Shown: positions 1 through 64,000 of the stretch, in pieces | Layout of the letters: each line of letters starts with the position of its first letter | Position numbering within the stretch: the stretch's first letter is position 1 | NCBI RefSeq assembly: GCF_964213995.1 | Contig: NC_135804.1 | Location: 57,908,001 to 57,972,000 of the forward strand | Length of the DNA stretch: 64,000 nt | Direction of reading: 5' to 3' | From: Mustelus asterias | Taxonomy: Eukaryota | Notes under the pieces: model-generated | The model's input: the letters and a program-made list of their open reading frames with translations, nothing else | What the model was told of the DNA's origin: nothing | Database searches by the model: none | Translations under genes and position numbers: made by a program

Positions 1-329
1 GGTTTGAATGTTGTTTGAGACAAGCAATAATAAATATTTTAACATGATAAACTCAACTGCTAAGCGCAGCAGCAGAAAATGACTATCTTTCTGGTTCTTT
101 TCATTCTTTGAATGGATTGCATCTACATACAAATAGAACATTACACACACGCAGAGGATTGTGGATACTCTCCATTGAAGGATTTTTTGTGTTGATCACA
201 TGACTCTGACCAATACACTCACGCAGGTTTCCTCTGTATTTCAAATTTGTCAGAAATGAATTTCACCCGAAGAACATTGCTCTTGCCACTGATTTAATGA
301 AAGCAGTTATTTTTTATTATTGAATGATA

Positions 330-960
330 TAGCAACAGGAGGGGACCATTCAGTCCTTTGTGCCTGCATTGCTGGCTGTGAAAGAGCGATCCAATTAATT
401 CCACTCCCTCCCCCTTTCCTATCTCCCTGTAAATTTTCCCCTTCAAGCATTTATCCAATTTATCCATTGAATGTTCTTATGGAACCTGCTTCCACCACCC
501 TTTCAGGCTGCACATTACAAATCACAACAACTTGCTGCATTATAAAACTTGTTTCCTCATCTCCCACCTCCTCTGGTTCTTTTACCAATCGCCTTTAATC
601 TGCGTCTCCCTCAGGTTCCTGAGTTTCCCGCCAAAGGAAAGTTTCTCCTTATTGACCCCATTGCAAAGCCTTCCTGATTTTGAATGCCTCTATTCAATCT
701 CCCCCTTAACCATCGCTGCTCTAAGGAGAATGGCCCCTGCTTCTCCCAGCCTCTCCGCATTAAGTCCCTTATCCCTGGGACCATTGCAGTACACCTCCTC
801 TGCACCCTCCCCAAGGCCTTAACACCCTTCAGCCTGCAGTGACCACAAGTGGATGCAGTACTTCAGCTGAGATCTAACCAGCATTTCATAAAGGGTTTAA
901 CTGAACTTCCTTGCTTTTATAATCTCTCTATTTTATAATTTCTCTATTTATAAAGCCAAA
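330..960 (-). mobile_element. Old, degraded CR1-like LINE 3' fragment
   Basis: Degenerate match to the reverse complement of the CR1 3' ends seen elsewhere in the window. Confidence 0.55.
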
Positions 961-974
961 GATCTTTTTCTTAC

Positions 975-1016
975 CTTGTACGTCATTACACAACCTTTTC
1001 TTCGAATGTCCCACAA
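975..1016 (-). CDS. KATNB1: KATNB1 coding exon 5 (LWDIRRKGCVMTYK); gene continues beyond the window start
   Basis: ttttctag acceptor, gtaaga donor, 42 bp. Matches human LWDIRRKGCVFRYR. Confidence 0.95.
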
Positions 1017-1232
1017 CTAGAAAAGGAAATACATCAGAATTAACAATATGCACCCAAGTCAGTACAGATATTCCTATTTTATTTTATAAAATTTAAATAC
1101 AGCAAGAAGTACAAAAGTCATTAGAATATTTTTGTATGCTAAAAGGTGATTTATTTAATTCTTCAGGATTTATCTGCTGCACTGAAATGGGCTTTTACAG
1201 GCAGTAGCCAAAGAAACTGGGAATTTGATACA

Positions 1233-2757
1233 TTAGGGAGGAAATTGCAGGTTCCCTAGCAGAGATATTTGAACCATCAATAGTCACAGGTGAGGTGCCT
1301 GAAGATTGGAAGGTGGCAAATGTTGTGCCTTTGTTTAAAAAGGGCTGCAGGGAAAAGCCTGGAAACTACAGGCCAGTGCATCTCACATCTGTGGTGGGTC
1401 AGTTGTTGGAAGGTATTTTGAGAGGCAGGATCTACAGGCATTTAGAGACCAAGGGCTGATTAGGGACAGTCAGCATGGCTTTGAGAGTGGAAAATCATGT
1501 CTCACAAATTTGGTTGAGTTTTTTGATGGGGTAACCAAGAAGGTAGATGAGGGCAGTGCAGTTGATGTTGTCTACATGGACTTTAGCAAGACCTTTGACA
1601 AGGTACTGCATGGTAGGTTGTTGCATAAGGTTAAATCTCACGGGATCCAGGGTGAGGTAGCTAAATGGATACAAAATTGGCTTGATGACAGAAGCCAGAG
1701 GGTGGTTGTAGAGGGTTGTTTTTCAAACTGGAGGCCTGTGACCAGTGGTGTGTCTCAGGGATCAGTGCTGGATCCACTGTTATTTGTCATTTATATTAAT
1801 GATTTGGATGAGAATATAGGAGGCATGGTTAGTAAGTTTGCAGATGACACCAAGATTGGTGGCAGAGTGGACAGTGAAGAAGGTTACCTCGGATTGCAAC
1901 GGGATCTTGATCAATTGGGCCAGTGGGCTGACGAATGGCAGATGGAGTTTAATTTAGATAAATGCGAGGTGATGCATTTTGGTAGATTGAACCAGGACAG
2001 GACTTACTCAATTAATGGTAGGGCATTAGGGAGAGTTACAGAACAAAAAGATCTAGGGGTACACGTTCATAGCTCCTTGAAAGTGGAGTCACAGGTAGAC
2101 AGAGTGGTGAAGTAGGCATTCAGCATGCTTGGTTTCATTGGTCAGAACATTGAATACAGGAGTTGGGATGTCTTGTTGAAGTTGTACAAGACATTGGTAA
2201 GGCCACACTTGGAATACTGTGTGCAATTCTGGTCACTCTATTATAAAAAGGATATTAATAAACTAGAAAGAGTGCAGAAAAGATTCACTAAGATGCTACC
2301 GGGACTTGATGGTTTGAGTTATAAGGAAAGGCTGGATAGACTGGGACTCTTTTCTCTGGAGTGTAGAAGGCTGAGGGGTGATCTTATAGAGGTCTACAAA
2401 ATAATGAGGGGCATAGATCAGCTCGATAGTCAATATCTTTTCCCAAAGGTAGGGGAGTCCAAAGCTAGAGGGCATAGGTTTAAGGTGAGAGGGGAGGAGA
2501 TATAAAAGTGTCCAGAGGAGCAATGTTTTCACACAGAGGGTGGTGAGTGTCTGGAACAAGCTGCCAGAAGTAGCAGTAGAGGCGGATACAATTTTGACTT
2601 TTAAAAAGCATTTAGACAGTTACATGGTTAAGAAGGGTATAGAGGGATATGGGCCAAACGTGAGCAATTGGGACTAGCTTCAGGGTTAAAAAAAAAGGCA
2701 GCATGGACAAGTTGGGCCGAAGGGCCTTTTTCCATGCTGTAAACCTCTATGACCCAT
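1233..2757 (+). mobile_element. 5'-truncated CR1 LINE (reverse transcriptase + 3' UTR) in a KATNB1 intron
   Basis: RT motifs YMDFSKTFDKV, GVSQGSVL, KFADDTK and C-terminal RPHLEYCVQFW, with stops and frameshifts. Same subfamily as 47868-50947. Confidence 0.93.
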
Positions 2758-2968
2758 AAGATTAGGAAGGCTAGTAAAATAAAATACCAGGATGACCATC
2801 AAAAACAACAGTATAAATAATTACAAAAGATAATTAAATAGATTCCTTGAGAGAGATGGCAGATATATTGAGAAGGCTTGCAAAGATACATCAGAGGCAA
2901 ACTTGCTGGGTCTTTTTCTGCTCCTAAAATATATATCTTAAATGTTTACCTGCTGGGCTGTACTGTAC

Positions 2969-3069
2969 CTTTACATTGGTGTCCATGGAGCCAGAAGCCA
3001 CAAACTCCCCAAACGGATGGAAGTCTAAACTGCAGATGTTGGCTTTGTGTCCTGACAGTGTCCGAAGAA
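2969..3069 (-). CDS. KATNB1: KATNB1 coding exon 4 ([34 protein letters not shown])
   Basis: ttgaag acceptor, gtacag donor, 101 bp. Matches human [34 protein letters not shown]. Confidence 0.96.
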
Positions 3070-3129
3070 CTTCAAGAAAACAAAATTCATGTCTGTTACT
3101 ACGTTCCTACCTTACATTACAAAGACCAA

Positions 3130-3545
3130 CATATCAAGAAAGGACTGACAGACTGGGTCTCATTTGCCTTGAAAGACAGCCAAGGGGTGACCTAATAGAG
3201 CTCTTTAAAATCATGAAAGGTTTTGATTGAGTGAATGCAGAAAGAAGTTTCCTCTTGTGGCGAAGCATTTAACTTGGTCATCAATAGAAGGTAGTCACCA
3301 GGAAATCTAACAGGTAATTGAGAAGCTGCTTCTTCACCCAAAGAGTGATAAGAATATGAAACTCACCATCACAGAAAACAGTTAGAACAAATAATGTAGA
3401 TACATTTAAGGGGATACTAGATATGCATGAGGGAGAAAAAGGAAGAGGGGGTTATGATGGTAATTTAGATGAGAAAATTTGGGAGGAACATAAACCGGCA
3501 TGGATTGGTTGGGCCAAATGACTTGTTTCTATGCTGTATGTACTA
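3130..3545 (+). mobile_element. Degraded CR1 3' fragment
   Basis: YQERTDRLGL...RGDLIELFKIMKGFD, followed by CR1-type 3' UTR. Confidence 0.7.
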
Positions 3546-3647
3546 TTCATCCTTTGGAGACTAGAGAGCATGTAAACAGAATTTAAGAGATTGAAAAGCA
3601 GAAGGTTTAAATGGGCAGGCAGTAGCACAAGAATAATGGGTACTTAC

Positions 3648-3765
3648 TCTTAGCTGCTTCCAAATCCCATATTCTTAATGATCCAGACCGCGAGCCTGCA
3701 ACAACCAACTCCTCAGAATCTTTGAACTGAATACATTCGACTGGTGTGTTGTGGCCTGTAAGACT
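3648..3765 (-). CDS. KATNB1: KATNB1 coding exon 3 ([39 protein letters not shown])
   Basis: gtatag acceptor, gtaagt donor, 118 bp, translated by hand. GH...WD repeat in frame with its neighbours. Confidence 0.96.
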
Positions 3766-4694
3766 CTATACAGAGAGTTTTTTTGATAAATTTGTTATGC
3801 TGTAGATATTGCAAGGCTAAAGGCATGTATGGAAAGTACACAAAAAGAATACATTTTGAGACATATGGGTAAAAGTATTGGTTTTAACATCAGAGGGTCA
3901 CAGTTTAAACTCTCAACTGCATCAAGCATTTAAACTCAAGATTAGCCAGTTCCAACTGAGCCATCAACCTCTGGCACCAGTTTGATAACTTTGGTCACAT
4001 CTATAATCACTTTCCATTAAACTTCCCAACATGTCCACTCTTATTTTGTGATGGGGTAAATATCTGCTAATATGTCAGGATACATCGATAACAGCTTTAA
4101 CAGTTGTGTGACAGCCATATTCACAAAGAACAATCTCATGTAGTGAGCTGCGGAAGCACATTCATAAATTTACCTAGTCACCCAATCGTCACTTCTAAAT
4201 CTAGTGATTACGCATACTCTTACACAAAATAGGATGACATCCATCCCAGAATTTAATGATTCAATGCCTTGCTAAAAAGGTTGTTTTCTGCTTGCAGCAT
4301 CTGAAAACAGAGCTGCTTGGAAGCCAAGAAGCTATTAATAAAAAAATAATTTTCATCCAAAATTGAGACATAAACCTTGCGGGACATCAGAATTAATGGT
4401 TAAAGAGATCTGGGCAGTTGGGAACTATTGAGAACCCAAAAGTCATGAATAACACAAGTCAGAAGTAGAGTTAAAGGACAGACAACACCTTTTTTGCACA
4501 GCAATGCATGTTAACTACGATCATATTTTCAAGTCTAGTCCGTTTTTGTCATGCTCAAGGTGCAACTTTCATGCGAATTTGAGAGCAAGTTTGCGCTCAC
4601 AGACCCTGATCCTCCAGGAAGTAAAACTACTCAAAATCCATTTAACACAGACCCTTACAGTTGGGGAAAGGGTAAAACAGTTACACTGACTTAC

Positions 4695-4825
4695 CATAAT
4701 ACAGTTAGGTTTGCTGACTGACCACAAGTTGACTCGGCAGTCCTCTCCACCAGTGGCCAATAGTCTGCCTGAATTCTTCCCCAGCACCAGACAGGTAACA
4801 TTACCAGCATGAGCAACAAACTCCT
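4695..4825 (-). CDS. KATNB1: KATNB1 coding exon 2 ([43 protein letters not shown])
   Basis: ttgcag acceptor, gtaagt donor, 131 bp. First WD40 repeat, closely matching human [43 protein letters not shown]. Confidence 0.97.
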
Positions 4826-5599
4826 CTGCAAGGGAGATGCAAAATTCCAAGAAAGGTTTATGACCAAAATGAAAAAGATAGATGTTCCCCAAGTTTGTAA
4901 TTCACATAGGTAGTCAGTTATCCTTGTGTCATTAAAAGAATCATAACACTCAACCTCAGATTCTTTTTTTTGTTCATTTACAGAATATGGGCATCACTGG
5001 CTAGGCCAGCATTTATTGTCCATCCCTAGCTGTCCTTGAGAAGATGATGGCGAGCTGCCTTCTTGGACTGCTATAGTCCTTGAGATGTAGGTACACCCTA
5101 CATAAAAAATAAGAGGGGCCAAAGAAAGATCCTTGATGTGGAAGTAAAGGTTGGAGATGGGACAGAAATTTCAAGGATGGTGGTGCTAATGGTTACTTTT
5201 TGCAAGGGACAATGATGGCAGAGTTAAAGGACAGACAACACCTGAAGAGAGAACCATCCACAATGTCAGCTAACATGGGGGACCAGGAGGTGAAGTTTGG
5301 TAGTCAGCAGTTTAGAGCGAGTAAAATTGGTGAAAATTGGAGGTTGAGCTCATGGGCATGATGAGCTCAGAGTGCAGGAGGAGAGATAGGAATGAAACTA
5401 CAGAAAGATGCAAGCTCAAGGTTAGGGCAGTGGAGAGCATTATAGAAGGTTGGTCAGATGGGCTAGTAGTAGGGAGAGACGTGATAGAGGGAGCTGCTCA
5501 GATGGTCTTGACCTTAATGACAAGACATTCATGAGGTCTTCACACTTAGTTGGAGGCGTGGGTGGAGAGGACAGACAAGTGGGGTTTAAGACAACAGTT

Positions 5600-6395
5600 G
5601 ATTTGATTTGATTTATTATTGTCACATGTATTAACACACAGTGAAAAGTATTGTTTCTTGCGCGCTATACAGACAAAACATACTATTCATAGAGAAGGAA
5701 ACGAGAAAGTGTTACAGTCATAGCTAGGGTGTAGCGAAAGATCAACTTAATGTAAGGTAAGTCCATTCAAAAGTCTGACAGCAGCAAGAAAGAAGCTGTT
5801 CTTGAGTCGGTTGGTACTGACCTCAGACTTTTGTATCTTTTTCCCGAAGTAAGAAGGTGGAAGAGAGCATGTCCGGTGTGCGTGGGGTCCTTAATTATGC
5901 TGGCTGCTTTGCCAAGGCAGCGGGAAGTGTAGATAGAGTCAATGGATGGGAGGTGGCTTTGTGTGATGGATTGGGCTACATTCACGACCTTTTGTAGTTC
6001 CTTGTGGTCTTGGGCAGAGCAGGAGCCATACCAAGCTGTGATACAACCAGAAAGAATGCTTTCTATGGTGCATCTGTAGAAGTTGGTGATTGTCTTAGCT
6101 GACATGCCAAATTTCCTTAGTCTTCTGAGAAAGCAGATGCGTTGGTGGCCTTTCTTAACTATAGTGTCGGCATGGGGGGACCTGGACAGGTTGTTGGTGA
6201 TCTGGACACCTTGAAGCTCTCGACTCTTTCTAATTCGTCCCCATTGATATAGACAGGGGCATGTTCTCCTTCACACTTCCTGAAGTCGATGACAATCTCT
6301 TTCGTTTTGTTGACATTGAGGGAGAGATTATTGTTGCTACACCAGTTCACCAGATTCTCTATCTCATTCCTGTACTCTGTCTCGTCATTGTTTGA
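5600..6395 (-). mobile_element. Rex1/Babar-type LINE 3' fragment
   Basis: NNLSLNVNKTKEIVIDFRK and NFYRCTIESILSGCITAWYG; (aatca)n tail at ~5600-5615. Confidence 0.85.
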
Positions 6396-6829
6396 GTTAG
6401 GGATTATCCTTGCATTCCAGGACGATCTTGAAACAGTGAGCAATTTTAGCAGACAAGAGCAGTATGCGAGTGTTTTAAGCCATCCAGCCAGATTTGGCAC
6501 TGGATGTCTAAAACAAGTTGTCCAACATATACTTTCAAGGCTGCATCCCTTGGACTCAAGAAAGTGGAGATAAGGGCTGTACCAGGGAATGGCCATGGTG
6601 AGAGAGTAATGGTTTTATTGGGAATGTGGAGGTGAGGATGCAGATGAAGAAATCCGTAGTTGCAAAATCATTGTGGTTGAGATGATGGGACCAGCAAGAT
6701 CACACATGTTGGCAAAATCAATGGGGTGATCATGTATACGGACCGGGTGGGCGGGTGGGTGGGGTGGGGGGGGGGGGGGCATGATGAGTTGAGAAGGAGG
6801 TTGAAATCACCAAGGATGATAAGTCATTC

Positions 6830-8005
6830 TGTTTTTTCAGGAAGTAACAAGCAACATGGATAACAGAAAACTTGTAGATGTAATTTACTTAGATTTCAAG
6901 AAGGCAGTTGACAAGGTGCCTCATGAAAATTTACTTCTAATAAGAGCTCAGGAAGTAGGTGGTAACTTATTAACATGGATAGAGGATTGGTTAGGTAACA
7001 CGAACCTGAGAGTAGAGATAAATGGGTCATTTTCAGGTTAACAAAATGTAACTTGAAGAATAGCATAAGGATCAGTGCTATGGCCTCAGCTATTTACAAC
7101 TTATATCAATGACTTGGGTGAAGGGACCAAATGTATAGTTGCTAAATTTGCTGATGACATAAAGATAGATAAGATAGCAAATTGTCAAGAGAAAATAAGG
7201 AGCCTGCAAAGAAAAGGATATAGATTGGTCAAGTTAATGAAGAAAGATTTGGCAGATGGGAGTATAATATGGGTAAATGTGAACTTCTTTACTTTGGCAG
7301 GGAGAATGGAAAAGTAGCACATTATCAAAATTGAGAGATATTGCAGAATCTTTAAGGTTATATTGGATTTGGGTCTCCTGGTACATAAATCAGAAAAAGT
7401 TAGCATCCAAGTATAGCAAGTGATTAACACGGCAAATGGAATACTGCTTTTTATTGCAAGGGGAATGGAATAGAAAGGTAGGGATGTTTAGCAACAGTTG
7501 TATGGGGCATTGAAGTAGTGTGTACACTTTTGGTCTCCTTGTTTAAGAAAGGACATAATTGCATTGGAAGTAGTTCAAAGAAGGTTCACTCAACCGATCC
7601 CTGGGATGAGGGGGTTATTTTATTAGGAAAGGTTGAAAAGGTTGGATCTGAAAGGTTATCTTATTGAAAGATATAACATCCGGAGGGGACTTGACAGGCT
7701 GAGGAGATGCTTCCCCTTGTAGGCTTAGGTAACAGTTTAAAAAAAGGGCTCTCCCATTTAAAATGGAGATGAGGAAAATTTTCTTCTCTCAGAAGGTCAT
7801 AAATCTATGGAATTCTCTTCCCTAGAAAGCAATGGAGACACGGTCATTGAATATTTTTAAGACAGAGATAGGAGAGTCTTGACCAACAAGGGAATCGAAG
7901 GATTTAGGAGGTAGTCAGGAAAGTACCTTTGAAGCTACAATCAGATCAGCCATGATCATGGCTTGAGGGGCCAAATGGCCTCCTTCTGCTCTTAATTCTT
8001 ATGTT
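6830..8005 (+). mobile_element. Degraded CR1 LINE fragment
   Basis: YLDFKKAVDKVPH and KFADD with many stops; CR1 3' tail. Confidence 0.85.
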
Positions 8006-8065
8006 AGTATAAAGCTCGAGGGAGGAAAGCAATGAAGATACCTTGGTGATAAATAAAATTAGCAT

Positions 8066-8405
8066 AGAATCATGGCCTCCTTCTCCACTGTAGGATTCTA
8101 TTTGACCCATCGAGTCTGTAGCAGCTCTCTGATCGGGCATCTTACCCAGGCCCTACCCCCGTAACCTCATTTATTTATCCCACTAATCTCCCTAACCTAC
8201 ACATCTTGGGGCACTGAGGGGCAATTTAGCATGGCTAATCAACCTAACCTGCACATCTTTTGACTGAGCGGGGAAACCAGAGCACCCGGGGAAAACCCAC
8301 ACAAACATTGGGAGAACATGCAAACTCCAGTCACCCAAGGCCAGAATTGAACCTGGGTCTCTGGCGCTGTGAGGCAGCAGTGTTAACCACTGTGCCACCA
8401 TGCGG
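8066..8405 (-). mobile_element. tRNA-derived shark SINE (HE1-like)
   Basis: Minus strand reads GCATGGTGGCACAGTGGTTAACACT (A box) ... GGTTCAATTCT (B box), with a body shared by the other copies in the window. Confidence 0.85.
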
Positions 8406-9569
8406 CTTGAAAGGGTGATGATTTTGAAGAAATGAGAAGGGGTGAAACAAGGTAAGATGTTCAAAAAAGCAGAAACTGCCAGAGGTGCAGGGAATCAGCC
8501 AAGGCTATATCCCTACCACCATCATGGTTTTCGTAGGGCAAGTGGTGGAAGATGTACAAAAAAACAGCAGGAAATCAAGAGGCAGATTGTCATCAGCCCT
8601 CAGCCAGATTTCTAATAAAGCCATGATGTTGATGCAAACATACAAATTAGGCTCATGGATGGCAAGGATCTTGTTCACAAGTGAATGAACATTCTGGATG
8701 GAGATCCATAGAAGGTGGCAAGGACTGATATGCTGGCAGAGACCACAGGGTCAGCAGGATCAAATCAAAGATCAGAAGGCCCATCATAACCAGACACAAA
8801 TTGGCATTATAAACAGAGGAGGGGGAGGCAGCTCCACATGCAACCCCATCCTCAATAATGGCAAAGTTTAACACCTTTGTGGAAAAGACAAGACTGAAGT
8901 GCCCCAACAATTTTCAACCAAATGTGCAAATAGGACTCCTCTGAGGACCCCACCATCAAAGGTTTCGGTTGACAACCAATTCAACTCTCCCTAAGTTTTT
9001 CTCTTCATTTCCCTCCCTGACTCCCTCAGATCCTGATTGTGTGTTTTCCACTTGTGATCCTCCCTCCTCTAGTTGTTCCTTTTCCTTCCTCCCAGAGTTT
9101 GTATTTCTCTCCGATCCTTCCTCCATTCGTTTCTCTCTCACCAGATCCCTCACTCCTTTTCTCACCAGTTCCCTCCATCTCTTTTTCGTCCAGGTTCATG
9201 TTTCTGTCCCCCCTCTCTCCCAGTTTTATGTTTCTGTCTGTCTCGCTCTCCCTCCCACTCCTGCAATATTCTTTCTTTCTATATATTTCTGTCCTACTCA
9301 CCTTCCGTCTCTCCCCCACCCTCTCCCCATTTCATGTTTCTGTCCTTCTCTCTCCCCAACTTTCATTTTTCTGTCTGACTTTCACTCCATCCCAGAGTGG
9401 GATTCTCTCCTGCTCTTCCACTTCCCTCCCCCCACGTTTGCGCTGCCCTGCCGCGCTCCCCTGCCGCGCCCTGCCCCAGCCCTGCCTCGCCCCAGCCAGC
9501 CCTGCCCTGTCCCAGCCTGCGATGACCTGCCATGCTCTCCCCTCCCGCCAGCCTGCACTCTCTCCCACC

Positions 9570-9735
9570 CCCACAAGCCTGCGCCTCTCCGCCGCGCTCT
9601 CCCCCGGCTTGCACCTCTCCGCCACGCTCTCCCCCGGCCTGCGCCTCTCCGCCGTGCTCTCCCCCAGCCTGCGCCTCTCCGCCGCGCTGTCCGGCACGCT
9701 CTCCCCGCCGCCTGCATTTCCCCACCGCGCTCTCC
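9570..9735. repeat. 30-bp GC-rich minisatellite (ccccggcctgcgcctctccgccgcgctctc), left part
   Basis: About 5-6 tandem units visible, preceded by a CT-rich low-complexity tract at ~9050-9560. Confidence 0.85.
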
Positions 9736-9739
9736 TCCT

Positions 9740-11206
9740 TGCGGATTGGAAAACGGCTAATGTTACGCCGCTGTTCAAAAAAGGAAATAGACAAAAGACG
9801 GGTAACTACAGGCCGGTTAGCTTAACGTCTGTAGTTGGGAAAATGCTGGAATCCATCATTAAAGAAGAAATAGCAGGCCATCTGGATAAGAATGGTTCGA
9901 TTAAGCAGACGCAGCATGGATTCATGAGGGGAAAGTCATGCTTGATGAACTTGTTGGATTTTTATGAAGATGTGACTAGTGCAGTTGACGGAGGGGAACC
10001 GGTGGATGCGGTGTTTTTGGATTTCCGAAAGGCGTTTGATAAGGTGCCTCACAAAAGGTTGCTGAAGAAGATTGGGTCACACAGAGTTGGGGGTAGGGTG
10101 TTAGCGTGGATTGGGGATTGGCTATCCAACAGGAAGCAGAGAGTCGGAATAAATGGGTGCTTTCCTGGTTGGCAGATGGTAACTAGTGGCGTGCCGCAGG
10201 GATCGGTACTGGGGCCTCAACTATTTACCATTTATATAGACGATCTGGAGGAGGGGACTGAGTGTAGGGTAACAAAGTTTGCAGACAACACAAAGATAAG
10301 TGGAAAAGTGAATCGTGTGGAGGGCGTAGAAGGTCTGCAGAGAGATTTGGACAGGCTGAGTGAGTGGGCGAGGATCTGGCAGATGGAGTATAACGTTAAC
10401 AAATGCGAGGTTATTCACTTTGGAAGAAATAATAGCAAATTGGATTATTATCTAAATGGAAAGAAATTACAACATGCTGCAGTGCAGAGGGACCTGGGGG
10501 TCCTTGTGCATGAGACGCAAAAACCCAGTCTGCAGGTGCAACAGGTGATCAAGAAGGCAAATGGGATGTTGGCCCATATCGCAAGGGGGATAGAATATAA
10601 AAGCAGAGATGTCTTGCTGCATCTGAACAGGGCATTGGTGAGGCCGCAGCTGGAATACTGTGAGCAGTATTGGTCCCCTTATTTGCGGAAGGATACATTG
10701 CCTTGGAAGGAGTGCAGAGAAGGTTCACCAGGTTGATACCAGAGATGAGGGGTGTTGATTATGAGGAGAGACTGAGCAGATTGGGTTTGTATTCATTGGA
10801 ATTTAGAAGGCTGAGGGGGGATCTTATAGAGACCTATAAGATAATGAAGGGGCTGGATAGGGTAGTGATGGAGAGATTCTTTCCACTTAGAAAAGAAACT
10901 AGAACTAGAGGGCACAGCCTCAAAATAAAGGGGGCTCAGTTTAGGACAGAGTTGAGGAGGAACTTCTTCTCTCAGAGGGTGGTGAATCTCTGGAATTCTC
11001 TGCCCACTGAAGTGGTGGAGGCTACCTCGTTGAATATGTTTAAATCACGGATAGATGGATTCCTGATCGGTAAGGGAATTAGGGGTTATAGGGATCAGGC
11101 GGGTAAGTGGAACTGATCCACTTCAGATCAGCCATGATCTTATTGAATGGCGGGGCGGGCTCAAGGGGCTAGATGGCCTACTCCTGCTCCTATTTCTTAT
11201 GTTCTT
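9740..11206 (+). mobile_element. Young 5'-truncated CR1 LINE in KATNB1 intron 1
   Basis: ADWKTANVTPLFKKG through the RT to the C-terminus with only one frameshift (~10700); tail ends ttcttatgttctt. Confidence 0.95.
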
Positions 11207-11395
11207 CCGCCGTGCTCTTCCCCCAGCCTGCGTCTCTCCGCCACGCTGTCCCCCACCTTGTGTTTCTCCACCGCGCTCTCCTCCAGCCTGCGTTTCTCCA
11301 CCGCGCTCTCCCCCAGCTTGTGTTTCTCTGCTGCGCTCTCCCCAAATTGGTATTTCTCTGCCTTTCTCTCCCCCAATTTGTGTTTCTCTCCCCTA
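11207..11395. repeat. 30-bp minisatellite, right part (ccccagcctgcgtttctccaccgcgctctc, decaying)
   Basis: About 6 units of the same 30-bp period resume immediately after the CR1 tail. Confidence 0.85.
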
Positions 11396-11449
11396 GTTTC
11401 TGGTCTCTCTCGCCTCATCCCTCCACAGTTTGTGTTTCGCTTTCTTTCC

Positions 11450-11860
11450 CTCTCCCATTTTTCGCCGTGACTCACGCAGTTTCCAGGTGATTTTTGTTGG
11501 CCCTGAAGCCGCCATCCTCTTCGTCTTGCAGGGTGTGGCGTGCTCCAGGTGATCGGCACGGTTGGCGGTGTGGTGAGGCTGGCCTATCGACGGTGAGGCC
11601 GTTTGCCTGGCCGGCACGGTTGGCGGTGAGGCTGTGGTTGCCTGGGTTACGGCGCTAGGCCGAGGCTCTGCTCCGCTCAAACCGCTTTTTCGCCCAGGAC
11701 CGCTATCACGCATGCGCACTCGGCCGCTGCGGGCGCTGAATCAGCCATGCGCATGCGCATATCCGGGCCCGGCCACCTGCGTCAACCTTCGCCTGATTGG
11801 CTGAGGCAGAAAATCGTATTAACGGCCCGAAGCGCGCGTGAATCCCAGCAGCTTGTCGCC
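11450..11860 (-). promoter_or_regulatory. CpG-island promoter and 5' region of KATNB1
   Basis: Strong local CpG enrichment. Perfect NRF1 palindrome TGCGCATGCGCA at 11748-11759, a second NRF1-like site at ~11709-11718, CRE-like TGCGTCA at 11778-11784 and a CCAAT box (ctgattggct) at ~11793-11802. Confidence 0.8.
11476..11515 (-). CDS. KATNB1: Katanin p80 WD40 subunit B1, coding exon 1 (MAASGPTKITWKL-Q)
   Basis: ATG at 11515, 40 coding nt, then a gtgagt donor. Matches the vertebrate KATNB1 N-terminus (human MATPVVTKTAWKLQ). Phase 1 joins the next exon to give CAG (Q). Confidence 0.95.
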
Positions 11861-12104
11861 TTCAAAAGCTTCATTTGTGTTCCAGTCTATTCGTTACGGA
11901 GTTTGAACTATTTCTGCTGTATTAAACATTGCGTCGTTAATGATCATTTATAACCGCCAGTGACAGGGCAGCCAATGGGATTCGTTCTTACAGAGACAGC
12001 GAGGATGCTGCGCATGTGTGTCACTGCCAGGTGGAGGCCCAGCGTCTGAATTGTGGACAATGCGGGTTGGGAGAGCGCTTGGAGCTTTTGTGCCAGAGTT
12101 GCTC

Positions 12105-12270
12105 TGATTTGATTTATTATTGTCACATGTATTAGTATATGGTGAAAAGTATTGTTTCTTGCATACCATACAGACAAAGCATACTGTTCATAGAGAAGGA
12201 AAGGGGAGGGTACAGAATGTAGTGTTCCAGTCATTGCTAGGGTGTAGAGAATGGTCAACTTAATGTGAGC
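12105..12270 (-). mobile_element. Rex1/Babar-type 3' tail fragment
   Basis: Closely matches 5605-5755 (tgatttattattgtcacatgtatt...gaaaagtattgtttcttgc). Confidence 0.8.
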
Positions 12271-12639
12271 TTGGCACCAAATCTGTAAGACATTGAATTG
12301 AAGCATTGTTAGAGAGTTTAAAAGAGTTAGAATGAAGTTTTATAAGCACTGAACGAGAGTAAAAGATAGAATTAGAAGGTATGCTGGGCACAGCTTGCAA
12401 GAAGTTGCCATCTCTGGTGCCAACTTGGAACCTGAATAATATTGAACATCTTTTGATTTTGTGTCAGCAGCGGTTATGAAAAGTTCAAGCAACTAGAGCA
12501 AACCAGAGGTGGGGAAGGGTTTCACATTGGGGAGGCAGAAGTAGGTGGAATTTTAATTCCAAAAGTAACTGATAATAACTGACCAAAATAACACCGAGAA
12601 CTGGTCATATGTAAGTCTCATTCATAATCAACACTCTTT

Positions 12640-13870
12640 GAATCATAGAATGGTTACAGCACAGAAGGAGGCCATTTGAACTGCTGTATACATGCTGGCC
12701 CTCTGGGAGCTATTCACCTATTGCCATTCCCCACCTCTCTCCTGTAACACTGCACATTTCGCCCTCAGATATGATCCAACCCTCTTTGAATGCCTCAATT
12801 GAACCTGCCTCCAACACACACTGTCAGCGCATTCCAGATCCTAACCACTTGTGTGTAAAAAAAAAAAATGTTTTTCTAGATGATGAAGGGGATAGATAGA
12901 GTGAACGTTCAAAGACTATTTCCTCGGGTGGATGGAGCTATTACAAGGGGGCATAACTATAGGGTTCATGGTGGGAGATATAGGAAGGATATCAGAGGTA
13001 GGTTCTTTACGCAGAGAGTGGTTGGGATGTGGAATGGACTGCCTGCAGTGATAGTGGAGTCAGACACTTTAGGAACATTTAAGTGGTTATTGAATAGGCA
13101 CATGGAGCACACCAGGATGATAGGGAGTGGGATAGCTTGATCTTGGTTTCAGATAAAGCTCGGCACAACATCGTGGGCCGAAGGGCCTGTTCTGTGCTGT
13201 ACTGTTCTATGTTCATGCTGCCATTGCATCTTTTACCATTTGCCTTAAATCTATGTCCTCGAGTTCTCAATTCTTTCACTAATTGGAACAGTTTTTCTTC
13301 TGTTCTGTCTGGATCCCTCAGGATTTTTAATACCTCAATCAGAAGAGAACATTTCCAGCTTCTCATCCCTGGAACCATTCTCACGCATCTTTTATGCACT
13401 CTGATGCATTCACATGCTTCCGAAAGTGGAGTACCCAAAACTGAATGCAGTACTCTAGTTGAGGCTAGTTTAACAAAACTTACTTGTTTTTGTACTGTCG
13501 CTATAAAGTCCAAGATGTTAAATGCTTTTTTTTAACCATTCTGTCAACCTTTCCTGCCACCTTCTATGATGTATGCACGTATTCACACAGGTCCCTCTGC
13601 TCTGCCACCCCCTTAAGAATTGTACCCTTTATTTTAATTTGTCTCTTTGCATTCTTCCCACCAAAAATGAATCACTTCACATTTCTCCACATTAAATGTC
13701 ATTTGCCACATGTCTGCTCATTCCACCAACCTGTCTCTGTCCTTTTGAAGTTTTGCACAGTCATCACAAATCACAATATCTTCAAATTTTGAAATTGTGC
13801 CCATACACCAAAGTCTAGGTCATTAAGATATGAGGAAGAGCAGAGGTCCTAACACTGACCCACAGAGAAT
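12640..13870. mobile_element. Old minus-strand CR1 interrupted by a young plus-strand CR1 3' end (~12877-13215)
   Basis: The inner segment MKGIDRVNVQRLFPRVDG... is near-identical to ~63683-64000. The flanks are degraded antisense CR1. Confidence 0.85.
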
Positions 13871-14129
13871 TCCAATATAAACTTTGTCTGTAGTGCAATA
13901 AATCATGTATAATCTTTTTGTAACTGGTAATAATAGGTGAACTACCTTGATATCCTCCATATAACTTGTACTAACCCTATTACCAGCTGGTACATACCAT
14001 GTAAATTTTGTGAGAATTCCCCTGCAGGGTGCAAGGTCCAATCAGGCTTCCCCATCAATATTGCCACATATAAGCCACATCTCTCTCGTGATTTCATTGG
14101 CAGGTTCCTGTATAACAAGTGACTATACT

Positions 14130-15712
14130 TAGAATCATAGACTCATACTGTGCAGAAGAGGCCCTTTGGCCCATTGAATCTACACTGACACATTATAAAC
14201 ACCTGAACTCCCACCTAATTCCATCTGCCAGCACTTGGTCCATAGCCCTGAATGTTATGATGTGCCAAGTGCTCATCCAGATACTTTTTAAAGGATGTGA
14301 GGCAACCACCTCTACCACTCTCCCAGGCAGCACATTCCAGACCGTCACCACCCTCTGAGTAAAAACGTTTTTCCTCACATCCCACCCCACCCCCTCCAAA
14401 CCTCCTGCCCCTCACCCTGAACCCATGTCCCCTTGTGACTGACTGTGGGAACAGCTGCTCCTTATCCACTCTGGCCATGTCTCTCATCATCTTGTACAGC
14501 TCAATTAGGTTGCCCCTCAGTCTTCTCTACTCCAATGAAAACAACCCAAGCCTACGCAATCTCTCTTTATAACTTAAATGTTCCATCCCAGGCAACATCC
14601 TGGTGAATCTCCTCTGCATCCACTCCAGTGCAATTACATCCTAATGATAATGTGGCGACCAGAATTGCACTCAGTACTCTAGCTGTGGCCTCACCAAAGT
14701 TCTATACAATTACAACATGACTTCCCTGCTTTTGTAATCTATGCCTCAATTTATAAAGGCAAGTGTCCCATATGCTTTTTTCACCATCTTACTAACATGC
14801 CCTTCGGCTTTCAGAGATCTGTGAACAAATATGCCAAAATCTCCTTGTTCCACAGAACTTAGTGTCCTACCATTCATTGAGTACTTTCTTGTCAAATTAC
14901 TCCTTCCAAAGTGTATCACCTCACACTTTTCAGGGTTAAATTCCATCTGCCACTTATCTGCCCATTTGACCATTTTGTCTATATCTTCTTGCAGTCCAAG
15001 ACACTCCGACTCACTGTTAACACCTGTCCAATCTTTGTGTCATCCGCAAATTTACTAATCCTACCCCCCACATATTCATCAATGTCATTTATATAAATGA
15101 CAAATAATAGGGGGCCCATCACAGATCCCTGTGGTACGTCACTGGGCACTGGCTTTCAGTCACTAAGAAGTCTCACAACACCAGGTTAAAGTCCAACAGG
15201 TTTATTTGGTAGCAAATGGTATTTGCTACCAAATAAACCTGTTGGACTTTAACCTGGTGTTGTGAGACTTCTTACTGTGCTTACCCCAGTCCAACGCCGG
15301 CATCTCCACATCATTTCAGTCACTAAAGCAGCCTTATGTCTCCTATAACTGACCCAATTTTGAATCCACTTTTATCCTGTATCCCATGTGAATTTACCTT
15401 CTTCACATGTGGGACCTTGTCAAAGGCTTTGCTGAAATCCATATAAACTACATCGTTTGCACTACTCTCATCTACACACCTCGTCACCTCCTCAAAAATT
15501 CAATCAAATTTGTTAGGCGTGACCACCATCCGACGAAGCCATGCGGACTATCCCTAATCAAGCTTTGCCTCTCCAAGTGGAGACAGATGCTCTCCTTCAG
15601 AAGTTTCTCTAATTGTTTCCCCACCACTGATATGAAACTCACTGGTCTATAGTTTCCTGGTTTATCTCTACACCCCTTCTTAAATAGTGGAACCACGTCA
15701 GCTGTTCTCCAG
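14130..15712 (-). mobile_element. CR1 LINE fragment containing a Penelope-derived hairpin insertion
   Basis: VPLFKKGCRDKPGNYRPVS and WADKWQMEFNPEKCEVIHFGR on the minus strand. Confidence 0.9.
15164..15313. mobile_element. Minimal Penelope-like-element end: perfect 54-bp inverted repeat plus tail, 13-bp target-site duplication (TSD)
   Basis: 15164-15217 is the exact reverse complement of 15221-15274 (loop ggt). TSD tttcagtcactaa at 15154-15166 and 15314-15326. Confidence 0.85.
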
Positions 15713-16789
15713 TCCAGTCTTCAAAAGTACTTCATTGACTGTAAAGTGCTTTAAGGTCCATTGGTAGTGAAAGACACTATACAAATACAAGTCTTTTTTC
15801 TATGTGAGGGTGACAAAACTGATTTGTATTTGTATTTCAGATCTTAAAGTAGTAAGCAGAATCTAATTTAAAAGAGCATCGGGCCTTAGTGTTTGGTGCA
15901 TTTCCCATTGGATGAGTTGTCCAAAACTCAGCTTGGCACAAATAGAGAAGAGTTTTAAGATGATAGAAACTACTGGACAGATAGAGGCCATTTGGAATCC
16001 CTGTCAGTGACACTCGTTCTCTTGTAATCTCAATCCTTCACACTCCTTTTATATTTCTCCTTTACAATTATTTATCTCATTCCCCCTTTTAATGATATTC
16101 AAGTTTCTGCTCCAGTGCTCATTTTAGGTTTGTGGTCTAATAGCCCTCAGTGCATGAATTTCACCCTGCTCCTTTGGTTCTTCCAATGAGAGTCCTCAGT
16201 CTCTGTCCCCTTGTTCTTCAACTACCCACCAATGTAACTGGTTGTAATAGGTGTAACAATGGAAACAATCTTTCATCAATTATTCTTCTCCAACCCAACC
16301 TCTCCCTACTTTGCCTCTCTGTACCTCTGCCCCCAATCTGTTCTCCACACTAAGTAGGTGCTGGCTTTCTGTGGTGAAGTTTCCATACTGGAGGCTTGTA
16401 CCAGATAATGGTGTCACACAAGAGAGGGGGCCTGTGACAAGAAGAGTAAAATTCTCCCAGATTGCGAGCAACACTGCCCATGTAATTTATTTCCTATTTT
16501 AGGAAACTTAGACAATCTTGAGGATTGGTAACCTTAGGTATAGCTTGAGTTTAAATGTTTCTTTTGTTGGTCATTAACATTAATTGGAAATCATTTATAA
16601 TTAAATGTATTTTAAGTATACAATTTTTGAACTTCCTCCAAAACATGGCATATAACAACCCTCCACTCACCATATCAGTGGAGTTCATGACCCTATAGTA
16701 AATACATGTCTTCTTTTTTCTGTAATATACCTCTCCTCTCACCAATTCTTCAATGAAGCTTGGACCAACTACATGTTTACCAAAGTAGG

Positions 16790-17355
16790 TTGGATATTCT
16801 GTGGTGAGTGATTCGCCTCCTGTCTCTCTAAAGACTTTTTGCCATCTACAAGGCACAAGTCAAGAGTATGATTGAATACTCTCCACTTGCCGGATGAGTG
16901 CAGCCTCAATAACACTCAAGGAGCCCAACCCCAACCAGGACTAAAGCCTGTTTGATCAGAACCACATTCACCACCTTAAATAATCACATCCTCCAGCACT
17001 GATGTAACATGTCTGCATCAACAAGATGCACTGCAACAGCTCGCCAAGCTGTCTGCAACAGCACCTCCCAAACCAATAACCTCTACTGTCTGCAACAAAA
17101 AGGGCAGCAGACTAATGGGATCATGCACCACCTCCAAGATCCCTTCCAAGTCACATATCAACCTGACTTTGGAAATATATTGCCATTCCTTCAAAGTCTC
17201 TGGATCAAAATCCTGAAACTCTAACAGCACTGTGGGAGTGCCTTCAACAGACTGCTGTAGTTCAAGGTGACTCATCACCACCTTCTCAGGGCAATTAGGG
17301 ATGGGCAATAATTGCTGCCTTGCTAGCGAAGTCCACATTCCATAAATAAATATTT
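16790..17355 (+). mobile_element. Degraded LINE 3' fragment (tail family gggcaattagggatgggcaataa)
   Basis: YKAQVKSMIEYSPLA-like RT C-terminal remnant. The same tail recurs at ~4960-5100, 33460-33530, 53830-53960 and 58755-58810. Confidence 0.7.
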
Positions 17356-17429
17356 TTTAATTAGTCCAGATACCAATTGTGCAAGGATTGGATTTAACAG
17401 CACTTCCCATTGACGGCTTCACTGGAATC

Positions 17430-18055
17430 CATGATGTGGAGTTGCCGGCGTTGGACTGGGGTAGGCACAGTAAGTAGTCTCACAACACCAGGTTAAAGTC
17501 CAACAGGTTTTTTTGATAGCACGCGTTTTCGGAGCGTTGCCCCTTCATCAGGTGAGTGAAGAGTTCGGTTCACAACAGGGCATATATAGACACAAACTCA
17601 ATTACAAGATAATGGTTGGAATGCGAGTCTGAACAGGTAACCGAGTCTTTACAGGTGCAGACAAGGTGAGTGGAGAGAGTGTGACTTGGCTAGCCAAGTT
17701 CTGCACACTTGAGGACGGCCTCAACCGGGATCTTGGGTTCATGTCACACTATCTGTAACCCCCACGATTTGCCTGGGCTTGCAAAATCTCACTAACTGTC
17801 CTGGCTGGAGACAAGTCACACCTTTTTAACCTGTGCTTAACCCTCTCTCCACTCACATTGTCTGCACCTGTAAAGACTTGATTACCTGTTAAGACTCGCA
17901 TTCCAACCATTATCTTATAATTGAGTGTGTGTCTATATATGCCCTGCTTGTGAATCAAACTCTTCACTCATCTGATGAAGGGGCCACGCTCCGAAAGCTC
18001 GTGCTACCAAATAAACCTGTTGGACTTTAACCTGATGTTGTGAGACTACTTACTG
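17430..18055. mobile_element. Penelope-like element with inverted pseudo-LTRs
   Basis: Inverted arms at ~17468-17680 and ~17843-18055. Centre encodes AKFCTLEDGLNRDLGFMSHYL* (C-terminus of a GIY-YIG-type ORF). TSD ttcactg(g/a)aatc at 17418-17429 and 18056-18067. Confidence 0.85.
17969..18003 (+). ncRNA. Minimal type I hammerhead ribozyme motif in the Penelope pseudo-LTR
   Basis: cat-CTGATGA-a-GGGGC-cac-GCTCC-GAAA-GCTC-gtg: intact core boxes, 5-bp stem II, short stem I, palindromic mini stem III. Minimal hammerheads are established features of Penelope-element LTRs. Confidence 0.7.
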
Positions 18056-18235
18056 TTCACTGAAATCTGCGAAGTTGGAGAATGGCACCTTATTTCTATT
18101 TGAGCCATGGGCAGAATCATCACCTTGGGTGCATCTCTCCAAATGCTGAAGAGCGGGGTATGCATGTCCCTCTCCGATCCCAATGAACAGCTGAACAAGC
18201 AGGCAAATCGAACAAAAATGTTCTTTAAAAAAATA

Positions 18236-18340
18236 CTGAGGTGGAATTTTACGGCCCCTCTCGCCAAAGTCAATGGACTTTTGAAAAGTTTGCATTTTCC
18301 AGCCATTCCCCCACCGCAACAGGGCCGTAAAATGCTGCCT
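18236..18340. mobile_element. Short MITE-like element with terminal inverted repeats (TIRs)
   Basis: aggtggaattttacggccc ... gggccgtaaaatgctgcct. A related element lies at ~60151-60272. Confidence 0.55.
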
Positions 18341-18744
18341 CTGGTCACTGGGGTCCATGGCGCTTGCCAAGATTTGGACCCTATTGAAGGGCTGTTAAAA
18401 GCTCTCCATTCATTTAGTGTACCAGTGTCCTGGTTCCATGTCCTTGAAGAGCAGGAATTGCAGTTCAGGGAATTGCTTGCTGTGGCTATGTCTTGGCAAG
18501 CATCTGCCTGGCAAAAACTGAATGTAGATTTTGCCCCTTACAAAGCAATGAGGAAACCTGCGGAAAAGGCAAGAATTAGGCACAGTCAGTTTCCCACCAA
18601 TATTGCAGGGGGCTTGCAGTTTCAAATAGTTTTCAACTTGTTTTCTGTACTGTAAATGATTCTCCCAGAAATAATCTTGGGCCACTTCCATTCATCTACT
18701 GCTCTGACCATTCCACAATATTATGGAAGAGGTATTAGCTGTGA

Positions 18745-19130
18745 CTCTGTTGGTAGCACTCAAAAGTTGTGGGTTAAAGTCACACTCCAGATACTTGAGC
18801 ATGAAATTAAGCTGACAATTCAATGCAGTATTGAGGCAATGCTCCACTGTGGAAGTGCCATCTTTAGAATGACCCATTAAATCAAAGCCCCAATGTGGGC
18901 AGTAAACTGAACTCTCGGCACTAATCTGAAGAAAAGTGGATTCTGCTAGTGCTCTGGTCAATGTGTCTCTGAATCAACAGAATAAACAACAAATTATTTC
19001 GTCACTAGATCAAATTGCTGTTGGGGGGAACCTTTCAAATTGCTGTTTGGGGGGGCTTGCTGTGCAAATTGGCCAGTGGTTTTTCTACATTAACTACTCT
19101 TCAAAAGGATTTCATTGCTTTCATTCTTTC
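18745..19130 (+). mobile_element. Old Deu-domain/SacSINE1-like SINE
   Basis: ggtagcactc...gttgtgggttaaagtcacactccag...gcagtattgaggcaatgct...gtgccatcttt pattern. Similar remnants at ~35340-35690 and ~61420-61640 (-). Confidence 0.55.
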
Positions 19131-19421
19131 TGTAACATCATGTAATATAAGTTGTTCAGCGCCTACCTCCTGCTCTCAATAAATAACTTTTTATTTTCCT
19201 TTTTTCCTTTTGTTTCAGGACTTGGGAGTTCCTCTTTCGTTTCGAGTGGATGACCAGAGTGAGAGCCCTGACTCTGGCTTCTTGCTTTAAATTTCATTTC
19301 TTGATGGTGATAAGCACAAAAAACATTTCTTCTTTCCTACTACAGCATCTACCTTAGGAGTGAAACTATTTTGTTACAGAGTTTGACTTGAGTGGAAGAT
19401 GCAGTTAGATATATCAAAAAG

Positions 19422-19427
19422 TTTATT
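19422..19427 (-). promoter_or_regulatory. Candidate polyadenylation signal AATAAA of gene A
   Basis: tttatt on the + strand ~730 nt past the stop codon, followed by U-rich sequence on the minus strand. Confidence 0.45.
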
Positions 19428-20158
19428 CAGGCACAAAAAAGGTTACATAAAAAGGGATACACAAGCCATGTGACATGTTGATCATTCCAATACTTCGTAT
19501 ATTGGAATGATCAGCATGGCCACCATCTAATTAATGTACATAATTAGGCCTGTTTCACCAGGCCTCATTTTAGACATGGTTAAGCAAGGCAATTTGAGTC
19601 ATGTAAATGTTTCCAATTTGATGTGCAGCGCCTCAAATTTATAAGTTGTGTACTACTTCATATTGCTAACAAAATATTCAATCATCCTGTAAATGAAACC
19701 ATAGGTTCAGCCTCAAAATATCACATTCTCTTAACATCGTGTCTTTCAGAGTAAAGGAAATGTTGGATTAATTAGAAGAGAAAACATTAGAATTCAGAAT
19801 CCAATGAAATTATCCCAGGAGTTAGTTTCTTCCTCATGCGAACATTTCTTAAAGGCTGCCAATCAAACCTTGTCCATCATTGCTGATTGGTGAGTACAAT
19901 AGGTGAGGCTGTGAATTTATGGCCCCTACATTCTTTCCCTAACTTTCACCACAATTGTGTCTTTTACTCAGACTATAAAGTTTTAACATATATGTTTGCT
20001 TTCCAAGATTTTCTCAAACTTTTAATTTTTAGTAATAATTCCTTATTCAGTAAGTTCTAGGCCATTCTAAAATTAGTAGATGCCATTATAATGTATTTAA
20101 TTGCATGAAATCATTATTTTGCTGAATATGGCTGGAAAGAAATGATTAATTTGCACCT

Positions 20159-20973
20159 TTAATAAAACAAGAGCTCATATGCTACCATGTAGCCACTATT
20201 ATAAACATAGAGTTTCCTATCTACTGGGTTGTAGTGGACGTTTGCCACATGTGGAGAATATTTGACAAACCGGATATTGAGATTTTTGGCCTCTTGGTTA
20301 GTGACTGTGTCATACATGTAAAATATCTCCTCTTCAGTATCGCTGATATACCGGGTGGCATAAAGCACCCCACAAACCACAAAGGTGTTGGTTACTGCTT
20401 TCTTAAAGAGCTTTGTTTTCCAGGTCTGCAGCACAACCAAACTAATGCTGTCTATTTTACTAAATACAATATTGCCATAATTCTTCTCAGTAGCATAAAT
20501 GACCCAAATGCCATTTTCGTCCACAGAGAAATCCATATCTGTGTGACCGTAGCAGTCATAATAACAGTAAGGGAACTTATTATTAAAACCAGCGTCGGGA
20601 AGCAGAACATTTGTGATAGCTTTTGTCACCATGTCAAACCTGCACATTTGCCCGGTATTATAACAGTTGTAATACAGAGACTGGTTGTAAACCACGACCC
20701 CAGGACCCTGTATCGCATTCGGAGTTGTGTATGACGGTTTTACCGAAATATCAATGTTGGATTTTGCTGTCAGGAAGTTTTTGTAAGAATCGTAGGTTCG
20801 GATCGCATTTCCATAAATATTGGAGGACAGCAGTGCCATAACCCAGTAGACTTGCGGGCTTCCAGGCATTGAATCCATACCCCAACCTCCGTAAAGGTAT
20901 GATGTGCCATATGGATTGAGTTGTGCCAATACCGGCTCACTAACATTGCGTAAAATTCCTCCGGAGCAGTTTC
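20159..20973 (-). CDS. Olfactomedin-like gene A, terminal exon encoding the whole OLF beta-propeller domain
   Basis: ccttgtag acceptor (phase 1), open to TAA at 20159. Hallmark motifs GWGMD, QGPGVVVYNQSLYY, DMDFSVDENGIWVIYAT, QTWKT, NTFVVCGVLY, YNPVDRKLYVY. Joined CDS is ~461 aa. Confidence 0.95.
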
Positions 20974-21415
20974 CTACAAGGAACACAGTTAGATTATAAT
21001 TGCATTTTCTTCAAACTATTTTTTCAATAATATTTCTTCATACAGAGACAATAAAGCGAATAAACATTTCTTGTTATACCTGTCAATCTCAAACCATCTA
21101 CATTATTCCCAACAGGCTCAATCTATGAACCCTTTCCCATCAGACACTAACAACACCCTAACCATTCCCACCTACTTAACACATAGCCCATTTTTTTCCC
21201 CCAGATTAAATCCCAACCATGATTTTCCATCAATCTCAAGCCATTTCTATGCTAACCACTAGAGTTAATTCTTCATGAATAAGAGTTGGAAAATGCATGA
21301 ATGTTGTTATCCTGTGAAGGATCTTTGTGTTACATTTTTGCTCCAAATAACTCTGTACTATAATGATCTGTGGAGTACATCCTCCTGACTCTATTTATGA
21401 CTCCTCGGAAATTAT

Positions 21416-22526
21416 GGGGCGATTCTCCTAACAGATTTCTAAATGCTGAATTGACGGGAAAAATGGTGTAATTCACGATTGTACTTTCAGTGGGAGCTCA
21501 GACTCGAATTTCCCACACTGTGCAGTGCAGAGGTCACAATCGTGAATATCATTAAAAGTTAGGGGGTGGGGGCCTATTCACTCCGGAGTCTGATAGTTCC
21601 GGGCCTCTGCGCCAGCGCAGTGGCCCCAAACTGTCAGCCTCCCATTTGCTGGCCAGCTCAATCGCTGGCCAGCCCGGGCCCTCGCAGTGCTGCCCCTCTC
21701 CTCCCCACTAATGGCCCGATTGCGGCCCCCACCCCCACAAGCATTCCTGGGCCAGCCCCACCCCATCCCATCCCAGGGCGCCCTGATCTCCAGCACGCCC
21801 CCCACCCCAGCAGTGACGATCCCCCCTCCCCCCACCCCGGCAGGCCGCCCCCCCCCCAGCTCGCCCCGATTGCTGGCTTCCCTCCAGCCCCCACCGATAC
21901 CAATGCAGAGTGGCAGCGGAACCCCCAACCCCAGCAATCACCCCACAGGCCCTGCCCCCACCTGGCCCGGCTCCATCTGACCCCGCCCCCATGGCACTGC
22001 CTTCCCAGGCCCTGCCCCCTTGGCACTGCCTGATGCCCAGTGGGCAATGCTAAGGTGCCCACTGGGCATGGGCACTTTGCCCCTTGGGCAGTGCCATGGG
22101 GCACAGGCTGGCACTGCCAGGGTGCCCATGTCCAGGGGGCACCACCCTCTTTGTCGCCCGACCCCAGGGGGGCCCTGATTGCCCCCCTTCACTCCAGTGG
22201 CGTCTCCTGCTAGTTCACCAAAAGTGGGGAGCTACTCTAAACCTGCCGGAGTGAAATACTCCTGGCGGGCTGGGAGAAGCTATCGGGCCAAGAAAATTCA
22301 GTCCTGGGCCCAATCATGACATTTAAATTACATTAAAAATAAATTAAAATCTCTTACCTGGCCTTCCCACCGGTTTCCAGCGTGGTCTCGACCACGCCTG
22401 CTCTCCAGCGGTGGGAGACGGGCATGCGTCAGGGACGCATGCGTGAATCCCACGAATCGGCGCACGCATGCTTCTCCCAACACGACCCACCAAATAATTA
22501 GCGGGCCGGAATGGGAGAATCGCCCC
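21416..22526. mobile_element. GC-rich non-autonomous DNA transposon (Harbinger-like MITE)
   Basis: 13-bp TIRs ggggcgattctcc (21416-21428) and ggagaatcgcccc (22514-22526); internal tgggca/tgccca palindromic repeats. Confidence 0.8.
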
Positions 22527-22594
22527 CTACATTTTTCCCAACTTTCTCCCCTTATCCTTGCCTAAAGGCATTGGTTCCTCCTGGTATATGACTA

Positions 22595-23354
22595 CGGTCA
22601 TGATGTGGAGATGCCGTCGTTGGACTGGGGTAAACACAGTAAGAGTTTTAACAACACCAGGTTAAAGTCCAACAGGTTTATTTGGTAGCAAATACCATTA
22701 GGTTTCGGAGCGCTGCTCCTTCGTCAGATGGAGTGGAAATCTGCTCTCAAACAGGGCACAGAGACACAGAATCAAGTTACAAATACTGATTAGAATACGA
22801 ATCTCTACAACCAACCAGGTGTTAAAGATACAGACAATGTGAGTGGAGGGAGCATTAAGCACAGGTTAAAGAGATGTGTATTGTCTCCAGGACAGCCAGT
22901 GAGATTCTGCAAGTCCAGAAGGCAAGCCGTGGGGGTTACTGATAGTGTGACACGACAGCGCAGAGTCGCTGAGCAGAAACTGATAGCCAAGTTCCGTACA
23001 CATGAGGACGACCTAAACCGGGATGTTGGGTTTATGTCACACTATCAGTAACCCCCACAGCTTGCCTTCTGGACTTGCAGAATCTCACTGGCTGTCCTGT
23101 CTGGAGACAATACACATCTCTTTAACCTGTGCTTAATGCTCCCTCCACTCACATTGTCTGTATCTTTAAGACCTGGTTGGCTGTAGAGATTCGCATTCTA
23201 ATCAGTATTCTGTAACTTGATTTTGTGTCTCTGTGCCCTGTTTGAGAGCAGATATCCACTCCATCTGACAAAGGAGAAGCGCTCCGAAAGCTAATGGTAT
23301 TTGCTACCAAATAAACCTGTTGGACTTTAACCTGGTGTTGTTAAAACTCTTACT
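22595..23354. mobile_element. Penelope-like element with long inverted pseudo-LTRs
   Basis: Arms ~22639-22952 and ~23036-23354. Centre encodes RRVAEQKLIAKFRTHEDDLNRDVGFMSHYQ*. TSD (t)atatgacta at 22585-22594 and 23354-23363. Hammerhead motifs at 22695-22731 (-) and 23261-23297 (+). Confidence 0.88.
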
Positions 23355-25405
23355 ATATGACTAAGGCACAGGAACCAGTTTCCTAGTATCTCTTCCGTAT
23401 GACCATTCTTTAAGTGTGAGTCCAGTCAGTGTATTTTAGCAGGTTGTAATTAAGCCCTAGTATCTTCTCATGTGTTATTCACATGAACATACAGACACAC
23501 TTCCAAAATATAGATTACTACATAATAATTAGAAGCTCATATGATTTGCCTCCCTATTCCAGACTGTTGAGGCTAGTTGTATAAGCTTATTGTAAACTCT
23601 GGAATTCCCTACCCAAACTTCACCTTGGCTGGCATCTCCCGGTCCTGTCTGCTGTGGGAATTGTCGCGGGCGGAATGAAAAATTTGACGGACCAGCAAGA
23701 GATCTGTTGACTTTGGGACTGGAAAATCCTACCCCTTCTCCCTACTTACCTTAAAACCTGTTTGAGCAAGCTTTTGGTCACCCATCCTAATGTCTCTTCT
23801 TAGGCTCAGTCTTGATTTTCGTGTGGAGCACCTTGGGCTGTTTTACAACCTTAAAAGTACTAAATAAATGCAAGTTGTAGTTGGTGACCGATTAACTCAA
23901 AATAAACTAGGAACCAAATCTTGCTTTTTCTAATCCTTGAGGCTCAGTTATACATTAGTTTTACTGACTGAATCTATGGCATAAAAATTACAATTTCATG
24001 TGTTCAGCATTGAGATGGCATGTGTAAGAAACAATTATAATTATTTTACTCTGACAATTGAATCGCTGCAATTCTTTCTCGCTGAAATAGCCACAAAGAA
24101 TAACATAAATTATCTAAATTGTTTCCAATCATATTGGTTGAAGTCAACATTGCTGCTCTCTTAATGAATGAAAAAGTAGCCTCCTGATATGTAAAATGAG
24201 AGAATATTTTCAGTTAAACATTAATTTAGAAGTCTCCTGATCTTGAATTTGCTCCTGAGTCAGTCAGCCTGAAATCTCAGGTACATCCAGCTGTGTCTTG
24301 CACCTTGCAGAGACAGCCAGTCTTCAGATCCATCACCGGATTCCAGTCACCAAGAGTATTCTCAATTTATGTTTTTAAAAATGCACATACTGATTACTCT
24401 GTGACTGTTTTCCCGCCTTTGCTTCTTTCCTGCTCCCAACTGCTTTTATGTTGTTCATTTAATTTTGGAGGCTCAGTAACTGGATAAAACGACTGCGAGG
24501 CTACGTAAAAGAGATAAACAGCATAAATCCTAGGAGTCAGCTCATTGGTTCTGGCCACTAGAAAATCTGAGTAAACAAACAATATAAAGCAGCTTTTCCA
24601 AAGCTGGCAACTCTCACTGGGGCACTGATGTCAGCAGTCCTCCAGGATCATCCTAAAATGGACATTTCCCTTCAGCGAATATGAACAATAGGTGATGACA
24701 GGTTACATAGTTGACAGCAAGAACTTACATTTCACTGTAGTAAAACATTTGAGGCACTGCACAGGAATACATTCAGACAAAAATTGAAGCTGAGACAAAG
24801 AAGGGGATTTTAAAACAGGAGACCAATGATTTGGTCAAAGAATTGGGTTTAAAACAGAGTCTTAAAGGAAGGGAGGGATTGAAAAGTTTTAGGAAGGAAT
24901 TCCAGAGTTGAGTTCCAAGGCAGCTGAAGGCATGGCTGCCAGTAATAGGGTGAAAGTAGTCAGGGTTGCAAAACACACCAGACTTGGAGGAATACTGAAT
25001 TCCAAGAGGGCTGTAGAACTTGAGGATATTACAGAGATAGGAACAGGTGAACACAGTCTTGTCACCAGACAATATCCGCATTCATACACTTCAGGACTAT
25101 CTGGGCAATCAGGTGTAGAAATCCTGTCCGATGCTTCATTCCCTATCTTGAGTAGACGAATACAGTTAAAGTACCTTGACTACAACCCTGACTGGGATTG
25201 AGCCTGGTTTGTGTTATTCAGCAAGTGTTGCATTTAGGAATTACTGTGATAGTCATACAAACCTTTACATAAAAACATTAAATATTGTTCAAGCAGTTTA
25301 AATTCAAATGAATATGGCAGGTATTAATGTTTATTTTGTTACGGTAACAAGATGAAGGTGTGGTCTTGGTAACTAATATGTGCAACTGATAATATGTAAT
25401 CTCAC

Positions 25406-25538
25406 CAATGGGTAATTTGCCATAGACAGAGAAGCTCTCCAAACGGTTCTTCATTCTCTTCAAGTAGTCTTTCATGGACAGTAGGTTTTGTTTGTCATGT
25501 TGCTGCAAGTTTTTCACATTGAGGCGGGCATCCAGCAT
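25406..25538 (-). CDS. Olfactomedin-like gene A, exon 4 (MLDARLNVKNLQQHDKQNLLSMKDYLKRMKNRLESFSVYGKLPI-G)
   Basis: atccag acceptor, gtgaga donor, 133 bp, phase 0/1. Resembles the 'L..DK.N.L......LK.RL' segment that precedes the OLF domain. Confidence 0.88.
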
Positions 25539-25560
25539 CTGGATCACAAATAGAATTCAT

Positions 25561-28500
25561 TACATAGCCTGTTTATTATTGGGGGTAATTAGCAATCTTT
25601 TTTATTACTAGGCTAATGAACAGTCTGATTATTATTGGGGTAATGAACAGCCTGGTTATTATTGGGGTAATGAACAGCCTAGTTATTATTGGGGTAATGA
25701 ACAGCCTGGTTATTATTGGGGTAATGAACAGCCTCGTTATTACTGGGGTAATGAACAGCCTGGATATTACTGAGGTAATGAACAGCCTGGTTATTATTGG
25801 GGTAATGAACAGCCTGGTTATTACTGGGGTAATGAACAGCCTGGTTATTACTGGGGTAAGGAACAGCCTGGTTATTACTGGGGTAATGAACAGCCTGGTT
25901 ATTATTGCAGTAATGAACAGCCTGGTTATTACTGGGGTAATGAACAGCCTGGTTATTACTGGGGTAATGAACAGCCTGGTTATTACTGGGGTAATGAACA
26001 GCCTGGTTATTACTGGGGTAATGAACAGCCTGGTTATTACTGGGGTAATGAACAGCCTGGTTATTATTGGGGTAATGAACAGCCTGGTTATTATTGGGGT
26101 AATGAACAGCCTGGTTATTACTGAGGTAATGAACAGCCTGGTTATTATTGGGGTAATGAGCAGCCTGGTTATTATTGGGGTAATGAACAGCCTGGTTATT
26201 ATTGGGGTAATGAACAGCCTGGTTATTATTGGGGTACTGAACAGCCTGGTTATTACTGGGGTACTGAACAGCCTGGTTATTACTGGGGTAATGAACAGCC
26301 TGGTTATTACTGGGGTAATGAACAGCCTGGTTATTACTGGGGTAATGAACAGCCTGGTTATTACTGGGGTAATGAACAGCCTGGTTATTACTGGGGTAAT
26401 GAACAGCCTGGTTATTATTGGGGTACTGAATAGCCTGGTTATTACAAGGGTAATACATAGAAATACATAGAAACCCGATAGTGCAGAAGGAGGCCATTCG
26501 GCCCATCGAGTCTGCACCGACCACAATCCCACCCAGGCCCTACCCCCACATATTTACCCGCTAACTACGCATCTCAGGGACAATTTTTAACCTGGCCAAT
26601 CAACCTAACCCACACATCTTTGGACTGTGGGAGGAAACCGGAGCACCCGGAGGAAACCCACGCAGACACGAGGAGAATGTGCAAACTCCACACAGACAGT
26701 GACCCGAGCCGGGAACCGAACCCGGGACCCTGGAGCTGTGAAGCAGCAGTGCTAACCACTGTGCTACCGTGCCGCCCCGTATGAACTGCCTGTTTATTAT
26801 TGGAGTAATGAACAGCCTGGTTATTACTAAGGTAATGAACAACATGGTAATTACTGGGGTAATGAACAGCCTGGTTATTACTAAGGTAATGAACAACATG
26901 GTAATTACTGGGGTAATGAACAGCCTGGTTATTATTGCAGTAATGAACAGCCTGGTTATTATTGCAGTAATGAACAGCCTGGTTATTACTGGGGTAATGA
27001 ACAGCCTGGTTATTACTCGGGTAATGAACAGCCTGGTTATTATTGCAGTAATGAACAGCCTGGTTATTACTTGGGTAATGAACAGCCTGGTTATTACTAA
27101 GGTAATGAACAACATGGCAATTACTGGGGTAATGAACAGCCTAGTTATTATTGCAGTAATGAACAGCCTGGTTATTACTGGGGTAATGAACAGCCTGGTT
27201 ATTACTGGGGTAATGAACAGCCTGGTTATTACTGGGGTAATGAACAGCCTGGTTATTACTGGGGTAATGAACAGCCTGGTTATTACTGGGGTAATGAACA
27301 GCCTGGTTATTATTGGGGTAATGAACAGCCTGGTTATTACTGGGGTAATGAACAGCCTGGTTATTACTGGGGTAATGAACAGCCTGGTTATTATTGGGGT
27401 AATGAACAGCCTGGTTATTACTGGGGTAATGAACAGCCTGGTTATTATTGGGGTAATGAACAGCCTGGTTATTATTGCAGTAATGAACAGCCTGGTTATT
27501 ATTGCAGTAATGAACAGCCTGGTTATTACTGGGGTAATGAACAGCCTGGTTATTACTGGGGTAATGAACAGCCTGGTTATTACTGGGGTAATGAACAGCC
27601 TGGTTATTACTGGGGTAATGAACAGCCTGGTTATTATTGGGGTAATGAACAGCCTGGTTATTACTGGGGTAATGAACAGCCTGGTTATTACTGGGGTAAT
27701 GAACAGCCTGGTTATTATTGGGGTAATGAACAGCCTGGTTATTACTGGGGTAATGAACAGCCTGGTTATTATTGGGGTAATGAACAGCCTGGTTATTATT
27801 GCAGTAATGAACAGCCTGGTTATTATTGCAGTAATGAACAGCCTGGTTATTACTGGGGTAATGAACAGCCTGGTTATTATTGGGGTAATGAACAGCCTGG
27901 TTATTACTGGGGTAATGAACAGCCTGGTTATTACTGGGGTAATGAACAGCCTGGTTATTACTGGGGTAATGAAAAGCCTGGTTATTACTGGGGTAATGAA
28001 CAGCCTGGTTATTATTGGGGTAATGAACAGCCTGGTTATTATTGGGGTAATGAACAGCCTGGTTATTATTGGGGTAATGAACAGCCTGGTTATTATTGGG
28101 GTAATGAACAGCCTGGTTATTATTGGGGTAATGAACAGCCTGGTTCTTATTGCGGTAATGAACAGCCTGGTTATTATTGGGGTAATGAACAGCCTGGTTA
28201 TTACTGGGGTAATGAACAGCCTGGTTATTACTGGGGTAATGAACAGCCTGGTTATTACTGGGGTAATGAACAGTCTGGTTATTATTGGGGTAATGAACAG
28301 CCTGGTTATTATTGGGGTAATGAACAGCCTGGTTATTATTGGGGTAATGAACAGCCTGGTTATTATTGGGGTAATGAACAGCCTGGTTATTATTGCAGTA
28401 ATGAACAGCCTGTTTATTATTGGGGTAATGAACAGCCTGTTTATTATTGGGGTAATGAACAGCCTGGTTATTATTGGGGTAATGAACAGCCTGGTTATTA

Positions 28501-29500
28501 CTGGGGTAATGAACAGCCTGGTTATTACTGGGGTAATGAACAGCCTGGTTATTACTGGGGTAATGAACAGCCTGGTTATTACTGGGGTAATGAACAGTCT
28601 GGTTATTATTGGGGTAATGAACAGCCTGGTTATTATTGGGGTAATGAACAGCCTGGTTATTATTGGGGTAATGAACAGCCTGGTTATTATTGGGGTAATG
28701 AACAGCCTGGTTATTATTGCAGTAATGAACAGCCTGTTTATTATTGGGGTAATGAACAGCCTGGTTATTATTGGGGTAATGAACAGCCTGGTTATTATTG
28801 GGGTAATGAACAGCCTGGTTATTACTGGGGTAATGAACAGCCTGGTTATTACTGGGGTAATGAACAGTCTGGTTATTATTGGGGTAATGAACAGCCTGGT
28901 TATTATTGGGGTACTGAACAGCCTGGTTATTATTGGGGTAATGAACAGCCTGGTTATTATTGCAGTAATGAACAGCCTGGTTATTATTGGGGTAATGAAC
29001 AGCCTGGTTATTATTGCAGTAATGAACAGTCTGGTTATTATTGGGGTAATGAACAGCCTGGTTATTATTGGGGTAATGAACAGCCTGGTTATTATTGGGG
29101 TAATGAACAGTCTGGTTATTATTGGGGTAATGAACAGCCTGGTTATTATTGCAGTAATGAACAGCCTGGTTATTATTGGGGTAATGAACAGCCTGGTTAT
29201 TATTGGGGTAATGAACAGCCTGGTTATTACTAAGGTAATGAACAACATGGTAATTAGTGGGGTAATGAACAGCCTGGTTATTACTAAGGTAATGAACAAC
29301 ATGGTAATTACTGGGGTAATGAACAGCCTGGTTATTATTGCAGTAATGAACAGCCTGGTTATTATTGCAGTAATGAACAGGCTGGTTATTACTCGGGTAA
29401 TGAACAGCCTGGTTATTACTAAGGTAATGAACAGTCTGGTTATTATTGCAGTAACAAACAGCCTGTTTATTACTGGGGTACTGAACAGCCTGGTTATTAT
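25561..29500. repeat. 27-bp tandem satellite (ATGAACAGCCTGGTTATTAYTGGGGTA), ~130 units in two blocks, in gene A intron 3
   Basis: Exact 27-nt period, seen as a 9-aa periodicity in the ORF track; interrupted by a SINE at 26455-26778. Confidence 0.98.
26455..26778 (-). mobile_element. Full-length young HE1-like SINE inserted in the satellite
   Basis: 5' end GGGCGGCACGGTAGCACAGTGGTTAGC, B box GGTTCGGTTCC, (ttctatgtat)n tail. Confidence 0.92.
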
Positions 29501-30288
29501 TAAGGATAATTGGAGATCTGTTTATGGTAAGAGGTAATCAGCAACTTGTTTATAAATGTGAAATAAAGAGGTTTAAGAGGAGAGGAAACAGATAAATTCA
29601 CAAAAGGGGGACAGATTAGAGATGGCAAAAAGAGGATGAGAAGATAGGCAGTTGATAAGGAGAATGGATCAGAAATGAAAGTGTAAAAAATAATTTCAAT
29701 AATAAATTGATGCAGTGGCCTGGGACCCTGCATAAGGAGCGGGCAGCAACTCACTTTCACAAAGCTGGCTGAGGATTGCCAGCTTGAGATCCCTCAGCAC
29801 TTCGTATAGGGAAGTGTAAAACTCAGTTATGATCAATTGCAATGGAAAATTTGATATATTTAATATCACAGAATTTCAAAAATGATAGTTGAATATCTTT
29901 CCCTTTGACTTTATTTTATTTCAGTAACGAAAGATGCAAGTGAAGAACTCGAAATGGGAGTCGTTGAAGAATAATTCCCACATGAAGTCAGTATTTCATA
30001 TCTGTGGGTTCAGAGGCAGGATAACAAGCTCTTGGCCTCACATTGCGATGATAGTAATACAACTGATTATGAAAAATATATATATTTTTATGTCTAAAGC
30101 TTTCTGCTACAGGCAGTCAGTATACTTGGAAGGAATGCAATTCAGATGCTGAGAGAGCAGGATAATTACTCATTTTAGCCTTGCAAGTAGTTATGTTAAG
30201 CAGCGTGAATGGACTTTTGTTTACTTAAGTTCCCCAGCGATTTATTATTAGAGTGTTTGACTCCCCCCCCCCCCCCCCCGCCAGAGAA

Positions 30289-30410
30289 TGTGGTTAAACA
30301 GCAGCTTATAATTGTAAAGCAATTCCACATTTAACATCACCAGTAGATGGGAGTGGTGATTTAGCCTTTATGGTTGTGATTCACAAAGCGTACAATTTCA
30401 GTACAACCAC
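30289..30410. repeat. 122-bp segment, exact inverted copy of 32151-32272
   Basis: Base-by-base reverse-complement identity checked by eye. Confidence 0.92.
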
Positions 30411-30442
30411 TCCTCCCCCCCCCCCCCAACTACCAGAGAATC

Positions 30443-31391
30443 TGGGGGTGATTGTACCATTTTGATTCTAAGTGCTGAATCTGGGCGCAATTCAGATCCG
30501 GCTTGGAAACCTGTTTTCAGGCGCCCCCATATACACTTAGCCTGAAAAAAAAGATTGAAATTGCACATTCTCTTCGTGTCTGCGTGGGTTTCCTCCGGGT
30601 GCTCCGGTTTCCTCCCACAGTCCAAAGATGTGCAGGTTAGGTTGATTGGCCATGCTAAAATTGCCCTTAGTGTCCTGGGATGCGTAGGTTAGAGGGATTG
30701 GTAGGTAAATATGTAGGGATATGGGGGTAGGGCCTGGGTGGGATTGTGGTTGGTGCAGACTCGATGGGCCGAATGGCCTTTCTCTGTGCTGTAGGGATTC
30801 TAAGAATGATCGGACCTTCCTCCTCACCCGCCCTCCGAGCAGAGACACATCTGACCCGCCTCCAACTCCCTCCCCCCCACCAGAGAACCATCTGGCCTCC
30901 CTCCCAACCCCTCCCCCAACGAGGGAATGATCGGGCCTCCCCCCCTCCCCCTCCCCCGCATACATCTGGCCTCCCTCTTCCCCCCCCCCTCCCCCCCCCC
31001 CCCCCCAACCCACCAGAGATACATCTGACCCGCCTCCTGCAACCCCCCACCACTGATCTGAGTCAGAGAGCCACTGGAAGTTCTGAACTTACCTCTTCAG
31101 AAGCTGGAGCGCCCGAAACAGATCTTTGCTGAGCATGTCTGTTTCGCGCCCAATCTGGATGGGCGAACGCAATGGTAAAGTGGGAAATGCAGGTAAGATT
31201 GGGCATCCAGCTCATTAAGTCAATTTAAATGCATTTAAATTGATGTCGTGCCCGTTCCGGCCATTTTCGGGCCTTGGTAAAGTGGGAATCTGCGTGGATG
31301 TGGGGGCGGATCGCACTATTCGTCTCACACCCAACTTTACCAAGTTTTCGCACCCGAAAATGGGCGCAATACAATGGTAAAATCGAGCCCT
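30443..31391. mobile_element. Harbinger-like MITE with a nested 5'-truncated SINE (~30563-30803, +)
   Basis: Imperfect TIRs gggggtgattgtaccatt and aatggtaaaatcgagccc; SINE body inside. Confidence 0.7.
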
Positions 31392-32443
31392 CTATCTCTC
31401 TCTAAAAGCTTCAAGAGTGTTAACAAATGTTAAAGCGAGTATGCCTAGGTTGGCTAACTATTTAAAAGTGGATTTATTTATGCACGAATGGGGCTTATTT
31501 GGAACTAGAACAGTGATAAGTTAGAAATTAAAATGGTTTCCTTTTCATTTTTAATTGTTCAACTGTTAGTAGTTAACTTGCTTCATTTGTTATATTTAAA
31601 CTGTCTTGTTAAATAAAGTTTGTTTTACTACAAAAGATTCCTAATTTGTCAGTGGAATCATTCCTGGAAGGAAGTATCCTTTTGTCACATTTATGCCAAA
31701 GTAGAAAAATTGTTGTGGTCTAGTCTTTTGGGATTCAAAGTTATTTTTAATTAATGTTCATCGAACAATATTACATGCACCCAAGTGAAATGAATACTTG
31801 GTAAAAATAGCTTTCCCACTTCACATTCCCACTTCACCAGCCAGTTAGTTCATAGACTTTAACCATACCAGCAGTTTCAAGTGGAAGCAATAGCCACTGG
31901 ACATAGCATTCTAACTGAGAGAGAGGCCACACAATTTTAGAATGCCGTTAAAGAAGAATTCAACATCAGTGCAAAGTGGGTGGACAGACAATGAGCTTGT
32001 GCGTTGCAAATACTGAATTAAATCCAAAGCTAATTCCAATGTGAAGTGAAACAAGCTTCCCAACATCCACTATGATGTTTAGTTTGGTTCCAACTCTGGA
32101 TTTAGCTGCATTTGTAGTGTGTTGTAGAGTCTGTGTGAAGTGAAACTACTGTGGTTGTACTGAAATTGTACGCTTTGTGAATCACAACCATAAAGGCTAA
32201 ATCACCACTCCCATCTACTGGTGATGTTAAATGTGGAATTGCTTTACAATTATAAGCTGCTGTTTAACCACAGCAACCTTTTCCACAGTTAAGGCTACAG
32301 ATTGTGAGGCCTGTCTGAGATAACTTTGTGGGAGGTAAGAGAGTCTTTTAAATGTCTGGTTTCCCATAGAAATACATAATTTTTGACTTTTACTGGGAGA
32401 TATGATCAGATGGATAAGTGGGAAAACCTTCAGGAGATAGGAT

Positions 32444-32761
32444 CATAGAATCCCAACAGTACAGAAGGAGGCCATTCAACCCATCAAGCCTGCACCGACC
32501 CTAATCCCACCCAGGCCCTATTCCAGTAACCCTCATTTACCATGCTAATCCCACTGACACTAGGGTCAATTTAGCATGGCCAATCAACCTAACTCGCTCA
32601 TCTTTGGACTGTGGGAGGAAACCAGAGCACCTGGAGGAAACCCATGCAGACACGGGGAGAAAGAGCAAACTTCACACAGACAGTGACCCGAGGCTGGAAT
32701 TGAACATGGGTCCCTGGTGCTGTGAAGCAGCAATATTAAGCACTGCACCACCATGCCGCCC
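32444..32761 (-). mobile_element. HE1-like SINE
   Basis: Same family as 26455-26778, with 5' GGGCGGCATGGTGG. Further copies at ~43145-43375 (-), 51412-51680 (-), 54553-54870 (+) and 55443-55555 (-). Confidence 0.88.
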
Positions 32762-33149
32762 ATCTCAGAGTGAGGCCTAGGCCTTTTCTAATATATGTGT
32801 TATGTGTAAATATTTCAGCACCGTGGCCTCTGAAATTGCCAGACTGACATTAGGACTGGTAGGCGTGAGTGGGAAATTGGATTGTTCGAATGCCAGGGAC
32901 CCAAAGGAAGCATTCTTGGCAGAACATCAGTGCTGGGCAAAGGTTTTCAGTAGCCAATGACAGCATGGTGAGGGAGAGGTAAGGCCAGGGCTAGGGAGGG
33001 CCAGTGACTCTTTGTGGGGCCTTGGAGAAGCACTTCTGTAAAATTTAACATTCTCCATTCTAGTTGCCACTGTCAGTTCCATACAGTGTGAGGCCTCCCG
33101 CTGACCCATAACATTAAATCATGGTACATTAATGTTCTCGGCTGCAACT

Positions 33150-33530
33150 GGGGAGGCAATAGTGTAGTGGTATTTTCACTGGGCTAATAATCCAGAGACC
33201 CAGGGTGGTGATCTTGGAACACAGATTCAAATCATGCTGTGGCAGATGGTGGAATTCAATTCAATAAAAAAAATCTGGAATTTAAAATATTTAAATGATG
33301 ATCATGAAACCATTGTCAATTGTAAAAACCCAACTGGTTCACTAATGTCCTTTAGGAAAGGAAATCTGAAATCCTTACCTGGTCTGGCCTACATGTGACT
33401 CCAGATCCGCAGCACTTTGGTTGACTCTTGAATGCCCTCTGAAATGGCCATGCAAGCCAGTTCAAGGGCAATTAGTGATGGGCAATAAATACTGGCCCAA
33501 CCAACAACGCCCACATCCCATGAATTAATA
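33150..33530 (+). mobile_element. tRNA-derived SINE with a LINE-shared 3' tail
   Basis: gggaggcaatagtgtagtggta head; ends in agggcaattagtgatgggcaataaatactggccc, the tail shared with the LINE at 16790-17355. Confidence 0.65.
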
Positions 33531-33814
33531 TTTTTTAAAAATTGACAATAGATTTCTACTTGCCTATAGAACTTTGGCCAATTGAAAGTTGACAAAGATG
33601 AAATGGCATCCGATGGAAACAGAGTGACCTCAGGGTGATAAATGGAGTCAACCTAATTTGGTCCCCTCCCATTAAACATTCTCACTGGGTGAAGAGGGGT
33701 GGGGGCTAAAATCAATGCCATGGTCTGAACCATCACCAATCAAGTCCAGCAATCACAGTATTGACATGTGGCAATGTTACTATAAATACTGAAAACAAAT
33801 CCAGTTGATCTCAC

Positions 33815-34033
33815 CTCAGTGGAGACCTTGAGAAATAAATCGGTGTTTGATGAAGGAACACTCTGAGCCTTTGCAATCTCTGAGCTGAGCTGCTTCAGCT
33901 CCCAGCGAACAGTCCAAAAGTTGAGTGGATGGTACAGTTGCTGTTTATACATTGCCTCAAACGGTTGCAGCTGAGAAGAAAGGTTTCGTATCTGTGCCTG
34001 GAACTCTGGAATCTTGTACTCAGCAAAAGTTGC
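33815..34033 (-). CDS. Olfactomedin-like gene A, exon 3 (coiled coil, ATFAEYKIPEFQAQIRNLSSQL...FLKVSTE)
   Basis: ttaaag acceptor, gtgaga donor, 219 bp, phase 0/0. Heptad pattern aligns with the olfactomedin coiled-coil region. Confidence 0.85.
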
Positions 34034-34179
34034 CTTTAAATTTACAATATCATATTGAAAAAAGAAACAAGTCAAATAAATAATGATGTCCAGTCCATGG
34101 GATGTAATAAAGAAATTGCTATTTAAATTGATCCTTTAAATTATCCTTTAAGTAGAGACAAGTAAAGTTAGAATGATAT

Positions 34180-34472
34180 TTGTTAATCACAAGTAGGCTT
34201 AAATTAACACTGCAACGAAGTTTCTGTGAAAATCCCCTCGTCGCCACACTCCAGCGCCTGTTCGGGTACACTGAGGGAGAACTTAGTATGGCCAATTCAC
34301 CTAACCAGCACGTCTTTCGAACTGTGGGAGGAAACTGAAGCACCCAGAGGAAACCCACACAGACAAGGGGTGAACTTGCAAACTCCGCACAGACAGTGAC
34401 CCAAACCGGAAATCAAACCTGGTCCCTGGCACTGTGAGGCAGCAGTGCTAACCACTGTGCTACCATGCCACC
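34180..34472 (-). mobile_element. SINE variant with a distinct 3' tail
   Basis: tRNA-like head plus tail cacaagtaggctt...gtgaaaatcccct on the + strand. Further copies at ~45995-46252 and ~57837-58135. Confidence 0.8.
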
Positions 34473-35925
34473 CCTAGAATATTTTGGGTAGGGAGCTTCT
34501 TGTACGTTAGTAGCTCTAAGGAAGTGTCTGACAATAAACCGGTTGAACCTAGAAGACCAGTCTGGATTGATTTTTCCACCACAACCACTTGTTATGAGTA
34601 ACAGGTGGCGGGGAATGAGTTGGAAACACTACAGAGCCGATGGGTATAGACAGAACTCAAAGTGGTGATTTCAAATTAAAAGGAAGAGGGGTGCTGTGGA
34701 AAGACAGAGAAATCTCTATGGGGGAGAATGGTACAATTAGAATGTGCCTGTTAACTATGGTAAGCTCTTGCTTCCTCGTGAGTGACGGTGAGTGTTTGGT
34801 TGCTTGACTGTTGTGTATGTTAAAACTAAATCTGACCTTATTCTCACCCCACACATCTTTCCTACAGAAGAGAAGTCAATGTACAGCAATCAGGAGTGGG
34901 AACATTGCTTTATATTTGTCCTTTGATTAACCTGCTATCATCAAGGTCAACTAAGGCATTCTACAGCTGCCCTGAGCCAACATTCAGCAAACATCAAAAC
35001 TGCATAATACCGTCACATTTGTTCAATATCAAGTCAAGTGGTGAGTTTGACCAATAACCAGGGCACCCGCCAAATAACTGGCTGAATTTCAATGGTCGGG
35101 AAGAGAACATTAGTCAACAAATTTTCAAGGGAGGACTGGTTTATTGGCGTTGGAGGCAACCACCAAATCTCAGCCTCATTAAATTTAGAAGTAGATAAAA
35201 GAAAGGGATAATCTGTAATCAATATCTATAATAAAAATTAAGTATGAAAGTCACACCAAAAAGATCCAACTGAACAATTAATAAAAGCAACCAGCTTATA
35301 ATTAAGCATTCCTGAAGCACTGCAGGGAAAGTAACAAATATCCAGTGCAGTACATAGAAATCATAGAAATCATACAGAAGTGCCGCCATTGGAATGAGAT
35401 ATTAAACCAAATGTCCTTGTATCCTCACTGGCGAATATAAAAAATCCTTTGCCACTTTTTGAAGAACAGTGGGGATGTTGCATCCTGACTATATTAATTT
35501 CTCAGCCAACATCATTTGAACAGAAAATGTGGTCCTTATCACATTTCTATTTGTAGGAGTTTGCTGTGCGTACATTGGTAGCAAGGTTTATTTCATTACA
35601 ACAATGATGAAACTTTAAAGGCATTTCATTGATTGTATTCTTTGGGATATCCTGAAGTTAAGAAAGACGCTATATAATGCAAGTCTTTCTGTTTATAAGG
35701 AGCTGTTTAATGTTAATGGTCAGTGTCTGTGCCTCCCGGTTCTGGTGAATGGGTATTGATGTGTATGCTTCTTTCTCTGAGTGAATAAGTTCCAGTGTCT
35801 GTATCACCTATTCTGTGTGAATAAATGTCAGTATTTGGGTTACTCTATGTGGACAGGGTCCACTCTCTGAATGACATGATGTTGGTGTATGCAGGCTGCC
35901 AATGTCTACATTTACATTTGCTCAC

Positions 35926-36090
35926 CTCTAATTTCCTCTCTTCCAGAGATTTGACGCAGTTCTGTGACAGATCTTGTAACTGTTCAAATTTTTCAACTGG
36001 AAATTCCCATTCAGAAAACTGCATTTTGCAGACACATCGATTCCCATTCTCGAGTACTCCGTGAACTCCCTGGAATCGATATTCTGCTTC
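35926..36090 (-). CDS. Olfactomedin-like gene A, exon 2 (EAEYRFQGVHGVLENGNRCVCKMQFSEWEFPVEKFEQLQDLSQNCVKSLEERKLE)
   Basis: ttgcag acceptor, gtgagc donor, 165 bp, phase 0/0. CxC...FP motif typical of OLFM4/olfactomedin N-termini. An alternative in-frame acceptor ~21 nt downstream is possible. Confidence 0.88.
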
Positions 36091-37084
36091 CTGCAAATCA
36101 CATAGCTGTCAGTTCCTAATAAGGTGCTTGGATTCCCTTTCACAGCATTACAGTGAACTCCTAAACAAATATTATATGACCTAAGCACAGTATCCATTAC
36201 ATGCAAGTAGTGATGAAAATTGTAAGGGCAAATGACCTTAACCAATGAGCAAGTGGCTCCCTGGCCCAAACAGTCCAATAGATAATAACAGTCTGACTCA
36301 ACTGTCACATTGGGCTAAATTTTAACTTTTTGACATGCAGGGACCAGTGGAGTTCTGGCAATTTATAAAAATTCCAGAAGCCAGTGCAGTTTGTTGGTCA
36401 GTGTATTTTTAACCGAGACACTGCGTTACTATCTCATTACCCAGTTACCTGACCAATTGGCATTAAGTGGTATAATAAGGACTGACATGAAATGATTTCA
36501 ACTCCAGTAATTAAAGTCCAACCATTCAGTTTGATGAATTTTGGATTGGGAGCACAGCAGAGTCCCATTCAACCAAAGGCTGCACCGGTTCCCAAGAAAC
36601 CTGTCCTTTTTGGAATCTGTGGACCATATTTATATAGGGTGATTTGGGCTGGACTTCCTTTTGAGTTATTTAAAATACATTTTGCTACAGTTTTGTTTGC
36701 ACTTCAGCCCCACACTCCTGATCTATGAGCACCCAGGATGGGGGAGGAGGAGGACCTCCTCGTGAACCTGCTCCTAGACCTGGCTAAACTTGCCATAAAC
36801 AGGTCCAGGCAGCGGGCAGACTGTCTACCCCGTTAGCACAGCTACATTTGTGGCCGGATCCCTGGAGAGGGAACATGTGGTGTCTGTGGACACTGCAGGG
36901 ACTGGGATGCCTTATTGACACTTTTTGTTGGTTTGATGTTTTATGTTTCATTTGTGCTTTGTTTTTTTTTGGGTGGTTCCACTTTTATCTTGCCCCTCAG
37001 TTCATTTAATTTAGTTTAATTGATTTAAATTCAAAAGAGTTGGGAGCACAACAGAAAAAATCGGTAGAATATGGTTCCAGACAT

Positions 37085-37760
37085 TCAAAGGGTGCACCTC
37101 ACTTTATGAACACCTCCCTAGATGTGATGCTGGGGCTGATGGGATCCACAAGGAGATGCTCTTCACTACTGATAGGTGGCAGAACCCTGCAGATAAATCT
37201 GTGACTAGAGGTTGCCTCTGATGGCAGAAACGTGGTGGCACATTCGAGGATGCAATGCCAAAAGTGATTTAATGACCCAAGCTGGACAGGGAAGGTGAGG
37301 ACAGTGGAACACTCACCCACATCCTGATGTGTGCATCATCCAAACCCCTCATTCTACTTTCTCAAGTCTACTCCAGCACATAACTCCTCACATTAACTTA
37401 CCTTTCAGGTACATCATCCCTCACTGTCCATGCACTTACACACATCTCCATCTGTCCATTCACCACTGACACTCATCCTCGTGCATTGTCATGCCTCTCC
37501 TTCAGTCACTATCAACAAATGATCTCCATCCATCTGTTCCAACACATGCCTTTCTTTTCACTCACTCATAGGTCTCTTCTTTCCCTTCTTGCTGAAGAGA
37601 ACACAGAACACAAGGGAGAGGCTGAGAACTGGAAGTGACCCTCCAGCCATTGAACAGCTGACAGCTGCAGAGGAGGCGGTGCTGGAATTCAACAGAGTCT
37701 TGGCGTGTTTGATCACTGGAGATGAGGAGCTGGGTGGGGGCCTCCCGGGATACCTGGTGA
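37085..37760 (+). pseudogene. Decayed Harbinger Myb/SANT-like DNA-binding gene
   Basis: Remnants APHF...LDVML...LEVA...RMQCQK*FND, a probable intron, then KRTQNTRERLRTGSDPPAIEQLTAAEEAVLE. These match the Harbinger ORF1 motifs QCRKRFNDL and RERARTGGGP. Confidence 0.75.
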
Positions 37761-37959
37761 CAGAATTAAATCTCAGACAGCCACATGGCATATAACATTC
37801 ACTCCTGCGCATTCAAACAAAAGAGCTGTGCGACGCTGTGCAGAGCGAAGCACACCACAACCATTCTGAAGACACTGCCTGGTCTTTACTGAAAGGTGCC
37901 TTCAGATCTGTCCAGACACCTGAAGGACATGTGGATGCTTTCTCAATAACACATTTGGT

Positions 37960-38766
37960 GCTCATATGGCCTTCATATCATTGTTCTTGGACCTCTTTGG
38001 TTGGGTTCCTCTAATGTGTTACCAGCCACATTTTAAGTGGGTATCCCTTGTTTCTGAGCAGAGAACAGATCAGGGAGTGTGGATAGCTGCAGGATGAAAA
38101 TATCATGACAAATATCAGGGAATCTTGTGCACAACTGCATAAAGATTTTTTTTTTGTGGTCACACACTAGCTGTACGTTAACAGAGTGAAAATTCTTTCA
38201 GTTGCTGGGCAATCTGGGGATACGTTAATAATCACATGCATGCAGTCGATGAGTCCATGCCAGAACCTCAAACCCAAGCATCTGCTCAGACTGACTGGTC
38301 TCACCTCAGGTTAAAAAGAAAAATGGTCGCTGGCCCTTCCAAACAAGCCAGCAGCCACTTGTCTTAGCCAGTGGAATGTGAGGTCCAGCAATGTCTCCAG
38401 CAGGTTGCTGGAACAATTCAGTGGTGACTTTGACAGCCACTGGTAAAGTGTGACCACCAGGTCCAGCTGACAGCAAATCTGGTTCAGAAGGCTACAAATA
38501 TCTGTCACCGTATGATGTGACATCCTGAGCCTCCTGAGACACTGATGCTCCAACAGGTTAAGGAAGCTTATCCTCTGTCTATAGACCCTGGGTAAACTGT
38601 GTGCTGGGCCTCTTTGCTGATTGATCTCCATTCTCCTGTGGATTTGCAGGTCTCTGAGCAGCAGGCTGGTGCTGTTCCTGCTCCTGGTGGTGCTGCTACT
38701 ATGGCTGCTGGTGCTGGTCATCTTAGCTCTCATTGAGGTCCAAAGCAACACAGCATAAGTGGACAC
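37960..38766 (-). pseudogene. Decayed Harbinger (HARBI1-like) DDE transposase
   Basis: PRVYRQRISFLNL..QCLRRLR, LPVAVKVT, GLIDCMHV, KNFHSVNVQLVCDH, ARFP..CHD.FIL and KGYPL..WL, with frameshifts and stops. Confidence 0.85.
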
Positions 38767-39359
38767 CCAGGGTGACCTGAAAAATCAGAACTTCAAAGTG
38801 CAGATTGGATACACAAGCCTTCAAAGTGTAGCACGAAAGCAGCTCTGAAGTGTCAGTGCTTCCTGGTTTATTTCCCTGTCATATTTTCAGGGACCGGAAT
38901 TACCCGTGATCTAGCTTTGCGTTCAGTGGCGAGTTCCAGGAAGCCCAGGAAGTCTGTGGATGCAAACTTAAACTGAAAACACCATGTTAATGTGGTTGTA
39001 ATTGAGCAATTGACACATTGAAAGTGGCAACTTGCCTGTCCTGAGAGAGATGCTACACCACAGCCTAATGTGCTGGCGTCAGATGTGGAAGTTGGCAGAT
39101 TGTATTCAGCTTCCCAAAGTGCTCAAATTCTCTCTTGACTTAACCCCCAGATCCATCCACACATGCTCATCCATGCTGGAATTCCCCCCAGTGTTTCACC
39201 CAAGTATCTAACTGAAAGAACAGTTTCAGTGTGCACAAACTAATAACCTTACAACTAGTTGATCTGCTTAAGGAAGTGAGTCTAATACTCACTCCGCACC
39301 CCCCCCCCCCCACCCCATTTCAGATCAGTGAACCTCAGCTGATTAAACCTTGTGCAGTA

Positions 39360-40240
39360 GGAGCCTAGGAACAGGATGAGGCTATTCAACACAAGCCCAC
39401 TTAACCATTTACTTAGATTATGGGTGATCTATGCCTTAAATCAATTTACTCATGTTTGTTTCATATCTCTTTATGCCTCTGGGTAACAAAAATCTGTTAA
39501 CTTCAATCTTAAAAATCCAAATTGACCCCCTTTTGTGGGAGAGGATTACATATTTCTGATAACTTGTGTAAAAACTTCTTCCTCATTTCATTCCTAATTG
39601 GCGATTGGCCTACCTACCTGTCGTTTCAAGTTTATTATTTCTTCTGAATTCCCCATCGAGAGATAATAGTTTCTCTTTATCTACACTATCTAACCCCCTG
39701 ATCATCTGAAATATCTTGGTTAGGTCACTTTCTAAGCTCAAGCGAATACAAGTCAAGTGTATTGAACCTGACCTAATTTAGATCTTGTTATGATACCGGT
39801 GAATCTCCATTGTGCTTTGTTCAGGGCCAATATGTCCTACCTGGGGTGGGATGGGTGCAGTACTGCAGATCTCTCACCAAAAGCTTTATACAACTGAAGC
39901 ATCGCTTTTTCCCCTTTGTATCCCAGTTCCTTCCAGATAAACATTCCATTAATCTTTCTTATATTTTAAACCTCCCTCATAGCTTTTGGTGCTTTGTGTA
40001 CATGAACACCCAAACCCCTTTGTACTTCATAGCTTTAAGTCTATGTCCTTTAAGGAAACATTTCTGATTTATCTTCGCCGTCACACTTTTGCTCACAGTC
40101 CATGTCCCCTAGTAACTTGCTGTTTCCATCTACACCATTTACTGCGTTGCTTGCAAACTTTGCAGACGGCTCTATTTATATTCCAAGTCAGTGATAGATA
40201 TGGTGAAAAGCTGACCCCTTGATGATCAAAAGCCATTTGT
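39360..40240 (-). mobile_element. Very old CR1-like fragment
   Basis: Degenerate antisense similarity to the CR1 RT and 3' end. Confidence 0.5.
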
Positions 40241-41128
40241 CTCCACTCTTTAGGTCAAGGCTATATAGTTCTCGAAAGATGTGTTAATGAGTTAGAAGTA
40301 AGCTAATCCCTCAATTCACTGTGCAGGGAAAGACAGTCAGTGTAAAGGAAGCAGTGTATGGTGTGGGAAATCTCCCCCAGTGTTTATGAAAGGCAAACCC
40401 ATAACCAGAGAAAATTTCCCTCCGCAACCTTAATTATTTTTTTCCTTCAGATCCTCATTCTCCTCAAACAGCGGCGGAATTTCGACTTCAGTGAAAGCCT
40501 GCTCCTTCAGCACACAGAGGTGAGACTGACTTGCACAGATTGAAACATTGCTGTGGATAAACCAGCCCCGGAGGGAGCGGGCCAGCCTGGGCAGGATCAA
40601 TGCAACCCCGGGAGTCCGGATAACGCCCACCCTGACAACCCACTTGTGAGATTTTCCAGCACTTATTACTTTTATTTCAGATCTACAGCATCCGCTGAGT
40701 TCTGCTTTTCACACCCACCGTCTCTGACCCAACCTGTTCGGTTTCCATCTGGTGAACTCAGGGGACTGGGATCTTCTCCTGATTTAGGAAATATTCTTTT
40801 TATAACACTCAACGAGATGGTCACGCCTGGCGAAATAGTGCTAAGCAGATCCGCCCGAGCCCACGAAACCAACTATGACTATTTCACAGCAATTGTACAA
40901 ACCAGGGGGTGCAGGGAGAGGAGAGAAGGGAGAATGGGTGAGAGAAGGGGGTCAGAGGAGTGAAGGGAAGAGATAGAGGATGAGAGGAGATGACTGAGGG
41001 GAAGAGGACAGAGAGAGTGGAGGATTAAAGAGGAATAACACGCCTCTACGGCCTGAGACATTCGTGCAGTTAATTGTTAGTTATTTGTAACGAGCGAGAT
41101 GACCAGGTCACGACTCCGTGATACTCAC

Positions 41129-41182
41129 AGCAGACAGCAGGGATACAAGGAACACGGCAAAAGTCAGAGAAATCGCAGCCAT
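41129..41182 (-). CDS. Olfactomedin-like gene A, exon 1: signal peptide MAAISLTFAVFLVSLLSA
   Basis: ATG at 41182, 18 hydrophobic codons, gtgagt donor in phase 0 compatible with exon 2. TATA-like element ~35 bp upstream. Confidence 0.85.
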
Positions 41183-41217
41183 CCCGAGAACTGCACTCCA
41201 ACCCGCGGGGAGACAGT

Positions 41218-41226
41218 TATTTAATA
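41218..41226 (-). promoter_or_regulatory. TATA-like box (TATTAAATA) of olfactomedin gene A
   Basis: Lies ~35-45 nt upstream of the signal-peptide ATG. Confidence 0.55.
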
Positions 41227-41439
41227 GGGGACTGAGGGGAGGGGAAAAGGGGGAGGCGAGATGAAGAGAGCGGGAGACAAAGGGGTGGAGAAATGAGATG
41301 GGGAGGGGCCTTAATGGTAAAGGAACCTAGAGAGTGGAGAGAGACAACGTAGAGAGGGATATAGAGGAGGGGAGCAAACAGGAGAAACCAAACAATGGTT
41401 TTTAGGAGAGGAGATAGGACTGATAGAGCAAGTACACTA

Positions 41440-42585
41440 GAGGAATTTACAATTGGGAAGGAGGAGGTGTTAGAAAGGCTATCTTTACTTAAAATTGATA
41501 AGATATCAGGACTGGATGAGATGCATCCAAGGATACTAAGGGAAGTGAGAGTGGAAATTGCAGAGGTTCTGGTGGTAATCTTCCAGTCGTCCTTAGACAT
41601 AGGGGTGGTGCCAGAGGACTGGAGAATTGTGAATGCTGCACCCTTCTTCAAAAAGGGATGGAATGATAATGCTGGCAATTACAGAAGTCAGTTTGACTTC
41701 AGTGATGCAGAAAACCTCTGGAAAATATAGTTTGGGACAAATCAATAGTCATTTGGATAAGTGCAAGATAATTAAGGAAAGTCAGCATGATTCATTAAGG
41801 GAATATCATGTTTAACTAACTTGCTGGTGTTTTTTTTGAGGTGGTAACAGAGAAGGTTGATAAGGGCAATGCTGTTGATGTGTTTATAATTTTTCAAAAG
41901 ACATTTGATGCAGTGCCACACAACGAACTTGTGAGCAAAATTGGAGAATAAAGCGGAAATTGGCACTTGACCGAGTGAGATGAAACAGAGAGTAGTGGGA
42001 AATAGTTGTTTTTTAGATTGGAGGAAGGTTTGTGGTGGAGGTCCCCAGGGATCAGTGTTGGGACCATTGCTCTTCCTGATATATATTAATGACCTAGGTT
42101 GAGGTGTGCACAGCATGGTTTCAAAATTTGCGATGATACGAAAATGGGAAGCATTGTCAACTGTGATTATAGTCTTAAACTTCAAAAAAACCGAGACATA
42201 TTGATGGATTGGGCAAACAAACGGGAGATGAAGTTCAGTACAGAGAAGTGTGAGGCAATTCATTTTGGCAGGAAGAATGTAGAGAGACAGTATAAAATAA
42301 AGGGCAAACTTCTATGGGCACAGTGATAAAGGGACTTTGGTATATATGTACAGAGGTCATTGAAGGTGGCAGGGCATATTGAGGGAGCAGTCAATGAAGC
42401 ATATAGGATCTTAGGCTTTATTAATAGGTGCATTGAATACAAGGGAAAGGAGGTCATGTTAAACATGTACAAGGCACAAGTTAGGCCTCATTTGGAGTAT
42501 TACGTCCAGTTCTGGGTATCGTACTTGATGAAAGATGCGAAGGCATTGAAGAGAGTACAAAGACGATTCACAAGAATAATTTCCA
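41440..42585 (+). mobile_element. Degraded CR1 LINE fragment just upstream of the gene A promoter
   Basis: LKIDKISGLDEMHPRILRE...VPEDWRIVN and YKAQVRPHLEYYVQFW. Confidence 0.88.
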
Positions 42586-43839
42586 GTGATAAACAACAGC
42601 AAGCTTCCACAGATTTTGATATAATTGTCCTTTCCATTTCAATGTCTCCTCCAAGGAGGGTACACTCCCCTGGAACAGATTCTGTATCAAAGCCCATTGG
42701 ATCACCTGTAACTTATTCCATAGTTCCCTTCTTGGCCCTTTTCTGCTCTTTTTCTATGCTGTCATTCAGCAACGTTATCCATAAGCACGAGCTGCACTTT
42801 CATCTGTATGGGACTCGGCCTTTCCTCTCCACCACTGTCCTCAACTGTAAAAAGTGCTGCGGTGATTTTCAACAAGCCATGGCTGAGATAGAAATTTTTC
42901 ATGCTTAACATGAAAAAGAGACAAGCTATCCTATTCAGCTTCTGTCAGAAACCTTACACCTTAGCTATTGATTCCACCCCCTTGTTTAGGCTGAACCTAT
43001 TAATGGCCAACCCTTGTTTGATGCTGAGCTGAGCTGCACACCTACAACTGACTTTTTGGCAAACCCAATCATTTCCATTTCCATGATCAGCCTCACTGAT
43101 ATTGAGATTATGAAATATGCCCTCTACCATTCATCCTTGACTTAGAACCATAGAATCCCTATGGCAGAAAGAGGCTGTTGGGCCCATAGAGTCTGCATGG
43201 ACTAGCATTCCATCCAGGCCCTCCCCTCCACTCTATCCCCGTAGCCTCATGAATTTCCCATGGCTAATCCACCTAACCTGCACATCTTTGGACATTAAGG
43301 GGCAATTTTAGAACGGCCATTCCACCCAACCTGCACATCCATGGGAGGAAACTGGAGCACCTGGAAGAAACCCACTTAGCAACCTTCTCTCCTCTGACTT
43401 ATACAAATCAGGCATGGATGCTGAATCCATTATGTTTGGCCAGAACCCAAATCTTACTCTGTGTAAAGTTTTGTCCCACTACCATGCATGTCCCCAGTGA
43501 TAATCACCTCTCTTTACCCCATGGTTCCACAGCTCATTGCTTTCCCTTCATTCCTGCCTAGTCACTTCCAATCCTGAGTCCCAGCTCTCATTCTTCTGAT
43601 TTTGGCCCATTGTGCATTCATCTCCACTCCACCATGAGTGCCAGAGCACCATCATCATGCCTCTACATTTTGAATCTCTTTCTAAATCCTTATGTGTCAT
43701 CACCTTCAAGTGTCTTCTCATAATCTATCTCATCTAATTCAATCTCCATCATTAATTCCCCTAACTTTGCCCAACTGGTGAGCACTTTGAGATACTTCAT
43801 TACATAAAATCTGTTTTGTAAGTATTGTGGCATAAAGAA

Positions 43840-44170
43840 TGTGAACTATCAAGAAGATGCAAGATATGAATAGGTACAGGGTAATGAGAAAACAATGAAG
43901 ACAACTGAAGAAGGGGACATAAGAGAAAAGGGAAGAATTAAATTGCTGAGAAGGGTTGCATGGAAAATTGAAATTATGGATGAGGGATAGAGGAAGAGAG
44001 ATGTAAAAGAGAAGAAATGGAGAAGAAAATAGAGAGTAGCATTAGAGAAAAGAGTTCCAGAGGAGGAAACATAGAAATGAATGGAAGACATATAATGGTC
44101 AGAAGAAGTCAGAAGGAAAAGGGTATGGAAGAAAAATATACATAGAAGGATGATGAGAGAGTAGAGCTCT
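43840..44170. repeat. Purine-rich (GA) low-complexity tract
   Basis: Strong A/G bias on the + strand. Confidence 0.6.
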
Positions 44171-47100
44171 TCAATTTTTAGACATTTCGCAGATGCACAA
44201 CAACATCCACAAGCATAGTTGTTAATGCAACTTCAACCTGATTCACTGGAGCAGATTAAGCAAGAATTGGGAGAGTAGATCAAGAAGTTAACTGATTAAA
44301 AGGCAGATTTAGATGTGGGTCATTGAAAGTAGACAAAAGTGAAATAAGGCAGAGGTTTGAGCAGAGAATTGCAGAGGGCAGCCCATGATTGTTGAATGCT
44401 CTGTCATTGATGGTGGAATGGAAAGGGGGAGGAACACACAGTAAACCAGAGTCAGAAGAGCATAAGGTGTGAGCTGGTACATGGAGCTGGCTGAGGTTCC
44501 CAAGAGACTGAAGCAAGGCCATGGAAGGAAGTGAAGTCACGGATAAAGGAAGGAAGCCATTGGAGGTTGTGGATGATTGCAATTGTAGGTTGGGGAGACT
44601 AATAGGAAATAGCTGGACCTAGCACACAAGAGGTGGTGGAGTTCCAAATGAACTGAAGTTTATGAAGCTCCTGAAGATGGCAAAGCCAGTGTTAAACTTA
44701 AGTTGCAGCAGCTTCCTCTTCTTGTTGTCATGGCCCTAATTTTTAGAGTTAAATAAGGACACTGCTGACTTCAGATAGGCACCCTTGATGATTGCTCAAA
44801 AGAACAGATTAAAATAGGGCATGTAGGGTTAAAATTCTCAGTGAATGATTCCAACATCAGTCTTTCTGGCGCCATATCTGTTTCCTCATTTATTTTTCCT
44901 TGTCATCATCTTTCCTGAATTACTGGAGTTCCTCTTTGTCCTGCTTATTACTCTTTTTATCAGAAGCTAAGTTACACAATATTTGGCAGAGTGTGGTTTA
45001 ACATTTTAGACACTTCTGCTGGAAAATCCTGTCTGACATTTCCAGAGAGTAGGACTTCTAATACTTTACAAAATTCTAGTTGTGTGCGGAAACTTTGTTG
45101 CAGATGTTGCGTTGGCTCACTGGTAGAACTCTTGCCTCTGCATCGGACAGTAGCATGATACCTGAAAGTCAGCCAGGCTCCTCCAGTTTCAAGCCCTCCA
45201 GAGGACACCTGCGAAGAACATCACAGACCAGGGGATGCAATCATCAATAGGTTGCCTCCACCTCCAATGTGCAACTTAGGGACACACGTAGAAGGAGTGG
45301 GAGAGAACAAAAGGAGAGAAAGTAGAGGACCACTAAGGATGAAGTTTCACACTTGTAGTTAAGGATAGGGACACCAATTGTACATTGTTACTAATAAACA
45401 CATATCACCCCTACACCTACGGTCTATCAATGTTAATTCTGTCCCTTAAGGGGAGGAGAATCAGGGAGGGGGTCTATGTTAACTGCTTGGGCATCTCCCC
45501 ACAGTGTCCCCGCACTCGTTCCTAATTGGGGTCTTTGACAGCGACAAAGTTGGACACCAGCTTTTGACAGCATCACCAGTCCATGACCTTCAACATCTCA
45601 CCCTTGAGCCACCCAACCCCTTATTCCTCACCGTTTGTGGAATCGAGTGAACCCATTGCTGCAACAATGATGAACCGGGAGGTAGGTGGGTTGTCATCAG
45701 AAAGGCTGGAATCAGACTTTAGATTCTGAGGAGCATAACTCTCCTTGTCTCTCCCCCTCCTTCACCAGGTCTTCGGCTGTGACTGAGAGGAATTTGTTTG
45801 TGCATAGGCCACAGTCAATCTTGAAAGGTCAAGATCCCAAGTATGTCAATGAGTAGGAGCAGTTCATGGAGGTGTGCCAACAGGTCTCGGTCATTGACTG
45901 AATCATGGGCAAGCCCTGTGTATAAGTGCATCCCTTGGAGAGTAATGCAAACGTGCAGATAAACAGGGCTCATGATAAAGTTTACAAAAGTTTATTTATT
46001 TATTAGTCACAAGTAGGTTTACATTAACACTGTAATGAAGTTACTGTGAAAATCCCCTAGTCACCACATTCCAGCACCTGTTCGGGTACACTGAAGGAGA
46101 ATTTAGCATGGCCAATGCACCTAACCTGCATATCTTTGGACTGTGGGAGGAAACCCTCACAGACACGGGGAGAATGTGCAAACTCCACACAGACCCAAGC
46201 TGGGAATCGAACCTGGGTCCCTGGCACTGTGAGGCAACAGTGCTAACCACTGGTGGGGAAGGAGACATCACAGGTGAGTCATGCAACTGATAGTGAGCTA
46301 CATAATGAGAGGTCAGTTGTCTAAGGGTGGCATTTTAGTGATTTCTCTGAACTCTTCCCCACAGCTTGAGGACATTCAGCCAGACCACCCCCGTGTCCCA
46401 GAGCTCACTCCCTCGCCACCAGCATGGACATTCCTACCCACAGGTGTTTTCCAAAACAAATCCTTACCTCCTTGCTCCCCCTCGGTCTGCCAGGTCCCCA
46501 CATTTCAGGATCTGTACCAATTCCCAACTGCGTGACTTCCAGCTAGAGAGGCAGGAGCATCTCGGGCGGCAGTTGAATTGGCCTCCAAGCCTGCTAATGA
46601 GATGCCAAGGAGGCCATTTGAATATTTATTGGGATCCTGCCCACTCTGGCCGAGAACCCAATTGGGGCCGACAGCACAGTCTGGGAGGTTTGGAAAAGGT
46701 TTGGTGACCAGCATGGAACCCGTTTCTCAGCTGATGCTCAATTCTCTATGCCAAGGTGATACCCACTGGGAGCTAACAGGCCTGGGGAATCCCCCCCTCC
46801 CTTTCTTGTTCAGATGGATGTAAAATATCTACATCGCATGGGTTACAGTGGCTCAAGAAGGCAGATCACCACTAACTTCTCAAAGGCAATAATGAATGGG
46901 CAATAAATCCTGGGCTTGCTAATGATGCCCACATCCCATTATTTCAAAGGAGAGCAGGGGAGCTCTCAATGTCCTGGTCAACATTTGTGTTCCTCCATTC
47001 TTTCTCAATGCTATCAGCAGCTGTACCTACATAGGATAGTCCTGGTTTTCCACCAGATATCCATTCATTGTATATATGCCTTCAAATAATGACTGACTTG

Positions 47101-47442
47101 CGAATACCAGGACCTCCAATTTCCCCTCCATGCTACACACCTTCCTCACTTGGAAATACACTGCCATTCCTTCACTGATGCTGGACATCAAGTGAACTCC
47201 CCTGTTCAAAATCCTGGAATTTACTCCCCAACAGCCTGGCCAGTGCACCTCCATTATGATCCTCGGATAGACACCCAAGTTTTCATTTAACCAAAGCATC
47301 ATGTTTACTTCCTGGATAATGGCATTTCCTTTATTAGGATCTTTCTGTAGTTACACACTACCGGAAGATTAATTGAATGGACATTGTGTTCATTTGGGCC
47401 ATTGGGTGGATTTTTAAAAAATTGTTCATGGAATGTACAGTA

Positions 47443-47527
47443 TGAAGTCTCACAACACCAGGTTGAAGTTCAACAGGTTTATTTGGAATCACAAGCTTTT
47501 GGAATGCTGCTCCTTCATCAGGTGAGT
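47443..47527 (-). mobile_element. Penelope pseudo-LTR fragment with a mutated hammerhead
   Basis: gaagtctcacaacaccaggtt... as in the other copies. Minus strand reads CTGATGAAGGAGCAGCATTCC-AAAA-GCTTgtg (GAAA box mutated). Confidence 0.7.
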
Positions 47528-47867
47528 CCTGACTTTGCCAGGGCCTATGGGGGTGAGCCTGGTGGGGTGGGGCTTACAGGGGCATGGCCTGAAAGAGTGG
47601 GGGCTACAGGGATTGTGCCTTGGGGGTGGGTCCGAGCAGCGCGGGGCCAGGCCACGGCAACCGGATTGAGGAGAGTGGGGGGCGGGGGGGGGGGGGGGCG
47701 CTGCACACTCTGCAGCTGCAATCAGTGGGGGAGGGACAGGGGGCCCTGCTGCCACTCTGCAGGCAATCTGTGGGGGCAGGTGTGATCAGTCTAGGCAGTG
47801 GGCAGTGTGGGGCTCGCGATTGGCTGTGGGCTCCCGCAATAGCTGCAACACCAGAGACCTGACAGAT

Positions 47868-50800
47868 CTGGGTTACATTTGAACTGGAGGGGGACTAACA
47901 TCCTGGCGGGGAGATTTGCGAGAGCCACTCGGGAGGGTTTAAACTAGTTTGGCAGGGGGGTGGGATCCAAAGCAGTAGGGAGACAGAAGAGAAGTTTGAG
48001 GACAGCACGGAAGTTAAAGAGAGCACATGAATTAGTAAAGGCAGTGTCAGTAATCCTAGTACCAGACAGATCAGACAGAAGCAAGACAGAGAGCAAGGGA
48101 AGTCCAGATTAAACTGCATTTATTTCAATGCAAGATGCCTGACGGGCAAGGCAGGTGAACTCAGGGCATGGATGGGTACGTGGGACTGGGATATTATAGC
48201 AATTACTGAAACATGGCTAAGGGAGGGACAGGACTGGCAGCTTAATGTTCCAGGGCACAGATGCTATAGGAAAGATAGAACAGGAGGTGAGAGAGGAGGG
48301 TGAGTTGCACTTTTGATTAGGAAAGCATCACGGCCATACTGAGAGGGGATATATCCGAGGGTTCAGCCACTGAGTCTATATGGGTAGAACTGAGAAATAA
48401 GAAGGGGGAAATCACTTTGATAGGGTTGTACTATAGGCCCCCAAATAGTCAGCGGGAAATTGAGGAGCAAATATGTAAGGGGATTACAGATAGCTCCAAG
48501 AAAAATAGGGTGGTAATAGTCGGAGATTTTAATTTTCCCAACATTGACTGGGACTGCCATAGTATTAGAGGGTTGGATGGAGAGAAATTTGTTGAGTGTA
48601 TTCAGGAGGAATTTCTCATTCAGTATGTGGATGGCCCGACTAGAGAGGGGCAAAACTTGACCTCCTCTTGGGAAATAAGGAAGGGCAGGTGACAGAAGTG
48701 TTAGTGAGGGATCACTTTGGGACCAGTGACCATAATTCTATTAGTTTTCAGATAGCTATGGAGAATGATAGGTCTGTCCCAAAAGTTAATATTCTAAATT
48801 GGGGCAAGGCCAATTTTGATGGTATCAGGCAGGTACCTTCAAAAGTTAATTGGGGGAGTCTGTGGGAAGGAAAAGGGACGTCTGGTAAATGGCATGCTTT
48901 CAAAAGTGTGTTAACCAGTGTTCAGGGTAAACACATTCCTCTTAGAGTGAAGGGCAAGGCTGGCAGAAGTCGGGAACCCTGGATGACTCAGGATATTGAG
49001 GCCCTGGTCAAGAAGAAGAAAGAGGCACATGATGTGCATAGGCAGCTGGGATCAAGTGAATCTCTTGAAGAGTATAGGGGGTGTAGGAGTAGAGTTAAGA
49101 GAGAAATCAGGAGGGCAAAAAGGGGACACGAAATTGTTTTGGCAGATAAGGCAAAGGAGAATCCAAAGAGTTTCTACAAATACATAAAGAGCAAAAGAGT
49201 AACAAGGGAGAGAGTAGGGCCCCTTAAGGATCAACAAGGTCATCTATGTGAGATCCTAAATGAATATTTCTCATCAGTATTTACTGTTGAGAAAAGCATG
49301 GATGTTAGGGAACTTGGGGAATTAAATATTGATGTCTTGAGGAGTGTACATATTACAGAGAAGGAGGTGCTGGAAGTCTTAAAGCGCATCAAGGTAGATA
49401 AATCTGCGGGACCTGATGAGGTATATCCCAGGACGTTGTGGGAGGCTAGGGAGGAAATTGCGGGTCCCCTAGCCGAGATATTTGAATCATCGATAGTCAC
49501 GGGTGAGGTGCCTGAAGATTGGAGAGTGGCAAATGCTGTACCTTTGTTTAAAAAGGGCTGCAGGGAAAAGCCTGGGAACTACAGGCCAGTGAGCCTCACA
49601 TCTGTGGTGGGTAAATTGTTGGAAGGTATTTTGAGAGATAGGATCTACAGGCATTTAGAGATGCAAGGACTGATTAGGGACAGTCAGCATGGCTTTGTGA
49701 GTGGAAAATCATGTCTCACAAATTTGAGTGAGTTTTTTGAAGGGGTAACCAAGAAGGTAGATGAGGGCAGTGCAGTTGATGTTGTCTACATGGACTTTAG
49801 CAAGGCCTTTGACAAGGTACCGCATGGTAGGTTGTTGCATAAAGTTCAATCTCACGGGATCCAGGGTGAGGAATCTAAATGGATACAAAATTGGCTTCTG
49901 GGTGGTTTTCAAACTGGAGACCTGTGACCAGCAGTGTGCCTCAGGGATGAGTGCTGGGCCCACTGTTATTTGTCATTTATATTAATGATTTGGATGAGAA
50001 TATAGGGGGCATGGTTAGTAAGTTTGCAGATGACACCAAGATTGGTGGCATGGTGGACAGTGAGGAAGGTTATCTCCAATTGCAGCGGGATCTTGATCAA
50101 TTGGACCAGTGGGCTGACGAATGGCAGATGGAGTTTAATTTAGACAAATGCGAGGTGATGCATTTTGGTAGATTGAACCAGGGCAGGACTTACTCAATTA
50201 ATGGTAGGGCGTTGGGGAGAGTTACAGAACAAAGAGATCTAGGGGTACATGTTCATAGCTCCTTGAGAGTGGAGTCACAGGTGGACAGAGTGGTGAAGAA
50301 GGCATTCGGCATGCTTGGTTTCATCAGTCAGAACATTGAATACAGGAGTTGGGACGTCTTGTTGAAGTTGTACAAGATATTGGTACGGCCACACTTGGAA
50401 TACTGTGTGCAATTCTGGTCACCCTATTATAGAAAGGATTTTATTAAACTAGAAAGAGTGCAGAAAATATTTACTAGGATGCTACCGGGACTTGATGGAT
50501 TGAGTTATAAGGAGAGGCTGAATAGACTGGGACTTTTTTCTCTGGAGCGTAGGAGGCTGAGGGGTGACCTTATAGAGGTCTATAAAATAATGAGGGACAT
50601 AGATAAGGTAGATAGTCAATATCTTTTCCCAAAGGTAGGGGAGTTTAAAACTCGAGGGCACAGGTTTAAGGTGCGAGGGGAGAGATACAGAAGTGTCCAG
50701 AGGAGCAGTTTTTTTCACACAGTGGGTGGTGAGTGTCTGGAATAAGCTGCCAGAGGTAGTAGTAGAGGCGGGTACAATTTTATCTTTTAAAAAGCATTTA

Positions 50801-50947
50801 GATAGTTACATGGGTACGATGGGTATAGAGGGATATGGGCCAAATGTGGGCAATTGGGATTAGTTTAGGGGTTTAAAAAAAAAGGGCGGCATGGACAAGT
50901 TGGGCCGAAGGGCCTGTTTCCATGCTGTAAACCTCTATGACTCTATG
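47868..50947 (+). mobile_element. Long CR1 LINE: ORF1 esterase C-terminus plus near-complete frameshifted ORF2 (APE endonuclease + RT) and 3' tail
   Basis: GLHLNWRGTNILAGRFARATREGLN* (SGNH-type ORF1 end), IAITETW, YYRPP, VGDFNFPNIDW, SDH, then RT; tail ctctatgactctatg. Appears to sit inside a GC-rich MITE remnant. Confidence 0.95.
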
Positions 50948-53829
50948 CCTCTCTCTGTCTGACGTCTGCTGCTGCAATTGCACATGTGGAGCCACAGAGG
51001 TCTGCACATGTGCAATAGCTCCTTCTGCTACTAGACCAAGCTGGCTTGTGAATTATGTCTTGCCTGCTGCCTCTAATGCCTAGGAATGGTCTAGCCCATT
51101 ATTTCGTGCACTATGTGCATAAGATTGGGAGTAAATTCTCATCCAAAAAACGCATCTGAAACTCTCCCATGTTCACGCTGGCCTCCAGTGTGTGTTGAAG
51201 CCAGACCTTAGCTGCCACTCTCTGAGAAGCAAGTCTGTTGTGAGCTTTCCCCTAGAGTAGCGGGGCATTGTGTGATAATATTACTGGAAATCTTTAGATT
51301 AAAAAATCTATAAAAACTGTTACCATCAAAAGGGGGTTTTAACTATGAGTTCATGTAATCTAATATATTTAAGGAAATGTTTGTAAAGTACAGTTAATTG
51401 TAATTGTGTTAGAACCATAGAATCCCGACACTACAGAGGAGGCTGTTTGGCCCATCGAGCCTGCACCGACAACAATCCCATTCAGGCCCTATCCCTGTAA
51501 CCCCACGCATTTACCCTATTACTCCCCCTGACAATAAGGGGCAAATTAGCATGGCCAGTCCACCTAACCCACACATCTTGACATGGGGAGAATTTGCAAA
51601 CTTCACAGAGACAGTCACCCAAGGCCGGAATTGAACCCAGGTCTCTGGCACTATGAGGCAACAATGCTAACCACTGTGCCCCTTCTTGTGTCTTTAAATG
51701 ATATTTGCTTTTTTTAATAAAAGTTTACATTGAATAATTGAAATCATCACAAGTGGTCAAGGATTTACTTCTCCTGACTTCATATAACTCCACATAATAT
51801 ACAAATTGCAAACTGTTTTGGCAGCTTGTTCCAAGTTTCCCTTTGAGTTTTGGGCAGTCTGACACTTACCATCTGCCATGTCATAACACAGCTGAAGATG
51901 ACTGAGCTTAGGGCACTATCCCAATGAACTTCTACAGCCAAGTGCTGGGGCTGAGGTGATTCGCCTCTAACAACCACAGCCACCTTTATCAATGCAAAAG
52001 CAACTTTCTGCAATCAAAACACAAAATGTTGAAAAATCTCAGCAACAATGGCAGCATCTGTGTGGAGAGAAACAGAGCAAAGTATTCTACTCTACTACTC
52101 TATTATGCCTCGACTACTATTAGTAGTGGTAGTGATGGGTGACATTTTGTCTTTTAAAAAGCATTTGGACAGTTACATTGGTCAGATTGATATAGAGGGA
52201 TATGGGCCAAATGCAATTGGGACTAGATTAATGGTAAAAATTGGGCAGCATGGCCAAGTTGGGCCAAAGGACCAGTTTCCATGCTGTAAACCTCTATGAC
52301 ACTATGACCATATGACTCTATTCAGAGTCATCAGATGAAAGGTCATCAAGCTGAAATGTTAAATCTGTTTCTCATTCCACAGAAGCTGCAAAACCTGCTG
52401 AGTATTTCCAGCATCTTCTGTTTTTAGTATCCCCAACAATCTTTCTTTGTGCTAGGTATGACTCCAGCCAATGGAGAGTTTTCCACCAATTCCCAATGAC
52501 TTCAGTTTCACTAGGGATCTTTGATACCATAATCAGTCAAATGCAGCCTTGTTGTTGAAAGCAACCATTCTCACCCTACGTCTGGAAGTTATCTTTTTTG
52601 TCACATGTTTAGATAAAGGTTGTAATGAAATCTATAGCTGAGTGGGTCTAGCAGAACCAAAGCTGCGCAGGTTATTGGTGAGTGCCACTTGATAGCTCTG
52701 TTAACAATGCCTTTTATCATTGCTAATGATTGAGAATAGACTGATGCAGCAGTAATTACCTGGACTGGTTTTGTTATGCCTTTTGTGGATAGCAAATACC
52801 TGGTAATTTTCCACATTGTGAGCTAGATGTCAGTGTTATAGCTTTACTGAAGCAGTGGTCGTTCGGTTAACAGATGCATGCTTGAAATGCATAACTCTGT
52901 AAATAAATGTTTATGAACGTGTAAAGATTGGCTCCAGTTTTAACCTTCAGCAACTGACTTTCTGGAACATAACATTGATGAGGATGCTCATGGACCTTCC
53001 TCCTCCCGTTAGTTATTTAATTGTCCTTTACTATTTATGACTGGATGTGTAGGACTGTAGAGCTTTGATCTGATCCACTAGCTATGAGTTTGTTTAGCTT
53101 TTCTACAGCAGTTGATCTGTCTAGATATCCACATAGTTGCCATTCACTCAGCTTTGAATCCATGTAGGAAAGTGTTATTCAGATTGGCTCACAGTGGGCT
53201 ACTGGAATACTGTTCTTGATTTTTTTAACGCTTGTACTAGTATTGGCTTTTAACGCTTCTTTGTTAAGCAAGGAAAGATGATTCAATTTTAAAGTCATGA
53301 TCATTGAACGATTGAACTGAGACTAATTTTCAGCATGCAGCGATCACTTGTTTAACAAGGGATCTTAATTGAAACATTCCATACATTCCATTGCATACTG
53401 ATTTCTATGTTTCACAGGGCTGTAACCTCTGATAATTGGCAGATGTTACAAGATACTCCACCAAAAGGAAACCACCTAGGGAAATATTATCTTTTTCATT
53501 AAGATATCATCAGAATGGGAAATTTGCTGAGGCTAAATGGTATATAATCAAATACATACTTTTAATTAAAGCTTTTACATGGTGGAATAGCAGTTATATA
53601 ACAAGAACCAACATTATTGGTAAGACGACAAAGCAAGAGTGTTATATGATCTCATTAGCGCAAAGGTAAAATAAGTCATTCGTAAAGAACTCAGCTTTTT
53701 AACTGAAGTTATTGTAAAAGTATAAACTTTCAAATCATCATGTCATTGGAGTAAGAAGAATATATAAAATGCAGACTACAATGTGTACTTGATAGGCCTA
53801 AGATATTGGGCCTAGAACTGTGATACATG

Positions 53830-54910
53830 TTTTTATTATTCATTCATGTGGGATGTGTGTGCCAAGCCAGCATTTATTGCCCATACCAAATTGCCCTTGA
53901 GAAGGTGGTGATGAGTCGCCTTCTTGAACTGTTGCAGTCCATGTAGTGTAGGTACACCCACACTGACTCAGTGACAGTGAAGGAATGGCGATATATTTCC
54001 CAGTCAGGATGGTGAGTGCTTTGGATGGGAACTTCCAAGTGTTTGCTGCTCTTGTCCTTCTAGATGGTATCCATCGTGGGTTTGGAAAATATTTTCTGAG
54101 GTGGGTTGGTGAGTTCCTGCAGTGCATCTTGTAGATGGTACACACTGCGGCCACTGTGCATTGGAGGGAGTGAATGCTTGTTGATGGGGTGCCAATCAAA
54201 CAGGCTGCTTTGTCCTGGATGGTGTCAAGCTTCCTGAGTGTTGTTAGAACTGCACTCATCACAGCAAGTATAGAGTATTCCATAACACTCCTGACTCATG
54301 CCTTGTGGATGGTGAGCAGGCTTTGAGGAGTCAGGAGGTGAGTTACTTGCTGCTGGATTCCTAGGATCTGACCTGCACTGAGAGCCACAATATTTATATG
54401 GCTGGTCCAGTTGACTTTCTGGTCAATGGTAACCCCCAGGGTGTTGATTGTGGGGATTCAGTGATGATAATGCCATTGAATGTCAAGGGCCGATGATTAG
54501 ATTCTCTCTTGTTGGAAATTGTCATTGCCTGGCACTTGTGTGGCACAAATGTGCAGCACAATGGCACAATTAGCACTGCTGCCTCACAGCACCGGGGACC
54601 CGGATTCAATTCCGGCCTCATGTGACTGTGTGGAGTTTGCACATTCTCGCCATGTCTGCGTGTGTTTCCTCCAGGTGCTCTGGTTGCCTCCCACAGTCCA
54701 AAGATGTGCAGATTAAGTTGACTGGCTATGCTAAATTGACCATTAGTGTCAGGAGGATTAGCAGGGTGATATGTGGGGTTATGGGGATAGGGCCTGGCTG
54801 GGATTGTTGTCGGTGCGGCTCAATGGGCCGAATGGCCTCCTTCTGAATGTAGGGATTCTATGATTCTCTGAAATGTCACTTGCCACTTGTCAGCCCAAGC
54901 CTAGATATTG
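53830..54910 (-). mobile_element. LINE 3' fragment with a nested SINE (~54553-54870, +)
   Basis: MEYSILAVMSAVLTTLRKLDTIQDKAACLIG; LINE sequence resumes after the SINE. Confidence 0.8.
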
Positions 54911-55848
54911 CATTTGAGACCTCAATAATCAATAATGGCAGTAAGTACTATCTTTGAAGTGTATGTTTGAGTATTATTGCACGTAATTTATGCTTAATAA
55001 GCCTTTGAATGTTTGATATCAGTATTTCCGGAGCTTTATGGGTTTTAAACAATAGGTAAAATATTTAATCATAAATAAAATCATATCCCAACACCCTTAG
55101 GAATGCTGCCAGCATGTGAATGTTCTGTACTTTCTTAAAGGACACTTTCGTTCCATATGAAACATAATTATAAAAACCGTGTCTGTAACTTACTTGATTC
55201 ATCCGTATATTGAAGATGGGCTGAACTGATTGGTTTCTTTTGCAAGGATGCAATGTTGTAAAAACCTTCGCCATGCACAAGAAAACCACCCCTGTTCTAC
55301 ATGATGGCTGTTGAGCCCATGGTAGGTGGTATTGTTTTCTGGCAACCTGTCTTATGATGAAATCATGCTGAAGACTGGTCTTCTTTGACACATGTAGGTA
55401 GGACTTCAAGGAGCATTTTGTATTTATTCACCAACATGTCTTAGAATCCCTACAGTGCAGAGGAAGCCATTCAGCCGAATAAGCCTGCACCAATAACAAC
55501 CCACCCTATCTCTAACCCCACATATAACCCTGTCAATCCCCTGACACTAAGAAGCAAATTACTTCATAAATTAATTCCCAATTTATCCATTTAGCATGGT
55601 ACTGGTGCCACTTAACACAATGGAGGGTATGGTCAATGTGAAGGTGGGACTTTGTCTCCACAATGTCAAGGGGTGTCTTTGGTCACTCCTACGCACACCA
55701 TCATGAAGAGGTGCATCTCTGAACAGTAGATTCGTGAGGTTGAGGTCAAGTGGAGTTTCGCTCTTGTTTTTCTCTCTCCACCTGTTGCAAGCCCAGTCCG
55801 GCAGTTATGAGGGACCTGATCAAATGCCTTCTGCCAATCCATATTTAT

Positions 55849-57517
55849 TATATTTTCCCCATTGAGAACTATAGCACAACATTAACAGTAATTAACAGTT
55901 CTGAAGAAGAGTCTACAGACTCGAAACATTAACTTTGTTTTTGTTTCCATAGACCTGCTGCGTTTTTCCAACATTTTCTGTTTTTATTTCAGATTTCAAG
56001 TACCTGCAGTATTTTGCTTGTATTAAGAGTGATTCAAAGTCCTATATTCTGAATGAGCAATTAATGTTTCCTTTAACATTGGTTGTTTTGGCTTTGCCCA
56101 CATGCCCACACTAATTCGCTTTCACTAGTGTACCATCCAAAATAAATTTTCTACAGGTATCAAACTCTGTGATTAAAATATTAGGGAAGAATGTCCATAG
56201 ACATTTAGTCACTTCTTAAAATATTCACCTCTTCAAAATACTCAATCAGATTCATCATGCATGACCTATCCTTTATAAGCCCATAGTAGCTATCTTTGAT
56301 CAGCTAAAAACATTCAAAGTGATCAGTCGCTCTAGCTTTAACTATAGACAACAGCAATTTCCCAACAACATATGTTAGGTTAACTTGTCCATAATTCCCT
56401 TGTTTCCCTTTCACCTTTCTTCATTTTTTAGTTAAAAAAGATAGAATTAGAACAAACAATATGTTTTCCTTGTAGCCTGTCAAACACAGGAGCAATATTG
56501 CTCCACATATGAACTATCCATAATTCATTACCAAGACACCACGTTTACAACTAGAATGCACACTGGAAATGTTGCTCTGCTGCACTAAGGGGTTAAATTA
56601 AGAGCTGATGTTCAGGCAAAGCATAGATCCTGTTTATAATCCACAGTGTACTTGAGCTACAAATGCTAGATGGGACAATGTAGAAGGTGAAGTTCTCCCA
56701 TCTCCATTTAATCCATTCTATTGCTGATCTGGTAATGTTCTGAGAAATGGCTTTGGACAATTTGTACTGATCAGTTTGTTGTTACTTAATTACTTCAGTC
56801 CATGTCAATACCACAGAGGAAAAGTAGTTCCCTCCACATCTCCAAAAAAGTGCAGCGTGAATCATTTAACAGTGGTCCCATCTGCCGGAGTAAGAGGAAG
56901 CACGGCTAAAAATGTTTTGCACACTCTGCATTGAGGTTACTAGTCTTCCCTGGCAATTGAGGAAATGCTATGAAAACTGCTGACTTTCAAACTTTAGTCC
57001 TCGGATTTGGTACACTTGTTGTAATGTCCTATTATGCAATAATTTGTTGTTCCATGTTTCACATATTAATCAGCTTTAACACTGGTGTCCTAATATTAGC
57101 ACCTAAATCAGTGGCTTCAACTGTATCATTTAATTCCTGGAAACTCATTCTGGAGCAAAGGAAAAAGAACTCTTCCCTAATATTTTAATCGCAGAGTTTG
57201 ATACCCGTAGGAAGTTTATTTTGGGTGATACACTAGTGAAAATGAATTTGTATGGACATGTAGGCAAGGCACAAAGTCAAAGCAACCAATGTTAAAGGAA
57301 ACATTAATTACTCATTCTGAATATAGGACTTTGAATCACGGTTAATACAAGCAAAATACTGCAGGTGCTTGAAATCTGAATTAAAAGCAGCAAATGTTGG
57401 AAAAACTCAGCAGGTCTGTGAGAGAAGAACTGAGTTAATGCTTTGAGTCTGTAGACTTCTTCAGAACTATTAATTACTGTTAATATTGTGCTATATTTTG
57501 CAATGGGGAAAATATAC
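55849..57517. repeat. ~260-bp diverged inverted repeat (~55849-56110 and ~57255-57517) containing a Penelope-type end
   Basis: For example gtgattcaaagtcctatattctgaatgagcaattaatgtttcctttaacattggttg matches the reverse complement of ~57276-57340 with few mismatches. Confidence 0.85.
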
Positions 57518-59199
57518 AAGACAACAGGGGAAGTTAAGCTTATAAAAATGCACAAGTCAGAGGTTGGGTCACAAGATTTCTATCCCCATATCCCATACAA
57601 CATCCATGCAAAGGGATTTGACAAGAGAGAAATACAGCTGATGGTTTTCGACAAGTATTGGTATATAACATCATGCTGCATAGGAGAGTGAATAAGGAAG
57701 ATAAGACAATCCTGTCAATACTGTATTAAATGACAACTAAGTGATTGTGGTAATTGCATATAGGCCCTAATAATGGTAGCAATATGAATTGTGAAGAATT
57801 GAAAAGTAATTGTTTTGTGATGGGTAAGTTTTTAAGTTTATTTATTAATTTCACAAGTAGGCTTACATAAAACTCTGATATGAAGTTACTGTGAAAATCC
57901 CCTAGTCACCACACTCTGGCACCAGTTCAGGTACACTAATGGAGAATTTAGCATGGCCAATGCACCTAACCAGCATGTCTTTCAGACTATGGGAGGAAAC
58001 CAGAGCACATGGAGGAAACCCACACAGACACAGGGATATCGTGCAGACTCCGCAAAGACAGTGATCCAAGTCAGGAATCGAAGCTGGGTCCCTAGCACTG
58101 TGAGGCAGCCATGCTAACCACTGTGCTGTTGTGCGGTACAGCTTTAGTCAACTCAAGAATATGGTGTTGTATTTGGACACTACTTGTGTCCGATTGGTTT
58201 GGGTGGGGAAGGGGTCTTTATACAGGGAAGTGGGTCATTTTAACCTCAGAGTAGTAGGAGAAGGAATTCCAAAGATAAAAATGATGAGGGAAGCAAATGA
58301 AACCACCTTTGTTACCTTTCCATCATATCAAGAATCTCATTGTCTGAGACTTGACTGGGGACTTGTTATGGAAACAGAGCAGATTTGGACACACCAAGGA
58401 TAAACTAAGGGATGTAGACTTTTAGAGGAAGAGGAAACAAGAGAATTATTGCTGAATATAGTGATACATAGCATGGGTGGAGAAACAGTGCCAATAAAAT
58501 GCAGTTCAATGCTAGGAGTATTCAGAGCACTGCTCCTTGAGCACTGCTCTTTAAGCACTGTGTGGGTGCTGCAAAGTAAGATGGTCTTGCACTATAAAAT
58601 CAGTTCATTCAAATAAACTTGTGGCAATCTCAGCACACAATGCATTATGCAAACAGATCATCCAACTTATTCGTATTCTCCTTCTCCAATTATTTCTGAA
58701 TGCTCTTAAGCTTAAAAGAAAATGGTAGATTAGTAGTATAAAAACAGGACGACTTGAGGGCAATTAGGGATGGGCAATAAATGTTGATCTTGCCAATGCC
58801 GCTGACATCCCATTTGTTTGCACAGGATTTTTCCACCCAATGTCCATAGACTTTTCGCTGCCTCTCCAAATTTTCTACCTCACCCACAAAGACTCCTGTT
58901 ACAGTTGGGACTGGAAAATCCCAGCAATTATTTTTATACAATTCACCATCATCCTCAGTTAAACTGTAGATAATTTCTGTTTAAAAATTGCAATCGAAGG
59001 TCAGACCATTATTGTAATGGCTCCAGTCACTTCCCTGCTAGTGTGATGATAGGATAGTAAAGATTTTCAGGGATTATGAACAGAGCTGTGATCTTACTTT
59101 TTAATAAAACTGTAATGATCTGAGCCAGGCTTTGATTAATTTAGCTAGAGGTCTCTAACACTCAACTGATGAAAAGAATAGCAAAAGGAAATAGAAACT

Positions 59200-59890
59200 A
59201 CTGAATGCTTTATTAACCATGCTCACAACCTGTCCTTGCCCCCTTCGATGACTTTAACATATAGATCCTCCGCTCCTGCACCCCTTTAGAATTGTACTCT
59301 TTATTTTATATTGTCTCTCCCTACTAGAACAAATCACTACACATTTCTCAGCATTGAACCCCATCTGCCACTTGTCCACATAGCTAGTGGATAGCATCAG
59401 ATTCTGGGCACCACTCTTTAGGAAGGATGTGAAGGCACTAGAGTGAGCACAGAAAAGATTCATGAGAATTGTTCCAGGGATGAGGAGCCTCATTTATGTA
59501 GGTAGATTGGAGAAATTGAATTTGGGACTATTTTCCTTGGAGAAGAGAAAGTTGAGAGGGATCTCAAATCATCAGGGGTCTGGACAGAATAGATAGAAAC
59601 TGTTACCGTTCATGAAAGCATCGTGAACAAGAGGGCATAGATTTAAAGTAATTGACAACAGAAGCAAAACTGATATAAAGAAAAACTTTTTCAGGCAGTG
59701 AGTGGTTAAAATCTGGAATGCATTGCCTGAGAATGTGGTGGAGGCAGATTCAATCGAAACTTTCAAAAGGGAATTAGACTTATCTGAAAAGGAAGAATGT
59801 GCAGGGTTACAGGTGAATGACACTCAGTGCATTGTACATTCAGAGAGCTGGCACAGACACATGGGTTGAATGGCCTTCTGCACTGTAACA
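59200..59890. mobile_element. CR1 fragment with an internal inversion (antisense ~59205-59380, sense ~59395-59890)
   Basis: VDKWQMGFNAEKC on the minus strand abuts a QFWAP.FRKDVKALE-like segment and the 3' UTR on the plus strand. Confidence 0.7.
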
Positions 59891-62554
59891 TTAAAATGAT
59901 AATGGAGCAGAAGATTGTAGACAATTGAGGAATTAATGGGAAAACTTTAGCAATAGTGAAGAATGGGAGTACTTGCAAAGGCTATATTAGACTATTGAAG
60001 GGTTTTCAAGGACAGGTTATAATGGGGCTGGCAGAACTATCAGATGAGTACCTCGCATTGGTCTTCAATCTTGAAGATGATGCTTGACTGCTAGAGTTTT
60101 AATGATAATGTTAATAATAAAACTAATAATATTAACATGGTTAAACATAGTGGCTGGAATTTTACCACCCCGCCCGCCAGGGGAATTGGAGTGGGCGACG
60201 GACGGACCATGGAAAGGTGACCTTGGGTGGGATTTTAAGGTTTCGGGACGAGCAAGGCTGTAAAATCCCGTCAATTGTTTTAGATAGAATTAAAAATCAG
60301 AAAATAAAACAGTTTATCTCTAAGGATTATTTAATTTTTAATCCTTTATGAGATGTAAGTGTAACTGACAAGGTCAGCATTTATTATCTATTTCCAATTT
60401 CCCTTGAGATAGTGGTAGGTAGTTGCGTTCTTGAACTGCTGCAGTCCATGGGGTGTAGTACATCTGTACTACAGTAAAGAAGGGAGTTCCAGGATTTTAA
60501 TCCATCTTCATCCATCCATGAAGGGCAACATGATTCCACATGTTAAAAAATATGTACTGTGGAAGCCCCCTTGCTATAGGATAGTTCTCAAAGACTGGAA
60601 GGAGGCTATTGTAGTCTCCATCTTTTATAAAAGGAAATAAGGTGGACCACAGTAATGATGGACCCATTAGTTTGACATCAGAATTCAGAAAAATGCTTAA
60701 TGCAGTCAGTCATTAGGGATGAAGGAAAGGATTACTTCAAAGAGGGTAACTTATTAGGAACACCCTGTATGACTTCAGAAAAAGGTATGTCTTACAAAGA
60801 AAGGACCTGTATTTACATACAACTTTAATGACCTCAGGCCCCACAGCATTCTGCAGCTAAGGGATAACTTTGCAGTGTGGCCACTGTTATAGTGTAACAA
60901 ACCAAGCAGTCAATTTGTTTACAGCAAGGTCCCATGATCAACAATCAGATAATGATCAGATTTTAGATCTGCTTTAGGGATTTTCATTGGGGACATTAAT
61001 GTGCTGAATCTTCCTGGTCCTGTGGAGGGAGTTTAAAGGCAAGACCAGAGTAAGCATTGAGATTAGGGTGTCAGCAGGCTATTCCTGCCTTTAGGCAATC
61101 TTGCCAGATGTGGATCATCAATGGCAGTGGCTGCCTACCTGGCAGCAGTGAATAGACAATAATTATCAATTAGGAAGCTAATGAGGGAGATGGAGAGCAT
61201 TCCACCAGCAGCTGCCTGATGAGTACTGATTTCAGAAGCACAATGGAGGCAGCCTTTCAATGCCAGGCCAGAGTGCCAGCAGAGCCAGAGGCTCCATGTC
61301 CCAATGACATGGTCATGTGCAGGACAGACTGTACCCATAGGCGGCCAGGCACACACCATCAGGGATGGCACCTGCCATGCGGAAGAATATTTTCTACGAT
61401 GGAAAGATTCTACCCAATATTGACCAGCATACCAGAGAGAAATCACCCACTCTTCGAATAGGGCTAAGGGATCATTTACCTGTAAGGACAGGTGGATGTG
61501 GCTGAATGTCTCATTCCAAAATTGGTACCTCTGACAGTGCAAAACCTCCTCAGTGCTACATTGAACTGTCAGCCTAGATTTTGTACTGAAATCTTTGGAG
61601 TGTGGCTTGAACCCCAGACCCCTGATTCAGGAACAGGAATATTACCACGGAACCACGCCTAACAATAAAGCAATACTGCATTTTGTGGGGGGCATTGGAG
61701 AGAAGTCACATTTTACTGTAATCACCCCAAAAAAACAGGAATTTAACAATAAAGATTGGTAAAATAAAGACTGATCTTAAAGGTTCCAACTAATTCAGTC
61801 ACCGAGCCAAATTTGCTCTGGATGGATGTCACATGAGATTTACAGCCTGGATTCTATGAAACAATCCAGGGTTACATTCACATGAACAAGAAACAGTGGG
61901 ATTCTAGTGACATGAAATGCAAGCAAAACTTCATCCCTTCCACTAGGGTTGCCAACTGTGATTAAATGTATTCCTGGAGACTTGATCCCACACAACAGCC
62001 ATTATTCAGCCAACACATCCATCCTTGTGACGCACTGCTTTCCTGCACCAATTGGAAAGCAAAAAGGCACATCACCCAATTGAATGATGCTGGATTGTCA
62101 ACCTTTCATTTCCCCCATTGTCAATATTTTTATATCTGGCACAGGGAAACGATCAAAGGATGTGACCAAAACTTTTTGAATGTCACTGTGATTTTTCTCC
62201 AGGGTCCTGGAGATCGATCTTGAATTTCTGCAGACTCCAGGCCAATCCTAGAGGGTTGGCAACCTTACCTTCTACCTACCCACTCTTGTTTGAGTCATTG
62301 AAGAGTCAGGTCAATGTGGTAACTGAGGCACAGCCCTTCCCACCTCACTTGATAGAGGATTCTTCTTTCTCTAACACACAAACGGTCTCAGCAAGGCTTT
62401 GGAAGTGCGGATGGTGGATGCCAGTGAACTTCTGGCAGACCCAGCGCTGAGTGGGTGACATTTTTAACCCACTCAATCACCATCGAAGAGGAACTTGTCC
62501 AGCGACGGGAGAGTTACTGTTATAGGAGGGACCCCTGGGTGAATCACGCCTCCC

Positions 62555-62590
62555 CTAATCCCCGCCCCCCCCCCCCATTTATATAAATAC
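62555..62590 (+). promoter_or_regulatory. GC box and TATA box of olfactomedin gene B
   Basis: cccgccccc at ~62561-62569, then tttatataaata at 62578-62589, ~50 nt upstream of ATG 62635. Confidence 0.7.
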
Positions 62591-62634
62591 TCATGTCTCT
62601 AGATAAGTTCCGCAACTAGAATTGGGTTGGAGCG

Positions 62635-62676
62635 ATGGGGATATTCGGCTTGTTTTTATTCCTGGGCTTTGCCTCT
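62635..62676 (+). CDS. Olfactomedin-like gene B, exon 1: signal peptide MGIFGLFLFLGFAS
   Basis: gcgATGG start context, 14 hydrophobic codons, canonical gtaagt donor, phase 0. Confidence 0.8.
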
Positions 62677-62841
62677 GTAAGTAGTGCATTCAATCTCCCA
62701 GTAATTGATCACAGGGAACATGACTGAGATAGATCTACACAATGAGGGGTGGGAATGGATTTATTCCTGACTCCAGTTTGATGCTGAGCGTTGATTCATT
62801 CATTTTGCATTGAATTCTCCCTTTGCCCACTATTTCATTAG

Positions 62842-62988
62842 GCGGATCGTGATGTTCTGGCAGAGGCTCGGGTCGCGAAGAGATGCTACTGCGATCTTCA
62901 GGTGTCAGATGGGCCATTCCCTCACAAACAATTTCAGCAACTGTACTCGGTCTCAGAGAGCTGCAGCCAGAGGCTGAACGTTCAGCAG
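62842..62988 (+). CDS. Olfactomedin-like gene B, exon 2 (ADRDVLAEARVAKRCYCDLQVSDGPFPHKQFQQLYSVSESCSQRLNVQQ); gene presumably continues past the window end
   Basis: Pyrimidine-rich cattag acceptor, gtgagt donor, 147 bp, phase 0/0. Aligns without gaps to gene A exon 2 (13 of 32 residues identical from RC.C to L). Confidence 0.82.
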
Positions 62989-63417
62989 GTGAGTGGCGTT
63001 GAGTTGGGGGGGGGGGGGGGGGCGGAGAGCCAACTCCTCCCTACCTTCCGGAAACTCCTAAACCGAACCCTAACTCCCAACAAACTGTGACATCTTTCCA
63101 TCCTGTGACCCAGCACTCCCGGGATGTTGTGGAGACGAATGGAATACTACTGTGCTGAGATGGATGGCCTGTAGCCCGCACCAGCCATTGGCAGGTTTTG
63201 GGTTGCAAATTGAGCACTTCGCTGTCCCTGCACACAAATAAGGAGGAAGGGGATGTCGTAAGGTTTTTTTCGAAATAAATAAAGGCTTGCATTTATATAG
63301 CGCCTTTCATGACCTGAGGAAGTCGCAGAGTGTTTTAGAGTCAGTGAAAGTGCTTTTCTTTAGTGTAAGCATTGTTGTAGGAAATTGTTCAACAATCATT
63401 ATTTATTATTATTTATT

Positions 63418-64000
63418 TATTAACAGGGGGTTGGAGTTTAAGAGCCGTGGGGTTATGCTGCAACTGTACAGGACCTTGGTGAGACCACATTTGGAATATT
63501 GTGTGCAGTTCTGGTCACCTCACTATAAGAAGGATGTGGAAGCGCTGGAAAGAGTGCAGAGGAGATTTACCAGGATGCTGCCTGGTTTGGAGGGTAGGTC
63601 TTATGAGGAAAGGTTGAGGGAGCTAGGGCTGTTCCCTCTGGAGCGGAGGAGGCTGAGGGGAGACTTAATAGAGGTTTATAAAATGATGAAGGGGATAGAT
63701 AGAGTGAACGTTCAAAGACTATTTCCTCGGGTGGATGGAGCTATTACAAGGGGGCATAACTACAGGGTTCGTGGTGGGAGATATAGGAAGGATATCAGAG
63801 GTAGGTTCTTTATGCAGAGAGTGGTTGGCGTGTGGAATGGACTGCCTGCAGTGATAGTGGAGTCAGACACTTTAGGAACATTTAAGCGGTTATTGCATAG
63901 GCACATGGAGCACACCAGGATGATAGGGAGTGGGATAGCTTGATCTTGGTTTCAGATAAAGCTCGGCACAACATCGTGGGCCGAAGGGACTGTTCTGTGC
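63418..64000 (+). mobile_element. Young CR1 3' fragment in intron 2 of gene B
   Basis: Uninterrupted INRGLEFKSRGVMLQLYRTLVRPHLEYCVQFW...; near-identical to ~12877-13215. Confidence 0.93.

Follow-up and report, generated by a model that had tools for sequence, protein, structure and literature searches.

Two divergent olfactomedin genes

The window, a 64,000-bp stretch of the Mustelus asterias genome, carries two olfactomedin genes arranged head to head, gene A on the minus strand (from 41182) and gene B on the plus strand (from 62635), with start codons 21,452 bp apart. Their features, by position in the window, are as follows.

41220-41226, minus strand: putative TATA-like box of gene A (pattern match)
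41182-41129, minus strand: gene A coding exon 1, 54 bp; 18-residue hydrophobic leader, predicted signal peptide
36090-35926, minus strand: gene A exon 2, 165 bp; N-terminal CXC motif and third Cys
34033-33815, minus strand: gene A exon 3, 219 bp; central coiled coil, with splice sites
25538-25406, minus strand: gene A exon 4, 133 bp; C-terminal coiled coil, with splice sites
20973-20159, minus strand: gene A exon 5, 815 bp; OLF propeller domain and stop, AG acceptor, phase 1
41183-62634, no strand: spacer between A and B, 21,452 bp; repeat-containing, with reverse-transcriptase fragments
62562-62567 and 62580-62585, plus strand: putative GC box and TATA box of gene B (pattern match)
62635-62676, plus strand: gene B coding exon 1, ATG at 62635; 14 codons of hydrophobic leader, predicted signal peptide
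62677-62841, plus strand: gene B intron 1, 165 bp; GT..AG, phase 0
62842-62988, plus strand: gene B exon 2, 147 bp; CXC motif and third Cys, GT directly 3'

Gene A had been read from the sequence as five exons encoding about 461 residues, and this model was borne out: the exons are joined by GT..AG introns (four of four) into 1386 bp encoding 461 residues, with an intact frame and a single terminal stop. Exon 5 matched the Pfam OLF domain with an E value of 4.3e-75 (252.9 bits; cut-off, 23.9) and was 73 to 88% identical to annotated shark and ray orthologues. By tblastn, exon 3 was matched at 68 to 83% identity, and exon 4 was matched by orthologues with E values of 1e-15 to 1e-18. The N terminus matches those of the orthologues but is three residues shorter, and the junction 41129/36090 is based on splice sites and orthologous proteins. 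A record identical to the gene A protein was absent among the matches listed when proteins of 155 to 496 residues were searched.

Only 189 coding bases of gene B lie within the window, the remaining exons lying past its end. The two exons correspond to residues 1 to 63 of XP_078067227.1, a 457-residue OLF protein of M. asterias named "olfactomedin-4-like" in RefSeq; exon 1 is identical to residues 1 to 14, and the exon 2 peptide is matched at 100% identity. The GC box and TATA box proposed for gene B were found again by pattern matching, and its leader exon and 147-bp second exon are those matched by the annotated protein. The OLF domain anticipated further downstream is present in that protein (E value of 6.3e-66, 222.9 bits; cut-off, 23.9), which has chondrichthyan orthologues at 57 to 85% identity. 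The junction 62676/62842, for which RNA evidence had been sought, was joined in contigs of two of the four sequencing runs compared, both from related organisms (one contig each in runs X1 and X19, with lengths of 1484 and 1531 letters). The sequence-only reading described this second gene as hidden in short exons; the short exons are real, but the gene looked hidden because the window ends, and it was already annotated publicly.

The A and B proteins are 39.5% identical. Their exon 2 peptides do align without gaps, as had been claimed, over 32 residues with 13 identities (40.6%), a score reached by none of 20,000 shuffles, and the reported identity of intron phases also stands, introns 1 and 2 being phase 0 at the same aligned positions in both genes. 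Each gene devotes a separate exon to a hydrophobic leader of 14 to 18 residues, a predicted signal peptide. Both products are OLF domain proteins, and genes A and B are confirmed as real, intact, and divergently oriented paralogues.

Of the spacer, 26% has a second copy inside the window, and it has gained retroelements, with an RVT_1 match at 48644-50742. A tblastn search with eight A/B proteins found no further olfactomedin exons there (no match better than an E value of 0.4). In bidirectional promoter pairs the two starts lie within about 1 kb; at this locus the distance is over 21 kb, the TATA-like boxes are separate, and the 500-bp regions upstream of A and B have no common sequence longer than 9 bp. 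The spacer is not a bidirectional promoter. NF-kB-like sites were not found in the 2 kb upstream of either gene. A WD40 neighbour is also present at the locus.

Age and distribution of the two lineages

A phylogeny was built with IQ-TREE from 53 chosen rows and 481 columns, with human OLFM4, shark OLFM4, and bullfrog olfactomedin left out; its OLFM4-type group consisted of eel olfactomedin-4 and of frog, lizard, pangolin, hagfish, and lamprey rows. The A clade (support of 100/99), the B clade (100/100), and A+B together (100/99) were recovered, and the OLFM4-type, hagfish, and lamprey rows formed their sister group (100/97), with A+B not inside it. The assignment of the genes to the OLFM4 type therefore holds as a sister relationship and fails as membership: by this tree, A+B is a separate sister lineage of the sampled OLFM4-type sequences and not OLFM4 itself. 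Each clade follows the species tree through chimaera, sharks and rays, lungfish, gar, and teleosts, and outside chondrichthyans the two are represented in lungfish, gar, sturgeon/paddlefish, and teleosts. The proposal of an ancient duplication that left two divergent genes, each with its own TATA-like box, agrees with the span of both clades from chimaera to teleosts, and the tree indicates that the A and B lineages parted before cartilaginous and bony fish split.

The two genes lie on one contig in 16 of 16 chondrichthyans and in 23 of the 30 bony fish checked, and in many species they have adjoining accessions or locus tags. Several teleosts have expanded the cluster, and zebrafish has unequal copy numbers (4 and 2). 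The 120 of 373 matches listed for the A search and the 120 of 386 listed for the B search include no tetrapod name. A further 148 representatives included 19 that class as A or B, of which the 3 named are lungfish, catfish, and paddlefish, and four named tetrapod representatives fall outside both clades. The pair may be absent from tetrapods.

Teleost proteins named si:ch211-194m7.4 and.8 ("olfactomedin 4-like 2") fall in the A clade and si:ch211-194m7.5 falls in the B clade. Clone CH211-194M7 contains ndrg4 (PMC3487223), and a notothenioid OLFML/OLFML4 pair is placed between SMPD3 and NDRG4 in a 2024 study (PMC11575085); the two are therefore probably the same locus. According to that study, these two adjoining olfactomedin-like genes are missing from 4 of 4 icefishes but remain single-copy in 5 of 5 red-blooded notothenioids, while the icefishes keep two olfactomedin-4 groups. 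On the basis of position, names, and copy number, the icefish-lost pair is probably A and B. If so, they would be 2 of only 8 orthogroups absent from all four icefishes in that study (PMC11575085), and the loss would amount to a natural knockout. The novelty that had been assumed for the pair is lower because of automatic annotation (gene B and orthologues of both genes carry records) and the probable appearance of the pair in the icefish paper.

Among the runs holding sequences that match the last exon of gene A and its 3' flank, none is recorded as RNA; 13 runs with a share of less than 0.2 of the words from this exon and flank were left out. Two runs with part of this exon also contain a spliced B contig, from which levels cannot be read. 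Runs X17 and X18, both small assemblies, contain 1.00 and 0.99 of those words with no cover of the B exons, a gap that proves nothing; disjoint expression of A and B would look like this, and the pattern was counted neither for nor against co-expression. In salmon serum, two olfactomedin-4-like proteins of unassigned clade rise together. An olfactomedin-domain match in Greenland shark plasma, A0A401Q6K6, was set aside because it differs from both the A and the B accession of the catshark concerned.

Assembly of the secreted proteins

Column counts were taken over 256 full-length A/B sequences, which include isoforms and close kin and so are not independent. Both window genes encode the N-terminal CXC motif, as do 253 of the 256 rows (the other 3 being gaps); a third N-terminal Cys is present in 255 of 256 but lacking from all 11 OLFM4-type rows. 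The inter-chain Cys that OLFM1-4 carry at the coil end is found in gene B and not in gene A, where exon 4 encodes Phe at the position that is Cys in B and in bony-fish A. This residue, Cys172 in B, which we infer from its position to be equivalent to Olfm1 Cys221, is invariant in B (31/31 chondrichthyan and 110/110 bony sequences, 141/141 in total) and is Cys in 10 of 11 OLFM4-type rows; among A sequences it is present in 90 of 92 from bony fish and in lungfish and in none of the 23 full-length chondrichthyan ones. Core position 162 is Asn in 123 of 141 B sequences versus Leu in 107 of 115 A sequences. The metal-site triad is Asp334/Asn382/Asn433 in all 141 B sequences and Asp/Asn/His in all 23 chondrichthyan A sequences. 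Both proteins show a heptad pattern, and the net charge of the coiled coil is positive in A (+3.3 in sharks, +1.3 in bony fish) and negative in B (-8.3 and -7.1, respectively), the OLFM4-type group also being acidic (-6.1).

An AlphaFold2 model of the white-shark orthologue of B (85% identical to B; mean pLDDT of 77) comprised helices at residues 42-61, 66-91, and 96-176 followed by a propeller, which matched the OLF domains of myocilin and noelin (Foldseek TM of 0.93 on target, E value of 3.5e-26). The orthologue is therefore predicted to combine a five-bladed beta-propeller with a long central coiled-coil helix.

We consider it most probable (roughly 0.6) that A and B are two intact, old, head-to-head olfactomedin paralogues, each encoding a secreted protein that pairs with itself through its coiled coil and works like OLFM1 and OLFM4. 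The leader would send each chain into the ER, where two identical chains would form a parallel coiled-coil leg with two five-bladed propellers at its tip, by likeness to OLFM1. In B the leg would likely be closed by a disulfide between the two Cys172 residues and kept in register by Asn162, and the shark A leg would be held by its hydrophobic core without a bond of this type. Through the CXC motif and third Cys, legs would probably be joined as tetramers or as larger disulfide polymers. These might display multiple propellers to ligands at the cell surface or in the matrix, in mucosal, plasma, or myeloid settings, as the family and scattered fish data suggest. Each gene is likely driven by its own TATA promoter; common distal enhancers and occasional mixed tetramers are conceivable but not required. 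The invariance of the coil-end Cys in B and its absence from chondrichthyan A favour self-paired legs. Observations that run contrary to self-pairing are the basic A and acidic B coils, the confidence of the modelled A2B2 assembly, the lasting linkage of the genes, their probable joint loss in icefishes, and the two runs that contain both part of the last exon of A and spliced B.

These observations bear on the idea of an A2B2 tetramer or polymer with A and B as co-regulated subunits, in which an A-A leg and a B-B leg would be joined through the CXC motif and third Cys, the different metal-site triads of the two propellers would give two binding specificities, and a need for matched output would keep the genes linked and cause them to be lost together. 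N-terminal halves of the white-shark orthologues were modelled as two copies of each, alongside three controls. The median score was 0.34, exactly on the mark, against 0.00 for the best control, although the models were run without alignments and without an A4 or B4 control, and their 2+2 copies differ from the calibration. In that calibration 51 of 78 solved complexes came up to the mark, as did 2 of 108 mismatches; among eukaryotes the counts were 39 of 65 for solved pairs that lack a like complex and 2 of 126 for unrelated pairs. Passing scores of 0.60 or below comprised only 5 of the 78 solved complexes and all 4 mismatches that passed. Partner pLDDT was at least 61, runs agreed in at least 71% of contacts, and A and B modelled together reached pLDDT values of 57 to 66, compared with 38 to 42 beside most unrelated partners. 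However, close relatives of a partner may tend to pass, and OLFM1 and myocilin coils have been solved, so that likeness alone may account for the result. The modelling hints weakly at a mixed A2B2 tetramer.

Further points in favour of such a tetramer are the opposite charges of the coils, the third N-terminal Cys common to A and B and lacking in OLFM4-type rows, and the copurification of Olfm1 with Olfm2 reported in PMC4463452. The common contig and the probable joint icefish loss (PMC11575085) are what a functional partnership would give; however, neighbouring genes can also disappear through a single deletion, and linkage can persist where no partnership exists. The unequal zebrafish copies, the 21-kb spacer with its gained retroelements, and a zebrafish passage in PMC11505477, in which only si:ch211-194m7.4, of the A clade, is given as marking macrophage-like cells, also argue against it. 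Overall, we regard the A2B2 assembly as possible but unlikely. Its strongest form, in which A and B would be obligate subunits of a jawed-fish heterotetramer with A-A and B-B legs, a three-cysteine head specific to the subfamily, and two different propeller sites, seems less likely still. On that view the genes would have been linked since before the shark/bony split and would have vanished together from the haemoglobin-less icefishes and, it would seem, from tetrapods, and they would serve a blood- or macrophage-related job for which icefishes have no more need.

A 1:1 heterodimeric coil over the whole length, an acid-base pair in the manner of Fos/Jun, appears improbable. In sharks the aligned segment 85-115 is acidic in B (-8.2) and basic in A (+2.2), and polar residues at two core positions in the last coil segment of B could weaken a B-B dimer. 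In bony fish, however, the charges of this segment lie far closer together (A, -1.6; B, -5.6), and an A-B leg in sharks would leave the invariant coil-end Cys of B unpaired. Core Asn residues in coiled coils prefer to pair with Asn, and Asn opposite Leu at position 162 would be a poor match.

Slightly more doubtful again is the suggestion that A and B function in a secretion peculiar to elasmobranchs, for example olfactory mucus. Bullfrog olfactomedin, the founding member of the family, is present in olfactory mucus as disulfide aggregates (PMC4206993), and the skin mucus of carp contains an "olfactomedin-4-like" protein whose clade is unassigned (PMC5910588). Both clades are nevertheless spread across jawed fishes, no paper on such a role was among those listed for olfactomedin with shark or elasmobranch, and the mentions found for fish concern macrophage-like cells, serum, gill, and skin, mostly without clade assignment; this part of the sequence-only reading is not supported. 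Finally, the view of the gene B exons as a chance match or pseudogene remnant, which could draw only on the few coding bases inside the window, is refuted by the exact match to a full-length annotated protein, the chondrichthyan orthologues, the spliced contigs, and the shuffle test.

Comparison with known olfactomedins

A and B form an old, little-studied subfamily of the known olfactomedin family. Many fish matches named "olfactomedin-4" or "olfactomedin-4-like" belong to these lineages, and mammalian OLFM4 functions should therefore not be copied onto them, a misnaming that matters for fish immunology and proteomics. Whether olfactomedin paralogues form mixed tetramers is stated as an open question in PMC4463452, and A and B offer a clean test because shark A is without the coil-end Cys and zebrafish has both clades. 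Should neither the partnership, the regulation, nor the icefish reading hold, the locus would be an ordinary old duplicate.

The annotated chondrichthyan orthologues bear automatic names only, in which the two clades are mixed up and neither is told apart from OLFM4. A proteins of teleosts retain the coil-end Cys, unlike those of chondrichthyans. OLFM4 and bullfrog olfactomedin (subfamily V) resemble A and B in having a leader (predicted in A and B), an N-terminal CXC motif, a coiled coil, and a C-terminal OLF domain; B also carries the coil-end Cys, and its Asp/Asn/Asn triad is the one that PMC4463452 describes for Olfm4. To this plan A and B add the third N-terminal Cys and, in chondrichthyans and in all A sequences, a Cys pair in a propeller loop. 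In PMC4463452, OLFM1 is described as two dimers joined in a V shape, its chains bonded to each other at the end of the coil and linked through CXC at the N terminus. With the OLFM1 (noelin) and myocilin tetramers, A and B have in common the propeller fold and sequence features of a V- or Y-shaped dimer of dimers; they differ in that propeller identity is about 28 to 29%, the third Cys lies 23 residues after CXC instead of 9, and where those proteins have Asp as third metal ligand, B has Asn and shark A has His.

Structure of the two genes and the spacer between them

Gene A, the minus-strand olfactomedin gene, has the five-exon anatomy read from the sequence alone: its frame is intact, its GT..AG introns have phases 0, 0, 0 and 1 in order, and splicing in silico gave 461 residues with a single terminal stop.

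41182-41129, minus strand, coding exon 1
36090-35926, minus strand, exon 2
34033-33815, minus strand, exon 3
25538-25406, minus strand, exon 4
20973-20159, minus strand, exon 5 (OLF domain, E 4.3e-75)

Annotated orthologues in sharks and rays were 73-88% identical, and no exact database copy was found among matches of 155-496 residues; the annotated Mustelus asterias model may be lacking, or may be longer than or otherwise unlike this one. The leader exon (41129-41182) is 3 codons shorter than in white shark, sawshark and sevengill orthologues. Intron 3 holds a 27-bp tandem array (25566-29501, ~145 copies, 84% matches) that stops 27 bp short of the exon 4 acceptor and is open in several frames, which could mislead gene models.

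Downstream of gene A lies a WD40-repeat gene (2970-11850), a candidate KATNB1 (katanin p80). Upstream of it is a CpG-rich region (11600-11850), and its first intron contains related 30-bp GC-rich tandem arrays (9577-9692 and 11206-11389) flanking a retroelement fragment.

ATG at 11515, minus strand, first coding exon, with GT donor
near 4830-4700, 3765-3649 and about 3050-2970, minus strand, exons with WD40 repeats

Gene B, the plus-strand paralogue whose first two exons lie inside the window, was also correctly predicted as to its start, promoter boxes and exons.

62562, plus strand, GC box (sequence pattern)
62580, plus strand, TATA box (sequence pattern)
62635 (start) to 62676, plus strand, exon 1
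165 bp after 62676, plus strand, intron 1 (GT..AG)
147 bp ending at 62988, plus strand, exon 2, followed by a GT donor

The exon 2 peptide is 100% identical to XP_078067227.1 (457 aa, "olfactomedin-4-like [Mustelus asterias]"), residues 1-63 of which correspond to both window exons and which has an OLF domain (Pfam E 6.3e-66). The gene is therefore already annotated and not hidden, as had been supposed. When four public sequencing runs were compared over 61700-63300, the proposed junction 62676/62842 was joined at GT..AG by one contig each in X1 and X19, runs from other, related organisms and two studies; the remaining two were given no weight. These contigs, of 1484 and 1531 letters, differ from the window by 4 and 6 letters. 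X1 and X19 also contain 0.36 and 0.44 of the words from the gene A last exon and 3' flank. In each of the four runs, numerous unrelated contigs carried a repeat that lies close upstream of gene B (61916-62293).

The two genes had been described as TATA-driven and sharing a ~21-kb upstream region. Each does have its own TATA-like box. The spacer between the start codons measures 21,452 bp, 26% of it is found a second time in the window, reverse-transcriptase fragments are present, and comparison of the two 500-bp upstream regions revealed no common sequence longer than 9 bp. The region is not a bidirectional promoter, though distal enhancers may be common to the two genes.

1339-2505, 9800-11116, 48644-50745 and 63420-63943, reverse-transcriptase-type retroelement fragments (Pfam RVT_1 at 48644-50742)

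Age of the duplication

As proposed, the exon 2 peptides give a gap-free alignment, 32 residues long with 13 identities, whose score was reached by 0 of 20,000 shuffles, and introns 1 and 2 fall at the same aligned positions in the same phase. The whole proteins are 39.5% identical over 438 columns. With profiles from nine seeds per group, the seeds themselves being among the classified rows, the 120 matches listed for the A search were all assigned to A and the 120 listed for the B search all to B.

In a maximum-likelihood tree of 53 hand-picked rows (481 of 917 columns), the jawed-fish lineages headed by the two genes each formed a clade, A with support of 100/99 and B with 100/100, and together made one group (100/99). 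The sister of A+B, in a tree built without human OLFM4, shark OLFM4, OLFML1-3, gliomedin or bullfrog olfactomedin, was a group (100/97) of eel olfactomedin-4 with frog, lizard, pangolin, hagfish and lamprey proteins; the outgroups are presumably noelin-like and myocilin-like. Since both clades contain chimaera, rays, sharks, lungfish, gar and teleosts, branching as the species do, the duplication predates the cartilaginous/bony fish split, roughly 420-450 million years ago, and the ancient origin first suggested is upheld. The lungfish A model XP_043935466.1, which runs to 967 residues, opens with retroelement-like sequence and repeats a coil exon, is probably a gene-model error.

Linkage, probable icefish loss and possible sites of action

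Among species listed with both clades, A and B were on the same contig in 16/16 chondrichthyans and 23/30 bony fish, as judged by equal sequence size, which is not equivalent to adjacency; the lungfish, with a recorded size of a round 2,000,000,000, was excluded. Other gene copies or assemblies may be involved in the seven with differing contigs (Scleropages, Arapaima, Coilia, Engraulis, Clarias, Xyrauchen and Menidia). Consecutive identifiers (XP_038662943/944, XP_067853528/527, GCC26443/442 and locus tags R3I94_022856/857/858) suggest that the genes adjoin in those species. In the skate Amblyraja radiata the whole pair may be duplicated, the clade order along accessions XP_032891978-984 being B, B, A, A, B, A, A.

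A 2024 icefish study lists eight orthogroups that none of the four white-blooded icefishes has. Two of the eight are neighbouring olfactomedin-like genes flanked by SMPD3 and NDRG4; these two are present once each in five red-blooded notothenioids and number 4 and 2 in zebrafish. Two olfactomedin-4 groups are retained (PMC11575085). UniRef names in the A clade include zebrafish si:ch211-194m7.4/.8 and "olfactomedin 4-like 2", and in the B clade si:ch211-194m7.5; two zebrafish B proteins were among the matches listed for the B search, and ndrg4 sits on clone CH211-194M7 (PMC3487223). Judged by position, names and copy number, the lost pair is probably the A/B pair. Its joint loss is weak evidence for partnership because one deletion would take both genes.

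The literature found gave no pointer to the olfactory-mucus or elasmobranch-only role envisaged earlier. A zebrafish A-clade gene marks kidney macrophage-like cells and is described as largely uncharacterised, in a study that may list other paralogues as well (PMC11505477). Proteins named olfactomedin-4 or -4-like, which may or may not belong to A or B, are mentioned for macrophages and skin mucus of carp, serum of salmon and plasma of trout (PMC7418020, PMC5910588, PMC8066739, PMC7579410), and excerpts of PMC13701976, PMC12279438 and PMC3894188 held nothing usable on site of action.

Both genes are already in automatic annotation, and the pair has probably been noted in the icefish paper. Searches of the open-access literature, a scope that leaves aside subscription papers such as a 2005 phylogeny cited in PMC4206993, yielded no study defining the subfamily, its age or its orientation. 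This analysis adds the division into A and B, two old lineages that together are sister to the OLFM4-type proteins, as well as their linkage in jawed fish, their cysteine pattern and an oligomer model that can be tested.

Oligomer models and known olfactomedins

OLFM1 is described as a V-shaped dimer of dimers whose legs, parallel coiled coils meeting at the N-terminal CXC region, are each closed by an inter-chain Cys221 bond ahead of two propellers; Olfm1 co-purifies with Olfm2, mixed tetramers being termed unclear (PMC4463452, PMC6857237). Disulfide-linked polymers are described for bullfrog olfactomedin and for OLFM4 (PMC4206993).

In the last coil segment, Cys172 is present in 141/141 B rows and Asn162 in 123/141, with Leu opposite the latter in 107/115 A rows. 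A Cys at the Cys172 position occurs in 0/23 full-length chondrichthyan A rows and 90/92 bony A rows, counts that include isoforms and close kin and exclude the chimaera A record as too short; its loss in chondrichthyan A may have been one event. Because a shark A-B leg would leave the invariant B Cys unpaired, A-A and B-B legs would be the likelier units in sharks.

Such legs may join at the N-terminal head into a mixed tetramer (A2B2). A third N-terminal Cys, 23 residues past CXC, is common to A and B (255/256 full-length rows), and net coil charges are opposite (A +3.3 in sharks and +1.3 in bony fish, B -8.3 and -7.1 in the same order), although OLFM4-type coils are likewise acidic (-6.1). 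Folding two copies of each white-shark N-terminal half together (2+2) gave weak support (0.34 against 0.00 for the best control), with partner pLDDT of at least 61 and contacts agreeing between runs by at least 71%. However, 0.34 sits on the pass mark, and scores no higher than 0.60 came from 5 of 78 solved complexes and from all 4 passing mismatches; the fold was run without single-paralogue (A4 or B4) controls or alignments, against a mark not calibrated on close relatives, and as like coils are already solved, the pass may reflect likeness only. An obligate heterotetramer with a blood-related role is improbable. The third metal ligand is Asn in B and His in chondrichthyan A, and the propellers may accordingly differ in binding, as far as residues can indicate.

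The predicted structure of the white-shark B orthologue has three long helices and a propeller like those of myocilin and noelin. The OLFM4-type proteins, the sister group of A and B, differ from both in having no third N-terminal Cys (absent from 11/11 rows).
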